Part shown: positions 1 to 64,000 of the stretch, piece by piece
How positions within the stretch are numbered: the stretch's first letter is position 1
Layout: each line of letters begins with the position of its first letter
Assembly (NCBI GenBank): GCA_963743305.1
Contig: CAVUPH010000025.1
Span: 1-64,000 of the forward strand
From: an uncultured delta proteobacterium
GTDB taxonomy: Bacteria; Desulfobacterota; RBG-13-43-22
Direction of reading: 5' to 3'
DNA: 64,000 nucleotides
Translations under genes and position numbers: made by a program
Notes under the pieces: model-generated
Told to the model about the DNA's origin: nothing
What the model saw: the letters and a program-made list of their open reading frames with translations, nothing else
Database searches by the model: none

Positions 1-359
1 AGGGCTGTTCAAAAGACAGCGGCATCCAGGAGGGGCTTATGCCTGGTCAACGCCATGCACATACCGGCCTCGGTCTTTATCAACGACGACGAGTCCGGGC
101 CTGCACGAGGACTACGAGCGGTGGCTGGAGAAACTGGCGCCGCCACGATCCGTCGCCGCAACCAGTATCTGCATCACAACCGCAATCGGGCGAGGACAAC
201 GGCGACGCGCACCTGACAGCGCCAGATCATGGGCCGGGAGGTGGTGGTAGCCGTCACCGGAGGGCAAACTCGATTTCGGACCCTGGGAGCAAGATTTCTT
301 ACGGAGAATTCAACGGGGGAAGGAAGAAAAGGGTCTTAGTGAAAATTATTGGAGAATAG
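1..359 (+). CDS. yjbQ: YjbQ/UPF0047 family protein, 5'-truncated by the window edge, several indels
   Basis: Reading across frames gives [38 protein letters not shown]...[22 protein letters not shown]...[26 protein letters not shown], matching the UPF0047 family. Confidence 0.85.
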   Translation, partial: [118 protein letters not shown]

Positions 360-443
360 CGGAATAGTCCCACAAAATCAAGTTTAAACCTTGGGTTATG
401 CTACATAATCGGTTTGAAGGATAATCCAGGGAAAAAACGGGAT

Positions 444-1655
444 TTATTTTACCGATCTAAGTTCAACCATCTCCTTCACCCCTTCATTCCACTCCGCCAA
501 CATCCGCCCGCCGATCTCCCGGAATTCCGGATGTTCATTCAGGTAGGCTGAAAGACTTGTCCGCGTTTCCGTTACCGCCTCGGCCATGCGCTCGATGGTG
601 TCGGCGACGATCCTAACCGGCAGCGAAAGATGAGACACGGCAAAGCGCTCCAGTATTTTACGGGGCCACCATTTCTTGGTTCCCGCTACGGAAAGAGCGG
701 GTACGTCCTTTTTGAGATAGGCCGTGGTGGTCACCAGGTCGTAGACCGGCGCCAGCGTCACCACACCGGAAGGGGTGGGGTACAGGACTCCGAAATTCTT
801 TAAATGGCCGTCTCCGTTGCGCACCATCACCGACAGCACCAGGGTCGCGAAAAACTGCTCCTGGGCTGCCGGGAGGTAGTCACCGGAAACAAAGTCTCGG
901 ATGCTCCGGGCCACCCGTTCATAGCTCCCGGTGTATTTTTGCGCGGTCCCCAGGGCCTGGAGGCTGCACATATCCTCGAACCCGATAGAGGTGCCCTCCG
1001 GGGTCAGGTCAAATCGGCGCAGGATGAATAAGCCGCTGTTCCGGGAGAGATGGAATTCCGGCACCGGCAAGCCGGCCCGCTTGGCCGCCGTCATGCAGAA
1101 ATACTCATTGGCGGCTATTTGCGGGTAATCCGCGCCCCCGGACTTGACGATAAAACCCGCCGCTGAAAGGGTGCCGCGCTCGGTGGCCTCCAGCATAACC
1201 TTGGGTTGGATTCCGGAAATCCCGGAACGGAGGGCGTAGCGGGCCACCAGGTCCTGGAAGAGCTCCCGACTATCCGGGTAGGTGAGCAGCTCATCGAGAG
1301 ACTCGGGGGTTTCGGATAGACGGGGCGAATCGTCCCCGGGGAGGGAGAACCGGTTTCTCCCCACCTGATTCCCCCCGGTTACACGGAGGATCGACAGATC
1401 ATCTTCGCCCACCAGCTTGGCAATGGCCCGCCGAATCGTCTCCAACAGGGCGCCTTCCGGCAGGTTCATCTGAAATATGGGATGCAGTTCGCGGCTCAGC
1501 CAACTTTCCAACCGAACCGGCATGGTCAGGGAAACCTGGGCATCGGCAGCGGCTTCCGGGGAATAGGCGAAGACATAATCCCGACCTCCCTCGCGGGCCA
1601 GAATACCTGCTGGCTTGTCCCCGGCCCATACGGCCAACGACGTGACTCCTCCCAT
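444..1655 (-). CDS. hipA: HipA-family Ser/Thr kinase toxin with fused HipA N-terminal domain
   Basis: ISGIQPK P-loop, RRFD, FEDMCSL, NGDGHLKNF and LAPVYD motifs; N-terminal VSLTMP...HPIFQMNLPEG. Confidence 0.93.
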   Translation of the reverse strand: MGGVTSLAVWAGDKPAGILAREGGRDYVFAYSPEAAADAQVSLTMPVRLESWLSRELHPIFQMNLPEGALLETIRRAIAKLVGEDDLSILRVTGGNQVGRNRFSLPGDDSPRLSETPESLDELLTYPDSRELFQDLVARYALRSGISGIQPKVMLEATERGTLSAAGFIVKSGGADYPQIAANEYFCMTAAKRAGLPVPEFHLSRNSGLFILRRFDLTPEGTSIGFEDMCSLQALGTAQKYTGSYERVARSIRDFVSGDYLPAAQEQFFATLVLSVMVRNGDGHLKNFGVLYPTPSGVVTLAPVYDLVTTTAYLKKDVPALSVAGTKKWWPRKILERFAVSHLSLPVRIVADTIERMAEAVTETRTSLSAYLNEHPEFREIGGRMLAEWNEGVKEMVELRSVK

Positions 1656-1900
1656 CAGCCAATCTCCTCGTTTCGCAACTCCTCCAAGGTAGGCGGCCTG
1701 CCTTTGGACCGGACCTTCAACTCCAGTCCTAGAAGATCGAGGAGGCGGATCAATTTCCGCACTCCAACCTCTTGGACCGTGCCATTTTCGATCTGCCCGA
1801 TCGTGGTCCGGCTCATCCCCAGTTTTTCGGCTAATTCCTCCTGGGTCATTTTGCAGTTCTTCCGTGCCTCGCGAATTGTCTTGCCGATATCGAATAGCAT
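1655..1900 (-). CDS. hipB: HipB-like Xre HTH antitoxin
   Basis: 81 aa, IREARK...MTQEELAEKLGMSRTTIGQIENG; stop overlaps the hipA start. Confidence 0.9.
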   Translation of the reverse strand: MLFDIGKTIREARKNCKMTQEELAEKLGMSRTTIGQIENGTVQEVGVRKLIRLLDLLGLELKVRSKGRPPTLEELRNEEIG

Positions 1901-1903
1901 AAT

Positions 1904-1958
1904 TGCATTATATATAATCCATAAATAATATTAAAGTAAAAAATGAATTATATATGAT
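1904..1958. promoter_or_regulatory. Candidate HipB operator pair
   Basis: TGCATTATATATAAT and TGAATTATATATGAT: repeated near-palindromic AT boxes just upstream of hipB. Confidence 0.5.
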
Positions 1959-1965
1959 GTATTTT

Positions 1966-2025
1966 TACGGGGAATTTGACGGGGGAAGAAAGAAAAGGGT
2001 CCTGGTAAAGATTATTGGTGAGTAG
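1966..2025 (+). repeat. Diverged duplicate of the last 20 codons of yjbQ (copy of 300-359)
   Basis: Encodes [19 protein letters not shown] versus [19 protein letters not shown]; 50/60 nt identical by hand count. Confidence 0.92.
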
Positions 2026-2033
2026 GGTCGGGA

Positions 2034-2078
2034 CTACCCCAAAGCTGGGATCACGTCATCCGCCGTGGCGATCCGGTA
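2034..2078 (-). repeat. Duplicate of 3043-3087 (probable 3' end of the ATPase remnant)
   Basis: 41/45 nt direct repeat; reads YRIATADDVIPALG* versus YRIVTAEDVIRALG* on the minus strand. Confidence 0.88.
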
Positions 2079-2176
2079 GACAAAAAGTTTCAACTTCCTG
2101 AAAATCAAATCACTTGCCAGGGATGGAATACAATAATTATACTTAAGTATGAATTAGTTGATATCATGGAGGGTTT

Positions 2177-2431
2177 ATGGATCGATCTGTCAAGTTTGCT
2201 GTCAGCCTCCCGGAAAGTGAATTCCTGTCTCTTGAGGAACATAGAAAAAAGGAAGGGGTCAGTCGGAGCAGACTGGTCCTGGAAGCCTTGAGGCTCTGGA
2301 AGGAAAACAAAGAAACAAAAAAAATGGTCAGGACCTATCAGGAAGGCTATCGGCGGGTCCCGGAAAAAGTCCATGAAATTGCCGGCTGGGAGAAGACCTC
2401 GGTTGAAAGTTTTTCCCAGGAGGATTGGTAA
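2177..2431 (+). CDS. Ribbon-helix-helix (CopG-type) antitoxin of a MazEF-like pair
   Basis: VKFAVSLP...EGVSRSRLVLEAL RHH pattern, YQEGYRRVPE, acidic Trp-ending tail; overlaps the toxin start. Confidence 0.85.
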   Translation: MDRSVKFAVSLPESEFLSLEEHRKKEGVSRSRLVLEALRLWKENKETKKMVRTYQEGYRRVPEKVHEIAGWEKTSVESFSQEDW

Positions 2432-2745
2432 TGCTCCGGGGGGAAATCTGGTGGGCTAAATTGCCGCCGCCCATCGGCCGACGCCCGGTTCTTCTGCTCA
2501 GCCGCCATGAGGCCTATGCCGTAAGAAATGCCGTTACCGTTGCCGAAGTGACCACCACTATGCGGGGCATCCCGGTCGAGGTACCCTTAAATCAGGAGGA
2601 TGGAATGCCAAAGCCATGTGTTATTAATCTCGACACCCTGGCCACCATCCGGAAGGACTTGTTGGAGACCAGGATAACCATTATAAGTGATGAAAAAATG
2701 GCCCTGGTCAATAAGGCCATAAAATTCGCCCTGGCTGTTCCCTAA
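2431..2745 (+). CDS. mazF: PemK/MazF-family endoribonuclease toxin
   Basis: MLRGEIWWAKL...GRRPVLLLSR...TTT.RGIPVEV.L...C.INLD. Confidence 0.92.
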   Translation: MLRGEIWWAKLPPPIGRRPVLLLSRHEAYAVRNAVTVAEVTTTMRGIPVEVPLNQEDGMPKPCVINLDTLATIRKDLLETRITIISDEKMALVNKAIKFALAVP

Positions 2746-2753
2746 TTGGAGTA

Positions 2754-3011
2754 CAAAACAATATAGAAAATCGCATCATTCCGGCAATAACCGTCCTTCC
2801 TTTTGATATCGGCACGGCCAAGATCTTCGGCAGAGTCCGCGCTCAACTTGAAGAAGCTGGAACAATCCTTCCGGATGCGAATCTTCAGATTGCGGCCACG
2901 GCTCTGGGACACGACCTGGAGCTTGTGACCGGTAATCTCCGCCATTTCAGGAGAATCCCCGGCCTGAAGCTCAACGCTATCCTCGCCGGTTCACGGGGAA
3001 ACGGCGGTTGA
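2754..3011 (+). pseudogene. C-terminal half of a VapC PIN toxin (no start, no antitoxin)
   Basis: Hand translation ITVLPFDIGTAKIFGRVRAQLEEAGTILPDANLQIAATALGHDLELVTGNLRHFRRIPGLKL; not in the ORF track. Confidence 0.85.
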
Positions 3012-3042
3012 TTTCTTTTAACCCTAATTAGCCTGGCCGGCA

Positions 3043-3370
3043 CTACCCCAAAGCTCTGATCACGTCTTCCGCCGTGACGATCCGGTAGGAGCGGCCGTGT
3101 CTTTTTAAACCAAGCCGGCACTCCGGCATGGATTTTCTCCAGAACTTTTTCTGAAACCGCTCCTTCGTGCCACTTTACTTCGCCTAATAAAAGGACCGAC
3201 ATGTCCTGCGACCGGGCCACCACATCCCATTCCGGCCTGGAACCACCCCAGTAGCGGCCCGCCGGAGACCATCCCCCGTACCCTGATAAGATCTCTCCCG
3301 TTTCCCCCAACGCCGGAAGGGCCAATCGGCAGATCTCCTCCCAGACCTCGGCCAACAATCCATTTTTTAT
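3043..3370 (-). pseudogene. C-terminal remnant of an archaeal-type ATPase with DUF234/PD-(D/E)xK tail
   Basis: WEEICR...GRYWGG..PEWDVVARS...LLLGEVKW; ATPase domain missing, frame break before the presumed last codons. Confidence 0.7.
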
Positions 3371-3430
3371 ACCTAAAAACATAATGTCTTTCCTCATAAT
3401 CTTTAGTTCGAAAATAACCTCGCGCCCCCG

Positions 3431-3527
3431 GTCATTGCGAGGAGAGAAGCGACGAAGCAATCCCCCTGTTGGCTGACAACGCTCCCTGACCTCAATCGGG
3501 GGATTGCTTCGTTTCACTCGCAATGAC
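3431..3527. repeat. Palindromic mini-element, GTCATTGCGA...TCGCAATGAC family
   Basis: Terminal IR GTCATTGCGAG/CTCGCAATGAC, inner GAAGCAATCCCCC/GGGGGATTGCTTC; second copy at 20678-20776. Confidence 0.85.
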
Positions 3528-3578
3528 AGGGGATCGGTTATTTTCATGTTTCGGGATTGCCTGCTGTAGGCATGGGGG

Positions 3579-3746
3579 TTTAGTACGAATATAGAGGTTG
3601 GTGATTATTCCTGCCCCCTGAAAATCCCCCTAAATCCCCCTTTGCCAAAGGGGGACTTTAACTCCCCCCTTAGAAAAAGGGGGGTTGGGGGGGATTTTCA
3701 GGCTCCGCGGGTGCCCGCCCCGTGCCCGAGGGTTTGGTATAAATTT
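3579..3746. repeat. ~170-bp dispersed repeat with CCCCCTTTG..AAAGGGGG hairpins (copy 1)
   Basis: Aligns end to end by eye with 41680-41848, including CCCCCTTTGC-AAGGGGGACTTTAACTCCCCCCTT. Confidence 0.88.
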
Positions 3747-3761
3747 TGGGATAAAAAAACC

Positions 3762-3814
3762 TTGACAAGAGAAGTGACATTAAGTAATAACGTTATTAGT
3801 CAATATATTGACTA
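3762..3814 (+). promoter_or_regulatory. Sigma70-like promoter with perfect 18-bp palindromic operator
   Basis: TTGACA(3762)-17 nt-TAATAA(3785); TAGTCAATATATTGACTA at 3797-3814 upstream of the catabolic operon. Confidence 0.65.
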
Positions 3815-3866
3815 TCAATATTTTTATTGTTTGCCGATTAAAAAAATATAAAGAGGGAGGTCAACA

Positions 3867-5324
3867 GTGGACGTTAAATCAAAACTGTCCGAATTCGTTG
3901 GGGCTGAAAACTTCTCGGATGATCCGGCTCAGTTGCAAAATTATGCCACCGATTTCAGCTACACCCCGGCCGGGGCACCCAATTACGTTGTGAAACCGGG
4001 GAGTTCCGAGGAAGTGGCCCAGGTCGTCCGGTTCTGTCAGGAAAAGAGCCTGCCGGTCGTGCCCTGCAGTTCCAAGGTCCATTTTTTTGGCGCCACCATC
4101 CCCAGGGAGGGGGGAGTGGTTCTCGACCTGTCCCGGATGAACCGGATCCTGGAGATCGACGCCGACAACCGCCGGGTCCGGTTCGAGGCCGGAGTCACCT
4201 GGGGTCAAATGACCGCCGAACTGAAAAAGGCGGGCTTCCGGGTCATCATGCCCTTGACGCCGCCGGCCGAGCGCTCCGTGCTCACCGACTTCCTGGAACG
4301 GGAAGAACCCACCAACCAGGTCTATGATTACGGCGAACCCCTGGAGGCCATGGAAGTGGTCTGGCCCACCGGCGAAATTTTCCGCATGGGTTCCGCCAGT
4401 GTCAACGGCTATCCTGAATCCAGCTCCAAGGGGGCGAACCCTTCGGGGCCGGGGCTCGATTTTTACCGGTTTTTCCAGTGCGCCCAGGGGACCATGGGCG
4501 TAGTCACCTGGACCAATTTAAAAATTGAATCCATCCCCAGGATGGACAAGGTCCTTTTCGCCCCGGTGGAGGACCTGGAGGAGGCCATCCAGTTTCTGCA
4601 CCGCATCCTGCCGCGCCGGATCGGCCAGGAAGTCCTGCTGCTGAATCCGGTGGAGCTGGCAGCGCTGCTGGCCGAGGAATGGCCGGAGGATTTCGACCGC
4701 TTGGAAGCGGCCTTGCCTCCCTGGACCCTGATCCTGGTGATCAGCGGCCTCAAGCGACGTCCGGAGGAAAAGATCGCCTACGAAGAGCATTTTCTGGCGG
4801 AAGTCCTCCGCAACGAATTTCCGGGTCTGAAACTGGGGGAGACCCTCCCGGGATTTCCCGGCCTGCACCATAAAATGCTGAAGCTGCTTCGGAACCCCTG
4901 GCCGGCCGATCGGCCCCACTGGAAGAATAGGCTCAAGGGGGCCTGCCAGAGCCTCTTTTTTCACACCCGGCCTCTCATGGCCCCGGATTTTATCGACCGC
5001 GTCGTGGAAATCGCCGAGGGCTACGACTATCCCATCCGGGAACTGGGGATTTATCTCCAACCCATCGAGCACAACCGGGCCTGCCGCCTGGAGTTCAATT
5101 TTTTCTACGATCCTCTCGATCCAGACGAGATAGAGGCCATCCGGGCGCTTTTTAAGGAAGCGGCCAAGGAACTGCTCAATGAGGGGGCGGTCTTCACCCG
5201 GCCTTACGGGGACCTGGCGCCCATCGTCTATGAGCGGGCCGCGGTATACGCCCATCAGCTCAAGCGGCTGAAAAAGGTCTTTGATCCCAACAACATCATG
5301 AATCCTTCACAACTGTGTTTCTAA
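3867..5324 (+). CDS. FAD-binding oxidoreductase (GlcD/VAO-type fold)
   Basis: P.YVVKPGSSEEVAQVV, GGVVLDLSRMNRILEID, GTMGVVT, LKKVFDPNNIMNP. Confidence 0.88.
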   Translation: MDVKSKLSEFVGAENFSDDPAQLQNYATDFSYTPAGAPNYVVKPGSSEEVAQVVRFCQEKSLPVVPCSSKVHFFGATIPREGGVVLDLSRMNRILEIDADNRRVRFEAGVTWGQMTAELKKAGFRVIMPLTPPAERSVLTDFLEREEPTNQVYDYGEPLEAMEVVWPTGEIFRMGSASVNGYPESSSKGANPSGPGLDFYRFFQCAQGTMGVVTWTNLKIESIPRMDKVLFAPVEDLEEAIQFLHRILPRRIGQEVLLLNPVELAALLAEEWPEDFDRLEAALPPWTLILVISGLKRRPEEKIAYEEHFLAEVLRNEFPGLKLGETLPGFPGLHHKMLKLLRNPWPADRPHWKNRLKGACQSLFFHTRPLMAPDFIDRVVEIAEGYDYPIRELGIYLQPIEHNRACRLEFNFFYDPLDPDEIEAIRALFKEAAKELLNEGAVFTRPYGDLAPIVYERAAVYAHQLKRLKKVFDPNNIMNPSQLCF

Positions 5325-5335
5325 GGAGGGTAACT

Positions 5336-6661
5336 ATGGCCACGGAACAACCCATCCGTTATTACCGACCGAAAGCGGATTTCAAATTCGATATTACCGA
5401 CATACAAAATTTTGTCTATGACATGAGCCGTTGCATCAAATGCAAAGGCTGTACCTGGGTGGACCACACCTATATGCCGGGGGCCCGGTTTATGACCCGC
5501 TGCCCCAGCGCCGCCAAGTATGAATTCGACGCCTACGGGGCCTATGGCAAGATGCGCATCGGCCACGCCATGGCCGAAGGGCTGCTGCCCTGGAACGAAC
5601 GGGCGCTGGAAGTGATCTACGCCTGCACCCTCTGCGGGGCCTGCGACGTGGGCTGCAAAAGGAACCTGGATCTGGAAATCGAGCTCAGCCTGGAATCGCT
5701 CCGCGTTAAGGCCGTTCAGGACGGCGTGGGCCCCATGCCGGCGCACAAGAAGATCGCCGGGAACATTTCCGCGCAGCATAACTTGTATGGCGCCCCTCAC
5801 GACAAAAGGAGGGATTGGATCTCCGCCGGAATCACTCCGGCCGCCAAGGCGGACGTGCTCTACTTCGTCGGCTGCACGGCGTCCTATGTCAACCAAGAGA
5901 TCGCCCAGTCCACGGCGAAAATTCTCCAGGCGGCGGGAACAAAATACATGCTCCTGCCGGACGAATGGTGCTGCGGCAACACCCTTTTTTCCGTGGGGCT
6001 GCTGGATCAGGCCCGGGAGCTGGCCCGCCGCAATGTGGAGGAAGTCCGCCGGACCGGGGCCAAGACCCTGCTCCTGAGCTGCGCCGAGGGCCTGCGCATG
6101 TGGAAGGTGGACGTGCCCAAGCTTTTGAATATTTCCACGGAGGATCTCGGCTTCCAGGTCGTTCACCTGGTAGAATTCGTGGACGAACAAGTTAAAAACG
6201 GCGCCCTCAAAATGAAAAAGTCCCTGGAGACCCGGTTGACTTATCATGACGCTTGCAGCCTCAGCCGGTTGAGCGAGCCCTGGACACCCTATGAGGGAAA
6301 GCGGGGCTGGATGGGCTGTGTGGAACCCCGGCTGAAGCGGCGACGCGGAACCAACGGCATTTACGCCCAACCCCGGGATATCCTCAAGGCCATCCCCGGC
6401 GTGGAGCTGGTGGAAATGCCGCGAACCCGGGAGAATGCCTTCTGTTGCGGCGCCGGCCGGGGCACCCAGGAAGCCTTTCCGGAATTTGCCGCTTGGGCGG
6501 CCGCCCAGCGGCTGGAAGAGGTCAGGGAGGTCGGCGCCGAAACGCTGGTGACGGCCTGCCCCTGGTGTAAAAATAATTTCAACCAGGCCGTCAAGGCCGG
6601 CGGCGAGGCGGTGCAGGTCCGGGATATCTCGGAAGTGATCTGCGCCTCCCTGGAAGCCTAA
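5336..6661 (+). CDS. Fe-S / cysteine-rich CCG-domain oxidoreductase subunit (GlcF/HdrD-like)
   Basis: CIKCKGC...CP, CTLCGACDVGC, YFVGC, EWCCG, YHDAC, FCCG, TACPWC; RBS AAGGAGG before ATG 5336. Confidence 0.9.
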   Translation: MATEQPIRYYRPKADFKFDITDIQNFVYDMSRCIKCKGCTWVDHTYMPGARFMTRCPSAAKYEFDAYGAYGKMRIGHAMAEGLLPWNERALEVIYACTLCGACDVGCKRNLDLEIELSLESLRVKAVQDGVGPMPAHKKIAGNISAQHNLYGAPHDKRRDWISAGITPAAKADVLYFVGCTASYVNQEIAQSTAKILQAAGTKYMLLPDEWCCGNTLFSVGLLDQARELARRNVEEVRRTGAKTLLLSCAEGLRMWKVDVPKLLNISTEDLGFQVVHLVEFVDEQVKNGALKMKKSLETRLTYHDACSLSRLSEPWTPYEGKRGWMGCVEPRLKRRRGTNGIYAQPRDILKAIPGVELVEMPRTRENAFCCGAGRGTQEAFPEFAAWAAAQRLEEVREVGAETLVTACPWCKNNFNQAVKAGGEAVQVRDISEVICASLEA

Positions 6662-6677
6662 GGGAAGGAGGAACACC

Positions 6678-8279
6678 ATGGCCATTTCCAAAGAAATATA
6701 TAAGGTTTTTGAATCCATCGCGGGCCCGGCTTACGTCTCCGACGACCCGGTGATCTGTGAGGGCTATCGCAGCGGTCCGGGGGGGTACGAAAACGGCTTG
6801 GGGTACGAACGGGTCATGACCTGCATCCCGGGTTGCGTGATCATGCCCCGGACCACGGAAGAAGTCTCGCGGATTGTCAAGGTCTGCTACCGCCATGATA
6901 TCCCCTACGTCCCCTACAGCACGGGCTTTTACGGGCCCCGTTCCCATCCCCACGTGGAGGACGCCCTGCTGATCGACCTGAAGCGCATGAACGATTTCAT
7001 CCTGGATGAAAAACACTTTTATGTGGAGGTGGGTCCGGGGATGATCTATTCCCCCATCCAGGAAGAATCCATGAAGCACGGGGCCTATGTGGTTATCGGG
7101 GGCGGCGGGGCCCAGGCCTCGGCCATCGCCAACCTGATCGGCGACGGCTGGTCGCCCCTGAGCCACCGCATCGGCCTGCCGCACCGACGCATCCTGGGCA
7201 CGGAAATGGTCCTGCCGGACGGGGAAATCCTCCGACTCGGTTCCCTGGCCACCGGCGACGATCCCTTCTGGGGGGAAAGCCCGGGACCGGACCTGCGGGG
7301 CCTGCTGCGGGGCTATACCGGCCTTCGCGGCTGCCTGGGGATCGTCACCCGCATGGCCATCAAGACCCTGCCCTTCCAGCCCGAACGTCTGGAACCCACG
7401 GGGATCTCGCCCAATACGGCCCTGGCCCTGCCGGAAAAACGGATCAAGTGGATCAATTTCACCGTGCCCTCCAAGGAAGCCCAGGTCCAGGCCATGCGGG
7501 AAATCGGCCACGCCGAAATCGGCGGGGCAGTGACCAAGGTCCCCCTCTTCTGGCGGGCCATCGCCAAAGCGGAGTCCAAGGAGGATTTCTGGGACCTTTG
7601 GGGCAAAGAAAACGAGGAGACGGTGGCCAACTTCTTCATCGTCCGCGTGCTGCTTATTGGCTTCACCTCGGAAGAGCAGATGGAATACGACGAACGGGTC
7701 CTGATGGATATCATGACGCCCTTAGGCGGCATCGCCCGCCGGACCAAGCCCTCCGACGAGTCCTGGATCAAGAACGCCGATTCGGCCGGCATGTGGCTCA
7801 TGTGCGGCGGCTACGTTTCCGTGGACTATGTCATCGAGACCCTTTCCCAGTCCCCGGACCACGGTCCCTCCTACGCGGAATTGAAGAAAAAGTACACCCC
7901 GCCGCTGATGCCCGATTACGGCGATCCCGGCTGGTTCCAGAGCTTCGAACTGGGACACCAGGGCTATTCGGAATTCCTGATCTATTGGGATCAGGATGAC
8001 GACACCAACGCGGTGGACCAATTCTACGTGGATACCTCCAAGATGAACATCAAGAACCGTTTCTACACCTCGCTGCTCGGTCCCCATCAGCCCCTGTATC
8101 TGACCGGACCGAAATACGGCCCCAATTACCATGAATTCCTGCTTAAGGTGAAGAACGAGTTCGACCCCAAATGGAAGTCTCATCCACCGGTGCCCCTGGC
8201 CCACGACGTTTTCGTGGAACGCGCTCCTTGGATGCAGGCCATGAAGGATTGGGAGTCTCCGGACGATCTGCCGAAATAG
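6678..8279 (+). CDS. Second FAD-binding oxidoreductase (GlcD/VAO-type fold)
   Basis: PGCVIMPRTTEEVSRIV, LIDLKRMN, EMVLPDGEILRLGS, GPDLRGL...LGIVT, KNEFDP. Confidence 0.85.
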   Translation: MAISKEIYKVFESIAGPAYVSDDPVICEGYRSGPGGYENGLGYERVMTCIPGCVIMPRTTEEVSRIVKVCYRHDIPYVPYSTGFYGPRSHPHVEDALLIDLKRMNDFILDEKHFYVEVGPGMIYSPIQEESMKHGAYVVIGGGGAQASAIANLIGDGWSPLSHRIGLPHRRILGTEMVLPDGEILRLGSLATGDDPFWGESPGPDLRGLLRGYTGLRGCLGIVTRMAIKTLPFQPERLEPTGISPNTALALPEKRIKWINFTVPSKEAQVQAMREIGHAEIGGAVTKVPLFWRAIAKAESKEDFWDLWGKENEETVANFFIVRVLLIGFTSEEQMEYDERVLMDIMTPLGGIARRTKPSDESWIKNADSAGMWLMCGGYVSVDYVIETLSQSPDHGPSYAELKKKYTPPLMPDYGDPGWFQSFELGHQGYSEFLIYWDQDDDTNAVDQFYVDTSKMNIKNRFYTSLLGPHQPLYLTGPKYGPNYHEFLLKVKNEFDPKWKSHPPVPLAHDVFVERAPWMQAMKDWESPDDLPK

Positions 8280-8437
8280 TCGGCTGGGGATCGCCTAATG
8301 AATCGGCCTATTCCCCCGGCCCTCGTTTGCACGAGGGCTTCTCAAGAGGAGAGTGAACTCCCCTCTTTTTCTCCCACCGCCACCTCTCGTCCGGCCTGGT
8401 CGGACGAGAGGTGGCGGCCCCCCAATCAGGTATTCGA

Positions 8438-8580
8438 TGGAAGGATTGGCTGAAGTCATGACCCAGGTTGAGGCCTTGCGGCTGGCCATGCGAAAAACTC
8501 CCCTGGAGAAACTGAAACCGGTGGACGTACTCACGCACGGTTTCTATCAAATCAAGAATTTCGACACCGGGGCCGGGTTA
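8438..8580 (+). pseudogene. Possible fragment of an ABC transporter substrate-binding protein (C-terminal part)
   Basis: EALRLAMRKTPLEKLKPVDVLTHGFYQIKNFDTG resembles the IKxFDTGG region of branched-chain-type binding proteins; recognition from memory only. Confidence 0.35.
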
Positions 8581-8758
8581 GAACCTATAAGGCAAGGTGG
8601 AAAACCCTTTCGCCGAGACCAGATGGCCACGAGGGCCTGATTTCAGTCTAATCTACTAGATATTGTGGCCACCCACCCAAAAGGGCGAACAACCTTATTA
8701 ACTAACAGTTTTGCCCCGGAACTTGGGCCGCGGCCAAGGATTCAGCGAGGTACCTCCA

Positions 8759-9904
8759 ATGGATGATAATTTTTACACCGAAGAACATCAAATCTTTAGA
8801 GACTCCTTCCGGAAGTTTGTGGCTCGGGAGATCACGCCCCACATTGCCGAATGGGAGGAGCAGCACGCCGTACCGCGGAGCATCTGGCGCCGGATGGGGA
8901 CCGAGGGTTTCTTGTGCCCCTGGCTGCCCGAAGAATACGGAGGGCTGGGCTTGGGATTCGAATATTCGGTCATCATCAATGAGGAACTGCTGCGGGGAAA
9001 CGCCTTCGGGGTGGAAGTGCCGCTCCACAGTGACGTGGCCACCCCCTATATCTATTCCTTTGCCCGTCCCGAGATCAAGGAGCGCTGGCTGCCCGGGTGT
9101 ACCACGGGCGAAATCCTGACCGCCATCGGACTGACCGAACCCAACGCCGGCTCCGACCTGGCCGCCATCCGTACCCGGGCCGTAAAAGACGGCGATTCCT
9201 ATGTCATCAACGGCCAAAAGACCTTTATCACCAACGGCTATTTCGCCGACCTGATCGTGGTGGCGGTCAAGACGGATCCCGAGGTCGGGCATCGGGGTAT
9301 CAGCCTGATCCTGGTGGATAAGGACGCGCCGGGATTTCATCGCGGCCGGAAGCTCTCCAAGATGGGCTACCATATGCAGGATACCGCCGAGCTTTTCTTT
9401 GAAGACTGCCGGGTGCCGGCCGCCAACCTGCTGGGTGAGGAGGGCCTGGGGTTCAAGTACATGATGGCCAAGCTCCAGCAGGAGCGGCTGGAGGTCTCCA
9501 TTAAATGCCAGGTTCTGGCCGAGGAGGCCTTGAAGGAGGCCCTCCAATACGCCAAGACGCGGGAGGCCTTCGGCAAACCGATCGGCCATTTTCAATACAA
9601 CGCTTTTCGGCTGGCGGATATGGCCACCGAGGTCCAACTGGGTCGCACCTTTCTGGACAGCCTGATCCGCGATCATATCCGCGGCCAAAATATTGTGCAG
9701 AAAGTCTCCATGGCCAAATACTGGCTCGGTGAAATGGTGAACCGCATCGCCTACCAGGCGGTCCAGATCCATGGAGGCTACGGCTATATGGAAGAATACC
9801 GCGTCTGCAAAATCTATCGGGATGTGCGCTGCCTGTCCATCTTTGCCGGGACCAGCGAAATCATGAAACTGATTATCAGCCGCGGCCTGGGACTGTCATC
9901 CTGA
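8759..9904 (+). CDS. Acyl-CoA dehydrogenase
   Basis: IGLTEPNAGSD, YVINGQKTFITNG, ELFFEDCRVP, REAFGKPI, QIHGGYGYMEEY, IFAGTSEI. Confidence 0.95.
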   Translation: MDDNFYTEEHQIFRDSFRKFVAREITPHIAEWEEQHAVPRSIWRRMGTEGFLCPWLPEEYGGLGLGFEYSVIINEELLRGNAFGVEVPLHSDVATPYIYSFARPEIKERWLPGCTTGEILTAIGLTEPNAGSDLAAIRTRAVKDGDSYVINGQKTFITNGYFADLIVVAVKTDPEVGHRGISLILVDKDAPGFHRGRKLSKMGYHMQDTAELFFEDCRVPAANLLGEEGLGFKYMMAKLQQERLEVSIKCQVLAEEALKEALQYAKTREAFGKPIGHFQYNAFRLADMATEVQLGRTFLDSLIRDHIRGQNIVQKVSMAKYWLGEMVNRIAYQAVQIHGGYGYMEEYRVCKIYRDVRCLSIFAGTSEIMKLIISRGLGLSS

Positions 9905-9921
9905 GCCAGGAAGCAATAGCC

Positions 9922-11478
9922 ATGGGTGTTGGCGATATATTAAGAAGAAGCGCCGTTAATTTTCCGGACAAGGAGGCCCTCATTTTCGAGGAGGAGCGAA
10001 TCACCTATAGCGCCTTGAACCGACGCGTGAATAGGATTGCCAACCGCCTCCTGGAGCTGGGGTTACAGGCGGGTGACCGGATAGCCGTGCTGCTGCATAA
10101 CGGCCCGGAGTTCATCGAGATCTATTTTGCCTGTGCTAAATCGGGGATCATCTTCGTCCCGGTGAACAACCTCTTGAAAGCCCGGGAACTGATCCAAATT
10201 TTTTCCTATGTCCGACCGCGAGCACTGGTGTTCGACGACGATTTCAGCGAACTGACTCGGACGATCCTTCCGGAATTGCCCTTCCTGGAATTTCCGATCG
10301 GTCTGGGGGGAAGCTTCGCCGCTTTTCCGTCATTCGGCGCCCTGGTGGACGCCGGGACGGAGCAGGAACCGGAGGTGACTATTGCCGACAGCGACCTCAT
10401 CAGCATCTTCCTGACCTCCGGGACCACCGGCCGGCCCAAGGGCGTCATGCGGACCCATCGCCATGACTGGATCAATATGATGAGCTGCGCCCTGGAACTG
10501 GGGGTCCGCTATGACGACCGCGCTTTATTGCTCTTTCCTTTTTACCATGTTACCTTCGTGGATAATCTGCGTCACCTGCTGATGGCCAATACCCTCGTCA
10601 TCCGGAGAGAAGGCAGTTTCGATCCCCCAGCCGTTCTGGACATCCTCGCCCGAGAGGGGATAACCATTTGCCAGTTCGTTCCCACCATGATCAATGCGTT
10701 GCTCCAGGTGGAAGACCTAGAGGCCTACGACCTGAGCCGCTTCCGATTGCTGCCCTACGCCGCTTCACCCATGCCGGTGGAATTGCTGAAGCAGGCCATG
10801 AAAAAGTTCCCTTGCCAATTCATTCAACTGTACGGCCAGACCGAAACCGGCCCGTCGACCACGGCCCTGCGGCCGGAAGACCATCGCCTGGAAGGCACCG
10901 AGGCCCAATTGGCCCGACTGGCCTCGGCCGGAAGGCCTTTAATGGATTATGAGGTCCGGATCGTTACCACGGAAGGCCGGGAGGCGGCTGTCGGGGAGAT
11001 GGGGGAAATTGTCGTCCGTAGCGAGGCCATGACCAGCGGTTACTGGGAACTGCCGGAGGAAACCGCCCGGACCATCCGGGACGGGTGGCTCTATACCGGA
11101 GATTTCGGTAGAGTTGACGAGGCCGGATACGTCTTCATTGTTGATCGAAAAAATGATATGATTATCAGTGGGGGCAAAAATATATACCCCCGGGAGATCG
11201 AAGAGGTGCTCTACACCCATGAAGCGGTTCTGGAAGCGGCGGTCGTCGGCATTCCCGATGACTACTGGGGGGAATCCGTCAAGGCCCTGGTCGTTCTAAA
11301 AGCGGATCGGCAGGCTACGGAAGAAGAGATCATTGCCCTGTGCAAACAGAATCTCGCCAGCTACAAAAAGCCCAAATCGGTTGAGTTCCGGTCTCAGCTT
11401 CCGAAAAGCCCTACGGGGAAACTACTCAAGCGTATCCTGCGGGAGGAATACTGGAAAGAAAAAGAAAGAAGGGTCTAG
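9922..11478 (+). CDS. Long-chain-fatty-acid--CoA ligase family protein
   Basis: TSGTTGRPKG, YGQTE, GWLYTGD, DRKNDMIISGG.NIYPREIE, PKSPTGK. Confidence 0.95.
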   Translation: MGVGDILRRSAVNFPDKEALIFEEERITYSALNRRVNRIANRLLELGLQAGDRIAVLLHNGPEFIEIYFACAKSGIIFVPVNNLLKARELIQIFSYVRPRALVFDDDFSELTRTILPELPFLEFPIGLGGSFAAFPSFGALVDAGTEQEPEVTIADSDLISIFLTSGTTGRPKGVMRTHRHDWINMMSCALELGVRYDDRALLLFPFYHVTFVDNLRHLLMANTLVIRREGSFDPPAVLDILAREGITICQFVPTMINALLQVEDLEAYDLSRFRLLPYAASPMPVELLKQAMKKFPCQFIQLYGQTETGPSTTALRPEDHRLEGTEAQLARLASAGRPLMDYEVRIVTTEGREAAVGEMGEIVVRSEAMTSGYWELPEETARTIRDGWLYTGDFGRVDEAGYVFIVDRKNDMIISGGKNIYPREIEEVLYTHEAVLEAAVVGIPDDYWGESVKALVVLKADRQATEEEIIALCKQNLASYKKPKSVEFRSQLPKSPTGKLLKRILREEYWKEKERRV

Positions 11479-11504
11479 CCAAAAATATCGGAGGGCATAC
11501 ACAC

Positions 11505-12002
11505 ATGAAACATCAAATCAACTTTAAGGTGAACGGGGACGCGGTTTCCCTGTTCGTGGATCCCTGGCGGACTTTAAATGACGTGCTGCGCGAGGACCTC
11601 AACCTGACCGGCACCAAACTGGGCTGCGGTACCGGGGACTGCGGGGCCTGTACGGTCCTGGTGGAGGGGCGGTCCGTCAATTCCTGCCTGACCCTGGCGG
11701 TAACGGTCGACGGCAAATCCGTCCAGACCGTGGAGGGACTGGCCCCTTCGGGCGAAACGCTCCATCCCATTCAGGAGGCCTTTATCCAAATTGGGGCCAT
11801 TCAATGCGGTTTTTGCACCGCCGGCATGGAAATGTCCGCTCTGAACTTGTTGAATCATAATCCCTCGCCGACGGAAAAGGAAATCCGGGCCGGTCTCTCC
11901 GGCCATCTCTGCCGTTGCACGGGATACAACCAAATCGTCGAGGCCATCGCCGTGGCTGCCGAAAAGATGCACGGGAACCCGGTGGAAGAGGTGAAAAAAT
12001 GA
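11505..12002 (+). CDS. Mo hydroxylase [2Fe-2S] small subunit (CoxS/HcrC-like)
   Basis: GCGTGDCGACTV...SCL, QCGFCT, CRCTGY. Confidence 0.95.
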   Translation: MKHQINFKVNGDAVSLFVDPWRTLNDVLREDLNLTGTKLGCGTGDCGACTVLVEGRSVNSCLTLAVTVDGKSVQTVEGLAPSGETLHPIQEAFIQIGAIQCGFCTAGMEMSALNLLNHNPSPTEKEIRAGLSGHLCRCTGYNQIVEAIAVAAEKMHGNPVEEVKK

Positions 12003-12874
12003 GACTACCCCATTTCGATTATGCCGCGCCGACCACGGTGGCCGAAGCCCTTCGGCTGCTGGCCGAAAAGGGACCCGACGCCCGGGTCCTGGCCGGCGGG
12101 ACCGACCTGATCATCCGCATGCGTCATGGACTGGTGAAGCCCTCGGCGCTTATCCATCTGGGCGGCATTGCCGAGTTGAAGAGCATAACCTATAAGCCCA
12201 AGACCGGGTTGTCCATCGGGGCTGCGGCCACGCTGGCCGAGGTGGCGGCCCATCCCGATATCCGGCGGCGCTATCCGGCCGTGGCCTACGCGGCCGGGGA
12301 AACGGCCAACGTGCAGGTCCGCAACTTGGGGACGGTGGGCGGCAATCTCTGCAACGCCGCGCCGTCCGCCGATAACGCCCCCACCCTGATGGCCCTGGGA
12401 GCCGAGATGGTCCTGGCCGGTTCGCGGGGGGAAAGGCGGGTCGCCCTCGATCAATTCTTCACGGGGCCGGGGCAGACGGTGCTCACGCCCGGGGAAATTC
12501 TGACCGCCATTCAAGTGCCGCCCCCGCCGCCCCATTCGGGCGCTGACTATCAGCATGTCTCCGCCCGCGGCCAGGTAGACATCTGCGCCGTCTCCGTGGG
12601 AGCGGCGGTGGTCTTCGAAGGCGAAACCTGCCGGGAGGTCCGCATCGTTCTGGGGGCCGTGGGTCCCACCCCCCTGCGGGCCTTACTGGCCGAAGACCTG
12701 GTTCGCGGCCAAGCCTGGACGCCGGACTTGATCGCTCAGGCCGGGGAAAAGGCCGCCGGAGAATCCCGGCCCATTACCGATATGCGGGCCAGCGCAGATT
12801 ATCGTCAGCAGATGGTGGGGGTGTTGACCCGCCGGGCTTTGCTGGAAGCCCAGAAACGGGCCGGCAAGCGTTAG
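11999..12874 (+). CDS. Mo hydroxylase FAD subunit (CoxM-like, no 4Fe-4S insert)
   Basis: ATGA overlap; LAGGTDL, QVRNLGTVGGNLCNAAPSAD, PITDMRASADYR. Confidence 0.93.
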   Translation: MRLPHFDYAAPTTVAEALRLLAEKGPDARVLAGGTDLIIRMRHGLVKPSALIHLGGIAELKSITYKPKTGLSIGAAATLAEVAAHPDIRRRYPAVAYAAGETANVQVRNLGTVGGNLCNAAPSADNAPTLMALGAEMVLAGSRGERRVALDQFFTGPGQTVLTPGEILTAIQVPPPPPHSGADYQHVSARGQVDICAVSVGAAVVFEGETCREVRIVLGAVGPTPLRALLAEDLVRGQAWTPDLIAQAGEKAAGESRPITDMRASADYRQQMVGVLTRRALLEAQKRAGKR

Positions 12875-12895
12875 GGCCGGCGGAAAGGAACAACC

Positions 12896-15166
12896 ATGGA
12901 ACAGTTTATGATTATCGGAAAAGAGGTTCCCCGCAATGACGCCGAGGCTAAGGCCCGGGGAACGGCCCTCTATACGGACGACCTGAAGCTGCCGGGCATG
13001 CTCCACGGACAAATTTTACGAAGCCCGCTGGCCCACGCCCGGATCAAACATATCGACGTCAGCAAAGCCGCGGCCCTACCCGGGATCAAGTGCGTTCTCA
13101 CCGCGGAAGACACCCCCAAGATCAAGTACGGGAACTGGCGTTTGTTCCCGGAGACCCAGGACGAATACCCCCTGGCCGTCGACAAGGTCCGCTTCATCGG
13201 AGACGAGGTGGCCGCCGTGGCCGCCGTGGATTTGGATACCGCCGAGGAAGCCCTGGGCCTGATCGAGGTGGAATATGAGGAACTACCGGCGGTCTTCGAC
13301 GTGGATACGGCCAGCCGGCCGGGGGCCCCGGTGCTGCACGACTACTGTCCCAGCAACGTGAGCGTCAACCGCAAGATCCAGTACGGTGACCTGGAAAAGG
13401 GCTTTGCCGAAGCGGACTATATCCGGGAAGACACCTTCACCGTCCATGCCCAGAGCCATGCCTACCTGGAGCCCTGCTCCGCCCTGGCTCAGACCGACCA
13501 GGACGGGCGAATCACCCTCTGGACCTCCACCCAGGTCCCCTACATCGTCCAATGCCTGCTGGCCTCCACCCTGGGCATGCGGGAAAACGATATTCGCGTG
13601 GTCAAGCCTTTTGTGGGCGGCGGCTTTGGCGGTAAGATGGAACTGCGGACCTGGGAGTTCTGCGCGGCCCTGATGGCTAAGAAAACCGGCCGCCCGGTAA
13701 AGTTCACCCTCACCCGGGAGGAAGAGTTCCTGGCCGGGCGGCGCCGCCATCCCATGAAGCTCCAGTCCCGGGTGGGCTTCAAAAAGGACGGCACCCTGAC
13801 GGCCAAGGACCTGAAAATCACCCTGGACGGCGGGGCCTACAACGCCATGGGGCCCACGGCCACCTTTCTCTGCGGCAACTTCGGGGCCATGCTCTACCGC
13901 TTCCCGAACTACCGTTTCCACGGGCAGCATGTCTACACCAACAAGCCGCCGGCCAGCGCCATGCGCGGTTTTGGCGCCCCCCAGTCACTCTACGTGACCG
14001 AGACCCAGATGAACCTGGCCGCCGAGGAACTGGGCATCGATCCGGTGGAGCTGCGCCTCAAGAACGCCCAGGTGAGCGGCGATCAGATTCCGGACGTGGC
14101 CACCATCTCCAGTTGCGGCTTTGTCGAATCCATCAAGGCGGTGGCCAAGATGAGCGGTTGGAAGGAGAAGCGTAAGGACCTCAAGCCGGGCCAGGGCATC
14201 GGCATCGGCTGCTACAGCTTCATTTCCGGCGGGGTCTTCAACTGGTTCAATACGCCTTATCCCTTTTCGGCCGCGGAGATCCGGGCCTTTGCCGACGGCA
14301 CGGTCCATCTGTTGACCATGACGGCCGATATCGGTCAGGGCTCGGATACGGTGCTCAAGCAGATCCTGGCCGAGGAGCTGGGACTGCGCATGGAGGACAT
14401 CCGCATCACCTCCGGGGACACGGCCATGACCCCCCAGGCCGACCTCGGTTCCTGGGGCAGCCGGGTGACCCTCATGGGCGGCAACGCGGTGATCGACGCC
14501 GCCAAGAAGGTCAAGGCCGAGCTTTTCGGAGCCGTATCGGCCCGCTTCAACATGAACGTCATCTATGAGCTGGAGTGCCGGGACGGCCGGGTCCAGGCCA
14601 AGGGGCGACCCGATAAAGGCGTCTCCTTCGGCGAGGCCGTGGCCATGGTCCAAAAGGCCCAGCGGGGCGAGCCCCTGGTAGCCCGGGGCTCTTATACGCC
14701 GCGGGACAAGGGCCTGGTGACTCCGGCCTTTGGTTTTGGGGCCCAGGTGGCCCAGACCGAGGTGGACCGGGAAACCGGGCTGGTGAAGGTCAAGCAGATG
14801 TGGACGGCCCACGACTGCGGCACGGTGATCAATCCCCGAGGCGTGGAAGGTCAGTTGGCCGGGTCCATCCAGATGGGGTTGGGTTACGCCCTCTGTGAGC
14901 AGTTCGTCATGGACGGCGGCAAAACCCTGAACACCAATTTTCTGGACTACAAGATGCCTAACGCCCTGGATATGCCGACCCGCAGCGAAGTGGTGCATAT
15001 AGAGACCTACGAACCCGAAGGACCCCGGGGGGCCAAGGAATGCGGGGAAGGATTGGCCTCGCCCACGGCCCCGGCCATCGCCGAGGCCGTTTTCCACGCC
15101 ACGGGCTACCGGTGCAAGGATTTGCCCATCACCCCGGAGAAGATCCTTAAGGGGATGAAGAAATAA
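12896..15166 (+). CDS. Mo hydroxylase molybdopterin subunit, 4-hydroxybenzoyl-CoA reductase alpha (HcrA)-like
   Basis: LRSPLAHARI, EYPLAVDKVRF, TQVPY, GGGFGGK, AMRGFGAPQ, IGQGS, GAKECGEG. Confidence 0.9.
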   Translation: MEQFMIIGKEVPRNDAEAKARGTALYTDDLKLPGMLHGQILRSPLAHARIKHIDVSKAAALPGIKCVLTAEDTPKIKYGNWRLFPETQDEYPLAVDKVRFIGDEVAAVAAVDLDTAEEALGLIEVEYEELPAVFDVDTASRPGAPVLHDYCPSNVSVNRKIQYGDLEKGFAEADYIREDTFTVHAQSHAYLEPCSALAQTDQDGRITLWTSTQVPYIVQCLLASTLGMRENDIRVVKPFVGGGFGGKMELRTWEFCAALMAKKTGRPVKFTLTREEEFLAGRRRHPMKLQSRVGFKKDGTLTAKDLKITLDGGAYNAMGPTATFLCGNFGAMLYRFPNYRFHGQHVYTNKPPASAMRGFGAPQSLYVTETQMNLAAEELGIDPVELRLKNAQVSGDQIPDVATISSCGFVESIKAVAKMSGWKEKRKDLKPGQGIGIGCYSFISGGVFNWFNTPYPFSAAEIRAFADGTVHLLTMTADIGQGSDTVLKQILAEELGLRMEDIRITSGDTAMTPQADLGSWGSRVTLMGGNAVIDAAKKVKAELFGAVSARFNMNVIYELECRDGRVQAKGRPDKGVSFGEAVAMVQKAQRGEPLVARGSYTPRDKGLVTPAFGFGAQVAQTEVDRETGLVKVKQMWTAHDCGTVINPRGVEGQLAGSIQMGLGYALCEQFVMDGGKTLNTNFLDYKMPNALDMPTRSEVVHIETYEPEGPRGAKECGEGLASPTAPAIAEAVFHATGYRCKDLPITPEKILKGMKK

Positions 15167-15209
15167 AGCCAAACCAATTCGAGAAGCTATTGTTACCTGT
15201 TTCGAAAAA

Positions 15210-15288
15210 GGAGTAATGGAGTGTTGGAGTGAAGGAGTATTGATCTGAAAAAAACATCAGTCCATGACTCGACTAGTCCGATTACTCC
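15210..15288. repeat. GGAGTRNT octamer palindromic mini-element
   Basis: Four tandem GGAGT-containing octamers closed by ATTACTCC. Confidence 0.6.
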
Positions 15289-15308
15289 AATCCGAAAGAG
15301 GAAAGATT

Positions 15309-16244
15309 ATGGAAAAACCTACAATAGCCGTCGTGGGGATCGGGGCCACCGGCGCCGTGCTGGCCGCGGCCCTGCTGAAAAATGATCCGGAAGTCCTGTT
15401 GGTCGATCCCCAGCCCGGTCTGAAGGAAAGCCTTCTCCGGGACGGTATTCGGATCACGGGGGTCCTCGACTATCAGGTCCCGGCAAAAAATATTTTCAGC
15501 CGGATCGGGGATTTAAAGGAATTTCGGCCCGCAGCGGTTTTCCTGGCCACCAAAACCTTTCATCTGCCGAAAGTCCTGGAAGAACTGGAAGAAGTCTTCA
15601 GTCCGGGGATGAAAATTATCAGCACCCACAACGGCCTGGGGACCGAGGACCTGATTGCCGAGCGCTTCGGGACGGGCGCGGCCTTCCGCATGTCCTTGAA
15701 CTACGGCGTTTCCCTCCAGGGCCCCGGGCGAGTGGAAGCGGCCTTTTTCAATCGTCCCAACCACCTGGGCGGACTGGTGCCCGAAAATCGGGAATTGGGA
15801 CTGCGCCTGGCCGGCCGATTGACCGCCGGCGGTTTGGACACCGAGTGCGTGGACGACATCAAACGATTCGTCTGGAAAAAAATGATTATGAAATGCACCA
15901 TGGCCTCGATCTGCGCCGTAACCGACAAGACCATTCAAGGGGCACTGCAGTTCCCGCCCACTCGGGAGATCGCCGACGCCTGTTTTCAGGAGGTGCTCGC
16001 CGTGGCCAAGGCCCAAGGCTACGATCTGGGAGCCGATTATCTCCAACAGGCCTTGGCCTATCTGGAAAAGGTGGGAGTCCACAAGGATTCCATGTGCCAG
16101 GACCTGGCCAATCGGACCCGCACCGAAATCGATTTTCTGGGCGGGAAGGTCGTGGAGTACGGAAAGGAAAAGGGCATCCCTACTCCCTGCTACACAGTCA
16201 TGGCCAATCTGGTCAAGGCCCTTGAGGATAATTATCTGAGGTGA
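15309..16244 (+). CDS. panE: 2-dehydropantoate 2-reductase (ketopantoate reductase) family
   Basis: VVGIGATG, ATK, HNGLG, VWKKM, SMCQDL...RTEIDFLGG.VV. Confidence 0.88.
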   Translation: MEKPTIAVVGIGATGAVLAAALLKNDPEVLLVDPQPGLKESLLRDGIRITGVLDYQVPAKNIFSRIGDLKEFRPAAVFLATKTFHLPKVLEELEEVFSPGMKIISTHNGLGTEDLIAERFGTGAAFRMSLNYGVSLQGPGRVEAAFFNRPNHLGGLVPENRELGLRLAGRLTAGGLDTECVDDIKRFVWKKMIMKCTMASICAVTDKTIQGALQFPPTREIADACFQEVLAVAKAQGYDLGADYLQQALAYLEKVGVHKDSMCQDLANRTRTEIDFLGGKVVEYGKEKGIPTPCYTVMANLVKALEDNYLR

Positions 16245-16259
16245 TAAACCCTTTTTAGT

Positions 16260-16399
16260 TGAACGTCGAACATCGAACTTCCAACATCGAACGTTTAATG
16301 GGAAAAGATGAAGAAACGGAAACAGGTGTTCCCTGTTCGGCAAAGCAAGTATGTTTTTCATTCGAGGTTGGGCGTTCGATGTTCAATGTTCGACGTTCA
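16260..16399. repeat. AACATCG heptamer inverted-repeat mini-element
   Basis: TGAACGTCGAACATCGAAC ... GTTCAATGTTCGACGTTCA (18/19 IR); related half copy at 55156-55183. Confidence 0.85.
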
Positions 16400-16459
16400 T
16401 TTGTAGACATCCTCTGAGTCACGAGGCTTTAGTATGAAACTAGAAAAAAGCGGTATAGT

Positions 16460-16921
16460 ATGAAGAAAAGTAGTTACCAAAGCGACTTGAGCGGGGACGA
16501 GAAGGTCCTCATGGCCATAGTGCGGGCCGCGGAACGATTTAAACGGGCACTTTCGGCCCTTTTCCGAAGTTACCAGCTCTCCTTCCCGCAGTACAACATC
16601 TTGCGCGTCTTGGATGCCTCCACCGACGGCCGGAGCCGGATTACGGAAGTGAGCCGGATCATGCTCGTCCCCGGGGCCAATATCACCGGTCTGGCCAAAC
16701 GTCTGGAAAAAAGCGGCTTCATTCAACGAAAATCAGACCCCAAGGATGAACGGGTCACCCTCCTGGAAATCACCCCCCCAGGGAAGAAATCGCTGGCCGA
16801 GATAGAAATGAAGCGCGACCAATTATTGGAAAAAATGCTGAAAGGTTTTTTGGCTAAAGAGAAGAAAGAGCTGCTGGACATGGTCAGGAGACTTCTTCGA
16901 AACACCCGCCAGTTGACCTGA
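16460..16921 (+). CDS. MarR-family transcriptional regulator
   Basis: LSFPQYNILRVL...ITGLAKRLEKSGFIQR..DP.DERV.LLEIT..G. Confidence 0.92.
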   Translation: MKKSSYQSDLSGDEKVLMAIVRAAERFKRALSALFRSYQLSFPQYNILRVLDASTDGRSRITEVSRIMLVPGANITGLAKRLEKSGFIQRKSDPKDERVTLLEITPPGKKSLAEIEMKRDQLLEKMLKGFLAKEKKELLDMVRRLLRNTRQLT

Positions 16922-17079
16922 CCGGGGAGGCAGAAGATCATTTTCCCTGTCCCCAATTCGATTTTCTGATATCCTTCCATAGCTCAGTTCTTTGATCGTC
17001 GGACCTTCGGGTTGAGTTTTTATTTCCGAATAATCGCAATAGATTGGTTTTCCTCTCCTCTCCTTAAGGGAGCCTAATC

Positions 17080-19155
17080 ATGGTCAAAGAAGCGAATCAG
17101 GTGTCCGTGACTCTTCAACAGCTTCCGGAAGAAAAAGCCATCCCGGAGGTCTCCATTCCTTTCGAAACCATCCTCGACACTATGTCGGAAATGATCGTTT
17201 ACCATGATGATGAATTGAAAGTCATCTGGGCCAACCGGGCCGCGGCGGAATTTGTCGGGTTGCAGCCGGAAGACATGGTTGAAAAGCAATTTTTCGATGT
17301 GGCCTGTAAAATGGAAGAACCCTGCTCGGGATGCCCGGTGGTGAAGGGGCCTTCCAGCGAATACCTCGAAATGATTGAAAACAGCCTGTTGATCGGGCGC
17401 CTTTACTTTACGAGATCGTACCCTCTTGCCGGGCGAGAAAGGAAATTCCCGGGACGCCTGATTGTGGCTCAGGATATCTCGGACTTGAGGAATAAATATA
17501 GTGTCACCGAAATCCTAAATCTGATCTCTGAAGTATTTCACTCCCCCAAGGGTCTTTTGGAAATCTGTGAGGAATTAATCCGCTGCATAGCCGGCAGGTT
17601 TGATTATCCGGCAGGGGTCATAACCCAATATGACGAGGAATCACAGGAAATCATAAACTTGGGTGAGTTCGGCTTTTCCGAAAGGCTCCTTCCTCCGGGC
17701 AAAAGCTATCCCCTGTCGAAAAGTTTCTCCGCAGAGGTCCTCAAGGGCGGCAGCTCGGTCAATTTGACCGGCCTCAGTAAAATAGCCAATTTTGACGGCT
17801 ATGCCCTAAAAGAGGTCGGCGCTGAAACCATCCTGGCCGTCCCGCTGGAGGTGGAAGGGAAAATCATGGGGACCGTTGTCCTGATCGATTTCAAGGAACG
17901 TCTGGAAAAAAACCTAATGATCGATGGACTTAAGGCCGTAGCCAATCGTCTGGGAGCCGAAATCCAACGCAAGCAGACGGAGGAAAAATTAAGGGAAGAA
18001 CGGAATTTTACCAATGCCATCCTGAACAACGCCGGCCCATTGATCCTGGTCCTGAACCAGGAAGGACGGGTGGAGCGTTTTAATAAGGCTTGTGAAAAAT
18101 TGACCGGCTATTCCTATGAAGAGGTGTCGGGGAAATTTATTTGGGACACGCTCACAGGTTCGAAAGACAGCCATCTGATCAAGGGGATGTTCCCGCTGTC
18201 TGATATAAGAACGCCGCCCCCCTCTTTTGAGAGTTACTGGATAACCCGGAATGGGGAAAGTCGCCTGATTTCCTGGTCGAACAGTATCATGGGTGAGCCC
18301 AAAGAGAACGGAATCCATATTGTCTCTATCGGAATGGATATTACCGACAAGCGGCGGGCGGAAGAGGATGCTGAACTACGCAAACGACAACTCCTGGAGG
18401 CGGACAAGATGGCCTCCCTGGGAGTCCTGACTTCCGGTGTGGCTCACGAGATCAATAACCCGAACAATTTTATCATGATGAATGCGCCCATCCTCCGTGA
18501 AGCCTGGACGGATATTTCTCCGATCCTGGATAAGTATTATAATGAATGCGCCGAGTTCACGGTAGCCAATATGCCTTATTCCGAAATGCGGCAAGAGGTC
18601 CCACGGCTTTTTGAGGGAATAGAAGCCGGGGCCGAACGCATTCGCAGGATCATTTTGAATATGAAGCAGTATGCCCGGCGAGACGACCAGGACAAGCCCC
18701 AAAAGGTTGATCTGAACGATATCATCACGGCCGCCGCCGGCCTCCTGTCCCATGAAATCAAAAAATCAACCCGCTTGTTCGCCATCGAGAGACGGGAAAA
18801 CCTTCCTCCGGTGAAAGGTAATCCCCAGCGGTTGGAGCAGGTCCTCGTCAATCTGATTCAGAACGCCTGTCAAGCCCTTCCGGACCGGGGCAAGGGAATT
18901 GTCATCCAAACCTGCTATAAAGAAGAAAAAAGAGAAGTCATGCTCTGCGTCGCCGATGAGGGCCTGGGCATCCATCCGGACCACCTGAAACACATCTTCG
19001 ACCCCTTTTTTACCACGAAAGGGGCTCGCGGAGGGACAGGTCTTGGTTTATCCGTCTGCCTGGGCATCGTCAAGGAACATCAGGGACGCCTGGAATTCTA
19101 CTCGGATTGGGGGATAGGAACGAAAGCCTATCTTTCATTGCCGGCGGCGGACTAG
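17080..19155 (+). CDS. Cytoplasmic PAS-GAF-PAS sensor histidine kinase (NtrB-like)
   Basis: KMASLG.LTSGVAHEINNP, EQVLVNLIQNA, DEGLGI, FDPFFTTK, GTGLGL; no TM segment; Cys-containing first PAS. Confidence 0.93.
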   Translation: MVKEANQVSVTLQQLPEEKAIPEVSIPFETILDTMSEMIVYHDDELKVIWANRAAAEFVGLQPEDMVEKQFFDVACKMEEPCSGCPVVKGPSSEYLEMIENSLLIGRLYFTRSYPLAGRERKFPGRLIVAQDISDLRNKYSVTEILNLISEVFHSPKGLLEICEELIRCIAGRFDYPAGVITQYDEESQEIINLGEFGFSERLLPPGKSYPLSKSFSAEVLKGGSSVNLTGLSKIANFDGYALKEVGAETILAVPLEVEGKIMGTVVLIDFKERLEKNLMIDGLKAVANRLGAEIQRKQTEEKLREERNFTNAILNNAGPLILVLNQEGRVERFNKACEKLTGYSYEEVSGKFIWDTLTGSKDSHLIKGMFPLSDIRTPPPSFESYWITRNGESRLISWSNSIMGEPKENGIHIVSIGMDITDKRRAEEDAELRKRQLLEADKMASLGVLTSGVAHEINNPNNFIMMNAPILREAWTDISPILDKYYNECAEFTVANMPYSEMRQEVPRLFEGIEAGAERIRRIILNMKQYARRDDQDKPQKVDLNDIITAAAGLLSHEIKKSTRLFAIERRENLPPVKGNPQRLEQVLVNLIQNACQALPDRGKGIVIQTCYKEEKREVMLCVADEGLGIHPDHLKHIFDPFFTTKGARGGTGLGLSVCLGIVKEHQGRLEFYSDWGIGTKAYLSLPAAD

Positions 19156-19167
19156 AGGGCTGTTCGG

Positions 19168-20601
19168 ATGGGTACCGGAAACGAGCGGATCCCGCCTCAC
19201 CCCATACTCATTGTTGATGATGAAGTACACGCCGTCAAGGGCTTTGAACTCACGCTGCGCTCCGGCGGGGTTAACAATATCATTCCTTGTTCCGACAGCC
19301 TGCGAGTCTATGAGATCCTGGAGAAAGAGTCGATTGAAATCGTCCTTCTAGACCTGATGATGCCGGACCTATCGGGAGAAGAAATTCTGGCTTCAGTGAA
19401 CGAACGATTTCCGGAGATCCCGGTCATTATGGTAACCGGCATCAATGAAGTCGACACGGCGGTCCGCTGTATGCAGAAAGGGGCCTTCGATTATGTTCTT
19501 AAACCGGTCAACAAGGAAAGACTCCTCCCGGCCATTCGTCGGGCCATGGAGGTCCGTCACCTGCGACGGGAAAATGCCAAGCTGACCCAATCCTTTTTTT
19601 CCGACTCACTGGAGCACCCGGAAAAATTTTCGAAAATTCTGACCCAGTCTTTGAAAATGCAGGCCGTGTTTCATTATTGTGAAGCCGTGTCCGGTGGGAG
19701 TTATCCCATCCTGATAACCGGGGAAACCGGCGTGGGCAAGGAGTTGATTGCCGAAGCCATTCATGCGGTCAGCGGTCGCCCCGGGGAGCTCGTGGCGGTC
19801 AACGTGGCCGGCCTGGATGATAACGTATTTTCGGACACCCTCTTCGGTCACATCAAAGGAGCCTTTACCGACGCGGTCACTGTCCGTGCCGGACAGATTG
19901 AAAAAGCCGCCGGAGGTACACTTTTTCTGGATGAAATCGGGGATCTCAGTCTGCCCTCACAGGTAAAGATGTTAAGGCTCCTTGACAAACATGAATATTT
20001 CCCCCTGGGTTCAGACGTTGCCAAGCCGGCCCGGATACGATTTCTTTTCGCCACCCATAAAGATCTGCGGGCCATGGTCTCCGGAGGCCGTTTCCGAGAA
20101 GACCTCTTTTATCGGCTGCGCACCCATCACATCCATGTCCCTCCTCTGCGCGAGCGCCTGGATGACTTTCCGCTGCTGGTGGACTTTTTTGTTGATTCCG
20201 CCGCCAGGGAATTTCATAAAAGCTGTCCCGCGTACCCTCCGGAATTGGTGACGTTTCTTCAGGGCTATTCATTTCCAGGCAATATCCGAGAACTGCGGTC
20301 CCTGATTTACGACGCGGTGGGGAGAAATCTTTCGGAAATGTTGTCCCTGGCGTTTTTTAAGACCGCCCTAAAAAGCGACTCCCAAGGAATGCCCATTCCC
20401 CTCACCCTGCCTTTTCCCTCCCTTAAACCCTGGTTGGCCCAATTGAAGAAGTTTCCCACCATTAAAGAAACAACCGTAGCGCTGGTCCAGGAAGCCATGG
20501 ACCGGTCCAAGAACAATCAGCGGACCGCCGCCTCGATGCTGGGCATAACTCCCCAGGCCCTGAATCAGCGCTTGAAGAAAGGCCGCCGAAATTCGGGTTG
20601 A
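19168..20601 (+). CDS. Sigma54-dependent response regulator (NtrC family)
   Basis: Receiver (VDDE, LDLMMP, KP), GETGVGKE, GAFTDA, FLDEIGD, FREDLFYRL, FPGNIREL, C-terminal HTH. Confidence 0.94.
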   Translation: MGTGNERIPPHPILIVDDEVHAVKGFELTLRSGGVNNIIPCSDSLRVYEILEKESIEIVLLDLMMPDLSGEEILASVNERFPEIPVIMVTGINEVDTAVRCMQKGAFDYVLKPVNKERLLPAIRRAMEVRHLRRENAKLTQSFFSDSLEHPEKFSKILTQSLKMQAVFHYCEAVSGGSYPILITGETGVGKELIAEAIHAVSGRPGELVAVNVAGLDDNVFSDTLFGHIKGAFTDAVTVRAGQIEKAAGGTLFLDEIGDLSLPSQVKMLRLLDKHEYFPLGSDVAKPARIRFLFATHKDLRAMVSGGRFREDLFYRLRTHHIHVPPLRERLDDFPLLVDFFVDSAAREFHKSCPAYPPELVTFLQGYSFPGNIRELRSLIYDAVGRNLSEMLSLAFFKTALKSDSQGMPIPLTLPFPSLKPWLAQLKKFPTIKETTVALVQEAMDRSKNNQRTAASMLGITPQALNQRLKKGRRNSG

Positions 20602-20647
20602 AGTAAAAACCCGCAAAGATCAAGTTTCCTTACCCTGTCAAGTAATC

Positions 20648-20806
20648 TTGACAACCTCGCATAAAGTCCAAAAACCTGTCATTGCGACCCCGGACTTGAT
20701 CCGGGGGAAGCAATCCCCACCATAGTAACTAGCTGATTCTGGGGGATTGCTTCGTCGCTTCCCTCCTCGCAATGACAGCGCTGGGGACTTTTTGCGAAAC
20801 CATCAA
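20648..20806. mobile_element. Nested MITE-like element: outer IR wrapper around a GTCATTGCGA palindrome
   Basis: Outer TTGACAACCTCGCATAAAGTC / GACTTTTTGCGAAACCATCAA; inner element 20678-20776; AATCTTGA repeated at 20644 and 20805. Confidence 0.7.
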
Positions 20807-20957
20807 TCTTGATCTTCGCCCCAATTCCCTCTTTTCTTAATCACTTACTCCAAAGAACCCGTTATGGATCAATATTTATTGATAAGGGCAGAATACCGAC
20901 TTCAAACAAATAGATACTATCTCATAGAAATATCTAGATATTTTTATTTTGGCCGAT

Positions 20958-20973
20958 TGGCACGCTTCTTTCA
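20958..20973 (+). promoter_or_regulatory. Probable sigma54 (-24/-12) promoter of the acyl-CoA dehydrogenase operon
   Basis: TGGCACG-CTTC-TTTCA (consensus TGGCACG-N4-TTGCW, one mismatch), just downstream of a sigma54 activator gene. Confidence 0.62.
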
Positions 20974-21019
20974 ATAAGATGATCAATAATCACGAATCTT
21001 AGCCTAGGGAGGAATTACA

Positions 21020-22252
21020 ATGCCGAAACAACACTTGGATATTTTTTTAACTCCAGAAGACTTCATGATGCGGGAAATGCTGCGCAGTTTTGTCGACAAG
21101 GAAATCATGCCGGTTCGCCAGCAGATCGATGACGACAAGGATCATATCATTGTGAACCGGATCCTGCAGGGGTTGACCGATCTGGGGACCCAAAAAGCGG
21201 CCTTTCCTCCGGAATATGGTGGAATGGGCGCCAAATCAGCCGTTTCCGCCGGCATTTTGCATGAAGAACTGAGTCGGGGGGACAGCGGATTGTGTACCGC
21301 CCGCGGAGTTACCGGCTGGGCCTGGATCCCGGCCCTGGCGGCCAATAACAAAGTGGTGCTGGATCGTTTCGCCCCCGAGTTTTGCGGAAAGGACCTTAAG
21401 TTCGGTTGCTTCGCCATGACCGAACCCGGCGGTTCCCATGGCGGCGGCGGTTGTGATATCGAAAATTTGAATCTTCATGGAAGGAAGATCAGGACCAAGG
21501 CCGTCCTCGATGGCAACGAGTGGGTAATCAACGGGCAGAAAATGTGGGCCTCCAACAGCGGTATAGCCGATCTTTATTGTGTCGTCTGCACCACCGATCC
21601 CGACCTGGGTGACGAGGGTGTGGCCCTGATCTATGTGCCGAAAGGCGCCCAGGGCCTGTCCTTCGGCAACAATGAAAAAAAGGCCGGCATGGCGGCGGAC
21701 AAAAATCACCCCATGTTTTTAGAAAACGTTCGGGTGCCCAAGGAATGGCGGGCCGCCGGACCGGGGGTGGATGCGGATTTGCTGCATAACAATCTGGTCA
21801 TCGGGCGGATCGTCACCGCCGCCTCGGCGGTCGGCCAGGCTCAAGGCGCCTTTGAGACCGTGTTGAAATACACGGGCGAGCGGATCGTAGCCGATAAACC
21901 GATTCGGCAGCATTCGATCGCCGCCGGGATCCTGGCGGATATGGCCATCGGCATCGAGACGGCCCGCTGGTCTTACCTGGTAGCCGCCTGGATGTACGAT
22001 CATCCGGAAACGTACGGCGCCCCCACCTCGACTTTCATGCTGTCACGTGGAAGCATCGCCAAAATGCACGCCTGCGACGTGGCCGTATCGGTTACCAATA
22101 AAGCCATGGAATTGATGGGGGCCTTCGGCTACGTCCGGGATTATGATGTGGAAAAATATTGGCGGGACTGCAAGATGATCCAGTTGTGGGAAGGGGGCGC
22201 CCAGTTGGGGCGTTTTGACGTCTGCCGCGGGTATTACGATCTGAATCTATAG
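21020..22252 (+). CDS. Acyl-CoA dehydrogenase
   Basis: FAMTEPG, WVINGQKMW, LENVRVP, MELMGAFGY.RDY.VEKYWRD, LWEGG. Confidence 0.94.
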   Translation: MPKQHLDIFLTPEDFMMREMLRSFVDKEIMPVRQQIDDDKDHIIVNRILQGLTDLGTQKAAFPPEYGGMGAKSAVSAGILHEELSRGDSGLCTARGVTGWAWIPALAANNKVVLDRFAPEFCGKDLKFGCFAMTEPGGSHGGGGCDIENLNLHGRKIRTKAVLDGNEWVINGQKMWASNSGIADLYCVVCTTDPDLGDEGVALIYVPKGAQGLSFGNNEKKAGMAADKNHPMFLENVRVPKEWRAAGPGVDADLLHNNLVIGRIVTAASAVGQAQGAFETVLKYTGERIVADKPIRQHSIAAGILADMAIGIETARWSYLVAAWMYDHPETYGAPTSTFMLSRGSIAKMHACDVAVSVTNKAMELMGAFGYVRDYDVEKYWRDCKMIQLWEGGAQLGRFDVCRGYYDLNL

Positions 22253-22268
22253 AGCGGAGGATTTTTCA

Positions 22269-22628
22269 ATGGCTAAAAGCATCATTTTGTACAATTTGAA
22301 AGAAAGCGTCACCGACGCCGATTACCAGAAATGGTGTAACGACTACAAGGGACCCTTTTTCCTATCTCTCGGCTCTTGCAAAGCATTTACCCTGGTTCAG
22401 ATGCTCGGAGGGATAAAAGGGAACGGGGTCAAGGGCGCACCACCGGAGCCAACCCCGCCCCCGTTCAAATACCTTGGGATCGTGGATGTCGACAGCCTGG
22501 AAGCCTGGCAGAAGGATACCGAGACGAAAGGCTTTAAAGAAGAATTCTTTCCCCAGTGGTTCTCCCAGTGGGTGGCCGATTTTTATGTTTTGGTCGGTAT
22601 GGAAATTTATCAAGGAAAACGCAACTGA
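22269..22628 (+). CDS. Hypothetical protein, possible dimeric alpha/beta-barrel (EthD/HapK-like)
   Basis: RBS GGAGG; ILYNLKE.V...DYQKW...FKYLGIVDVDSLEAW pattern. Confidence 0.6.
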   Translation: MAKSIILYNLKESVTDADYQKWCNDYKGPFFLSLGSCKAFTLVQMLGGIKGNGVKGAPPEPTPPPFKYLGIVDVDSLEAWQKDTETKGFKEEFFPQWFSQWVADFYVLVGMEIYQGKRN

Positions 22629-22830
22629 GCCGGAAACTCTTCGGAAGTATCCCCGGGTTGACCCCTCAAGAATCCGCACTCCAAGGGGTGCGGATTCTTG
22701 CATTTATTTGACCATTAATCTATTATAGGCGCCGGTTGGGTCCGGAGTATCGTCCAAGTCGAAACCGGCCCTGGAAGTTCTCGTAATCCGCAGAGGATGG
22801 GGTCAAAGACTTCATAGAGGAGGAACCAAG

Positions 22831-23211
22831 ATGGGATCGATTCAAGAAAATAACAAAGAAATCGTAAAAAGGTTTTATGATCTTATTATCAATAAGAAAG
22901 ATTTTGAAGCCGCCCGGCCGTATATCGGCCCCCGATACAAGCAGCACAATCCCCTGGTCAAAGATTATCCTGAAGGCCTCAAAGAGTTTATCGAATTTCT
23001 CAAAACCAATTACCCGGAAGCCCGGAGCGAAATCAAGCGGATCATCGCGGAGGATGATTATGTCGTCCTCCACGTTCATTCGATACGGTCTCCGAAACTT
23101 CAGCGGGCCATTATCGAGATCTTCAGGCTGGAAAACGGCCGGATCGACGAGCACTGGGACGTAATCCAGGAAATTCCCGAATCCTCGGCAAATCCGAACG
23201 GGATGTTCTAA
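22831..23211 (+). CDS. SnoaL/NTF2-like family protein
   Basis: NKEIV.RFY, YKQHNP.V.D..EG, IAEDDYVVLH, IFRLENGRIDEHWDVIQ. Confidence 0.9.
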   Translation: MGSIQENNKEIVKRFYDLIINKKDFEAARPYIGPRYKQHNPLVKDYPEGLKEFIEFLKTNYPEARSEIKRIIAEDDYVVLHVHSIRSPKLQRAIIEIFRLENGRIDEHWDVIQEIPESSANPNGMF

Positions 23212-23234
23212 AAATCTTCAGATGACTTGAATGG

Positions 23235-23267
23235 AGGGGCAGGAATCGATTTCTTCCTGCCCCTTTT
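23235..23267 (+). terminator. Rho-independent terminator
   Basis: AGGGGCAGGAA/TTCCTGCCCCT stem followed by a T-run, between convergent genes. Confidence 0.75.
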
Positions 23268-23300
23268 ATATCCCGGAAGGATAGGAATGGGCCGTATCGA

Positions 23301-24008
23301 TCAGGCCTCCTGTATATTGCCGGTGTTCCCCAATATCTTCTTGACCAGCTCCGAAAGCGCGTCCCTTATGATGCTCCCGTCGTTGTTTTTGTCCATTTGG
23401 GCGAACAAATCATCCAGCCGACTCTGTTGACTGGCGTCGGTCACCGAGCCTGAACCGCCCGGACCCCCCGGCGGGGGTGGGGCATTCTCCCGCATGAAAC
23501 TGTCCAGTTCCGCCTTGCTCAACTTCCCGTCTCCGTCCGCATCGTAGGTGGAAAAAGTATCGTCCCCGTTCAGCGCGTTGCCCGTATCTTCCGACAACTT
23601 CTTGGCCAGGTCCGACAGCTCGTCTTTACTAATGCTCCCGTCGTTGTTCTTGTCCACTCGGGCGAACAAATCATCCAGCCGACTCTGTTGACTGGCGTCG
23701 GTCACCGAGCCTGAACCGCCCGGACCCCCCGGCGGGGGTGGGGCATTCTCCCGCATGAAACTGCCCAGTTCCGCCTTGCTCAACTTCCCGTCTCCGTCCG
23801 CATCGTAGGTGGAAAAAATATCGTCCACGTTCAACGTGTTGCCGGTAGCTTCCGACAACTTCTTGGCCATCTCCGATATTTCCACTTTGTCGATGCCGCC
23901 GTCCCCGTCACTATCTACTTTCTTGAATAAATCATTTCGATGCATCTGCAAGGATGGCATGGCCATCTGACTGTACAGACTGTTCGTAGAACCGACATTG
24001 TTGACCAT
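23301..24008 (-). CDS. EF-hand calcium-binding protein 1 with internal tandem duplication
   Basis: Loops DSDGDGGIDKVE, DADGDGKLSKAE (x2), DKNNDGSISKDE; PPPPGGPGG linkers; 261-bp near-identical repeat; RBS AAGGAGG. Confidence 0.9.
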   Translation of the reverse strand: MVNNVGSTNSLYSQMAMPSLQMHRNDLFKKVDSDGDGGIDKVEISEMAKKLSEATGNTLNVDDIFSTYDADGDGKLSKAELGSFMRENAPPPPGGPGGSGSVTDASQQSRLDDLFARVDKNNDGSISKDELSDLAKKLSEDTGNALNGDDTFSTYDADGDGKLSKAELDSFMRENAPPPPGGPGGSGSVTDASQQSRLDDLFAQMDKNNDGSIIRDALSELVKKILGNTGNIQEA

Positions 24009-24069
24009 AAGGTCCTCCTTTTAAAGTATTTTGTTACTGCCAGCGCCTCCCGGGATATCCTCCTTCTGA

Positions 24070-24085
24070 AGCAAAACAAATGCCA
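24070..24085 (-). promoter_or_regulatory. Sigma54 promoter of EF-hand gene 1
   Basis: Minus strand TGGCAT-TTGTT-TTGCT, about 60 nt upstream of the ATG. Confidence 0.78.
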
Positions 24086-24120
24086 GAAATCCGGCCGGCG
24101 GGAGATAGATCCCCGGACAA

Positions 24121-24345
24121 TCATTCGGATAAGTTACGCTTGCTGACCTGCCCGCCAACCCTTTTTTTTCGTTTATCTGCGAACAATTCCGCGGCCTGGT
24201 GGAGAAAGATCGATTTCCAGTTCTTGATCTGGTTGGGATGAACCTGATAGAGGGCAGCCAATTCCAACAGGCTCTTTTTCCCACGCAGGAGTTCCAGTAC
24301 GATCTGCGCCTTAAACGTTCCGCTGTAGGTTCGTCTCTTGGTCAT
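24121..24345 (-). CDS. Solitary IS3-type OrfA-like HTH protein (no DDE partner)
   Basis: RRTYSGTFKAQIVLELLRGKKSL.ELA..YQVHPNQI.NWK..F. Confidence 0.75.
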   Translation of the reverse strand: MTKRRTYSGTFKAQIVLELLRGKKSLLELAALYQVHPNQIKNWKSIFLHQAAELFADKRKKRVGGQVSKRNLSE

Positions 24346-24480
24346 AAACGTAACGTATCCGTTTAATCATTTTTTTTTGAATGCGCTGCCGGTCGACCGC
24401 CGGAGGCCGTCTCTCGGTCGGGACCGCGGAACATTTTTTCCGAGTTCCCAGGGAAATTATTTCCGAGATCGGAATGGAAA

Positions 24481-25686
24481 TCATTCGTAGCGTAGCGCCT
24501 CGATCGGGTCCATACGGGCTGCTTTGAGGGCCGGAAAATAACCGAAAATGACCCCCACCGCGGCAGAAAACAGAAAGGCGATACCCACGATGCCGGGGTT
24601 AAAGATGAAAGGCACGCGCAACACTCCCGAAAGCCAGACAGACGCCGTGAGGGCCAGTGCAATGCCGACCAATCCGCCGAAAGAGGAAAGCACCACTGCT
24701 TCCACCAGGAATTGCAGGAGCACCTCACGCTCGAAAGCGCCGATGGCCAGACGGATGCCGATCTCGCGGGTGCGTTCGGTGACCGACACCAGCATGATGT
24801 TCATGATACCGATGCCGCCGACCAGCAGGCTGACGGCGGCTACGGCGCTCAGCAGGGCCGTCAGCAGTTGGGTGGTCCCGGTAAGCATGTTGGCGATCTC
24901 CTTCAGGTCCATGACATTGAAGTTGTCGTCATCACGGGGCGAAAGATGACGCCTCTCTCGCAGCAATAAACGAATATCCTGCTGTGCTTTATCGGTCGAG
25001 GCGCCCTGCTGGACCGAAACCTGAAAGAGAGAGACGTCCTGGTTACCGGAAATACGCCGCTGAAACGTACGTAACGGGATCACGACGATATCGTCCTGGT
25101 CCATGCCCATAGTGTTCTGCCCTTTGGCCCTCAGGATGCCGATCACTTGACAGGAGAGTTTTTCCAGACGAATAGTTCCCCCCAAAGGATCCTGCCCGCC
25201 GAACAATTTCTGGCGCACGGTCTCGCCCAAGATACAGACCGCCGCACCGGCGCGCAGCTCGCTCTCGCTGAAGGCTTGGCCCGCCCGGACGGATCTGTTC
25301 GTCACCCGGAAATACTCATTATCGCTTCCGGTTACGCTGGTCGACCAGTTTTCATTGCCTAAGACGGCTTGGAGGCTTTTGGAGGAGACCGGAGCTACGG
25401 CGGCAATAGCGCTGACGTTTCTGAGGATAGCCTCTCCATCGCTCACCTTGAACAAAGCGGTGTTGGAAGACTGACCGGGGCCAAGCCTTTTCCCGGGAGT
25501 CACCATTAACAGGTTGCTGCCCATACCGGCAATCTGCTCCTTGACCTGGGCGGTGGCTCCGCCGCCGATGGTCACCATGACGATGACCGAAGCCACACCG
25601 ATAACGATTCCCAAGATGGTTAGAAACGACCGGAGGATATTGCGTTTGATTTCACGCCAAGCCAGTAAAATGGTGGTCCAGAGCAT
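24481..25686 (-). CDS. MacB-family ABC permease
   Basis: RSFLTILGIVIGVASV, SLLVGGIGIMNIMLVSVTERTREIGIR.AIGA, PA.KAARMDPIEALRYE. Confidence 0.95.
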   Translation of the reverse strand: MLWTTILLAWREIKRNILRSFLTILGIVIGVASVIVMVTIGGGATAQVKEQIAGMGSNLLMVTPGKRLGPGQSSNTALFKVSDGEAILRNVSAIAAVAPVSSKSLQAVLGNENWSTSVTGSDNEYFRVTNRSVRAGQAFSESELRAGAAVCILGETVRQKLFGGQDPLGGTIRLEKLSCQVIGILRAKGQNTMGMDQDDIVVIPLRTFQRRISGNQDVSLFQVSVQQGASTDKAQQDIRLLLRERRHLSPRDDDNFNVMDLKEIANMLTGTTQLLTALLSAVAAVSLLVGGIGIMNIMLVSVTERTREIGIRLAIGAFEREVLLQFLVEAVVLSSFGGLVGIALALTASVWLSGVLRVPFIFNPGIVGIAFLFSAAVGVIFGYFPALKAARMDPIEALRYE

Positions 25687-26414
25687 CAGGCGGCCCACCC
25701 GTTTTGCTTGTCGGAAGCAACCCGACCGTCCCGGAAATGGATAATGCGCTTGGCATAGGCCGCCATATCCGGTTCGTGAGTGACCATGGCTATGGTGATC
25801 CCCCGGTCGCGGTTCAGGCCGCTGAGCAGGTCCATGATTTCACGGCTGCGGGCCGTATCCAGGTTGCCCGTAGGTTCGTCCGCCAACAACACGGCGGGTT
25901 CGGTCACGATGGCCCGGGCGATAGCCACCCGCTGTTGCTGACCTCCCGAAAGTTCGCCGGAGGTATGGGATTCCCAGCCCTTGAGACCGACGGTTTCCAA
26001 AGTCTTGAGGGCCTGCGCTCGCCGCACGACGTGGGGGATCCCGCGATAGATCAAAGGCAGCTCGACGTTCTCCAGCGCGGAGGTGCGGTGTAATAAATTA
26101 TAGCCCTGAAAGACAAAACCAAGGTAGAACCGGCGCAACCGCGTGCGCTGGTTGCGGGTCATTTGGCCGACCTCCAGGCCTTTGAACTTATACCCCCCCC
26201 CGGTTGGCGTATCCAGACAGCCGAGGAGGTTCATGCAGGTAGACTTGCCCGAACCGCTGGGACCCATTACCGCCACAAACTCGCCCTCCTCGATGCGCAA
26301 ATCGATGCCGCGCAGGGCCTGCATGGCTGCTTGGCCGGTGCCGTACACTTTCGTCACGCCCTGCAGCTCAATCAGGGGTTGGTTGTCTGGTTGATTCTGG
26401 TTCATCGGGCTCAT
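25686..26414 (-). CDS. MacB/LolD-type ABC ATP-binding protein
   Basis: [38 protein letters not shown]. Confidence 0.95.
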
Positions 26415-27712
26415 TTCCCTGCACCGACGGTGTCGACCACCACCGCCATGCCCGGCTGGATTTCACCGGCCGTCACTTCCGTCTTGGCTCCATCGGTCGA
26501 CCCGATCGTGACCGGGATGGCTGTCGGTTGCCCATCCTTCAAGGTCCAGACGCGCTGCTCCTTTGGGTTGCCGGAAATGTCCCTTCCTGACTTCGGCCCG
26601 GAACCGGGTGGACGCGGAAGCAGTGAACCAATGAGACTTGTTGAACCCTTTTGCTCCGGTTTCTCTTCCTCCTGCACGGACGGTGTAAAACGCAACGCCG
26701 CACTGGGTATGAGGAGGACGTTTTCGACTTTATTGACCGTGATGTCCGCGGTAGCCGTCATGCCTGGCCGCAGGGCGAGGTCGGCGTTGTTGACCTTGAG
26801 CACGGTTTCGTAGGTCACTACCCCGGAGGTCGTCGACGATCCGAAACGGGTCTGGGTGATCCGGGCCTCGAAGGTTCGATGGGGGTAGCCGGCGACACGG
26901 AAGATGGCCTCCTGACCTTCCCGCACTTTGCCGATGTCGGCCTCGTCCACATTCACATGCAGTTCCATCTGGATCAAGTCCTGGGCCAGGGTGAACAGCA
27001 CCGGAGCGGTAAAGGAGGCGGCCACGGTCTGCCCGGGCTCGATGCTGCGGGTGAGAACCACACCGTTAATGGGAGATCGGATCACCGATTTGGACAGATC
27101 GGTCTCGTTCGCCTTTACCGTGGCCTCGGCCTGGGAGACTGCCGCCCTGGCGCTGGCTTCATCGGCCTTGGCCCGCTCGAAGGCCGCTTCGGCCGCATCC
27201 AGTTCCGATTGGGCAGGGACTTTGCCCTGGCTCAGTTCCCTGACCCGCCGAAACTGGGCCAGCTTGGCCCGGGTTTCCGCCACGGTCGCCTGGGTTTGAA
27301 GGACTTTAGCCTGGGCTGCCTCCAGAGCGGCCCGGGATTGGGTCAGCGTCGCTTCCAATTTGGTGGTGTCCAGTTTGGCCAGAACCTGCCCGACTTTCAC
27401 TGTACCGTTATAGTCCACTTCAACGCTCTTCACGGTTCCGGACAACTCGCAGCCCACGTCCACCGAATTCGTTGGTTTCAGGGTACCGGTGGCCGTGACG
27501 ATGACCGTTAAATTGCCGCGCTTGACTTCCTCGGTTTTATACGACGTGGTCTCGGACGTACCCGATATCCTCCAGACTACGATTCCGGCCAGGACCACGA
27601 TCACCACCAGGCCCAAAATGATCCATCGTTTCCAGCGCTGGCCGTTTCCTTGTGGTTGATCTAATTCCAGAGTCCGCGCCAGATCGGAGTCTGGATTGGT
27701 TTTTGATATCAT
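26411..27712 (-). CDS. MacA-like periplasmic adaptor (membrane fusion protein)
   Basis: N-terminal TM, TATGTL.P...VDVG.ELSG, IRSPINGVV, VDEADIG.V, LRPGMTA. Confidence 0.93.
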   Translation of the reverse strand: MISKTNPDSDLARTLELDQPQGNGQRWKRWIILGLVVIVVLAGIVVWRISGTSETTSYKTEEVKRGNLTVIVTATGTLKPTNSVDVGCELSGTVKSVEVDYNGTVKVGQVLAKLDTTKLEATLTQSRAALEAAQAKVLQTQATVAETRAKLAQFRRVRELSQGKVPAQSELDAAEAAFERAKADEASARAAVSQAEATVKANETDLSKSVIRSPINGVVLTRSIEPGQTVAASFTAPVLFTLAQDLIQMELHVNVDEADIGKVREGQEAIFRVAGYPHRTFEARITQTRFGSSTTSGVVTYETVLKVNNADLALRPGMTATADITVNKVENVLLIPSAALRFTPSVQEEEKPEQKGSTSLIGSLLPRPPGSGPKSGRDISGNPKEQRVWTLKDGQPTAIPVTIGSTDGAKTEVTAGEIQPGMAVVVDTVGAGK

Positions 27713-29158
27713 GGGATTTCTCCATCCAGGGAGGTCCATCCGCCTCCGAGGGCCTTATACAAACGAACCAGGTTGGAAGCAATGTTTCCCTCGCTTTGGG
27801 CTAATTGTTCTTGAAAGGAAAGCAGGGAACGTTGCGCCTCCAGGACATTGTTGAAATCGGTAAGTCCCGCCTCGTATTTTTGCCGGGCCAACCCGACCGC
27901 TTTCCGCGCGGCGTCTGTAGCTTCACTTAATGATTGCCTTCGCCGTTGGACCTCGGCATAGGCCGCCAGGACGTTTTCAACCTCCTCCAGGGCCGTGAGC
28001 ACGGCCGCTTCATAGGCCAGCAGGTACTGTTCCTGAAGTGCCGACTGCACCTCGATGTTTTGGCGGATAGCCGCGCCTTTGAAGATCGCCCAGGTGATTT
28101 TTGGCCCGCCGGCCAGGCTCCAAACGGCGGAAGACAGATTGGTCAAAGAAAGGGCTTCCAGGCCGATGGAACCGTTCAGCGTGAACTTGGGATAGAGGTC
28201 CGCCGTGGCCACACCGATCCGCGCCGTCTGGGCCGCCAGTTGGCGCTCGGCCTGGCGCACATCGGGCCGCCGCCTCAGTAGGTCAGCCGGCACACCCACG
28301 GCAACGCTCAAGGGTGGGACCGGAAAAGGCTCTCCGTTTCTTCAGTTCCGAATGGACCTGGCCGGGTTGTTCTCCCAGGAGCACGGCGATGCGGTTTAGG
28401 GCTTCCTCCAGTTTGGTGTGCAGCGCCGGTATCAAAGAACGTGTATTCTCGAGACTATAGCGGGCCTGCTGGACGGCGAGTTCGTCACTCAGCCCCGCCT
28501 CGTACCGCCATTGGGTCAACTGGTAGGTCTCGCTTTGGGCTCCCAGGTTCTCTTCGGCCACGACAATTTGGACCTGGGCGGTGCGCACATCGATGTAATT
28601 CAGGGCCACTTCCGCCAGCAGGGAGACGAGGACGTTGCGCAGGTTCTCCTGGGTAGCCTGCCAATCCGCTTCGGCCGCCTCGAGGGAGCGACGGAAGCCG
28701 CCAAAAACGTCCAGCTCCCAGCCGGCATCCAGTCCCGCCGCGTAGAGGTCAACGGTCTCGCCGGATCCTTTGTCTTTGCTGAAACGGCTCCAGTTAGCGG
28801 AAGCCGCGCCGTCGAGGGTCGGGAAGAAGTCGGCCTGGACGATGCCCCGCCGGGCCCGCGCCTCGCGAACCCGGGCCCGGGCCTTTTTGAGGTCCAGGTT
28901 CCCGGCCTCGGCTCGGTCCATCAAGCTGGAAAGCCGGGGATCGTTCAAGGTTCGCCACCAGGCCGAAAGATTTCCAGGGGCTTTTACCCCGACGGTCAGT
29001 CCTTCCGGCAGCGGCGTGTGCCAATCGGCAGGCGTGGCCGTGTCCGGCCGGACATAGTTCGGTCCGACGGCGGCGCATCCGGAAAGGAGCAAGACCAGCG
29101 ACAGGAGCAGCCAACAGGTTGGTAACTGAATTAATCTTACTAGGATTGCTTTTTTCAT
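27709..29158 (-). CDS. NodT/TolC-family outer-membrane efflux lipoprotein, one frameshift near 28320
   Basis: Lipobox LLSGC-AAVGPNY.RP, WELDVFG, PADLLRRRPDVRQAE, LYKALGGGW spread over two ORFs. Confidence 0.9.
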
Positions 29159-29275
29159 TATGGTTAGGCAATTTACAGAGCAATTGTGAAACAATTATGG
29201 AGGGAATAAGGATATTTCGAGGTGATAGACCTTTTGTCTTGACGATTGGCAGAAATAGATACCAAAATAATCCCC

Positions 29276-30629
29276 ATGAAGTTTGGCATCACCCAACGCC
29301 TGTTTCTTTCCATCCTGGGGGCGGCCGCTCTGGCCATCCTGACCCTGTTCCTGGTCATGCAGTGGAACCTCGACCGGGGGTTTCATCAGTACCTTAAGGA
29401 AACGGACCAGAGCAGGATGGGGGAGTTGATCGACGATTTAGGTCGTCGTTATGAGAAACAGGGAAACTGGGATTTTCTTCGAAACGATCCTTCGCCGGGA
29501 AAGCCGCCGCCGGCGTTTGACCCTCATAAACCTAAGGGGGGTCCACTCGTCGTCTTGAACGAGGACCGAAAAACGGTGTTCGGCTTTCAACCTCCGGACG
29601 AGAAAATCGATTTTCGTCCCATTACGGTCCGCGATCGGACCGTGGGTTACGCGGGAATGTTGTCCCCGAAACATTTTCTGCACCCCATGCAGTCGCAGTT
29701 TCTCAGGGAGCAACGTCTGGCCCTGGCGGCGGCCGCGGCCTGTCTGGTCCTGATCGTGGCCCTCCTCTCCATCCCTTTGGCCCGGCGTTTGGTACGTCCC
29801 ATCAAGGCCTTGGCGGCCGCCACCCGGGACATTGCCTCCGGCCATTATGCCACGCGTATTGCGGTCAGGTCTTCGGATGAACTGGGCCGTCTGGCCGGCG
29901 ACTTCAACGAAATGTCCCGGATCCTGGAAAAAAATGAAAAGGCCCGCCGGGAATGGATTGCAGACATCTCCCATGAACTGCGGACGCCCGTGGCCATAAT
30001 GCGCGGTGAGATCGAAGCCCTCCTTGATGGAATCCGGAAGATTACACCGGAGCGGATCAGCTCCCTGCACGGGGAAACCATACGTTTACATCGTCTGGTG
30101 GAAGACCTCTACCAGCTTTCCCTTTCCGACCTGGGGGCCTTGACCTACCGGAAAGAGCCGCTCGATCCGGCCGAGCTTCTCCAGAGGGTCGTCGAAACAT
30201 ACCGTCCGGCCTTCCAGGAAAAGGGGCTCGGGTTCTCCCTTCATCTATCCACAACCCAAAAACAACCCATGGTCTTCGGAGACGGGGAGCGGCTGTTCCA
30301 GCTTTTTGCCAACCTGGCTGAAAATTCCCTGCGCTTCACCGATCCCGGGGGGGAATTGCGGATTACCTTGTCATCCGGCGGACGGTCGGATCACTATTGA
30401 ATTTCAGGATTCCCCGCCCGGGGTTCCCGAGGCGGCACTGGACCGGCTGTTCGACCGGCTCTATCGAGTGGAAGGATCGCGCAGCCGGGCGTCAGGCGGG
30501 GCCGGCCTCGGCCTGGCCATTTGTAAAAATATCGTCGAGGCCCATTCCGGGACGATCAGCGCCCATTCCTCCCCACTGGGCGGGCTGTTGATTCGGGTCA
30601 GCCTGCCGGTGTTCGGAGGCCGTTCATGA
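29276..30629 (+). CDS. baeS: BaeS-like HAMP sensor kinase, one frameshift near 30385
   Basis: Two TM, HAMP (DELGRLA.DFN), ADISHELRTP, NSLRFTD.GG, then DSPPGV...LYRVE.SRSR.SGGAGLGL in the next frame. Confidence 0.85.
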
Positions 30630-31309
30630 AAGGCGCCATTCTGATTGTAGAGGATGAACCGAAGCTGGCGGCCCTGCTGGCCGATTACCTGAAGGCCTCC
30701 GCTTTTGAAACCTTTGTTTTAACTGAGGGGACGGGCGTGGCGCCCTGGCTTCGGGAACACCCGGTCGACCTGGTCCTGCTGGACATTATGCTGCCGGGAC
30801 GGGACGGCCTGGAGGTCTGTCGGGAAATTCGGACCTTCTCCCAGGTGCCCATCATCATGGTCACCGCCCGGGTGGAGGAGATTGACCGGATACTGGGGCT
30901 GGAGCTGGGGGCCGACGACTACATCTGCAAGCCCTTCAGCCCCCGGGAGGTGGTGGCCCGGGTCAAGGCGGTCCTGCGGCGCACCCGCGGCGAAACGGCG
31001 GCATCGGACCCGGACTTGGTTCTCGATGACGCCACCTACCAGGCCCGGCTCCGGGGTCGGGATCTGGAACTGACCGCGGTGGAATTCAAGCTGCTGCAAT
31101 TGCTCGCTGCAAAACCGGGACGGATCTACGGTCGGGAACAGATCATGGCCCGCATCTATCCGGACGACCGCTTCGTCAACGACCGCACCGTCGACAGCCA
31201 CATCAAGAAATTGCGCCGGAAAATCCAGGCCGTTGATCCCCACACCGACCTGATTTACTCGGTGTATGGTGTAGGGTACAAGTTTGAACCCGCCAGCAAG
31301 GATCGTTGA
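30626..31309 (+). CDS. baeR: BaeR-like OmpR-family response regulator
   Basis: VEDEPKLA.LL.DYL, LDIMLPG.DG, GADDYICKPFSPREV, RTVDSHIKKLR, SVYGVGY. Confidence 0.88.
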   Translation: MKGAILIVEDEPKLAALLADYLKASAFETFVLTEGTGVAPWLREHPVDLVLLDIMLPGRDGLEVCREIRTFSQVPIIMVTARVEEIDRILGLELGADDYICKPFSPREVVARVKAVLRRTRGETAASDPDLVLDDATYQARLRGRDLELTAVEFKLLQLLAAKPGRIYGREQIMARIYPDDRFVNDRTVDSHIKKLRRKIQAVDPHTDLIYSVYGVGYKFEPASKDR

Positions 31310-31331
31310 CCAGCCCTTTTTTTCTTAATCA

Positions 31332-31825
31332 TTAGACGATCCCGTCCTGACGCAGTTTGAACGCCAGAATCCGACCTTTCTCCTGGGCGGATTCGCCCTC
31401 AATAAAGAAAGAGTTCCTGGCCCTGGAAGGTGGAGGGAACAATTCACGGATAGTGATCTTTTTCAGTCCCCCGGGATCAATTCCCAAATCGGCGGCCTTC
31501 CAAATAGTTACCGGTTTCTTCCGGGTCTCCTGGATGGCCCTCAGCGTCGGCCGCCGGAGTTCACCCGCTTCGCTGCTCACGGTGACCAGGGCCGGCAGAG
31601 CGGCCGCAACCACTTCATAGCCAATGCGCTTCAGCTTCTCTACCTTGATCTTATTCCCTTGAAGCTCCACGGCCTGAACCAGATTGACGGCCGGTATGTT
31701 AAGGATCTCGGCCAAAACCAATCCCACCTGGCCGAATTCCCAGTCCGCTGCCGGCCGATCAGGACCAGGTCATAGGCGCCCTTTTTTGATGGCGGCACAA
31801 AGCACCTGGGCCGTGGATAGGCTTG
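31332..31825 (-). pseudogene. etfB: 3' fragment of electron transfer flavoprotein beta subunit
   Basis: STAQVL.AAI...YDLVLIGRQ...GQVG.VLAEIL.IP, LPALVTV...LR.PTL; 5' half and etfA absent. Confidence 0.8.
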
Positions 31826-32258
31826 TCAAATCCAGAAAATATTGAGGATATCTGCATCCGTAACGCCGGCACCATGATCTCTGACAGTGATTTCAGCATA
31901 CGGCGAGGCATTGATTAACCTTTTTTTCAGACAAATTTCGACACGGGTCGACTCAAACGTAAATTGGATGGCATTACGGACAATATTTTCGATAGCCTGA
32001 CGCAGCAATGCTTCGTTGCCCTGGACGACACACGCGTCGAGGTTCAACAGCTTAACACTCCGGTTGTTTCCCCGAGCTTCAAATTCTCCATCCGCGGATA
32101 TCTCCTCAACCAGGGTCGCGAGTCCGACGGATTTCATCTGAACCCTTTCAACCCCGGATTCAAGGCGGGTCGGCATCAGCACATGGCCAATCAATTCATT
32201 CAAAGACTGAGCTTCCTGTTCGATCCTTGTCAATGCGTTTTGGCTGATCTGGCCATCC
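31826..32258 (-). pseudogene. Internal fragment of a CpxA-like histidine kinase
   Basis: RIEQEA..LNELIG.VL...RLE, LLRQAIENIVRNA, TVRDHGAGV....L.NIF, then truncated. Confidence 0.8.
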
Positions 32259-32259
32259 T

Positions 32260-32676
32260 TTAACGTCCAGACGCAATGTGGCTTTTGCTGCTGGTGGCCT
32301 CCCCGCCTGATTGGGAAGTGGAAATAGGCGGCCGTGGAAGCAAAGAGCCGACCAAACCAGCAGAAGGCTTCTTTTCTTCCTGGACTGGCGGGGTGAAGCG
32401 CAGCGCGGTGCTCGGTACCAGAATGGCATTTTCGACTTTCTTGACGGTGATCTCTGCGGTGGCTGTCATACCAGGCCGTAGGGATAGATCCGAGTTGTTG
32501 ACTTTCAGCACGGTTTCGTAGGTCACAACCCCTGACGTCGTTGAAGAGCCAAAACGGGCTTGGGTGATTCGTGCCTCAAAAGTTCCATTCGGATAGGCAG
32601 CGACGCTGAAGGTGGCTTCTTGGCCTTCGCGCACATTACCTATATCGGCCTCGTCCACATTCATGTGCAGTTCCAT
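32260..32676 (-). pseudogene. Fragment of a second macA paralogue
   Basis: MELHMNVDEADIG.VREGQEA.F.V..YP..TFEARITQ.RFGSSTTSGVVTYETVLKVNN.DL.LRPGMTATA matches the C-terminal part of 26411-27712. Confidence 0.9.
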
Positions 32677-32862
32677 TGGATGGCTATTTTTCAGGTACCT
32701 GGGCCAGTGATTCCCATCCACCACCCAGGGCTTTGATCTAAAACTGGCGGAATCCATGTTTACTTAGGGTCCATTTCCTGAATCCTAACCTCATCTCTCT
32801 CCCAGTTCCCATGGCGAAGCCTAGCCAAACATATTTGAAGACTTTTTTCATTTGTCCAACGA

Positions 32863-33495
32863 TCATCTATCAAATTTTCCATCAGGCCTCTCTCTTGTCC
32901 TGGGCCCCGTTTTCTGTTTCTCTTGGAGTTTTTTTCTCTGGTCCGGCGTTAATTTTGTCTTGAGTTCTTCCACGGCCAGGATGAGGGAAAGCTGCATTTC
33001 CGCTCTTAGGTTCTCTATCCGTCTAATTTTTGTCTCCGCCGCCTTTATATTTACCGGATCTTTCTCGAGAAGGTTCTTCAATTCTAACCCGGTAATCTGT
33101 TCATCGGTCCTCTTCCTGATCACCTCTTCCGTCAACCTGTTCCTCAACTCTTGTATATCCCCTTTCTGCTTTTCATCAAGACTGAGTTCCCTAAGGTATC
33201 GCCAAATGGGATGCTCGGAATCCATCATCATCTCGAGCATCTTTCCATCGCTCGGCTGGCCGGCAGGGGCGGACATTGTTCCAGGATGTTCCCGGCCGCC
33301 CATCCTTTCGGAACCCATCGATGGGGGCATCCTACCGCCCATTTGGGCTGAAACATTTCCTGCCCAAAGACCCATAAAAAAGAGGAAAGCCAAATCTATT
33401 AATAGGACTAAAAGGACTGTTGCCATAAATGATTTGGACATTATTCCCCTTCCCTCATTTTTAGAATCGTTGATTTGGAACCTGTTGTTTTTCAT
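32863..33495 (-). CDS. Spy/CpxP-family periplasmic protein
   Basis: Hydrophobic leader, Met/Gly-rich linker, LSLDEKQK and LTPDQRKKL motifs; start uncertain (33495 or about 33441). Confidence 0.8.
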   Translation of the reverse strand: MKNNRFQINDSKNEGRGIMSKSFMATVLLVLLIDLAFLFFMGLWAGNVSAQMGGRMPPSMGSERMGGREHPGTMSAPAGQPSDGKMLEMMMDSEHPIWRYLRELSLDEKQKGDIQELRNRLTEEVIRKRTDEQITGLELKNLLEKDPVNIKAAETKIRRIENLRAEMQLSLILAVEELKTKLTPDQRKKLQEKQKTGPRTRERPDGKFDR

Positions 33496-33776
33496 CGCAG
33501 ACCTCCACCTCATAGTTTCTGATCGATGCCTCCGGGAATATCGAATTCATCGAGTCCAGAAATAACAGACAAATATGGCAAAAACATGGAAGGAAAAAGG
33601 AAATGCGGAGGAATACTGAACAGAGTAACGTTTAATAAATAGAGGGGGGATGAAAATGAAGGCGGGGAGAGAAATATACTCAACTCTCTCCCGCGCCTCC
33701 GTCGATGAGCGCTATGGCCAGAAAGCGTCTTGATCAACGATGTTGACCAGCCTTGCTCTCTAACTTTCCTGGCCTA

Positions 33777-34541
33777 TCAGGCGCTCACATTAAGCAGGGA
33801 ACTGCCTCCACCGTTTTTTAAGTTTTCAATCAGTTGAGATAAAAAGGAGTTGATTGAATTGCTATCTCCGGTGGAGCTTGATCCGCCGCTGTTAGACAGA
33901 TTCTTGAGCAAATCCACCAGGCTCTCCATCTTAAAGTCCTCCTGGCCCTTTCCGTAGGTCGAGGTGGCTTGCGACATTTGGCCCGGCGGTGAAGGGGCAT
34001 TCTCCTTCATAAAGGCCTTCATCTCATCGCTGCTCAAGGACCCGTCCTCGTTGGTGTCATATTTGGAGAAAGCCTCCTCCAAATCGATGGAGTCTCCGGT
34101 ATGCTCCTTTACTTTATTGGCAAAGCCGGTAAACTCCGTTTTATCAATTCCGCCGCTGCCGTTACCGTCTACCTTGCTGAATAGGTCGTCCTGAGCTTGC
34201 TGTAGGAACTGGGCGTTCATGGAGGACATTCCGCCGCCCATACCGTCCGGCGGAGGAGGAGCGTTGTCCTTCATGAACGATTTCATCTCATCGCTGCTCA
34301 AGGAGCCGTCGTTGTTGGTGTCATAGGTTTTGAAAGCATCATCCCCATTGATGGAGTTTCCGCTAAGTTTCGACAAGTTCTTAGCAATGTCGGAAAACTC
34401 CGTTTTGTCTATTCCGCCGCTACCATCACTGTCCATTTTGCTGAATAGATCCTTCTGAATCTGCTGCATGGACTGGGTATCCATCTGGTACATGGAACCG
34501 TAACCACCCAGGCCATTGAGACTTCCAATGCTGCTGGACAT
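33777..34541 (-). CDS. EF-hand calcium-binding protein 2
   Basis: DSDGSGGIDKTE, DTNNDGSLSSDE, DGNGSGGIDKTE, DTNEDGSLSSDE; two-unit repeat; RBS AGGAGG. Confidence 0.9.
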   Translation of the reverse strand: MSSSIGSLNGLGGYGSMYQMDTQSMQQIQKDLFSKMDSDGSGGIDKTEFSDIAKNLSKLSGNSINGDDAFKTYDTNNDGSLSSDEMKSFMKDNAPPPPDGMGGGMSSMNAQFLQQAQDDLFSKVDGNGSGGIDKTEFTGFANKVKEHTGDSIDLEEAFSKYDTNEDGSLSSDEMKAFMKENAPSPPGQMSQATSTYGKGQEDFKMESLVDLLKNLSNSGGSSSTGDSNSINSFLSQLIENLKNGGGSSLLNVSA

Positions 34542-34682
34542 ACATAACCTCCTTTTCAATGTTGGTTCGTGGTTAACAACAATCTCGCCTCTAACCGGGT
34601 AATCCTTTCTCTCAATGATAGTATTTTAATAATCACCCCCCTTATCGCCGATCGGACATTGGAATTCATACAGGGGGGATAA

Positions 34683-34698
34683 AGCAACCCCAGTGCCA
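34683..34698 (-). promoter_or_regulatory. Sigma54 promoter of EF-hand gene 2
   Basis: Minus strand TGGCAC-TGGGG-TTGCT, conserved GG and GC with correct spacing. Confidence 0.8.
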
Positions 34699-35262
34699 GA
34701 TTAAGTTTCTCAGTTTCGATACGTTACGTCCGAAAACCATTTTTTCGACGTTCTTCCCCGCTTCCGTTCAGTGAATAATTTGATCGCCAGCTTCGAAAAC
34801 AGGGAGTCCCCGTTTTCGATTTGATTTTGGGGAGGGGCGTTTTTTGATTTCGCCCTCCCTGGGCTTTGCTCTTGGCAAAGACGGACCCAAACATTTTTTC
34901 AATTCCTTCATGAAGTAACTTATTTGAAATATGGTTTGGCCTGGAAATGCGACCTATCGGCTTAAAAATTCCCGATAGGGTCGGGAAATTATTTCCCAGG
35001 GGGAATATTTTTTCCTTCCCATCTATTGGATCTCCATAGCCGGAAACCTGCTGGTCTACTCGGGATAACGGTCAAAAAGGACAAAAATGAGGAAGAAATA
35101 AGGAAATTTACTGCGTCCGCACAGGGAAAGAGCTTATTCCTTGCATTGCCATTGGGAATAAATATGATGGTAGGATCATGGATCATGGCCTTAAAAGATA
35201 ATCATGAAGCTCACTATTAGGTGCCGGCTGTTTCTCTCTATTCTCGCCGCAACGTGCGTGGC

Positions 35263-35438
35263 CCCTTCGGTCAAAAAGGCGGCGATCGACACATGGGTGA
35301 CAAAGACGACTCTCACGATATCCGGCTGAATACATCTTCTTTGGTGATGACCCCGGCCGCTTTGGCCTTTTTAGCCATCTTTTTCTTGAGCCGCCGGAAT
35401 CGGGCCTCCCAAAGAAATTGGCCCAAGGATTCCTTTTG
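35263..35438 (-). pseudogene. TA remnant: antitoxin C-terminus plus PIN toxin N-terminus
   Basis: KESLGQFLWEARFRRLKKKMAKKAKAAGVITKEDVFSRIS* overlapping (GTGA) MRVVFVTHVSIAAFLTEG, a decayed MRVVFDTNV. Confidence 0.72.
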
Positions 35439-35462
35439 AATACTATTCCTATAATTATCATA

Positions 35463-35491
35463 TTGACTTACATTATACCATAATGTAAGAT
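35463..35491 (+). promoter_or_regulatory. Sigma70 promoter and operator of abrB-vapC
   Basis: TTGACT-17-TAAGAT overlapped by the IR CTTACATTA-N5-TAATGTAAG. Confidence 0.75.
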
Positions 35492-35520
35492 ATTATGCAA
35501 AAAGGAGGATTGATGAAGCT

Positions 35521-35784
35521 ATGGAAGAAGCCACCATGACCAGTAAGGGGCAGATCGTGGTCCCGGCCAAATTAAGAAAGCGTTACGGCCTCAGACCGGG
35601 CGTAAAGGTATATTTTATTGAACGAAATGATGAAATTCTATTTCAGCCGCTGACCAAAGAGACTATCCGGAGCGTCCACGGCCTCTTGGCCAGCGAAACT
35701 TCGGTAACGAAAGAACTCCTTCAGGAACGGGCCAAAGACCGGGAACACGAGGAGGCCAAACTTGGAAAACGCCGTACTCGATAG
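35521..35784 (+). CDS. AbrB/MazE/SpoVT antitoxin
   Basis: MTSKGQIVVPAKLRKRYGL.PG.KV.F. Confidence 0.9.
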   Translation: MEEATMTSKGQIVVPAKLRKRYGLRPGVKVYFIERNDEILFQPLTKETIRSVHGLLASETSVTKELLQERAKDREHEEAKLGKRRTR

Positions 35785-36160
35785 CTACGCCGTTCTGGCC
35801 TTCCTTTTTAAAGAAAAGGGCCACGAAATCGTGCTCGACCTACTGGAAAAGGCCATGGAGTCGGATAATAAACTCCTGATCGCCGCGCCCAATTGGGCGG
35901 AAGTCCGCTATATGGTCGAACGAAAAGCAGGGTCCGACCGCTGGGCGGAGGTAAGAGACAAGCTGCTCGGATTACCCATCGAAATCATTGACGCGGACCG
36001 GAAACTGGCTGAGGCGGCCGGAGAGATAAAAGCCTTTCACCAGATGTCACTGGCCGATTGTTTTGCCGCGGCGCTGGCCAGGTTGAAGAAGGCGGAAATT
36101 TATACCGGCGACCCGGAATTCAAGGCCATTGAGGCCGAGCAGAAAATAGTCTGGCTTTAG
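35762..36160 (+). CDS. vapC: VapC PIN toxin
   Basis: VLDSYAVLA, NWAEV.Y, SLADCFAAALA, TGDPEF. Confidence 0.9.
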   Translation: MENAVLDSYAVLAFLFKEKGHEIVLDLLEKAMESDNKLLIAAPNWAEVRYMVERKAGSDRWAEVRDKLLGLPIEIIDADRKLAEAAGEIKAFHQMSLADCFAAALARLKKAEIYTGDPEFKAIEAEQKIVWL

Positions 36161-36299
36161 GGATTCCGAAAAGGAGGAAAGGATCTCCGACCCTGGATTT
36201 CCGGCTATGGCAGGCTCTTACTCCGGAGCTGTGAAATGGGGCTTGACATGCATCCCATGTGATAAATATGATTATATATCATCGAGGAAGGGAACAGCT

Positions 36300-36527
36300 A
36301 TGGGTTCCACGAGGACGATTATTACTATTTCCGAGGAGGAAAAGCGGTGGCTTAAGAGTTACAGTCAAATGCATCGTGTTTCTTTGGCCGAGGCTATTCG
36401 TCAAGGGATTACCTGCCTGAAATCCGCGGAAGGGGAAAAAGCCTATCAATCCCTGGTCGAGGAAACAAAGGGTCTTTGGAGCCGTGGAGACGGATTGGAT
36501 TATCAAAAACGCCTGCGATCCGAATGA
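36300..36527 (+). CDS. Orphan CopG/RHH antitoxin
   Basis: RTIITISEEEKRWL...SLAEAIRQGI...TKGLW..GDGLDYQ.RLRSE; no PIN gene follows. Confidence 0.78.
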   Translation: MGSTRTIITISEEEKRWLKSYSQMHRVSLAEAIRQGITCLKSAEGEKAYQSLVEETKGLWSRGDGLDYQKRLRSE

Positions 36528-36772
36528 GAGAAATTGAAATTTCAGAAGAGCCCATCGAGCTCTATAAAATCTTGAAGTTCGAAAATTGGGTCGCCAGCGG
36601 CGGTGAAGCGAAACAGGTGATTTCTGAAGGCCACGTTAGGGTAAATGGAAGGGTCGAAACCAGAAAGCGAAAGAAGATCTTTTCAGGCGATGTGGTTGAA
36701 TTTGGAAAAGATATCATTCGAATAAAGGTGAGCGGCGCGCGTCGTCCGGTTGGATCGGGAACAGGCGGTTGA
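36524..36772 (+). CDS. S4-domain RNA-binding protein (YbcJ/YaaA family)
   Basis: PIELYKILK....ASGGEAK.VI.EG.V.VNG.VETRKRKKI..GDVV. Confidence 0.9.
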   Translation: MREIEISEEPIELYKILKFENWVASGGEAKQVISEGHVRVNGRVETRKRKKIFSGDVVEFGKDIIRIKVSGARRPVGSGTGG

Positions 36773-36923
36773 CTCTATTCTCCCGGGGGAACCCTGAAAT
36801 GGGTCGGGTCAGGATAAGAACTTGACCCGGATTGGAATACCAATGGATCCATAGCCAAAATTGGAGCAATAATTAATTTTTTAGAGATCTAAGAATGTTA
36901 GGCGAAAAATATTATCTATATCT

Positions 36924-37115
36924 ATAGCTTTACTAATAAACATAAACGCTAATTTCAAAAACCGCCGGGTCAAATGGGAGCGGCTGGAGTTCAAGTAAGA
37001 CATGAACCATCAGCCCATTTTCCATACTCAGCACGCCTTTGACAATGATTTTCATAATTGGGGAGGTGGATACATCTTCATCGGAATCGGGGACAAACAG
37101 GGACGCCCAGGTCCG
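36924..37115 (+). pseudogene. Decayed N-terminus of an AlbA_2 (Schlafen-like) domain protein
   Basis: Hand translation ALLININ...VKWERLEFK*DMN...[26 protein letters not shown]; internal stop, lost start. Confidence 0.78.
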
Positions 37116-37247
37116 GCTTGTCCAGGCAGAATAATAGTCTGCCCCGTTGTTCACCGGGTAGAATAATTATGAATCGTATGATATATGTATAGATAACTAA
37201 TCATTGTACCAGGCATTTTGCAAATAATTACTACTGGAGGTTAAGGA

Positions 37248-37478
37248 ATGGAGTTCAAACGAATTACGGTGAATGCGGAGCAAATGGGGGGCATACCTTG
37301 CCTTCGAGGACTTCGGATTCCCGTGGCTACCGTGGTAGGGATGGTGGCAGACGGCATGAGGGAAGAAGAAATACTGAAAGATTTTCCTGACTTAGAGCCT
37401 GAGGATATCAAGGAAGCTTTGCAATACGCTGCGGAAACCGTTCGTGAACGCGAACTACCGCTTTTGCTGGCGTCGTGA
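37248..37478 (+). CDS. DUF433-family antitoxin
   Basis: RITVN..QMGGIPCLRGLRIPVATV...EEILKDFPDLEPEDI.EAL.YAA. Confidence 0.92.
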   Translation: MEFKRITVNAEQMGGIPCLRGLRIPVATVVGMVADGMREEEILKDFPDLEPEDIKEALQYAAETVRERELPLLLAS

Positions 37479-37505
37479 GATTTTTGATCGACAACGCCCT
37501 TTACC
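37475..37505 (+). pseudogene. Stub of the cognate DUF5615 PIN-like toxin
   Basis: GTGA overlap then MRFLIDNAL, lost after about 9 codons. Confidence 0.7.
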
Positions 37506-37565
37506 GACCTTACAGAAACCCAACCTACTGTCAACCCTGCCCTTGACCTAAAATAGCCCTTTTAA

Positions 37566-38518
37566 TCAATGTCTTGGCAATGACGATCTTGTAAGCGTTC
37601 CGGCTGAGAGGCCGGGCCCCGGCCAAGGCCAGTTCGGAGGCCTGCAGGGCCGTCTCTTCATTGAGGATCCGACCCGATAAAAACGCCTCGGCGCTTTTGG
37701 CCCGGACCGGACCGGGAGCCAGGGCGCCAAGGGCCAGTCGGGCGCTCCTGGCACATCCCGTGGTCCTCAGTGATCACCACCGCCAGGCTGACGATGGCAA
37801 AATCAATGGGCCGACGGAGCGTAAACTTAAAAAAATGCTGTTTTGTCGAATGGTTAATTACTGGAATCTCGATTTCGCTTAAGATCTCATTCCACTTAAT
37901 CCCGAGGCCGAGGGGGTTATAAAAATCGTTTAGCGCCATTTTTCGTTGGCCCTCAGGACCGGCAATGACGAGTTGCGCATCGAGGGCCGCCAGGGCTACG
38001 GCGGTATCCGACGGGCAGACGGCGAAGCACTTCTTTCCCCCCAGGACGGCATGGTAGCGGTTATCGCCCTTGATGGCCAGGCAGGGGCCTTTCCCCTTGC
38101 GGGCACAGGAAAGGGCGCCCCCCAGGTGATTCGGGTAACGGTAATACCAGCAGCGCACCTCCTGGCAGAGGTTCCCGCCCAGGGTGGCGACGTTCCGGAT
38201 CTGAGGGGAGGCCACGGAATGGGCCGCTTCGGCCAGGACCCCATAGCGCTCCCGGAGTGAGTGGAGACCCGGCGATATCCTTGAGCCGGGTCAGAGCCCC
38301 GATCTGTCAGCCGCCCGTTCTCTTCGCGGATAGCAGTCCAGGCCGACGATGGTCTTGATATCGATCACTGCCTGGGGATACCCGGGCAGGATCTCGTCTT
38401 TCAGAACCCCCAGCAGGTCCGTTCCCCCGGCGTTGACCCGGGCTTTGCCCCGAAATTTGGTCAGCAGGGCCATCGCCTCTTCGAGGGTTTCGGCCTGGAA
38501 GTGTTGAAAGGACCTCAT
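37566..38518 (-). CDS. Mo hydroxylase FAD subunit with 4Fe-4S insert (PaoB/HcrB-type), several frameshifts
   Basis: AGGTDLL, ASPQIRNVATLGGNLCQEVRCWYYR...C.RKG...C.A..GDNRYHA.LG...C.AV.PSD, NAYKI. Confidence 0.85.
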
Positions 38519-40808
38519 GACCGGCCCCCTGTCTGTCGGTCCGGCCGGAATCTTTCCCAAGGCCTGCCAGGACCCGTTCCGGGGTCACCGGATAGTCGTG
38601 CAGCCAAATGCCGACGGCATTGGAAACGGCCATGAGCACCGCCGAAGGCCCGGGCGAGGTAGCCACCTCCCCTACCCCGACGGCCTTGAAACGATGGCTG
38701 GGGATCGGCGTCTCCAAAACCACGTTGTCAATGACCGGCAAATTCGGGAAGGTCCTCCATTTATAATCGATCAGGTTGGCATTGAGGATCTGTCCACTGG
38801 TCCGATCGAGGACCGTCTCCTCAAAAAGGGCGCTGTCGATGCCTCCCGAGCCGAGGCAGCCGTTGAGCTGGCCCTCCAGCCCCGGCGGGTCGATGATCTG
38901 CCCCACGTCCGTGGCGTTGACCACGCGCCGCAGGGTCACCAGCCCGGTTTCAGTATCCACCTCCACTTCCACGAAGGTCATCATGCAATTGGCCAGGGTG
39001 AAATCCGGTTCAAAGCGGCCGGAACCCAGGCAGGTCCGGTCAATCCCCATGGCCTTCCAGGGAATCTTCTTTTCCGGATGCCCTTGAACAAAGACCAGGC
39101 CGTCCACCGTCTCCAGATCTTCCGGTCGGGCCTGGAGCCGGGGGGCCAGCAGATCAAAGAGTTTTTCTTTGGCGTCCTGGGCGGCGGCGATCACCGCACT
39201 GCCGATGGCATAGGTTCCCCGGGAACCCACCGGACCGAATTCATAGGGATTGATCACGGAATCGGGCTCGACGATGGAGATCCGTTCCCAGGGGATTTGC
39301 AGCACTTCGGCGGCCATCTTCATGAGGTTGCTCTTCTGCCCGGTCCCGTGCTCGGTCAGACAGGAAAAGATCAGGGCCGTTCCGTCCGGATGGAGGCGCA
39401 CGTAGGCCTCCGAGGCGTCTTCGCCGATGTCGGCGTTCCCATGGACGCCGACCCCCACTCCGATCCGTTTCGAGCCGTTTACGGCCGTGGGGGTGAGCCA
39501 CCCTTTCCATTTCTCTTTCCAGCCGAAGCGGGCGGCGCCCCGCTCCATGGCCGGGGTGTAGTCGACGCCCCGGTAGGTGTACCAGAGGCCGTCCCGCCAA
39601 AAATAGCCATCGCCGGGTTTGACGTAATTCTTCTTCAGCACCTCGAAAGGGTCCAAGCCGGCCTCGGCCATGGCCAGGGAGAGCAAGGGAATAAAGGCGC
39701 ATTTCAGCTCCTGGCCGCCGAACCCGCGGACGATACCCGAGGCGTTCCGATTGGTACAGACGATCTTCGTCTTGAGATCCCAGTTGGCGCAGCGCACCAT
39801 GATCTGCAGTTCTCCGCAGCCAACAGCCACCTGAGCCTGGGTGGTCATGGAGTACGAGCCGGTATCCACCAGCCAGTCTCCGGAAACGGCCGTTACGGTC
39901 CCGTCCTTTTTCAGGCCCACTCGGGCGCGCATACGTGATCCGGGCCGGAGGGTAAAGGTCGCCAAATGCTCTTCCTTAGTCAAGACCAGCTTCACCGGTC
40001 GGCCGGTGGCCCGGCTGAGGAGGGCCGCTTGGGCTTGCACCAGCCAGGACATCAGCTTGGACCCGAAACTCCCGCCGCAGGCGCCGCCTAGGGTCCGGAC
40101 CTTAACCTCCCGATTAAAAATATGGAACAGGGTAATCTGATCCATGTAGGGGGTCTGGGAGGATACCCAGACTGTCAGCGTATTCGGCTCTTCCCAAAGG
40201 GCCACGGCCCCCGGCGGTTCGGGGGGAATGGGGTTGGGCAGGTTTTCATAGCCGAAGGTCCCCTCGGTGATAACGTCGGCCTCTTGAAACCCCTTTTCCA
40301 CATCCCCCCTGACGACTTCTTTCAGGCATCCGGGTCCAAAAAAAGGAGTGCCGGGGGGCAGCACATTGCCCGGGAACTGCTTGTACAATTGGGGCGCCCC
40401 GGGTTTCAAGGCCTCTTCCACCTCGAAAACGGCGGGCAGGATTTCGTATTCCACTTCGATCAAACTCAGGGCCTCCAGGGCGATTTCTTCCGTCAAGGCG
40501 GCTACCAGGGCCACCGCATCGCCCACCTGCCTGACCTGGCGGTCGAGGACCCGTTTGCAGCGGGGCGTGCCTCCCCTCCAATCCGGCGCGTCTTCCCAGG
40601 TGAGCAGGGCTTTAACCCCCGGGAGCGCCAGTGCCCGGGTCTGGTCAATCCTCTTAATCAAGGCGTGGGGATGGGGGCTTCGCAGCACTTTTCCGTAAAG
40701 CAGGTCGGGGAATTTCAGATCATTGAGATAGGTGGTGCTTCCGGTGACAATCTCCCGGGCATCCCGGCGGGGGAGGTTTTTACCGATATAGCGGTAGGCC
40801 TCGGTCAT
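38515..40808 (-). CDS. Xanthine dehydrogenase-family molybdopterin subunit (frameshift near the 3' end)
   Basis: LRSPHPHA, GGSFGSK, VRGFGGQ, EHGTG, GVGE, PVTPERVL; probable stop overlaps ATG 38518. Confidence 0.9.
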
Positions 40809-40812
40809 GCCC

Positions 40813-41349
40813 TTACTTCCCTCGGGCGGAAACGGACAGGACCGCCTGCACCACCTGGTAGTGGCTGATACAGCGGCAGAAATGTCCGGACAGGGCTTCT
40901 TTGACCTGGTCTTCGGTGGGAGACGGATTTTCGTTGAGCAGAGCCCGGGCGCTCAGGATCATTCCCGGGGTGCAGAATCCACATTGAAAGGCGTTGTGAT
41001 CGATAAAGGCCTGTTGGAGGGGATCCAGCCTCCCTTCCCGAGGGTCCGCCAGTCCCTCGATGGTGGTGATCGCTTGCCCGTCGCATTCCACCGTCAGGGT
41101 CAGACAGGAAAGCCGGGGCTCTCCGTCGATCAGGACCGTGCAGGCCCCGCAGGCGCCGTGGTCGCAGGAGACCTTGGTGCCGGTGAGCCCCAGGGTTTCC
41201 CGGAGGGTGTGGGCCAGGGTCGCGGAGGGGTCGATCTGCCCGAGGCCGCTGCCCACTTCCAGATGAACGTCCTGGTTGTTAACGGTCAGACGGACGCGCC
41301 GGGTTCCGGTGACTTTTTTTCTCTTAGACCTGGTTGATTTAACAGGCAT
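40813..41349 (-). CDS. Mo hydroxylase [2Fe-2S] subunit
   Basis: CDHGACGACTV...SCL, QCGFCTPG, CRC. Confidence 0.93.
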   Translation of the reverse strand: MPVKSTRSKRKKVTGTRRVRLTVNNQDVHLEVGSGLGQIDPSATLAHTLRETLGLTGTKVSCDHGACGACTVLIDGEPRLSCLTLTVECDGQAITTIEGLADPREGRLDPLQQAFIDHNAFQCGFCTPGMILSARALLNENPSPTEDQVKEALSGHFCRCISHYQVVQAVLSVSARGK

Positions 41350-41455
41350 GGTTGGACTCTGAGTAGGTAAATGGTTTTCCGGCGCTTCGGCAGAATTTGT
41401 GGGCGCTGAATCGGTACCTGCCTGACCCTGTTGTCAATCCCGCAAGTAAGGATAG

Positions 41456-41639
41456 GCGTGTACGAGTACGCGTACGAGTAAGGCGCCACTCCTCCTGTTC
41501 CACTATTCTTTTGTCAGGCTTCGCTGCCAGGCAACAAGCATCCGCACGGCATCCGCCAAAAGCACTTTGCCCTCCATCGTTTTCTGCTTCAATTCCGCTC
41601 CTTTTGGGGTTCCGTACTCTTACACTTACTCGTACACGC
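41456..41639. repeat. GTACGAGT-type palindromic mini-element
   Basis: Perfect 13-bp terminal IR GCGTGTACGAGTA/TACTCGTACACGC with hexamer iterations. Confidence 0.75.
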
Positions 41640-41679
41640 AAATGTTCCTGGCGATGACCTGAATATCTTAATTAAAGGG

Positions 41680-41848
41680 TTTAATACGAAAATAGAAGAT
41701 TCGGTGGTTATTCCAGCCCTTTTGAAATCCCTCTAAAGTCCCCCTTTGCTAAGGGGGACTTTAACTCCCCCCTTTGGCAAAGGGGGGCGGGGGGGGATTT
41801 TCATGCTACGGGGTACCCGCCCCGGGCATGGGGGTTTAGTACAAAATT
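41680..41848. repeat. ~170-bp dispersed repeat (copy 2 of 3579-3746)
   Basis: Same hairpin body and the same bounding TTTARTACRAAA motifs. Confidence 0.88.
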
Positions 41849-41888
41849 ATTACAGCTTTCCCCGCTTCCTGGCAAGACGAAAATCAAT

Positions 41889-41948
41889 TTAAAGCGGATA
41901 AAAGGTCTTACCGGATTCCGCCATCTCCCGGATCAGTTCGGCCGGTTG
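41889..41948 (-). repeat. Diverged duplicate of the fadB 3' end (copy of 53007-53057)
   Basis: QPAELIREMAESGKTFYPL* versus QPARLIREMGESGKTFYSNGY*; 42/51 nt by hand count. Confidence 0.88.
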
Positions 41949-41957
41949 GTGCCGAAT

Positions 41958-42185
41958 CACCCATCGCTCAAACCGGAAGCGGTCTTTATGCTTCAGGAAG
42001 CTTTTCTTCGTGGGACTATCTCCCGGGGTGAAATGATCCGGGTTTCCGGGCTGGCCGAAAGGACGGGACGAAAAGTCACTGGGGCAACTGCTGAAAGAGC
42101 GGCTGCTGGTGTCGGATTCACCCAAGGGCGCCGTCCGGTTCGGCATTCCGACACCGGTCGCGGGGTATCTGTTTCCAGACCCATG
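41958..42185 (+). pseudogene. C-terminal remnant of a Fic-family protein
   Basis: LKPEA..MLQEAFLRG...RGE..RVSGLAERTGRKV, then in a shifted frame QLLKERLLVSDSPKGAVRFGIP....GYLFP. Confidence 0.72.
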
Positions 42186-42288
42186 TCCTGGTTTGCCGGA
42201 CGGGTAAAACCGAAGGGCCAAGGCCGGCGGACTTTATTCTTGACTTGACCATTTTATTTGACTACTTTGGACAAAGGAGGTGTATTCT

Positions 42289-42522
42289 ATGAAAACCATG
42301 GCCATTAGTGAATTTAAAGCCCAGGCCTTAAAGGTGATAAACGAAATCGCCCAATCCAGGGAACCCGTGGTCATAACCAAACGGGGCCGGCCGCTGGCCC
42401 GGGTTGTCCCCGTTCAGAAGAGTGAAACCAAGGCCACACCCGGGAAACTTGCCGCTGCCTTTGTTTTCGAAAAAGACATTGTTACCCCGCTAGGGCCGGA
42501 ATTGTGGGAAGCCAGCCGGTGA
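42289..42522 (+). CDS. Phd/YefM antitoxin
   Basis: MAISEFKAQALKVI.EI...REPVVITKRGRPLARVVP. Confidence 0.92.
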   Translation: MKTMAISEFKAQALKVINEIAQSREPVVITKRGRPLARVVPVQKSETKATPGKLAAAFVFEKDIVTPLGPELWEASR

Positions 42523-42917
42523 ATTATCTCCTCGACACGCACACCTGGGTCTGGTGGAATATGCGCCCCCAAAACCTCTCCCGCAGGGTCAGGGACTTGA
42601 TTGAGCAAGAAGACCGTTATGAAGAGCTGCTCCTGTCGGTCATTTCACCCTGGGAGTTTTGCAAGCTGCTGGAAAAGGGTAGGCTCGGGATCGCCGTCAA
42701 CCCGGAGGACTGGATCAACAGCGCCCTGGAAATGCCGAAGCTCAGGTTGGTTCAGCTTACCCCCCGGATAGCCTATCGTTCCACCACACTTCCCCAGCCT
42801 TTCCATGACGACCCGGCCGATCAGATCATTGTGGCCACAGCCCGGGAAGAACAGGCCGTGATTCTCACTAAAGACCAGAGGATTTTAAAATATAAACACA
42901 TTCAAAGTATTTGGTAA
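42519..42917 (+). CDS. vapC: VapC PIN toxin
   Basis: YLLDTHTWVW, SVISPWE, HDDPADQIIVATA, LTKD; GTGA overlap. Confidence 0.92.
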   Translation: MNYLLDTHTWVWWNMRPQNLSRRVRDLIEQEDRYEELLLSVISPWEFCKLLEKGRLGIAVNPEDWINSALEMPKLRLVQLTPRIAYRSTTLPQPFHDDPADQIIVATAREEQAVILTKDQRILKYKHIQSIW

Positions 42918-42956
42918 ACGGTGACCTCCACCGTCCGGCCCTGGCCGGATCCCCCT

Positions 42957-43922
42957 TTACATAATACAATCTTGAACAGCTCCCGGTGATGAGTTCCCGA
43001 ACTGAGGCAGTTGGGCGCCGGGGAACTGCATCCGGCATTCAAGCGCACAGCGAACGGGATTTGGTGAGGTGCTATAAAAAGTCTTCTCCTGTTCCGCCTT
43101 TTCCTTCCTTTCCCGTTCATCGGTTATCCCTTCCGGCGTGTCGTCTTTGGCCCCTAGTTCCCGCGATAACGTCTTCCCGGCATCCGCCACAAGCGGTCCG
43201 CAGCGACGCGCTTCTTCCGCGGAAGCCAGACCCAGAACGGCGATATAGCCGAGGGGTCGGCCGCTGGGACCCAGTACCGGCGCGGCCACCGCGTTGAGGC
43301 CCGGGGTGGTTTCCTCCAGGTCCTCGGCGAATCCATCCCGCCGGCAACGGTCCAGGTCTTTCATGAGTTTTGATTGGTCGAAACGGGACGGGTCCCCGTA
43401 AAAGTAAAGCTTCTTCTCCCTGAGTACATCTCGCAGTTCGGCCTCCGGGAGAAACGAAGCTATGGCCTTCCCATGGCAGCCGTAGGTGAGCGGCAAACGA
43501 TGTCCGACCCGCATGGTTACCACGACCGGACCGGGGCCTTCCCGCTTGGCGGCCACGAAGACGTTTCGGCCGGCGATCAAGCCCAGGGCCGCTGTGGTCC
43601 CGATCTTGCCGGCCAGTTCCTCCAGGATCGGCTCGGCCAGGCGGGGGGCGCTGAGATCGTCGAGGACCTTCCGGGAAAGGGAGATCAGACTGGGACCCAA
43701 AGCGTAGCCCTTTCCTTCTTCATTCTTCCGGATCAGTCCAAACCGCTGCAGCGTCTCCAGAATGGTAAAGGCCTTGCTCTTGTGGATCCCCACGCGGTCA
43801 CAGATTTCGTTGAGGCTCAGGGCCGGGGCCGGAGTTTCGGCGAGACGGAAGAGGATGCGCGCGGCCTGCTCTACGGCCGGCGATACATAGCGGTCATTGT
43901 TTTTCTTGATCGGGTCTTTCAA
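42957..43922 (-). CDS. IclR-family transcriptional regulator (last ~60 aa probably non-homologous read-through)
   Basis: PAVEQAARIL, HTH SLNEIC.RVGIHKSKAF.IL, HGKA, GLNAVAAPV, LSRELG. Confidence 0.9.
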   Translation of the reverse strand: MKDPIKKNNDRYVSPAVEQAARILFRLAETPAPALSLNEICDRVGIHKSKAFTILETLQRFGLIRKNEEGKGYALGPSLISLSRKVLDDLSAPRLAEPILEELAGKIGTTAALGLIAGRNVFVAAKREGPGPVVVTMRVGHRLPLTYGCHGKAIASFLPEAELRDVLREKKLYFYGDPSRFDQSKLMKDLDRCRRDGFAEDLEETTPGLNAVAAPVLGPSGRPLGYIAVLGLASAEEARRCGPLVADAGKTLSRELGAKDDTPEGITDERERKEKAEQEKTFYSTSPNPVRCALECRMQFPGAQLPQFGNSSPGAVQDCIM

Positions 43923-44028
43923 GGAATTGCCCTAAGCTTAATTTAGAACTCAGGTTTTGTATATAGAACTTTCAAAACAAGAAGCTCCTGTCAAGAAAAC
44001 AAATTGACATTCCGATACTAATATGCAG

Positions 44029-44051
44029 AATTACTTTATGTATAAGTAATT
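44029..44051. promoter_or_regulatory. Operator palindrome of the second abrB-vapC pair
   Basis: AATTACTT-N7-AAGTAATT downstream of TTGACA (44004). Confidence 0.6.
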
Positions 44052-44071
44052 ATGAATAAGGGAGTATTACC

Positions 44072-44359
44072 ATGCTGATGGAGGAACACCTGGGCACTAT
44101 TACCCAGAAAGGACAGGTCACCATTCCTCTGGCGATCCGCAAGCTACTAGGGGTGAAATCACGGGACCGGGTGGCCTTCCGTGTCATCGAGGGGCGGGTG
44201 GAACTTGCCCCGGCCACGATGTCTCTGGAAGACACCTACGGGGCGGTCAAGCCGACCGCCCGCCCTGAAAAATGGTCTGAGATCCGCCGCCGGGTTCGGG
44301 AGGAAAGGGTGGGGCTAAGGACCGGCAAAACCATCCGTCCACGGAAGGAAGGCCGCTGA
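44072..44359 (+). CDS. AbrB/MazE/SpoVT antitoxin
   Basis: TITQKGQVTIPLAIRKLLG....DRVAF. Confidence 0.9.
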   Translation: MLMEEHLGTITQKGQVTIPLAIRKLLGVKSRDRVAFRVIEGRVELAPATMSLEDTYGAVKPTARPEKWSEIRRRVREERVGLRTGKTIRPRKEGR

Positions 44360-44766
44360 TGGATTTTTTGGATACCAATGTGATCCTCCGGTACCTGACC
44401 CGGGACGACCCGGTTAAAGCCGAACGTTGCTACGAGCTTTTTCAGCGGGTCGAACGTAAAGAGGTCCGGCTGACGACCTCGGAATCGGTTCTGGCCGAAG
44501 TGGTATATGTGTTATCCTCCCGGTCGGTTTACAATCAAGGCCGCGAACAAGTGCGGAATTTGCTATTGCCGATCGTCTCTCTAAGTGGACTTCTGGTTCC
44601 ACATCGACGCTCATTCTTACGGGCCCTCGAATTCTACGCCGTCACGAATATGGATTTTGAAGATTGCCTTTCCCTGGCCCATATGGAACGGTTGAAAATA
44701 AAAACAATTGTGAGCTACGATCGGGATTTCGACCGGATAAATACCATCCAGCGCCACGAGCCCTGA
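44359..44766 (+). CDS. vapC: VapC PIN toxin
   Basis: FLDTNVILRYL, VLAEVVYVL, DFEDC, SYDRDFD. Confidence 0.92.
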   Translation: MDFLDTNVILRYLTRDDPVKAERCYELFQRVERKEVRLTTSESVLAEVVYVLSSRSVYNQGREQVRNLLLPIVSLSGLLVPHRRSFLRALEFYAVTNMDFEDCLSLAHMERLKIKTIVSYDRDFDRINTIQRHEP

Positions 44767-44987
44767 GCCGGGCGATAGGGAGGCGATTAATCCGGACGAG
44801 TCGAAGATTTGGGAATTCACCCCCACTCCCAAACCGGGCACTTCCCGCGGTGGGCGGGATGCCCGATTAAGAAGTTAAATTAATTTGACAATCTGGAAAT
44901 ATTTTAGATAGGAATTCATGAAGCTCGAATATTGAATTTTTTTATGGACAACCTTTAACCAAAGGAGTGTCGATGGAAGAATATTAG

Positions 44988-45023
44988 ACCCCATTTCTTG
45001 TTTAAAGAAGTGGGGTTTTTTTT
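44988..45023 (+). terminator. Rho-independent terminator upstream of SPARTA
   Basis: ACCCCATTTCT/AGAAGTGGGGT stem followed by a T-run. Confidence 0.75.
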
Positions 45024-45162
45024 AGTGGAGATGATATCGCCGCAGTTCATGGGTGGATGAAACCTGGGTAAGGGATTTTTGGGGAAAGAACCACTGCCGG
45101 ATAAAATGCGAGGTTGCCCCGGGGCAACCTTGCATTGGGACAGAATTGAGGTGCTGCGCCAA

Positions 45163-46525
45163 ATGACACGTCAAACGGTTTTCATAAGCAAGGCCACACC
45201 GGAAGATGATGAATTCGTCTTATGGCTTGCGCCACGGCTGGAGGCTTCAGGGTACACGGTATTTGCAGACATCCTGACTTTGGAAGCGGGCGACAGATGG
45301 CGCAAGGTAGTCACTCAAACTTTGCGGAAATCCGTTAAGATGCTTCTCTGTTGCAAAGATTCAACATTGGAAAAGGATGGTGTACAGGAAGAGATTGGTA
45401 TTGCGTTGGACATAGCCAAAGAAATCCAAGACCCTCGTTTTATCATACCACTTCGTCTTGAACCGTTTAAACGGCTATTCGGCATAGGGGAGATACAGTA
45501 CATTGATTTTGTCGGCAGTTGGGCGAGAGGTCTTCAAAGCCTGTTTGATACATTGGAAAATCAGGATGTCCCGCGACTAAAAGAAAAAATTTTGATTAAT
45601 CCGAACTGGGAGAACTACAAGAAGCGGCTCGCCATAAAGATTGAGGAGTCCCCCGAAATCCTGACCACGAGCTGGCTGAGCATTGCCCAGGTGCCGGAAT
45701 TCATTCGCTATTACCATCCTCCTGGCGCCGTTAACCAGTCGTTGATGCAAAGATGCTGCAACACCAATCCATCCCCTGCCGAAGTCTACCAACGCGGTTT
45801 CTTTTCCTTTGCGCTCCCCGAAGAGGTCAACCGTGATTTTGCCTATGTTGCCAAGTTCGTTGTCCGGAACCGAACACAATCTGATGGAACTTATTGAGAA
45901 CGGCAGCGAATCGCCTGGTATCAAGGCCAACGTCGCCGCTAATCTTGTCCTCTCCATGTTTCGCCGCAGTTGGGAAAGATTCTGCCGTAAGAAGGGTCTC
46001 TTTGAGTACCAATTCTCAGGGTCAATCGGGATTCTTGTTACCAAGGGACAAGTACCCCTTGGCAAGAGAATCCCCTGGGGAGAGAAATCCCTGCGCCGCT
46101 CCGCTATGCTCCGCAATGCCGCCAGTGGAAAGGTGTGGGAATACGGCGCTACGGCGACGCCATTTCTTCGGCCTTTTCCCCATTTCAAGTTCAAGGCCCG
46201 AATTCTCTTTTCCGAACAGTCCGGGAAAGAGGCCGGAGCAGTCATTCAGGACGCAGACAAACAGCATTACCACAGACGAACCATCTGCAGCAGGTGGCGC
46301 AATAAGGCCTGGCATGGGCGGTTCATGGCTTTTCTCGAATTGTTGTCAGGTTCCTCGCCATATATTGAATTGGCACTTGCCGAGTCATCTTCACTCGTCC
46401 TCGACGCACATCCCATTCTTGCGACATCCCCGGTTACAACTCTGTTGCCCGACACCATGCCGGAAGATGCGGAAGAGCAGGACCTTTCAACCCTGGGCAA
46501 CTTTGAAATGGAGGGTGAAGAGTAA
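45163..46525 (+). CDS. SPARTA TIR-APAZ effector (NADase), one frameshift near 45875
   Basis: VFISKATPEDDEFVLWL...GY.VFADI...GVQEEI...FIIPL...IDF..SWARGL matches the Maribacter/Crenotalea TIR-APAZ pattern; APAZ end QH..RR..C..W.N..W. Confidence 0.9.
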
Positions 46526-48079
46526 TGGACCTGCCGGAAAAGCATCTGGAGGTTGTGTATATCCCGGAGCCTGATCTCTGCTTCGGCTACGGTCAGGTGT
46601 GCGATCACCCGAAGGACGGTCTTTTTCTCTATGGTCCCCATTCCGGACCGACGCGGTCGAAAGAAATCTCCATTGGCGTGATCGGCACTCATAATGGTCT
46701 TAAATACTTCCGGAATTGGGCAATAAAGTTAGGGGGCTTCATTCCGATTCCTCCACCCGGCAAGACCGATAAAGAACATCGCTTGCATCTCTCCAATTTT
46801 CCCGGTATGGAAGAAGCCTTCGGTCTTGTTATCAGTCCTGGCGATTTTGTCGAGCTCAAGATCAGTCCGGATGAACTGGATAGAGCAACTAGGACCGCCA
46901 ACCATCATGAGGCGGTAAGGAAGGCAGTTGATCTATACATTCATGAAATCGAACGTTACGACAGGAATGAAGAACGCACGGTAGATATCTGGGTGTTTAT
47001 CCTTCCCGAACTGATTTTCGAGCGGTGCAAGTCACTTGCGAAGCGTACCGGACTTGAACTCGTCAAGGGTGATTTTCTCGAAGAAGCAGAAGGAACGCTT
47101 CGACATGCCGTTGTTTGCTGGGGTGATAGACCAGAGCGATGAAGCCATTTTCGACGATGTCCCCGACTTCCACCGCCAGGTCAAGGCACGGCTCCTGAAA
47201 TTCGGGCATACCTCGCAGCTGTTGCGGGAAACAACACTGGCGCCGGATGAATTTCTGAATAAAGCGAATCGTCCGACACGGCGGCTGCAAGATCCAGCAA
47301 CAGTGGCATGGAATTTGGCTACGGGCCTTTACTACAAGACGCAGCCGGAACCACCCTGGAAGGTGGCCAATGTGCGGCCGGGAGTCTGTTATATCGGCCT
47401 CGTGTTCAAGAACATTCCCAGAGACCCGAATGGTCATGTGTGCTGCGCGGCTCAGATGTTCCTGAACGAAGGAGACGCGGTTGTATTCCGCGGCGCCAAT
47501 GGTCCTTACAAGACCGGTGATTACGAATACCACCTCAAGGCCCCGGAAGCCAAAAGACTCATCTCAAAGGTGCTCGAAACCTTCCGGGATAAGCACGGAA
47601 CTATGCCTGACGAATTCTTTATCCACGGGAAAACGTACTTCAATAACGAGGAATGGGACGCCTTCTGCGAAGTCGCTCCGGCGGGCACCAACATTATTGG
47701 TGTCCGGATCAAGACGACCAGCGGCGATACGAAGCTTTTCCGGAATGGCGATTACCCCGTTATCCGCGGCACCGCACTAAAGCTTGATGAGCGAAGCGCC
47801 TACCTCTGGACAAACGGCTACGTCCCACGGCTGGATACTTACATAGGCCCGGAAACGCCCAATCCCCTCCATATCACCATCCAGAGAAGCACCGGCCTGC
47901 TCCCCGACATCCGAACCGTTTTGGCCGATATCATGGGGCTGACCAAGATCAACTACAACGCCTGCAACTACAATGACGGTCTTCCGGTCACCATACGGTT
48001 TGCCGAGAAGGTGGGAGAAGTGCTGGTTATGGGATCGGCAAAGGATGCGGAGAAACAACCGTTGAAGTTTTATGTATAA
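46525..48079 (+). CDS. Short prokaryotic Argonaute (MID-PIWI) of SPARTA, one frameshift near 47075
   Basis: YIPEP.L.F..GQ....[63 protein letters not shown]...DG.PVTIRFA.KVGE, KFYV. Confidence 0.93.
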
Positions 48080-48528
48080 GTTTGCGAAAAAGAAAAGAGA
48101 CAAGTTGCTTTTGTTGAGCGGAGTGGGGTCGCGTAAAGGTAACTGATTGATCTTAAACACAATATAGGTAAGATCATCCTTTAAAATGGGGCTATTTCGA
48201 GCTTTCGGCCGAATCGGGTCGGACCCAATGCCGTTAACTTAACAGAAAGAGCCTGTTTTTACTATCTTTGATGGCTTCGGGTTCCAGGGGTAACGGTTGT
48301 AGGACAGGGTATTTGCAAGGACGTCCCCGGCGACGCTTTTCAAAGCCCCGACTTTTTCGGCGATATTCCTGTCGATCCTGAGTGAACTGACGGCCCGGTT
48401 TTATAGACACGCGGTGACGGGCACAGGAGTTTATGAAGACTTCCCAACAAGAAAAGTGAGGGTCCGATCCCAATTGTTTCAATGGAAAATACCGCCTTCG
48501 CCGAAAGCATTTGAAAAGGAGGACCACC

Positions 48529-51500
48529 ATGCGTGTCAGCCGTTTGATTAAGTCGGCCATATCGTTAATTGTCGTGCTGCTCTGCCTGCTTTCCCCAAAC
48601 AAGGCCGCGGCCTCGACCGCCACCTTTCTGGCCGTGGCGGACGCGACCCTCAAAAGCAACTCACCGGATAGCAATTTTGGGGGCGATTCGACCCTCATCA
48701 TGACTTACGATCCCATTGAGTCAATCAAAGATGTGACGCTGGTCCGCTTTGATCTCTCTTCTCTGCCGGCGGATGCCATCATCGACAGCAACAGCCTGGA
48801 ATTATATCTGGAAAGCAGCGGCGGGCTCGATCCGGTCGGCCTGGCTGTCTATCTCGTGACCACGCCCTGGGCGGAGTCTACTGTCACGTGGAACACCAAT
48901 CCGACCACTTTCCCCTATGGCCTCCTCTGGCAGGTAGATGGGGCCTCGGGCTGGAAATCGATTGGCATCTCAACGAGTTGGATCACCAGTTGGCGGACCG
49001 GTAGCAATAACGGCCTATTGATCTATGGTCCGGTTTCTGGCGCCCAAGGCTATCACCGCAACTTTATCAGCCGAGAGCGGGGCTGGGACCCGCCGCGACT
49101 CACTGTCACTTACCACCGCCACACGGCCTTTGCCGGGCATGTCTACAGCGGAAACGCCATCGGCGATACCAGCCACCCGTTGGGAGACGTTGACGTGGCC
49201 CTCTACTGTTCGAGCGATCCGAATGTGCAGGGAGCGTTGGCCGACAGAACCAGCACGGATGAGTTGGGGGCCTTCAGTCTGGCGACGGATGAGACCTGCG
49301 AGATTTACAACATCATGGCCTTCGCCCCATCGGGCTACTACTCCCTCGGCGCCACCTCCAGCAATGGAATTATAAAAGCGGCCCATTGGATCCAGTATGT
49401 CTCCAATCAGACGGGGCAGGCTTTCACCGGGGATGCTTTCTTTGTCCATGTCCAAACCCCCAGCGATACTACTCCTCCCGACAACTGGACAAACTTTGCC
49501 CCGACGCAGTGGGTCACCTCCCAAACCGTTCACGTTCAGGAACAGGTGGAAGACACCCTCTCGGGGCTGGATGTCTCCACCGCCAAATGCAGCTACTCGA
49601 TCGATGGCGGTTCTTCCTGGAGCCCCTGGCGGTCGGCCTCGATCAGCGGGACGGGCGGAACAACCACCCCGCAGATCATCTCGGCCGACATCCCCTTCGG
49701 GCAAGACTCCGGACCGGCGAGCCTGAACCTGGTCCGGTTCCAGGTCGCCGACATGGCGGGCAATCCCGGCACCGGACCCAGCCACGCGGTCAAGGTGGAT
49801 TCGGTACCGCCCCAGAATCCGACCAGCCTGATCAGCACCAGCCATTCCCCGGGAGTCTGGTCCAACAACCCCCACGTCGCCTTTCAATGGACCGGCGCCG
49901 TGGATGACCGCAGCGGGTTAAAAGGGTACTCCTACGCCTGGGACAATTATTCCGGTACGGTGCCGGGTGTGTTCGTGGATACGGCGGCTGCCTCCTTGAC
50001 TCTAACGGCAGCGGCGGATTCGTCCGGGTGGTGGCTCCATGTGCGGGCTATCGATCAGGCGGGCAATGCCGCCAGCGGGGCGCAGCATCTGGGACCCTTC
50101 CCTATCGATATCACGCCGCCCACGGTTTTTTTGACCGAACCGGCGACGGGCAGCGTGAAAACAGCGACGTTCAATGTGGCCTGGAGTGGCAGCGACGGGC
50201 TTTCGGGAATTAGCGGTTACGATGTGCAAGTGAGCACCGATGGCGGGGCCTGGAACAACTGGCATCCGGGGGTCACCTATCAGTCGGCTTTCTTTACCGG
50301 GGAGCGGGCCCGAACCTATTCCTTCCGGGTGCGGGCTTGGGACCAGGCGGGAAACGTAAGTGGCTGGTCCACATCGGGGGTGGTACGGGTCGGGGGGGAC
50401 GTTACCGTGCGGGTTGAAAACGAAAACGGCCTACCGGTCAGCGGAGCGGATATTTACCTGAACGGGAAGCTGCAATCCACCTACGGGGCGGCCGTAGCCA
50501 CCCTGCACGACGTGCTGGCAGGCGATCAACTGGTCGCCCGCTACCTGGTCGAGCAACGCCCCTCCCCCAAGGGCTACCACAACTGGGTGTACGGAGACTG
50601 GTCGTACCGCATCTACATCACCAGCCTTGGTTTCGATAACAACGGCATTCCCCAGTTCTTCACCATCAGCGATCCGACGGCCACGCAGGTGCTGGTAGTG
50701 CGTCGTACCCAGCCCCTGATTGGCTTCTATGTGCTGGCCTCGGTAGAATGGGAAGCAACCACGGCCTTTCTGGATCAGTTGATGGACGGCTTTCGAGAGG
50801 CTTCCGCTTATCTATTCGACTTGACGGATGGCCAGATGCTGTTCGAGGTCATTGAGATGGACGATAATAAGGCCCGTTGGGCCCAAGCGGATTATTACAT
50901 CCAGGCCGCAAACGGGTACCGGGCCAATGCCACCGTAGGCGGCGTCTGGCAGGGCACGAATGCCCATGCTTACATGGGGCGCGGTTTTGATTGGACGGAC
51001 CTCAGCCATTTCCGGGCCTTGGTCCATGAATTTGGTCATTATGGGCTGGATTTGGGCGATGAATATTTCGACGCGGATGGTAGAGAAGACACGGGTGCCA
51101 AGTGTACGACCGACCGCAGCAATGCGGATGGCGTCGATCAAGCTTGTCTCATGGCCAACGAAAAAGTTGCCACGGAGATGTGCTCTTTGCTGACGGTCCA
51201 TCCCCATAGCACCAATACCATGCAAGAGGCAACTCGCCACGAGCCCTGCTGGGAAACCGTATACAAGCGATACCAGGACACTCAGAATCCGCCACGCTGG
51301 ATCATCCAACGCCCCCAGGATCGCGGCAGCATCATGCCTGGGCCCACTAGCATTCCGGTGACCGATTGGGTGTGGGGTGGGACTCGTATCAAATCAAACA
51401 CCGGGGCCTGCGGATCCTTCGATCTCCGCTGGGTGTTCGTGGCGGACGGCAGCCCGGCCGCGGACTTTGACGTTTGGGTGGAAGGCAACAGCCCTTTGTA

Positions 51501-52371
51501 CCAGGGGAAGACGGACAAAAACGGGCTGATTTCGATTGTCGGCGCGCATAGCGGAGATACGATCCGGGTGCAGAAGAGTTGTGGTTCGGACTGCTCCAAT
51601 TCCGGATCGGTCACGGCGAATTGCGCGACTGGGCAACTGGCAGGTGAGCCCGTACCCCTAAAGCTTAAACAAGACCCGTTTGCGCTGGCCGTCAAGGTAA
51701 CGCCCTCGGCTGAGGGGACAACCGTAGATATTTCGGCCCAAGCATCCACTACCCTCGCGGCTACGCCAACCCTTCAAATTTATCAAGCCGGTTCGCCAGA
51801 TCCCCTGACAGTGGCGCTGACTTTTGATGGTGCGGCTTACACCGGCAGTGTCGCCTTGAATCCCGCTTTGGAATTGCTGGGCGTCGTGCGAGGGGAAGCG
51901 GTGGATGGCAGCGGTCATTCCGTCGTCACCCTCACGCCTTTCAAACTGAATCGGGTGGATTCGGGTCAAATAACCTGGCTGCGCTCGGAAGACGGCAAGG
52001 TGGACATATTCCTCAAGCCCGGCAGCCTGACCGGAGATCCGGTCGTGAGTGTTTCCCGCGCCTCTCAAGTGAACCTGAGACAGGAAGGGCTGGTCCTGGT
52101 CGGAAGCCCTTATGCGGTGACGGTCTCCAATGGGCAAGAAGCTTTGCAGGAAAAAGCCGCCGTCAACATCCATTACGACCCGGATGCGGTGCCCGGTCGG
52201 GATCCCGGCGCTTTGCATATCTATCGCTGGGATGAACAGTCTCAAAAATGGGTCGACGATGGCGGTGCGGTCAGCCGTGAAAACCAAGCGGTAACCACTA
52301 CGGTTGGACGCCTGGGGACTTTTGTCCTGGCCTGGGAACCCAAAATCCATTTGCCGCTCATTTTCAGGTAG
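48529..52371 (+). CDS. Large secreted multidomain protein: DNRLRE domain, Ig/Fn3-like repeats, HExxH zincin (CLCA-like)
   Basis: Signal peptide; ADAT....PD.NFG...LVRFDLS..P..A.I....L.LY...W.E..VTWN; D..PP/D.AGN repeats; HEFGHYGLDLGDEY; C-terminal IHLPLIFR. Confidence 0.85.
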   Translation: MRVSRLIKSAISLIVVLLCLLSPNKAAASTATFLAVADATLKSNSPDSNFGGDSTLIMTYDPIESIKDVTLVRFDLSSLPADAIIDSNSLELYLESSGGLDPVGLAVYLVTTPWAESTVTWNTNPTTFPYGLLWQVDGASGWKSIGISTSWITSWRTGSNNGLLIYGPVSGAQGYHRNFISRERGWDPPRLTVTYHRHTAFAGHVYSGNAIGDTSHPLGDVDVALYCSSDPNVQGALADRTSTDELGAFSLATDETCEIYNIMAFAPSGYYSLGATSSNGIIKAAHWIQYVSNQTGQAFTGDAFFVHVQTPSDTTPPDNWTNFAPTQWVTSQTVHVQEQVEDTLSGLDVSTAKCSYSIDGGSSWSPWRSASISGTGGTTTPQIISADIPFGQDSGPASLNLVRFQVADMAGNPGTGPSHAVKVDSVPPQNPTSLISTSHSPGVWSNNPHVAFQWTGAVDDRSGLKGYSYAWDNYSGTVPGVFVDTAAASLTLTAAADSSGWWLHVRAIDQAGNAASGAQHLGPFPIDITPPTVFLTEPATGSVKTATFNVAWSGSDGLSGISGYDVQVSTDGGAWNNWHPGVTYQSAFFTGERARTYSFRVRAWDQAGNVSGWSTSGVVRVGGDVTVRVENENGLPVSGADIYLNGKLQSTYGAAVATLHDVLAGDQLVARYLVEQRPSPKGYHNWVYGDWSYRIYITSLGFDNNGIPQFFTISDPTATQVLVVRRTQPLIGFYVLASVEWEATTAFLDQLMDGFREASAYLFDLTDGQMLFEVIEMDDNKARWAQADYYIQAANGYRANATVGGVWQGTNAHAYMGRGFDWTDLSHFRALVHEFGHYGLDLGDEYFDADGREDTGAKCTTDRSNADGVDQACLMANEKVATEMCSLLTVHPHSTNTMQEATRHEPCWETVYKRYQDTQNPPRWIIQRPQDRGSIMPGPTSIPVTDWVWGGTRIKSNTGACGSFDLRWVFVADGSPAADFDVWVEGNSPLYQGKTDKNGLISIVGAHSGDTIRVQKSCGSDCSNSGSVTANCATGQLAGEPVPLKLKQDPFALAVKVTPSAEGTTVDISAQASTTLAATPTLQIYQAGSPDPLTVALTFDGAAYTGSVALNPALELLGVVRGEAVDGSGHSVVTLTPFKLNRVDSGQITWLRSEDGKVDIFLKPGSLTGDPVVSVSRASQVNLRQEGLVLVGSPYAVTVSNGQEALQEKAAVNIHYDPDAVPGRDPGALHIYRWDEQSQKWVDDGGAVSRENQAVTTTVGRLGTFVLAWEPKIHLPLIFR

Positions 52372-52375
52372 ATTG

Positions 52376-52540
52376 GATTTGAACACGGTCCGGGCGGGAG
52401 TTGCCGCGCACCCGCGGGAATGGCCCTATTCCGGATATAAGGAAATTCAAACGCCCCGGTGAAGATAGGGCCTGATCGATCACGAGAGACTGATGGATTT
52501 AACCGGGGTGAAAAGCCGGCAGGACTTCAAAGAACTCCAT
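52376..52540 (+). pseudogene. Fragment of a REP-associated tyrosine (Y1/HUH) transposase
   Basis: DLNTVRAGVAAHPREWPYSGYKEIQTPR*R*GLIDHERLMDL matches the N.VRAG...HP..W..S region; two in-frame stops. Confidence 0.75.
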
Positions 52541-52604
52541 CTTCGCGGCCTATCGGCGGTTGAGTTTAGGCCTTGGGCACTGGAGGTACAGAGAGGAGTG
52601 CACG

Positions 52605-52949
52605 ATGAGCAACGAACAGGTGGCACCCGAGACGAAAGGGGTTACGGTGAAGTTACTGGCAACGGTTGACCTTGGCCCTGAGATCGAGGGCCTGGCAGGG
52701 CGCCAACTTAGAATGCGTATGGTGACCATCGAGCCCGGAGGCGTCTTCGGCCCGGTTCACGACCATAAAGGCAGACCAGGCACCGTCTACATACTGCAAG
52801 GAACGATCACGGACCATCGAAATGGAATGGCTACGGACTATGGACCGGGAGTGGGCTGGCCCGAGGATAGGAACACCACTCACTGGCTTGAGAACAGAGG
52901 AACGATTCCGGCAGTGGAGATCTCGGTCGATATAGTCAGGCAAGAGTAA
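52605..52949 (+). CDS. Cupin domain protein
   Basis: LRMRMVTIEPGG...HDH..RPG.VYILQG.I, HWLENRG. Confidence 0.88.
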   Translation: MSNEQVAPETKGVTVKLLATVDLGPEIEGLAGRQLRMRMVTIEPGGVFGPVHDHKGRPGTVYILQGTITDHRNGMATDYGPGVGWPEDRNTTHWLENRGTIPAVEISVDIVRQE

Positions 52950-52991
52950 ACCTCAACGTGGCATAAAAAACAGGGCGGAAAATAAATAGAG

Positions 52992-55124
52992 TTAATATCC
53001 ATTGGAATAAAATGTCTTCCCGGATTCCCCCATTTCCCGGATGAGCCTCGCCGGTTGATAGCGGGGTCCGTAACGCTTTCCCAGGTCCAACAGCTTTTCA
53101 TAGACCTGCTTTAACCCCCAGGCATCGGCGTAGCGCAGGATGCCGCCGCGGTAGGCCGGAAAGCCGGTGCCGTTGATCATGGCCAGGTCCATGTCCGGGG
53201 GACGGTCGCAGATCCCTTCGGCGATCATCAGGGCCGCCTCGTTAATGCCCAGGGCCAGGAGGGTGTCGACAATTTCTTGAGGTTCCATTTTCTGAGGAGC
53301 AATCCCCTTCTCTTGCTGATACTCTCGTATCACTTCCCCCACTTTGGGGTTAGGGACAGGCCTGCCACCCGAATAGTCAAAATATCCGGCCCCGGTCTTC
53401 CGCCCGTAGCAACCGGTCTGATAAATCCGTTCGATCAGGGGATGCAGGGTGTAGCGCTTCCCCAGCTTCCGGGCGAAAGTCTGGTTAACATGGTAACCGA
53501 TGTCGATCCCGGTCAGGTCTTCCAGGGCGGCCGGCCCCAGGGGCATCCCGAAGTCCTTAACGGCCTGCTCGATGGCCGCCAAATCCACACCGTCGGCCAG
53601 CAGGTAGGGCATACCGGCAAACAGGGCGATGAGTTGACGGGTTACATAAAAGCCGGGGCCGTCGTTGACCACCAGCATGAATTTTTTAATGCTCTTGGCG
53701 AAGGAGACACCGGTGGCCAGGGTCTGGTTTGAGGTCTTCTCCCCGCAGATAATTTCCAAAAGCGGCATCCGCTCCGCCGGGTTGAAGAAATGGAGACCGA
53801 TCATTCGTCCTGGATCTTTCAGGACGGAGGCCATCTCGGTGATGGGCAGGGCCGAGGTGTTCGTTCCGAAAATCGTTTCCGGTCTACAGATCTCGTCCAG
53901 TTTTTTCCAGATCTCCCGCTTGACCTCCATATCTTCCAACACGGCCTCGATCACCAGGTCTACATCCTTCAGACCCTCAAGCGAAGTGGTGGTGAGGAGT
54001 CGGTCTCGGATCAGTCCCTCAAGATTCTCCTCGGTCATTTTCTTCTGTTTGATCGGATAAGCAAAGCTCCGACGGACTGCCTCCAGCCCTTTTGAAGGGC
54101 ACTCTCGTCGATATCCCAGAGCACGGTCTCAAAACCGTTTTTAATCAGCAGATGGACAATCCCCGAGCCCATGACTCCGCCGCCCAGCATGGCCACCTTC
54201 TTGATTTTAGCCGGTTCGAGGCCCTTGATCCTTGGGTGCCGTCCGGCCGCTCGGGTGTTCAAAAAAACGCCGATCAAATTTTTGGCGATAGCGGATACAG
54301 CGCAATCGCTAAACAGTTCCACGTCCCGGCGGATGTCGATTTCCAGATCGGCAGTCAGCCCTTGCTCCAAGGCCTCCAGGGCCTTGAAGGGGGCCAAGAC
54401 CCCCCGGAATTTTTTGGCGTTCCGATTTTTGAATTCCTCGATGACGGCCTTTTTCTCTTCCGCGTCGGCTAGAAGATCCTTTCGATTCCGGGTTATCCGC
54501 TGCCCCGGTCGAGTTCTCCGGAAATAAACCGACGCGCGGCCTTCAGGGCGGCCTCCTGCAATTCGTCGGACCCGACCACCTCATCCACCAATCCCAGCGT
54601 CCGGGCCTCCCCAGCCTTGATCGGTTGACCGTAGGCGATCATCTCCAGGGCACGAGGGAGACCGATCAGCCGGGGCAGCCGCTGGATCCCGCCCGCCCCG
54701 GGAATCACCCCGAGTTGGACCTCCGGCAGCCCCAGAAGGGCCTCGGGGACGGCCAGCCGGTAATGCCCGGCCAGGGCCGCCTCGAATCCGCCGCCTAAAC
54801 AGTTGCCGTTGACGGCCATGACCACCGGCTTGGGTGCGGTTTCGATGGCGGTGAATAATCCGGCTGCGGTCCAACCCAATTGAAAGGCCTCCTCCGCGTT
54901 TTCAGCGATTGCAGTTCCGTAATATCGGCACCGGCAATAAAATTCTTTCCAGTCCCCGTCAAGACCAGGGCCTTGACCGCCGGATCGCCCATAGCCGCTT
55001 CAATGGCGTCTCTCAGGTCCCGGCTGAGTTGGGGGGACATGGGATTGACCGGCGGATTGTCGATGGTCAGGACGGCGGTTTGGTCCTGGAGTGATATTTT
55101 GATGGTTTTATATTCGGTTCGCAT
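52992..55124 (-). CDS. fadB: Enoyl-CoA hydratase/3-hydroxyacyl-CoA dehydrogenase (FadB/FadJ type), several frameshifts
   Basis: IDNPPVN, FIAGADI, LGGGFE, LPEVQLG.IPG.GG.QRLPR, LGGGVMGSGI, IEAVLED, TNTSAL, HFFNPA. Confidence 0.9.
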
Positions 55125-55155
55125 GGAATTAGTCCTTTAACACGAAAATAAAGAC

Positions 55156-55256
55156 GAACATCGAACATCGAACGTCCAACATCTAATTTAATTTGTTGTT
55201 TTTTATCGCAAAGCGAAGCAAATTTTCCTTTGCGTCCTTTGCGTCTTTGCGGTGAA
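55156..55256. repeat. Intergenic short-repeat cluster (AACATCG heptamers; CCTTTGCGT repeats)
   Basis: GAACATCGAACATCGAACGTCCAACATC at 55156-55183; CCTTTGCGTCCTTTGCGTCTTTGCGGTGAA at 55227-55256. Confidence 0.7.
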
Positions 55257-55259
55257 TTT

Positions 55260-56447
55260 TTAAGCCTTTTCTATAATGATTGCCTGTCCGTGGCCGCTGC
55301 CGCCGCAGAGGGCCGCCAGGCCGAGCTTCAGATCCCGCTTTTCCATTTCGTGGATCAGGCTGACCACCAGCCGGCAGCCGGTATTGCCTATGGGATGCCC
55401 GAGCGCTATGCCGCCCCCGTTCACGTTGACGATCTCCCTGTTTAGACCAAGCTCTCGCTCCACCGCCACCGAGGGTGCGGCAAAGGCTTCGTTGATCTCA
55501 AACAGTTCGATATCTTCAAGGCGATAGGCCGTCTGCTGCAAAAGTTTCCGGATGGCCGGGATGGGCCCGATCCCCATAATCCGTGGATCCACACCAACTG
55601 CCACAGATCCTACAATTCGCCACTTTCGTTTCATGTCCAACTGCTCGGCCAATTCCCTGGAGATCACCAGGACCGCAGAGGCGCCATCGTTCATTCCGGA
55701 GGAATTGCCGGCGGTCACTGTGCCGTCTTTCTTGAAGGCCGGAGGGAGCCGGCTCAACCCCTCCAGCGTAGTCTCCGGTCGGGGATGCTGATCGGTATCG
55801 ACGATGACATCCTTTTTCCCCTTCTTACCCGGAATCACCACCGGCACGATTTCATCCTTAAATCTTCCTTCTTCCAGCGCTTTCTTAGCCCGCATCTGGC
55901 TGACATAGGCAAACTCATCCTGGTCTTCCCTGGAGATATGGTATTGTTCGGCCACGTTTTCGGCCGTCAGCCCCATGATAAGGCCGGAATATTGATCGAA
56001 TAGACCGTCCCAGACGCCGTCGGACAACTCCTGGTGACGGAGACGCAATCCCCACCGGGCGTTCTTTATCGAATAAGAGACATTGCTCATGCTCTCTCCG
56101 CCACCGGCGAGGATCGCCTCGCCTTCGCCCAGCCGTATCCTCATCGAGGCGATTCGGATCGCTTCCATGGACGAACAGCAGGCCCGGTTCGACGTGCACC
56201 GCCGAGACATGCTCGGGTATGCCGGCCTTCAAGGCCGCACAGCGGGCCAGACCGTTCTCGTCGCTGCGCACCATGACCACCCCCCAGTAGACATCGTCCA
56301 GTTTTCCTTGGGGAAGTTCACCCTCTCACAGACCTCAGCCATTACCGTGCCGGCGAGCTGCTCATGAAGAACGTCTCTCAGCGCCCCGCCAAAGGAAGCG
56401 ATAGGCGTCCTGACCGCGGAAACAATAATCGGATCCCTTTTATCCAT
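55260..56447 (-). CDS. Acetyl-CoA C-acyltransferase (thiolase), frameshifts in the 5' part
   Basis: SAVRTPI..F.G.L, NRACCSSM, TAGNSSG.NDGA, EINEAFA, NVNGGGIALGHPIG, LC.G.G. Confidence 0.92.
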
Positions 56448-56539
56448 TTTGATGGTTCTCCCTTGTTCATCGAATTTCAGTAACAACAACCTTTCATGCT
56501 TTGGTCCGAGGAAAGCTTGCCTCTTTATGCCGACTCCGA

Positions 56540-58031
56540 CTACCAATGGGGCGGAAATTCCGGGAGCTGCGCATACGCAGGATGGCTGTTTGAATCCTCG
56601 ATCCTGGCCGCCCTCTTGGCCGCTGCCTTGTATCGGTCGAAATCAGCTAAAGTGAGTATGGAAAGCTTCTGAGCCTCCAGCGATCCCTCGGCGTGAATGG
56701 TGAGCACATCTTCATAGGAGGAGGTCAGGTCCCTGACGAGTTTGACCATGCGGAGCCGGTCTTCTGTCGGGACACCGGCCTTTCCTGCCCAAATACTTGT
56801 CCAGCAGGGATCGGGTTTCGGGATTGAAGTAATCTTTGGAAGACGGAGCAGGTCAGCCACAATCCCTCCGGAAATGTCCTGAATGTATTTTGTGGCCTGA
56901 TGCCAGTTATCGGCAAAGTAGAATTTGCAGATATTGGCGATCATCGGATTCGGGTAGACAAGGTCCGAGTCCTTTTCGCTGCTGCAATGTTCCACGGCCG
57001 CCCTTCCCAGGGTTTCCACTGCTTCGGCATACATGGCCAGCCAGGTCAGCTTATCCCTAACATGCGCCGCCTTTTCTACGCCGTTGTACTCAGCCATCAG
57101 GACAGCGGCCCCCGTAAACAGCTCCAGTTCCATGGCCTTGTATGTCTCGGCGCTCAGGCGATGGAAGTTGGCAAACATGTAAGCCACCTCGTCCGGCGAA
57201 TTCCCATTCGCCTTTCAAGAAGAGACGCTCGTTGGGAACAAAAACGTCCTCAAAAATAACCGTTGCGTCATTTATGAAGATGCTGCCGGCAATGGGATGA
57301 TCAAACAGGCTGACCCCTCGCTAACCTCCGGTTCCGCGGAGATCAAGGTCAAGCCTTTGGCGTTGAGAGGGACCCCGAAGGCGACGGCATAGGCCTTGTC
57401 GTCCTCCCTCATGGCCCGGCAGGGGGCAATTAATATCTCATTGCAGAGAGGCGCCTGGCTGATATGAGTTTTCGCCCCCTCACGATCTACGCCGTCTTTG
57501 CGCTCTTCCACAATTCGCACGTAAAAATCCTGATGCTGCTTCTGCTGAGAGGGTCGGAGGCTCCTGTCACCCTTGACATCGGTCAGGCCCATGGCGAATG
57601 AAAGATCATTTTTTTGCAGGTGCTTGCGATAGGCTTCCACGTTTGCGGCGTAATGGGTCCCATATTTCTTGTCAATTCGGGGGCTAACCACGGTCACCGC
57701 ATTCAAACCGTCCTTGGCCACAAACTCGCCCCCCGAAGGCTTTCCGAAGCAGACCCGGGCCCACAGCTTTACCATCTCGCGGAGCCGCAGGAGATCCTCT
57801 CTCGTTCGTTGTGGCATCAACGCAAAGCTGACCCTTTCTCCGTCCTCATCCAATTCAGTCAGAAGATCCTGGTAGCGGATCAAGATTCAAAACATAATCC
57901 ATGGCCATCCAGTCGCGGCAGATCTTTAGAATCGGATGATTCGTTACATCCGGGACCCTTTCGCCGTTGCAGTAAACAACCCTGCCATCCTTGAGGCTTT
58001 CGATGTATTCTTGTGGTGTCTTCAGCGCCAT
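56540..58031 (-). CDS. 4-hydroxybutyryl-CoA dehydratase / HpaB-family flavoprotein, several frameshifts
   Basis: MALKTPQEYIESLKDGR, LTDVKGDRSLRP.QQ...D.YVRIVE, GAK.HI, F..FHR, QDISGG, HAEGS..AQK. Confidence 0.85.
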
Positions 58032-58096
58032 TCGTCGTCTCCTTTTTTCTTAGGTTATAATTTTACAATTTAGCCCAATTGAATATTGATTAAAGC

Positions 58097-58186
58097 CGTC
58101 ATTCCGGGCAAGCGAAGCGCGATCCGGAATCCAGGGCAGTAAAAGCCTCGGAATACCCTGGATGCCGGATCAAGTCCGGCGTGACG
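58097..58186. repeat. GTCATTCCGG...CCGGC(A/G)TGAC palindromic element, copy 1
   Basis: Shares CTGGATGCCGGATCAAGTCCGGC and GCGAAGCGCG with 58821-58912. Confidence 0.85.
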
Positions 58187-58233
58187 GGAAAAGACGAAAG
58201 CGAATACGTGGCAGACACTATTTATTTACGTAC

Positions 58234-58722
58234 TCAAACGTTTCGGGAACAGGCGATCGTTTCATGCTCTTTCCCCCGGACCGAGAGGACAGGCACCGGG
58301 CAACGCGAAAGACCTTTTCCGCTATGGAACCGAACAGGGTATTGGCAATATTGCGTTCGGCCTTTGGTCCCCATGATCACCAAATCCACTCCCTGCTCTT
58401 TGACAATCTCCAGCAGTTCCACCCAGGGAACCCCGACCCGAAAAACCTGGACGACCTTACTGAGCCTGACAGCCGGTTTCTTTCAACAGTTGATCGGTTT
58501 TGGCGGCCCGGTCCTGCTCTCTGATCGGGACAGATAAGTTTGTCCTTTGTTATTCCGACACGTTCCACTTTGCTGATGGCATCCACATCCCGTTGGTTGA
58601 TGACGTTGGCCACCACCGTGGCGTTCAGACAACCGGCCGAAAAAGGCCGCATAATTAAGGGTAGCCTTGGAATAATCTGAAAAATCGACGGCTGCCATTA
58701 TTTTGGTAATCGGTCCCATCAA
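58234..58722 (-). CDS. Universal stress protein, frameshifted
   Basis: ITKIMAAVDFSDYS, VDLVIMGTKGR, PVPVLSVR across frames. Confidence 0.82.
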
Positions 58723-58820
58723 TTCCTCCTGGTATCTTTAATCATGTGATTCGCCAACTTGGGCGGGTAGATCGGCCACCCGAGAACCCAGAAACAAGGT
58801 CAAAGGCCATTTTATCGGGA

Positions 58821-58912
58821 CGCCATCCCGGACAGGCGAAGCGCGGTCCGGGATCCAGGGGTTGTTATGATATCCAGATCCCCCTGGATGCCGGATCAAG
58901 TCCGGCATGACG
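58821..58912. repeat. GTCATTCCGG-type palindromic element, copy 2
   Basis: Direct repeat of 58097-58186 with a different central loop. Confidence 0.85.
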
Positions 58913-58920
58913 GGCAAAAA

Positions 58921-59727
58921 CTAAGGCCAAGAAGATCGTGTTTGGTTTTCCCCCCGCTTAAACAATACCGTGCCACAGGCTCTTAACTCCTCATCCGTAG
59001 AGACGGTGCCGGTCACCCCGGAAGCATCCTGGGCAGCCAGGAAGAGAGCGCATTTGACCATCTTGTCCGCGGAAACCCAGCCCTGGCGCTCCTCCGGTTT
59101 GGTCCAGAAGCGCATCCCCTCGGTATCCACCGGTTCTTTGGGCTTCAGGCCGTTGACGGCGATATTGGATTGCCCCACCTCCACGGCCAGACCATAGGTG
59201 AAACGGTCCAGCCCGGCCTTGGCCACGCCGTAGGCCACCCCGGTGGGGATCGTACCGGCGTCCCGTTCGTCAGCCGCCAGGGAGGAGATGTTGATGATGC
59301 TGCCCCTTTTCTGAGCGATCATGGCGGGCAGTACGGCCCGGGCGCATAAAAAGGCCCCCGTCAAGTTCACCCGCAGGACCGTTTCCCACCGTTTGAGCGG
59401 CGTTTCAATGATCGGGTAAAAGAAGGCCACGCCGGCGTTGTTGACCAGGATATCGACGGTCCCGAAAGCCGCTATGGCCGCCTGCACCATGGCCTGGACG
59501 CTTTCCTCCTGGGTCACGTCGCATTGAATCGGCAGGGCCTGGCCCCCCCCGGCTTCGATCGCGGCGGCGGTTTCCTGGATGCTCCCTTCGAGCCCGCCCT
59601 CCTCGTGGGACAAAGAACGGGCCGCCAGGACGACTTGCGCACCCCCCGGGCCAGTCCCAGGGCGATGGCTTTGCCGATGCCCCGACTGGCTCCGGTGACG
59701 ATGGCGGTTTTGTCTTTGAGAAAGCAT
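58921..59727 (-). CDS. Short-chain dehydrogenase/reductase, frameshifted
   Basis: VTGASRGIG, CDV, LVNNAG, NISS, YGVAK. Confidence 0.9.
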   Translation of the reverse strand: MLSQRQNRHRHRSQSGHRQSHRPGTGPGGAQVVLAARSLSHEEGGLEGSIQETAAAIEAGGGQALPIQCDVTQEESVQAMVQAAIAAFGTVDILVNNAGVAFFYPIIETPLKRWETVLRVNLTGAFLCARAVLPAMIAQKRGSIINISSLAADERDAGTIPTGVAYGVAKAGLDRFTYGLAVEVGQSNIAVNGLKPKEPVDTEGMRFWTKPEERQGWVSADKMVKCALFLAAQDASGVTGTVSTDEELRACGTVLFKRGENQTRSSWP

Positions 59728-59959
59728 GGGTTTCTCCTAATTAATATTTCGTAAACGTTATTTACTGAACAGTCAGTCTGGTTCTCGGTTGAGGTGAATA
59801 TTCCCAGTATTAATTTTTTCCTCGCAGGGGCTTTTTTACCCGTCGCCTCGTGCCGTGGGAAGGGATTACCCCTCCCCAATGAGTGGTTCCGCGGTCCCTT
59901 CTTGCGTGGGGCGTTTAAACCGGAACCGGCAACCAGTATCGGCCTTTCGCCTCTAATCA

Positions 59960-61278
59960 TGCCGGCCAACAGCTTCCGCGGCAGCCAGCGTAGCCTGAAC
60001 TCCGGAAACAAAATGACGATGATCAGTAAGAGGGCTTGGATTCCCACAAAGGGAATCACCGACCGGATAATATCCCCCATGGAAATATTCGACGGCACAA
60101 CTGCCTTCATGTAGAAAAGATTGAAGCCGAAGGGCGGGGTCAGGTAAGCCATTTCCATGTTGACGATGAAGAGCAACCCGAACCAGATGGGGTCGAAGCC
60201 CAGGGCCTTGATCACCGGCACGAAGACCGGCGTGCAGATCATGATGATCCCTCCCGGGTCCAGCAACATGCCCAGGATGAAGAGCACCGTCTGCATGCCG
60301 ATCAGGACAATATACTTGGAAACCGGCAGGGTGGCGATCACTTCCTGAATGAAGTCCACGGCCCCGATGGCCGTATAGAGGGAGGTGAAGGCCGTGCCCC
60401 CGATGATGATCCAGACCACCATGCTGCTGAGCCGCAGGGTGGAGTAACTCGATTCCTTGATCACCTTCCAGGAGAGGGTCCGGGACACGGCGGCGCAAAC
60501 CATGGCCCCCAGAGCGCCCAGGCCCGCGGCCTCGGTGGGAGTAGCGACCCCTTTGAAGATGGAGCCGAGCACCAGGGCGATGAGGACCAGCGGGCAGGAT
60601 CACGGCCCGCAGGGATTCGAATTTTTCCTTCCAGGTAGCCCGTTTATCCTTGGGCAGGGCCGGCCCCAGGTCCTTCTGAAAAAAACAGCGGATCAGGATG
60701 TAGAAGATGAACATGAGCCCCAGCAGGATCCCCGGGACGATGCCGCTGGCAAAGAGGGCGCCGATGGATTCCCCGGAAAAGAGGCCGTAGAGGATGAAGG
60801 GGATGCTGGGCGGAATCAGGACCCCCAGGGCCCCGCCGGCGCTGATGCAGCCGATGGAGATGTCCTTGTTGTAGCCCCGCTCCAGCATGGAGGGCAGGGC
60901 GATGAGCCCCATGCTCACCGTGGCCGCCCCGCTGACCCCGACCATGGCGGCGAAGATCATGCAGATGATCACCGTCCCCACGGCCAAGCCACCCCGGACC
61001 CCGCCGAACCAGCGGTACATCATTTCATAAAGGGCCTTGGCCAGCCCCGCCTGTTCGAGGACGACGCCCATGAAGATAAAAAGGGGAATGGCGATGAGAA
61101 TGAAATTCTGCATGACCCCGAAGCAGTTGGATGAAACCTGCATCAATCCCTGGGGTCCCCAGAGCAGGTAGGAAAAGATGACCGCCGCGCCGCCCATGAC
61201 CATCACCAGGGAGGCGCCGGTGGCCAAAAACAGGAGCAGCCCGACAAACAAGAGGGTGGTGATCAATCCGAGGTCCAT
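59960..61278 (-). CDS. dctM: TRAP transporter large permease, frameshift near 60590; 3' end approximate
   Basis: IAIPLFIFMG, GALGVLIPPSI, ATPTEAA, YLTPPFGFNLF. Confidence 0.9.
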
Positions 61279-61291
61279 GGGCTACCCCTTT

Positions 61292-61864
61292 CTACCCGTT
61301 GAACGGAGTGTTTGGCAATCGCGAATGAATTTGGCGATGGCCTGCAGCAGGAACAACAGGGCCCCCAGAGGGAGGATGATCCGGAAGGGATAGAGCGGGG
61401 GCCCCCACTGGGTGGAATCGTGCTCCAGGGTGATCAGCGACCGCCAGGCCCCTTCCCCCCTTCCAGAGCAGGATGCCCAGAAAGGGAATGGTCAGGATAA
61501 AAAAAGTGACGATATCCAGTATGGCCCTGCCCCGCGGGGAAAATCGGCTGTAAAAGATGTCCATGTTGACATGTTTGTTTTCCTTGGCCGTGTAGGCCCC
61601 GCCCAGCATGATAAAGGTGCCGAAAAGCATGGCCGACATCTCCTGGGCCCAGACGGTCGGTGCGCTAAAAAAATAACGCTTGACCACGTCGTAACTGACC
61701 ATCAGGGCCAATACCACGATCAATAGGCCGGCCATTTTCCCCACCGATTCGCTGAGCCAATCGATGCCGGCCAGCAGGCCGCCCCCGCCCTTTGACGGGC
61801 GGGGAGCGGATTGTTCCTCCCGGGTGGCAGAGGGACCGGGATCTTGCTTTTCTTCCCTGTTCAT
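61292..61864 (-). CDS. dctQ: TRAP transporter small permease, frameshifted 3' part
   Basis: YDVVKRYFF.APT.WAQE, HVNMDIFY. Confidence 0.87.
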   Translation of the reverse strand: MNREEKQDPGPSATREEQSAPRPSKGGGGLLAGIDWLSESVGKMAGLLIVVLALMVSYDVVKRYFFSAPTVWAQEMSAMLFGTFIMLGGAYTAKENKHVNMDIFYSRFSPRGRAILDIVTFFILTIPFLGILLWKGGRGLAVADHPGARFHPVGAPALSLPDHPPSGGPVVPAAGHRQIHSRLPNTPFNG

Positions 61865-61878
61865 GCCTCGCCTCCTGA

Positions 61879-62901
61879 TCAGTGGCCTTTTTCTTTCCGC
61901 AATTCCTTCAACAGGTTGACCGCCTTGGCGGACAGGGCGTCCTTCTTGGCCATCTCCGCCTCCAGTTCCTCGCCGACCTTATCCATTTTTTGCTGCTCGG
62001 CCTCGGGCAGGGTGACGAACTGGACCTTCCATTTCTTGGCCATGTCCTCCTTGGCGGCCTTGGTCAGTGCCCGGGAACTGGTGAAGGCTGCCAGGCCGCC
62101 TTTCTGCAGGGACGATTCGAGCGCGGCCCGCTGTTCGGGTTTCAGTTTTTTCCAGAGGTCCAGGTTGATCATGATGTTGTTCCAGGAGCCGATGATCGGT
62201 TCCGGTTCCATGTAGTTTTTAAGCACTTCCTGGAATTTCATTTCATACATGGGGCCCGCATCCCCCCAATGGGCGCCATCGACCACACCGGTGGCCAGGG
62301 CGGTATACAATTCCCCGGCGGCGACTACCGTGGTGGAGGCACCCAGCTTGCCGAGGAAATCGGCCATGATCCCCATGGCCCGCAGCTTCATCCCTTTCAG
62401 GTCCTCCACCTTGTTGATCGGCTTCTTGGTCATCAGGCCGACCGAAAAGGGTTCATAAGGGATGATATAGACGTTGTGCTTGGCATAGCCTTCACGCAGG
62501 AGGTTGAGGTAGCCCTTCTTGAACATGAATTCCCGGACTTCATCAAAGTTAATAAAGGAATAAGGCACCCCCTGGCCGATTTCGCTGACCGGGATGGCCT
62601 TATACCAGAAGCCTTCCGGATACATGGCCAGATCGAGCGTGCCCTTGCCGACGGCGTCCATCATCTCCTTCACCGGGACGATGGCTCCCGCCGGGAAAAT
62701 GGTGAGCTCCAGGGTCCCCTTGGAGGCCGCGGCCAGGTCCTGGGCCAAGGTGGCCGTGACCCGCTTGGTCTGGGTCGGGATCAGGTGGGTCTGCATCCGA
62801 AGTTTCAGTTTGGGTTCATCCGCCGCACCGGCCAGCGTGCCGATGACGAACACCATGACCATTCCCAATACCAGTGCCCAAAAACCGTTTCTGTGCTTCA
62901 T
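61879..62901 (-). CDS. dctP: TRAP transporter solute-binding protein
   Basis: Signal peptide, FPAGAIV, KPI..VEDLKGMKLR, ELYTALATGVVDG. Confidence 0.93.
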   Translation of the reverse strand: MKHRNGFWALVLGMVMVFVIGTLAGAADEPKLKLRMQTHLIPTQTKRVTATLAQDLAAASKGTLELTIFPAGAIVPVKEMMDAVGKGTLDLAMYPEGFWYKAIPVSEIGQGVPYSFINFDEVREFMFKKGYLNLLREGYAKHNVYIIPYEPFSVGLMTKKPINKVEDLKGMKLRAMGIMADFLGKLGASTTVVAAGELYTALATGVVDGAHWGDAGPMYEMKFQEVLKNYMEPEPIIGSWNNIMINLDLWKKLKPEQRAALESSLQKGGLAAFTSSRALTKAAKEDMAKKWKVQFVTLPEAEQQKMDKVGEELEAEMAKKDALSAKAVNLLKELRKEKGH

Positions 62902-62959
62902 ACTTCTTCCTCCTTTGGTTAATTAATAATTGGTAATTAAAAATTGATGATTGATTATT

Positions 62960-64000
62960 AATTACGGCTTTCACTCCGGCATTCTCGGTTTCCTCCTTGA
63001 CCAGGATTCGTTTTAGAAGCTTCCCGGCCGCGCTTTTCGGCAGTTCTTCCCGAAACTCGACCAGGTGCGGGCGCTTGTAGGCCGCCATATTTTCCTTGCA
63101 CCAGTCCAGGATTTCCTTCTCCGAAATCTTCCCCGCATATTCCGGTTTCAGGATGATGAAGGCCTTGGGCGTCTCACCGCGATAGGGATCGGTGACCCCG
63201 ATAACCGCTGTTTCTTTAACGGCCGGATGCCGGTAGAGCAGGGCCTCCACCTCGGCCGGAAAGACGCTGTACCCGGAGCACTTGATCAGCTCCCGTTTGC
63301 GGCCCAGGAACTTGACGTACCCTTCCTCGTCCATGAGCCCCAGGTCCCCGGTATGGAGCCAGCCGTCGCGGAGGACCTCGGCCGTCTCCTTCGGATTGTT
63401 CCAGTAGCCGAGCATGACCACCGGCCCTTTGATGGTGATTTCCCCCTCCTCGTTCGGCCCCAGTTCGCGCGTCCCGGTCTCCAGGTCCCGGATCTCGATC
63501 TCATTGAGCTGGGGGATGCCCAGAAAACCCGGCTTGTAGCGGTGTAGGGGAGTGACAGCTCCGCCATGGGAGATGGTTTCCGAAAGGCCGTAGCCTTCGC
63601 CGATGGCCGCCCGGGGCGCCAGTTCTTTCAATTGATTCTGAAGTTCTACCGAGATGGGGGTGCCGCCGGTCAACAGGACCCGGAAGGAAGAAAAATCGTA
63701 TTGCCGGACATTGGGCAGACTGAGCAGGGCGATCATCATGGTGGTGGCCCCCACCCAGTAGGTGCAGCGGTAATGGGTGATGGCCTGAGCCACCACCTCC
63801 GGGACAAACCGGGCGAGGATCACGATCCGGCCGCCGGATACCAACGGGGTGCAGAGGAGTTGCTGCTGCCCCATGACATGGAAGAAAGGGGTCACGCCGA
63901 GGTGCACGTCGTCCTCCCGGTGACGAAACCAGTACATGGCCCCCAGGTTGGCGCAGCTCAGGGTGTGGTGGCTGATCATGGCCCCTTTGGGCAGTCCCGT
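62960..64000 (-). CDS. AMP-binding acyl-CoA synthetase, 5' part outside the window; 3' end approximate
   Basis: TGLPKG, GYGLSE, GWLHTGD, GRKRELIK.SG.SV.PAEVE, PKSAAGK. Confidence 0.92.

Follow-up and report, generated by a model that had tools for sequence, protein, structure and literature searches.

Duplicated gene 3′ ends around toxin-antitoxin and defence cargo in an uncultured delta proteobacterium: candidate serial displacement of gene tails

Relation to described systems

Several integrative elements supply a replacement for the 3′ end of their target gene, including tRNA-gene islands, phage 21 and e14 at icd, and the SCCmec and pseudo-SCC arrays at rlmH. The loci described here are similar to such elements in the order of gene end, cargo and displaced gene end, in tandem accretion, and in having recombinase-less cassettes between att-like repeats. 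An array on contig C7, with tRNA-Sec ends, is a direct fit to this class. In comparison, the repeat pairs in the window (the whole 64,000-nt stretch of DNA that was analysed, on contig C25 of genome G000) have neither a near-identical core nor a recombinase, the repeat lengths vary, and many unrelated targets are found in a single genome. G000 is a metagenome-assembled genome (MAG) with 5.7% contamination, and C6, C7 and C38 are further contigs of it.

Rhs systems were reportedly studied by Jackson in 2009. One section of PMC5361080 proposes homology-facilitated illegitimate recombination (HFIR) for sequential displacement in toxin arrays (T6SS effector-immunity modules and Rhs tips), and a part of PMC2884548 invokes it for dimorphic loci. 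As the former section presents it, the anchor is a conserved gene upstream; newly acquired DNA is placed beside it, and older 3′ pieces and their companions are pushed downstream, integrase-free. The present loci share these features. On the other hand, the anchors here are ordinary metabolic or housekeeping-type genes instead of polymorphic toxins, the duplicated piece is the conserved gene end itself, and the cargo consists of free-standing toxin-antitoxin (TA), defence or metabolic genes.

There is also a resemblance to integron cassette arrays, which grow from one end and often carry TA cassettes. However, an IntI-like gene is absent here (8 PF00589 matches in the genome, 0 at tail loci), and the repeats are not attC palindromes but genuine coding ends of genes, with purifying selection acting on them. 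The defence hotspots of E. coli likewise have variable defence cargo between conserved flanking genes. Nearly all such cargo in E. coli is on recognisable mobile elements with integrases, according to a portion of PMC10121019, whereas no recognisable mobile element is present at the window loci. The movement of small TA and defence islets without mobility genes is poorly explained.

Three repeat pairs and their cargo

The window contains three direct-repeat pairs, each at a gene 3′ end, with 82–89% identity between copies. The arrangement is the one proposed in an earlier note on this DNA, a gene with its tail, then cargo, then an orphan homologous tail. The blastn E-values at genome scale are 1.7e-5 (pair A), 6.7e-11 (B) and 2.7e-4 (C), and the longest identical runs, read from the alignments, are about 12, 14 and 9 nt, respectively. 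The parent genes belong to mutually unrelated families and are damaged at all three pairs. Each pair brackets TA or defence cargo, as found in a Pfam scan that covered the ORFs in the three window cargoes and in a portion of the cargo on C7 and C38.

Pair A (positions 296–359 and 1962–2025, forward strand; 64 nt, 83% identity) ends with TAG in both copies. The parent is the 3′ part of a UPF0047 (YjbQ-like) gene (1–359, forward strand), the start of which is cut off by the contig edge; the family is assigned via an intact copy on C7. As several frame changes are needed to read it, this is a pseudogene copy. Metagenome contigs are one letter short at about positions 38, 94, 217 and 264. The attached tail (A1, 296–359) was defined by the repeat alignment. 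It is followed by a hipBA module on the reverse strand (405–1969; hipA 444–1655 and hipB 1655–1900, from profile matches), which is 97% identical to the copies on C7 and in G003, a relative from the same genus. The orphan tail (A2, 1962–2025, forward strand) is what deletions have left of a longer UPF0047 copy, and it matches C7:16689–16745 at 100% over 57 nt. In a three-way alignment, this 64-nt stub and a 47-nt stub in G003 both go back, through deletion, to a copy of about 310 nt, and the junction of the window stub falls at the microhomology ATTTTTTACG. Outside the genus of G000, 17 genomes match UPF0047 and 16 of these have a single copy; within that genus, 14 of 17 genomes match.

Pair B (2026–2079 and 3035–3088; 54 nt, 89% identity) is coding on the reverse strand, with the translation YRI.TA.DVI.ALG*, and the repeat extends 8 nt beyond the stop codon. 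The orphan tail of an ATPase_2+DUF234 gene (B2, 2026–2079, reverse strand) adjoins A2, like the native gene end in G003. The cargo, on the forward strand, consists of an RHH antitoxin (2177–2431) and a MazF/PemK toxin (2425–2745), together 2177–2745 and assigned by profile matches, and a C-terminal PIN-domain fragment of a truncated VapC-like gene (2715–3011; E 0.00097, under the curated cut-off). The RHH/MazF unit (2095–2745) is also present in other contexts. The attached tail (B1, 3035–3088) and the ATPase_2/DUF234 gene remnant (3035–3416, reverse strand; repeat and profile matches) are about 1 kb shorter than the 505-aa gene of G003. That gene is intact in G003 and the UPF0047 stub lies directly against it, so the window carries a 1009-nt insertion. 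A second empty site is found on a contig of run X2, which links 2009 to 3045 with 20 other letters between. Compared with G003, the orphan agrees on the left (positions 3 and 7) and the attached copy on the right (22–23, 33 and 43), with 6 informative sites in total. By our reading of the alignment, all three changed codons are non-synonymous, which fits in-situ duplication followed by drift as well.

Pair C (41898–41948 and 53007–53057, reverse strand; 51 nt, 82% identity) stops 6–15 nt short of the stop codons. The attached tail (C1, 53007–53057) belongs to the 3-hydroxyacyl-CoA dehydrogenase part of a FadB-like gene (52992–54397, reverse strand) that is broken into at least two ORFs. Between the two tails are a Phd/YefM antitoxin (42280–42522) and PIN toxin (42504–42917), together 42280–42917 on the forward strand; an IclR-family regulator (42957–43922, reverse strand); a MazE/PrlF-like antitoxin (44072–44359) and a further PIN toxin (44359–44766), together 44072–44766 on the forward strand; and a 1286-aa secreted-type protein with a CBM96 module and an HExxH motif (48511–52371, forward strand), all with profile matches. 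The cargo also contains a SPARTA-like pair (45079–48079, forward strand) of TIR-APAZ (45079–46525) and short pAgo (46525–48079), each split by one frame change, and a cupin gene (52560–52949, forward strand).

The empty site for pair C is found in G003, where the XDH small subunit gene is followed by 195 nt and the dehydrogenase tail; the window has 11.6 kb at this place. The orphan tail (C2, 41898–41948, reverse strand) is like the G003 tail at 46 of 51 positions and has the same downstream flank, compared with 43 of 51 for the attached tail. The orphan is the resident tail, still joined to the flank it originally had, whereas the attached one was imported along with the cargo. The cupin gene travels with the attached dehydrogenase tail, and is 96% identical to a copy in G002:C11 and 93% identical to that on C38. 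C38 has one more insertion, at −183, which is a histidine kinase/response regulator gene on the gene-proximal side, and the cupin gene there is now located behind an orphan.

Selection signature, related loci and recombinase searches

The differences between tail copies are mostly synonymous. The pooled pN/pS is 0.24 (0.06 for pair A and 0.15 for pair C), and 8 of the 11 usable pairs have values of 0.25 or less; the copies are homeologous, and a ratio well below 1 had been anticipated in the earlier note. Judged from pN/pS, what came in was a functional but diverged allele, with the exception of pair B (3/3 changed codons non-synonymous).

The layout recurs beyond the three cases, as that note had proposed, and is seen widely in G000 and its genus, and the same layouts are present in three further MAGs and among public contigs (Logan contigs). 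An exploratory survey of the whole genome, made with a crude gene caller of our own, with thresholds tightened after the first look and with rows that are not independent, gives 25 of 45 orphan rows that end within 92 nt of a stop codon. Among the direct orphan rows near a stop, 19 are downstream of the parent and 4 upstream. Gene tails mostly follow the predicted layout, whereas orphan 5′ ends have no layout bias (5 vs 6). The proposed TA/defence character of the cargo holds at the three window pairs but not elsewhere, where the cargo includes kdp and hydrogenase-like operons.

Orphans at the other loci are 74–445 nt long. The tails of 47–64 nt are deletion-trimmed stubs of gene copies of 180–345 nt and not defined recombination sites, and the idea that tails of 45–60 nt are themselves the recombination substrate has to be abandoned.

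An enoyl-CoA hydratase gene provides another empty site. In another relative from the same genus, at G002:C20, the gene is followed by 167 nt and the flank; AbiE and further genes occupy this place in G000. The AbiE cargo with the hydratase tail is also found at G002:C28 and G002:C21, with tails on both sides at the latter. The module at G002:C28 is seemingly tail-less; a tail remnant of 18–20 nt on its other side indicates a decayed ordinary locus. The hydratase tails start at −177 or about −207, and two AmpG-like orphans in G002 both begin at −208 with different upstream DNA. Such recurring 5′ boundaries fit either a fixed site or common descent.

Pair A is part of an array on C7, with a near-identical tRNA-Sec 3′ end in each array unit. 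By blastn, this end is behind the UPF0047 copies in two copies of 34 nt at 100% and two of 25 nt at 96%; a fifth, more diverged piece, recognised by eye only, is beside the full UPF0047 gene. The piece is identical over 32 nt to the tRNA-SeC gene on C6. The repeat boundaries on the tRNA side are of two fixed classes (25 and 34 nt), while the gene side ranges over 225–345 nt (orphan lengths 345, 225, 302 and 300 nt). A weak Phage_integrase match is located at C7:8679–9128 (E 2.2e-4, 21.5 bits; cut-off 27.1). With the tRNA-Sec ends and this adjacent remnant, pair A looks like classical att-site accretion, and the UPF0047 locus looks like one on which an older tRNA-Sec att-site islet layer is superimposed. 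The earlier view that no classical att route is involved does not stand for this pair. As a repeat, a near-identical tRNA 3′ end is found only on C7 and is absent from the three pairs in the window, the copies of which have no clear tRNA-Sec piece. A classical islet is also present in G000, with tRNA-Val 48-nt repeats (98% identity) and an integrase fragment.

Profile searches of G000 give 8 matches for PF00589, none for PF00239 and 5 for PF00665, with none of these at a tail locus. No tyrosine recombinase, serine recombinase or rve match is found on C25, and on C38 and C7:1–30000 the same three profiles match nothing above threshold, the fragment at C7:8679–9128 being the only sub-threshold one. 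A recombinase was also not found at about ten other tail loci. These searches agree with the earlier statement that no integrase is present. A transposon with target-site duplication was rejected, as the ends of the window cargoes have no terminal inverted repeats, no transposase is found, and the divergence is mostly synonymous.

Candidate mechanism and alternatives

On balance, though by a modest degree of confidence, the best reading is serial tail displacement by homology-anchored and illegitimate recombination (HFIR-like), followed by decay, and the route is most likely ordinary recombination rather than a new machine. Accessory DNA would join directly behind a conserved gene, bringing a homeologous replacement of the 3′ end of this gene. 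The resident 3′ end, with its native downstream flank still attached, would move downstream, where it would be free of selection and erode through deletions, in part at microhomologies, until stubs of 47–64 nt were left. Repeated rounds would give arrays. One side would be anchored by homologous pairing in the conserved gene and the other closed by an illegitimate join, corresponding to the additive form of HFIR, and a dedicated recombinase would not be needed. The data show the repeats, the empty sites, the arrays, the native identity of the pair C orphan, the selection signature, the derivation of stubs by deletion and the lack of recombinase genes; the HFIR step and the sequence of these events are what we infer. 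At B, C and the hydratase locus, the displaced piece keeps its native flank and relatives have the empty site, as expected for HFIR, and the gene-proximal insertion on C38 is further support. Microhomology is seen only at the later deletion junction. Moreover, HFIR gives no obvious reason for an excess of tails over heads, and would have to be supplemented by selection on the places that tolerate an insertion.

The excess of tails would fit decayed site-specific islets, since integrases typically prefer gene 3′ ends. Such islets would have had an attP with a copy of the target 3′ end, the recombinase being lost or acting in trans, as in cis-mobilizable or pseudo-SCC-like cassettes. The tRNA-Sec ends and weak integrase match on C7, the tRNA-Val islet and the recurring orphan boundaries make this explanation possible for the loci as a whole, but it is doubtful given that the window pairs have no identical core and no clear tRNA-Sec piece, the orphan lengths differ, no recombinase is found in the window, on C38 or at about ten other tail loci, and many unrelated target genes are set against only 8 PF00589 matches. 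We regard as unlikely the route of the earlier note, here taken as one in which circles of one tail and cargo enter and leave by a RecA-dependent single crossover in the tail, the gene tail then serving as portable homology. Cargo is between direct repeats in every case, the AbiE cargo recurs with the hydratase tail, and the pattern of pair B against G003 can be read by us as a reciprocal crossover in ACTACCCCAAAGCT (from the 6 informative sites). However, the short tails are deletion products, and at their present length and divergence the copies fall below what efficient RecA pairing requires, for which a part of PMC2884548 gives a threshold of about 25–30 identical nt. In addition, the attached tail of pair C is wholly foreign and its orphan wholly native, not hybrid, and the seemingly tail-less G002:C28 module is a decayed ordinary locus. 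Integration of a circle and one-sided homologous plus illegitimate joining fit these data alike.

An origin without import, through in-situ duplication (long target-site duplication or slippage), old paralogue remnants or mixed-strain assembly artefacts, is highly improbable. The non-synonymous changes in pair B, the paralogue-rich families of some targets (hydratase, dehydrogenases), the frameshifts in the parent genes, the contamination level and the many contig-end duplicates in the G000 MAG (85–98% identity) are in its favour. It is opposed by pN/pS values far under 1 for A, C and most other pairs, by the single-copy state of UPF0047 outside the genus, by the repeated layouts in other MAGs and public contigs, and by the exact boundaries at the empty sites.

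At least a dozen datable scars, each with empty-site relatives for comparison, are available in this lineage, and they allow homologous, illegitimate and site-specific recombination to be told apart by what each has contributed. Should displacement of the homology-anchored kind prove general, the orphan ends of genes would be a cheap genome-wide marker of past acquisitions and their order. As a caution, short att-like repeats can be the deletion-worn remains of much longer copies.

More speculatively, and with considerable doubt, gene-end fragments in this sediment lineage may be portable homology handles for TA, defence and metabolic cassettes, each with part of the 3′ end of a conserved gene, that are captured, stacked and exchanged by host recombination. 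If so, cassettes would circulate between loci and genomes much as in integrons but integrase-free, with a dozen or more sites on the chromosome taking part.

Repeat pairs and their cargo

The three gene-tail pairs described in the earlier note were recovered by repeat searches in the source metagenome-assembled genome (G000; 4.9 Mb, 43 contigs, completeness 90%, contamination 5.7%). Each pair is a direct repeat of a gene 3' end, with an attached copy joined to the parent gene and an orphan copy beyond the cargo. Pair A (296-359 and 1962-2025, plus strand; 64 nt, 83% identity) is the end of a UPF0047 protein, with a TAG stop in both copies, and its cargo is hipBA. Pair B (2026-2079 and 3035-3088, minus strand; 54 nt, 89%) is the end of an ATPase_2/DUF234 protein and extends 8 nt beyond the stop; its cargo is RHH-MazF and a PIN fragment. 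Pair C (41898-41948 and 53007-53057, minus strand; 51 nt, 82%) ends a few codons short of the stops of a 3-hydroxyacyl-CoA dehydrogenase, and has 11 kb of cargo (two PIN pairs, an IclR regulator, a TIR-APAZ/short-pAgo pair, a CBM96 giant protein and a cupin). The orphans of pairs A and B meet at 2025/2026, resembling the ends of two convergent genes.

The parent genes are damaged in all three pairs. The UPF0047 copy is truncated by the contig start and has several frame changes, about 1 kb is missing from the DUF234 gene, and the dehydrogenase is present as several separate ORFs. No tRNA gene was found in the window, and hence no tRNA att site within the window itself. Terminal inverted repeats are absent from the cargo ends, which therefore have no shared transposon signature.

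The SPARTA-like TIR-APAZ and short pAgo pair is located at 45079-48079. A single frame change divides each gene into two ORFs (PADLOC profile positions 182-420/422-636 and 2-159/163-493), which may reflect decay or assembly error. A 1286-aa protein of the window was considered as a homolog of a 1310-aa cargo protein on contig C7, and this was ruled out (best BLASTP E 0.61). Their only common features are an HExxH stretch and the 8 C-terminal residues, HLP[LI]IFR (window 52348-52371; C7:21120-21146), and a 514-aa neighbor on C7 ends in LPMTLR. The common C-terminal residues of these unrelated giant proteins could act as a sorting signal. The 230 nt at 48216-48446, upstream of the 1286-aa gene, have further copies on C38, C2, C23, C14 and C6, at 76-91% identity.

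Native and imported tails

In the same-genus relative G003, the order is UPF0047, hipBA (97% identical to window 405-1967), a 47-nt UPF0047 stub and, immediately after it, an intact 505-aa DUF234 gene. As the stub abuts the intact gene, the window has an insertion of 1009 nt at B relative to G003: 955 nt are cargo, and the remaining 54 nt are one copy of the repeat. The empty B junction is also present in a public sediment contig.

The same G003 contig carries an XDH small-subunit gene, 195 nt, and then the dehydrogenase tail, the window equivalent being 11.6 kb. The orphan of pair C agrees with the G003 tail at 46 of 51 positions, and the downstream flank is common to both. The attached tail, with 43 matching positions of 51, is contiguous with the cupin, a junction that is 96% identical on contig C11 of another same-genus relative, G002, and 93% identical on C38. 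Judging from the G003 tail and flank matches and this conserved tail-cupin junction, the orphan of pair C is the native tail, and the attached tail arrived with the cargo. On C38 a further gene, for a histidine kinase/response regulator, has been added between the parent gene and a 183-nt orphan, and the cupin lies beyond that orphan. This layout is the next displacement step.

The expectation that dN/dS between tails would be well below 1 is borne out by a pooled pN/pS of 0.24 (Nei-Gojobori, 12 pairs, including a pair B row counted in the wrong frame). Pair B is an exception, with 4 coding differences in 3 codons when counted by hand, all of them non-synonymous. Values for the other pairs are 0 (C10 sensor gene), 0.06 (pair A), 0.09 (both MFS and mutY), 0.14 (hydratase), 0.15 (pair C), 0.21 (C21 pair), 0.25 and 0.58 (acyl-CoA dehydrogenase), 0.59 (C11 pair) and 0.67 (C40 pair). 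The low ratio indicates that most copies were functional genes while they diverged, each in its own lineage, and that in-situ duplication did not precede the divergence.

Tail loci across the genome and the genus

An exploratory survey of orphan gene ends was based on 4644 genes called with a simple codon-usage ORF picker (83% of the genome) and on 1389 blastn hits for local repeats in 227 overlapping 40-kb pieces, with families of more than 10 copies, later more than 7, removed. An orphan was defined as a frame-mapped ORF of less than half the parent length, at identity of at least 80% over at least 45 nt. The 45 rows remaining after filtering are not independent (one C31 parent, for example, is common to two) and include one tandem segmental duplication, one tandem repeat and one RHS-like gene; 12 end at most 12 nt from the stop and 13 more at most 92 nt from it, 11 start at the predicted start, and 9 are internal. 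Pairs A and B and an array on C7 are missing from the table, their parents being uncalled or their orphans too long. Among direct 3'-terminal rows the orphan is downstream of the parent in 19 and upstream in 4 (about 0.001 against 1:1, by our own binomial arithmetic); for 5'-terminal rows the counts are 6 and 5. The apparent stop of homology exactly at the stop codon was dropped as a mechanistic clue, because alignment ends cluster at predicted starts too, and such pile-ups at starts and stops are expected of any diverged coding homologs.

Cargo at the survey loci was named by eye, except for AbiEi/AbiEii, which lies behind an enoyl-CoA hydratase gene. An MFS (AmpG-like) parent has a 452-aa protein without known family, a mutY-like parent has kinases and other genes, a 165-aa gene has PIN genes, and an acyl-CoA dehydrogenase parent has two orphans. 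The cargo had been proposed to be toxin-antitoxin (TA) and defense genes. This holds for the hipBA, MazF, PIN and AbiE cases, but a 12-kb kdp-type block (behind a 308-aa sensor gene) and an 8-kb hydrogenase/antiporter-like block (behind a 614-aa gene) are also found, and the cargo is thus accessory in general. An RHS/YD-repeat-like gene (C43:12387-18235), with a 445-nt partial copy downstream, is a possible case of textbook C-terminal displacement.

The MFS scar is older than the split of G000 and G002, since the orphan and the flank downstream of it are orthologous in the two genomes; one has 2.2 kb of cargo between gene and orphan, the other 15 kb. The AbiE cargo and hydratase tail are found again at two other G002 loci. 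One of these two, apparently without a second tail, retains an 18-20-nt remnant of it, which makes it a decayed ordinary locus rather than a fixed-end cassette. The hydratase gene is 87-88% identical to that of G002 at positions -90 to -270 and 94-99% identical further upstream, a dip too weak for placing a crossover. In G002, C21:1-6000 is a dense TA island in which hydratase tails flank AbiE; ORF translations read by eye add a HigB/HigA-like pair and two PIN pairs. UPF0047 is present on the same contig.

Blastn of the window tails against the genome finds five further UPF0047 copies, all on C7. One is a full 139-aa gene adjoining an MBL-fold gene, and the other four are 5'-truncated (345, 225, 302 and 300 nt), with different cargo behind each: two large proteins, a short-chain dehydrogenase, a small antitoxin-like pair, and hipBA with two small genes. 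Past the stop of each copy, after 3-6 nt, the opposite strand carries the 3' end of tRNA-Sec. This end is detected by blastn at four copies (34 nt at 100% or 25 nt at 96%), and a fifth, more diverged piece was read by eye beside the full gene. The piece is 100% identical over 32 nt to the tRNA-SeC gene on C6, and 22 nt of the same end are kept in G003; the UPF0047 copies of the window show no clear tRNA-Sec end. At its distal end, the array has a 149-aa ORF with a sub-threshold Phage_integrase match. With its near-identical core, the C7 array is a classical signature of att-site accretion.

A three-way alignment identifies the 64-nt stub of the window and the 47-nt stub of G003 as deletion derivatives of a C7-type copy of about 310 nt, with the window junction at the microhomology ATTTTTTACG. 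Public contigs carry additional deletion variants; this comparison covered only short Logan contigs, the best sequencing run containing at most 0.27 of the words of window 1-4200. Extra UPF0047 pieces are found in three of the four genomes of this genus (G000 counted), and in one of 14 matching genomes from other genera (17 searched). A UPF0047 gene next to a complete tRNA-Sec was looked for in relatives and rejected, as no tRNA was found in 23 UPF0047 neighborhoods of G000 and relatives, most of only about 3 kb. A selC island with integrase was rejected, as no integrase-like ORF adjoins tRNA-SeC on C6 (by eye) and PF00589 is unmatched on that contig.

Displacement, putative accretion and other repeats

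The data show that DNA has been added repeatedly behind conserved genes together with a foreign copy of the gene end, and that the native end has been displaced together with its flank and later eroded. Homologous anchoring within the conserved gene on one side, with an illegitimate join on the other, would constitute homology-facilitated illegitimate recombination (HFIR). This is favored by the variable orphan lengths, the many unrelated targets, and the lack of cores and recombinases. The genome has eight PF00589 hits, none on C25 (the contig of the window, which is C25:1-64000), C38, the first 30 kb of C7 or any tail locus; all five PF00665 hits are likewise away from these regions, and PF00239 has none. 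As a positive control, a classical islet at C42:34548-41446 has the 3' 48 nt of tRNA-Val repeated 6.8 kb away at 98% identity, and an integrase fragment adjoins the tRNA. HFIR has already been put forward for T6SS and Rhs orphan arrays (PMC5361080), and the route proposed there is likened to that of the tail loci.

Decayed or trans-mobilized integrative islets are a serious rival to HFIR. The tRNA-Sec cores, the recurrence of orphan boundaries and the 3'-end bias all speak for such islets, and at locus A this reading is preferable. Integration of DNA circles through the tail would be a less probable route, and is not needed. The layout described in the earlier note is confirmed as an observation and generalizes within the genus, but the new 'tail-swap' mechanism proposed with it is only partly supported. 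The tail loci are best filed as a variation on known displacement and accretion processes.

Self-matches of at least 1 kb in G000 amount to about 196 kb at 64-100% identity. Many are inter-contig pairs at 85-98%, often at contig ends (for example C4/C26, C3/C16, C22/C37, C13/C32, C25/C38 and C25/C7), and may represent a strain mixture or real segmental duplicates. They bear on the status of C7 and C38, which could be either paralogous loci or other haplotypes of the window. Dozens of copies of a G/C-rich palindrome of about 110 nt are spread through the genome, and those at window 3600-3710 and 41703-41813 adjoin two hot spots; the repeat is REP/MITE-like. A second repeat, of about 165 nt (20640-20815), is dispersed over many contigs in more than 50 copies (75-96% identity). 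The segments at 58097-58204 and 58821-58930 belong to another family of short multi-copy repeats, with many hits across the genome, and are not a gene-tail pair. Two ORFs have tandem internal repeats, at 23317-23838 (261 nt twice, 90%) and 33983-34493 (247 nt twice, 75%).

Follow-up and report, generated by a model that had tools for sequence, protein, structure and literature searches.

The window analysed here, a 64,000-nt stretch from an uncultured delta proteobacterium (GCA_963743305.1 CAVUPH010000025.1:1-64000), holds an intact fadB gene and, 11 kb away, a 60-nt copy of only the extreme 3′ end of such a gene, in the same orientation, with a sharp boundary and 540 nt upstream of the molybdenum hydroxylase gene coxS (Table 1). 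The closest genome records are named Thermodesulfobacteriota. The genes between the two copies comprise a complete SPARTA operon, two toxin-antitoxin pairs of VapC type, an IclR-family regulator, a cupin, and a large secreted protein with an HExxH motif. We refer to the intact gene as the resident fadB and to the short copy as the orphan tail.

Table 1. Features at the fadB locus, with positions counted from the first letter of the window
Feature	Position	Strand	Comment
Molybdenum hydroxylase operon (S-L-M)	37549..41349	-	Complete apart from frameshifts
Molybdenum hydroxylase subunits	2Fe-2S 40813-41349; Mo about 38520-40808; FAD about 37549-38560	-	
Palindromic dispersed repeat element	41677..41848	.	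Between orphan tail and coxS; second copy 3576-3746
Orphan fadB 3′ end	41889..41948	-	17 codons 41898-41948, Pro-Leu 41892-41897, TAA stop 41889-41891
Winged-helix-like gene remnant	41946..42207	+	5′-truncated, frameshifted, family unnamed; matches C-termini of P0363-P0389
Phd/YefM antitoxin and PIN toxin	42280-42522 and 42504-42917	+	Pfam E = 1.7e-10 and 5.3e-15
IclR-family regulator	42957..43922	-	Native-like codon usage
AbrB/MazE-type antitoxin and PIN toxin	44072-44359 and 44359-44766	+	Pfam
SPARTA TIR-APAZ gene	45079..46525	+	Split by one frameshift near 45870
SPARTA short pAgo gene	46525..48079	+	Split by one frameshift near 47040-47140
Non-coding-looking block	48223..48470	.	Resembles L075 4240-4500
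Large secreted protein	48529..52371	+	CBM96/DNRLRE and PKD-like domains
Cupin_2 protein	52560..52949	+	Convergent with fadB, 42 nt from fadB stop
Resident fadB (enoyl-CoA hydratase / 3-hydroxyacyl-CoA dehydrogenase)	52992..55124	-	Collinear with L001, 79% nt identity
Resident fadB segment matching orphan tail	53007..53057	-	Repeat search and script count

Both toxin-antitoxin loci have a VapBC-like type II arrangement, in which the antitoxin adjoins or overlaps the PIN gene (42280-42917 and 44072-44766), and homologues of the IclR regulator are 62-89% identical among the best 120 matches. The Phd/YefM-PIN pair, IclR, the AbrB/MazE-type-PIN pair, SPARTA, and the cupin agree with the gene list drawn up in the sequence-only reading, which had also named a Fic remnant and a RAYT remnant, for neither of which a family match was found. 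The supposed Fic remnant (41946..42207) had no Pfam, NCBIfam or PDB match, either as a single sequence or as a profile. Its relatives are short winged-helix-like proteins: 27 match at E ≤ 1e-3 (P0363-P0389, best 88% over 41 aa), and similarity to P0377 begins at "LVP..SLKPEAV", i.e. at about 41946. A profile of 23 relatives gave weak MarR/GntR-type matches only (E 0.16-1.1), and the Atlas gave HTH-type leads only (0.86). The supposed RAYT remnant (48223..48470) had no Rfam match either and resembles a non-coding-looking block in L075, with blastn significant over 33 nt only.

The TIR-APAZ gene matches the PADLOC model Aga_TIR-PNTD1-PNTD2 in two frames, over positions 1-233 (E = 1e-79) and 233-432 (E = 9e-53) of 443, and the short pAgo gene covers positions 2-159 and 163-493 of the 493 in pAgo_I. 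The adjacent TIR-APAZ and short pAgo (MID-PIWI) genes of a SPARTA system are thus both in place. In the assembly, the reading frame of each gene is interrupted by one frameshift, which probably reflects a consensus error, as in fadB. A tblastn search with pAgo returned 102 plasmid records (best 72.6%), with relatives at 65-73% identity on alphaproteobacterial plasmids; compared with plasmids, the DNA of the interval gave one 146-nt match only.

The large protein starts with a hydrophobic stretch resembling a signal sequence and contains a single HEFGH motif (residue 839, nt 51025), partly in keeping with its earlier description as a large secreted protease, but no peptidase family matched it, a CLCA N-terminal match being sub-threshold (E = 0.017). 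Among the 12 proteins scanned, PADLOC recognized the SPARTA genes only; toxin-antitoxin pairs are absent from its library. Codon usage across the interval, which had been proposed as a check on an island, turned out mixed: it is atypical in SPARTA, the cupin, and the truncated winged-helix-like remnant, and native-like in IclR, one antitoxin, and the large protein. A Pfam scan of the annotated ORFs, and of 90 among the 128 stop-to-stop ORFs of ≥ 45 aa, turned up neither an integrase nor a transposase domain nor any other recombinase; the remaining 38 ORFs fall within the gene of the large protein, at about 48.75-52.29 kb. The suggestion that the interval has grown by successive additions fits both the mixed codon usage and the alphaproteobacterial-plasmid relatives of the SPARTA gene. 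The data support a view of the interval as accessory DNA of mixed composition.

The duplication of the fadB tail, described from the sequence as 42/51 nt identical with five synonymous codon changes, was confirmed by a repeat search, which returned a direct repeat of 51 nt at 82% (41898-41948 and 53007-53057), and by a script count of 42/51 identical positions. At the base composition of the window, 4.6e-8 direct pairs this good are expected in 64 kb. Of the nine base differences, five are synonymous third positions and the other four fall in two codons that change the residue (E/R and A/G). Read on the minus strand, the orphan tail ends in ...RHQPAELIREMAESGKTFYPL followed by its stop, and the resident fadB ends in ...RYQPARLIREMGESGKTFYSNGY followed by a stop at 52992-52994. 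The two C-termini share 15 of 17 residues, with the orphan matching the consensus at the conserved positions and carrying the FadB/FadJ C-terminal motif (..PA.LI.EMAESGKTFY) with a stop within a few codons.

We ran tblastn with the last 150 aa of resident FadB and of P0003-P0008; among the matches listed, resident FadB, P0003, P0004 and P0006-P0008 each gave a single strong match (E about 1e-8) within 41892-41969, and none revealed further fadB remains past 41969, upstream of the orphan. FadB family invariants are preserved as far as 41948 only: the next seven codons break invariant residues, and identity there is 9/21 nt, against 42/51 within the repeat (Fisher p = 0.0015). The weak extension at 41949-41969 was accordingly rejected as fadB and is read as the antisense of the neighbouring remnant. 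At 41948/9, the orphan tail meets, head to head, another 5′-truncated gene on the opposite strand. The longest identical runs between the repeats (8-9 nt) leave room for a 6-8 bp overlap, yet are not distinctive, and no RNA attachment site emerged from tRNA/tmRNA and Rfam searches (0 hits). The sequence supports the identification of the short copy as a true orphan fadB 3′ end.

The resident fadB is read in four pieces because of 1-nt gaps, which relative to L001 lie at 54893, 54503, and 54086, all in G runs. We compared both tails with 80 genome loci, fetched with the fadB C-terminal piece, and with the best 120 database homologues. The pattern ...F[YW], with its surrounding residues, is kept in 80/80 loci and 120/120 homologues; because this C-terminal motif is conserved across the whole FadB family, a protein-level match alone proves little. 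The orphan ends in a two-residue tail, PL; two-residue tails occur in 63/80 loci and 82/120 homologues, and the TFYPL ending is also present in one homologue (P0005, 83% identity). Resident FadB has G at a near-invariant A position (A in 76/80 and 120/120, G in 0/200) and an extension of at least four residues after FY, seen in one of the 80 loci and one of the 120 homologues. The residue pair Q...R, common to orphan and resident, is otherwise equally scarce (1/80 and 1/120) and, being both shared and rare, places the orphan in the resident gene's own sub-lineage.

At the nucleotide level, the orphan's nearest sequences are L001, with 43 of 51 positions identical, and the resident gene, with 42, whereas the 80 loci average 36.1; short copy, resident, and L001 are about equidistant, the three pairs differing by 9, 8, and 11 in 51 nt. 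A search for a donor segment along fadB showed sliding identity to L001 of 0.65-0.87 with no step, and L001 may be equally distant from donor and recipient. Identity to L001 is 80% in the last 60 nt of the resident gene and 79% over the whole gene, and the resident codons after FY (TCC AAT GGA) resemble those of L001 (CCC AAA TGA). Because of these resemblances, the resident tail could represent vertical descent with loss of the stop.

As had been noted from the sequence, fadB is co-oriented with the molybdenum hydroxylase operon, and fadB and the S-L-M genes all lie on the minus strand. CoxL matches P0123 at 95% identity over residues 1-752, and residues 22-310 of an HcrB paralogue align with the FAD subunit region in two frames. 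The idea that the operon is a fragment cut at both ends was rejected, coxM being full length in two frames. The two copies of the palindromic repeat are 81.6% identical over 174 nt (E = 1e-40).

Relatives had been expected to carry fadB next to coxS and to end it in ...TFYPL; the ending exists in P0005, but fadB-coxS adjacency was seen in 0/80 loci. Likewise, coxS, coxL, IclR, the cupin, the large protein, and SPARTA were found near fadB in none of the 80, a set that says little on synteny because 67 of its loci are fadB-fadA operons, a different arrangement. L001 is the only syntenic relative among the 80, and its contig stops 92 nt past the fadB stop; compared with the two downstream regions, these 92 nt score 9.0 and 8.5 (shuffle means about 8.4) and therefore carry no signal. 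A fadB homologue (P0008, 80%) and a coxL homologue (P0127, 83%) probably share one 22,798-nt contig, as judged solely from equal size; for this single-source contig, P0008 is the sole fadB match of that size in the best 120, and none of the best 120 IclR matches has that contig size. An 86% coxL homologue lies on a 44,633-nt contig, with no fadB match of that contig size among the best 120.

We consider insertion with displacement the best reading of the orphan tail, at a probability of roughly 0.45, and infer both its direction and its mechanism. On this reading, the resident fadB would once have ended in what is now the orphan (41889-41948), until foreign DNA of about 11 kb inserted within its last ~60 nt and displaced the old end downstream. 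The insert would have brought a fadB-like end of its own that would now complete the resident gene; this new end would be the slightly odd one, with its G for the near-invariant A and its four-residue extension, SNGY. The mosaic cargo of two VapC-type pairs, IclR, SPARTA, the secreted HExxH protein, and the cupin would probably have been enlarged later. Speaking for displacement are the consensus tail of the orphan with its TFYPL counterpart in P0005, the unmatched G and rare extension of the resident gene, the Q...R pair common to the two copies, the probable fadB-coxL pairing on the 22,798-nt contig, the atypical codon usage of part of the cargo, and the plasmid relatives of the pAgo. Counting against it, no relative with fadB directly adjoining coxS occurs among the 80 loci, the 86% coxL homologue has no fadB partner of equal contig size, neither a recombinase nor a long exact core was found, the resident tail resembles that of L001, part of the cargo looks native in codon usage, the 80 loci have no other orphan tail, and the window has other paralogue relics without island logic, e.g. 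an HlyD fragment. A single fadB ending in ...MGESGKTFYSNGY and a stop in close relatives would contradict displacement.

As to how displacement might have come about, two mechanisms are about evenly balanced. A tyrosine-integrase-type island whose integrase end was later deleted would explain the short terminal repeat and let one island-borne mimic carry all the odd residues. A homology-anchored illegitimate insertion would account in a single event for the missing integrase and for the truncated gene found at the join. As in an integrative island, the target-gene 3′ end is repeated at both borders, though no integrase was found; as in an illegitimate insertion, a piece of the anchor gene's 3′ end lies orphaned past the insert, next to unrelated DNA and lacking att features. 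Two truncated genes meeting at one junction are as compatible with an illegitimate join or a deletion as with a decayed integrase island. We regard it as improbable that, in sulfate-reducer relatives, a class of islands carrying defence genes uses the FadB C-terminal motif as its dedicated landing site, bearing a tail mimic and being moved in trans with no integrase of its own. Among the 80 loci, 66 tails were matched by the motif, all inside long ORFs, and there were no further orphan tails.

The alternative that we take most seriously, while placing it clearly below even odds, treats the orphan as what a deletion left of a second functional fadB, which belonged to the same sub-lineage and once stood directly upstream of coxS. 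One deletion would have run from this second fadB into the divergent winged-helix gene, sparing the last 60 nt, and the 11-kb interval would then not be a single island bounded by a duplication. Several observations are as this reading would have them: the motif is family-wide, so a tail of this kind would remain from any member; two MAGs contribute two loci each to the 80, so several fadB homologues per genome are not unusual; a head-to-head junction of two 5′-truncated genes is the product expected from a single deletion; orphan, resident, and L001 are about equidistant in nucleotides; and IclR and the large protein look native by codon usage. The window also has other paralogue relics, namely kinase and ETF fragments and the HlyD fragment, which is 77% identical to an intact gene 5.7 kb away. 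The reading nevertheless needs luck, in that only the last 60 nt of a 2.1-kb gene would be left, and in the same orientation; the unique G and rare extension of the resident gene become coincidence; the still-perfect consensus of the orphan would require the deletion to be recent; and the 22,798-nt contig, the size of that of the coxL match, accounts for one fadB match only in the best 120.

Two further explanations fare worse. A chimeric or mis-joined long-read contig, setting the DNA of two strains side by side, is very unlikely: the many single-base gaps in G runs do point to an unpolished consensus, but a mis-join at a shared repeat would yield one hybrid copy, whereas two are present at a distance of 11 kb; 51 nt at 82% identity would not be enough to deceive an assembler; and the two flanks share a dispersed repeat family and resemble each other in codon usage. 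Chance or convergence on a short conserved peptide motif, with the short copy never having been fadB, could appeal to a match of just 51-60 nt whose opposite strand adjoins the remnant of another gene; it is effectively refuted by the 42/51 identity against so small an expected number of pairs, and the match keeps the reading frame, has two codons between FY and its stop like the majority of homologues, and shows mainly synonymous differences.

If displacement is correct, the locus would be a clean example in an uncultured Thermodesulfobacteriota-type genome, in which SPARTA and two toxin-antitoxin pairs have lodged in the end of a catabolic gene, fadB, without disabling it, and the orphan tail would mark a precise breakpoint, searchable in reads and related genomes. 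Such a scar would be of a familiar kind, adding a data point and no new principle. Claims of a "duplicated att site" need an empty site in a relative, because the conserved C-terminal motif lets any family tail mimic one.

The SPARTA operon resembles the systems described in the accessible text of PMC9097488, with TIR-APAZ directly followed by short pAgo and both full-length against PADLOC class I models; it differs in having one frameshift per gene in this assembly. According to the accessible parts of PMC10121019, defence hotspots such as E. coli hotspot #37 and the core defence hotspots of Pseudomonas aeruginosa also exist without a detectable mobile element. The present interval shares with them its position between conserved chromosomal genes and the lack of identifiable means of mobilization; those hotspots are defined by occupancy across strains, whereas here there is one genome, in which PADLOC recognizes SPARTA only.

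The sequence-only reading had called the 3′ end of a beta-oxidation gene an unusual target, a view that does not hold for the class of site: the portions of PMC4701971 available to us present the conserved 3′ ends of protein genes as well-documented integration sites, with repeats of 12-54 bp. Our limited literature search found no title or abstract naming fadB as an integration target. As in the ICEs, IMEs, and genomic islands covered there, direct repeats of the target-gene 3′ end flank accessory DNA, the target remains whole although its C-terminus is slightly changed, and the repeat length (51-60 nt) is near their range. Unlike those elements, as far as that account describes them, the interval has yielded no integrase, excisionase, relaxase or transfer gene, its repeats are 82% alike with an exact core of ≤ 9 nt, and its distal repeat adjoins an unrelated, truncated gene.

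The other comparison is with homology-facilitated illegitimate recombination, whose products in Rhs/CDI loci and in the T6SS effector-immunity arrays of Vibrio cholerae are orphan genes or orphaned 3′ regions (PMC5361080, as far as accessible). Compared with the cases described in that text, the anchor here is a metabolic gene instead of a toxin locus, only one orphan is present in place of an array, and a donor-recipient divergence of about 18% would make the homologous step inefficient. The likeness to Rhs/CDI-type displacement lies in the conserved upstream gene serving as anchor, the donor bringing its own gene end, the old end shifted downstream as a co-oriented orphan, and a far join that is arbitrary and requires no recombinase.

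The end of fadB occurs twice in the window as a 51-nt direct pair (82%, 42/51 identical; comparisons between the two tails span 51–72 nt only), at the positions given by the sequence-only reading, which had seen the tails as bounds of a defence island seated in the 3′ end of the gene. The minus-strand reading of the short copy is ...RHQPAELIREMAESGKTFYPL before its stop codon and that of the resident gene ...RYQPARLIREMGESGKTFYSNGY. Of the nine differences, five are synonymous third-position changes, as the sequence-only reading also had it, and the remaining four all fall within two changed codons. With the window's base composition, chance would give such a pair with a probability of 2.3e-17 per pair (4.6e-8 expected in the whole window), and accidental similarity is an exceedingly improbable explanation.

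Some version of the C-terminus PA.LI.EMAESGKTFY, followed by 0–4 residues, is present at 80/80 genome loci fetched with a FadB C-terminal piece and ends the best 120 database homologues (120/120). Because this motif is family-wide, likeness at the protein level marks the short copy as the end of some fadB-family gene and proves nothing more. The last 150 residues of resident FadB and of six close homologues each gave one strong tblastn match among the rows listed (E ∼1e-8, within 41892–41969), and none of the matches listed for these seven queries indicates further fadB remains upstream of the orphan tail. The seven codons at 41949–41969 depart from family residues, with W for Y (78/80 loci, 119/120 homologues) and V for G (80/80, 120/120); identity to the resident gene is 9/21 nt there versus 42/51 downstream (Fisher p = 0.0015). 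Since this segment breaks invariant residues and matches so poorly, the orphan's fadB homology stops, by this alignment, at 41948/9. From ∼41946 the plus strand carries the 3′ part of another gene, frameshifted too, whose translation aligns to the C-termini of 27 database proteins (best 88% over 41 residues). On these alignments the two fragments adjoin head to head, both without their 5′ part. The name "Fic remnant" proposed for the plus-strand fragment finds no support, with no Pfam, NCBIfam or PDB match; its profile (23 relatives) gave weak winged-helix regulator matches only (E 0.16–1.1), and HTH-type leads in Atlas (0.86).

The closest homologues (P0003–P0008, 80–86% identical) end in TFYLK, TFYPK, TFYPL, TFYPK, TFYPV, and TFYPGA, respectively; the TFYPL ending, predicted to occur in relatives, is that of P0005 and is identical to the end of the short copy. 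The orphan has the consensus residue at all conserved positions, whereas in the resident gene a G replaces the A of 76/80 loci and 120/120 homologues (G in 0/200), and four residues follow FY, a length seen in 1/80 loci and 1/120 homologues. The orphan tail thus looks more ordinary than the resident gene's present one. Two variable positions are occupied by Q and R in both copies, a combination otherwise found in 1/80 and 1/120, and in nucleotides the short copy matches the closest orthologue, L001, at 43/51 and the resident gene at 42/51 (mean over the 80 loci, 36.1). The Q/R pair and this closeness place the orphan within the resident gene's own sub-lineage. On the other side, resident fadB is 80% identical to L001 over the last 60 nt and 79% over the whole gene. 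Because its post-FY codons (TCC AAT GGA) resemble those of L001 (CCC AAA TGA), its tail may possibly have arisen by stop-loss in place.

L001 (FadB 83% identical) is collinear with the window across a short-chain dehydrogenase, an HpaB-family gene, thiolase, and fadB. Its contig stops 92 nt past the fadB stop codon, and these 92 nt match neither downstream region of the window above shuffled controls; no close relative among those compared has sequence beyond fadB past this point. None of the 80 loci, which extend at least 1 kb past the fadB stop in 76 cases and at least 5 kb in 58, has a coxS, coxL, IclR, cupin, large-protein, or SPARTA match. In 67/80, a same-strand thiolase lies ≤2.5 kb downstream of fadB; since these fadB-fadA operons are arranged differently, they are uninformative on coxS adjacency. 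A fadB match (P0008, 80%) and a coxL match (P0127, 83%) each come from one 22,798-nt contig of the same single source, and linkage of the two genes in one relative, not adjacency, is probable, as read from equal contig sizes alone. No IclR match from a 22,798-nt contig is among the best 120. Pointing the opposite way, a further coxL match (P0126, 86%) lies on a 44,633-nt contig, a size common to no fadB match in the best 120. An IclR match (P0327, 66%) and a coxL match (P0192, 76%) share a 19,295-nt contig size and source, which hints at IclR-type regulators near this kind of molybdenum hydroxylase operon in more distant relatives. No further orphan fadB tail turned up when the 80 loci were scanned, and hence they give no sign that the fadB 3′ end is a repeatedly used site.

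Between the tails lie, as claimed, Phd/YefM–PIN and AbrB/MazE-type–PIN pairs, IclR, a cupin gene, and a full SPARTA operon. The description "integrase-free" also holds: recombinase domains of any kind, integrases and transposases included, were not found in the annotated ORFs or those scanned (90/128 stop-to-stop ORFs ≥45 aa; the other 38 lie inside the large protein gene). Searches of the whole window for tRNA, tmRNA, and Rfam families gave no match. The supposed large secreted protease has a signal-like N-terminus and a single HEFGH motif but no peptidase family match, the CLCA N-terminal one being sub-threshold; its domains are of CBM96/DNRLRE and PKD-like type. The name "RAYT remnant" is likewise unconfirmed, with no family match. 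That block looks non-coding and resembles a block in an unrelated MAG locus (L075, 4240–4500), with conserved islands in a MAFFT alignment, 33 nt alone significant by blastn, and no Rfam or protein-family match. Codon usage is mixed, native-looking in the molybdenum hydroxylase operon, IclR, one antitoxin, and the large protein, and not in SPARTA, cupin, and the truncated remnant; the C-terminal part of pAgo matches 102 plasmid records, the best (65–73% identity) on alphaproteobacterial plasmids. Growth by successive additions, as suggested earlier, therefore appears reasonable, as does a mosaic donor.

We favor, at a probability of roughly 0.45, displacement of the original fadB end by incoming DNA. 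Foreign DNA would have entered the last ∼60 nt of fadB and supplied a substitute end, shifting the original one beside coxS. Displacement would explain why the orphan is co-oriented with fadB and is exactly its terminal piece, and why it looks ordinary and the resident tail odd, along with the accessory cargo and the probable fadB–coxL linkage. Within this reading, the short terminal repeat would fit an integrase island whose integrase end was lost later; had crossover occurred in the ATCCGGGA stretch common to both copies, all odd residues would lie on a single mimic brought by the island. Within it too, a homology-anchored illegitimate insertion would yield the abutting truncated genes and the missing integrase in one step, but a donor diverged by 18% is a poor partner for homologous exchange, which weakens this option. 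Tentatively, a second fadB could instead have stood upstream of coxS, a single deletion taking all but its end. The head-to-head junction fits such a deletion as well as it fits displacement, and other paralogue relics in the window agree with it (e.g. an HlyD fragment 5.7 kb from its intact counterpart), but it makes coincidences of the odd features of the resident tail and of the relic being so small and terminal; the two readings remain close.

Mis-assembly is a very improbable source of the pair. The fadB frameshifts each reflect one base missing from a G run relative to L001; against the same locus, both kinds of short gap also occur in the HpaB-family gene and thiolase, and coxL and coxM are split yet complete. 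Given the G-run gaps and the completeness of coxL and coxM, the split genes, which also include an outer-membrane efflux protein, are probably consensus errors of an unpolished long-read assembly, not pseudogenes; the SPARTA frameshifts may be likewise.

Elsewhere in the window, a palindromic element built around CCCCC-TTWGCAAA-GGGGG hairpins resembles REP- or MITE-like dispersed repeats, with no exact core motif in the 80 loci and no Rfam match. Direct and inverted CGAACATCGAAC-type motifs could form a shared operator joining the two catabolic clusters. The two paralogous three-subunit molybdenum hydroxylases, both of 4-hydroxybenzoyl-CoA reductase type, have large subunits ∼33–35% identical (via P0123/P0127 comparison).

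Coordinates of features in the window
Feature	Position	Remarks
Inverted pair, 36 nt	3431–3466 / 20741–20776	97% complementary, 17 kb apart; short dispersed repeat
Palindromic element, ∼172 nt	3576–3746, 41677–41848	81.6% identity, E = 1e-40
Molybdenum hydroxylase	11505–15166	gamma-beta-alpha
Molybdenum hydroxylase (coxS-coxL-coxM)	37549–41349 (−)	gamma-alpha-beta
CGAACATCGAAC-type motifs	16258–16402	between ketopantoate-reductase-like and MarR genes
CGAACATCGAAC-type motifs	55145–55187	in 135-nt gap directly upstream of fadB start
EF-hand protein gene, internal tandem duplication	23317–23838	261 nt, 90% identity
Graveyard of partial paralogues	31332–34559	of adjoining efflux and two-component cluster
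HlyD fragment	32305–32676	77% aa to residues 258–385 of intact gene at 26411–27739
Kinase ATPase fragment	within 31332–34559	
ETF fragment	within 31332–34559	
Second EF-hand protein	within 31332–34559	50% to first EF-hand protein
Low-GC stretch (∼45–51%)	after 31332–34559, up to 37.5 kb	contains PIN gene and RelB-like gene
Orphan fadB tail	41889–41948 (−)	TAA at 41889–41891
Direct pair	41898–41948 / 53007–53057	
SPARTA TIR-APAZ	45079–46525	one frameshift
SPARTA short pAgo	46525–48079	one frameshift
Former "RAYT remnant" block	48223–48470	upstream of large secreted protein gene
Resident fadB	52992–55124 (−)	TAA at 52992–52994; frameshifts at 54893, 54503, 54086
Split genes	52992–58032	fadB, HpaB-family, thiolase
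Split genes	37549–40808 (coxL/coxM), 27709–29194 (outer-membrane efflux protein)	
Split genes	45079–48079	SPARTA

Elements in conserved 3′ ends of protein genes are described with 12–54 bp flanking repeats and a barely altered product (PMC4701971), and displacement is described as leaving orphaned 3′ regions (PMC5361080). fadB is not named as an attachment target in the titles or abstracts of the literature found. Defense hotspots without a detectable mobile element have precedent (PMC10121019) and SPARTA has already been described (PMC9097488), so that, as far as these sources go, every element of the picture has precedent.
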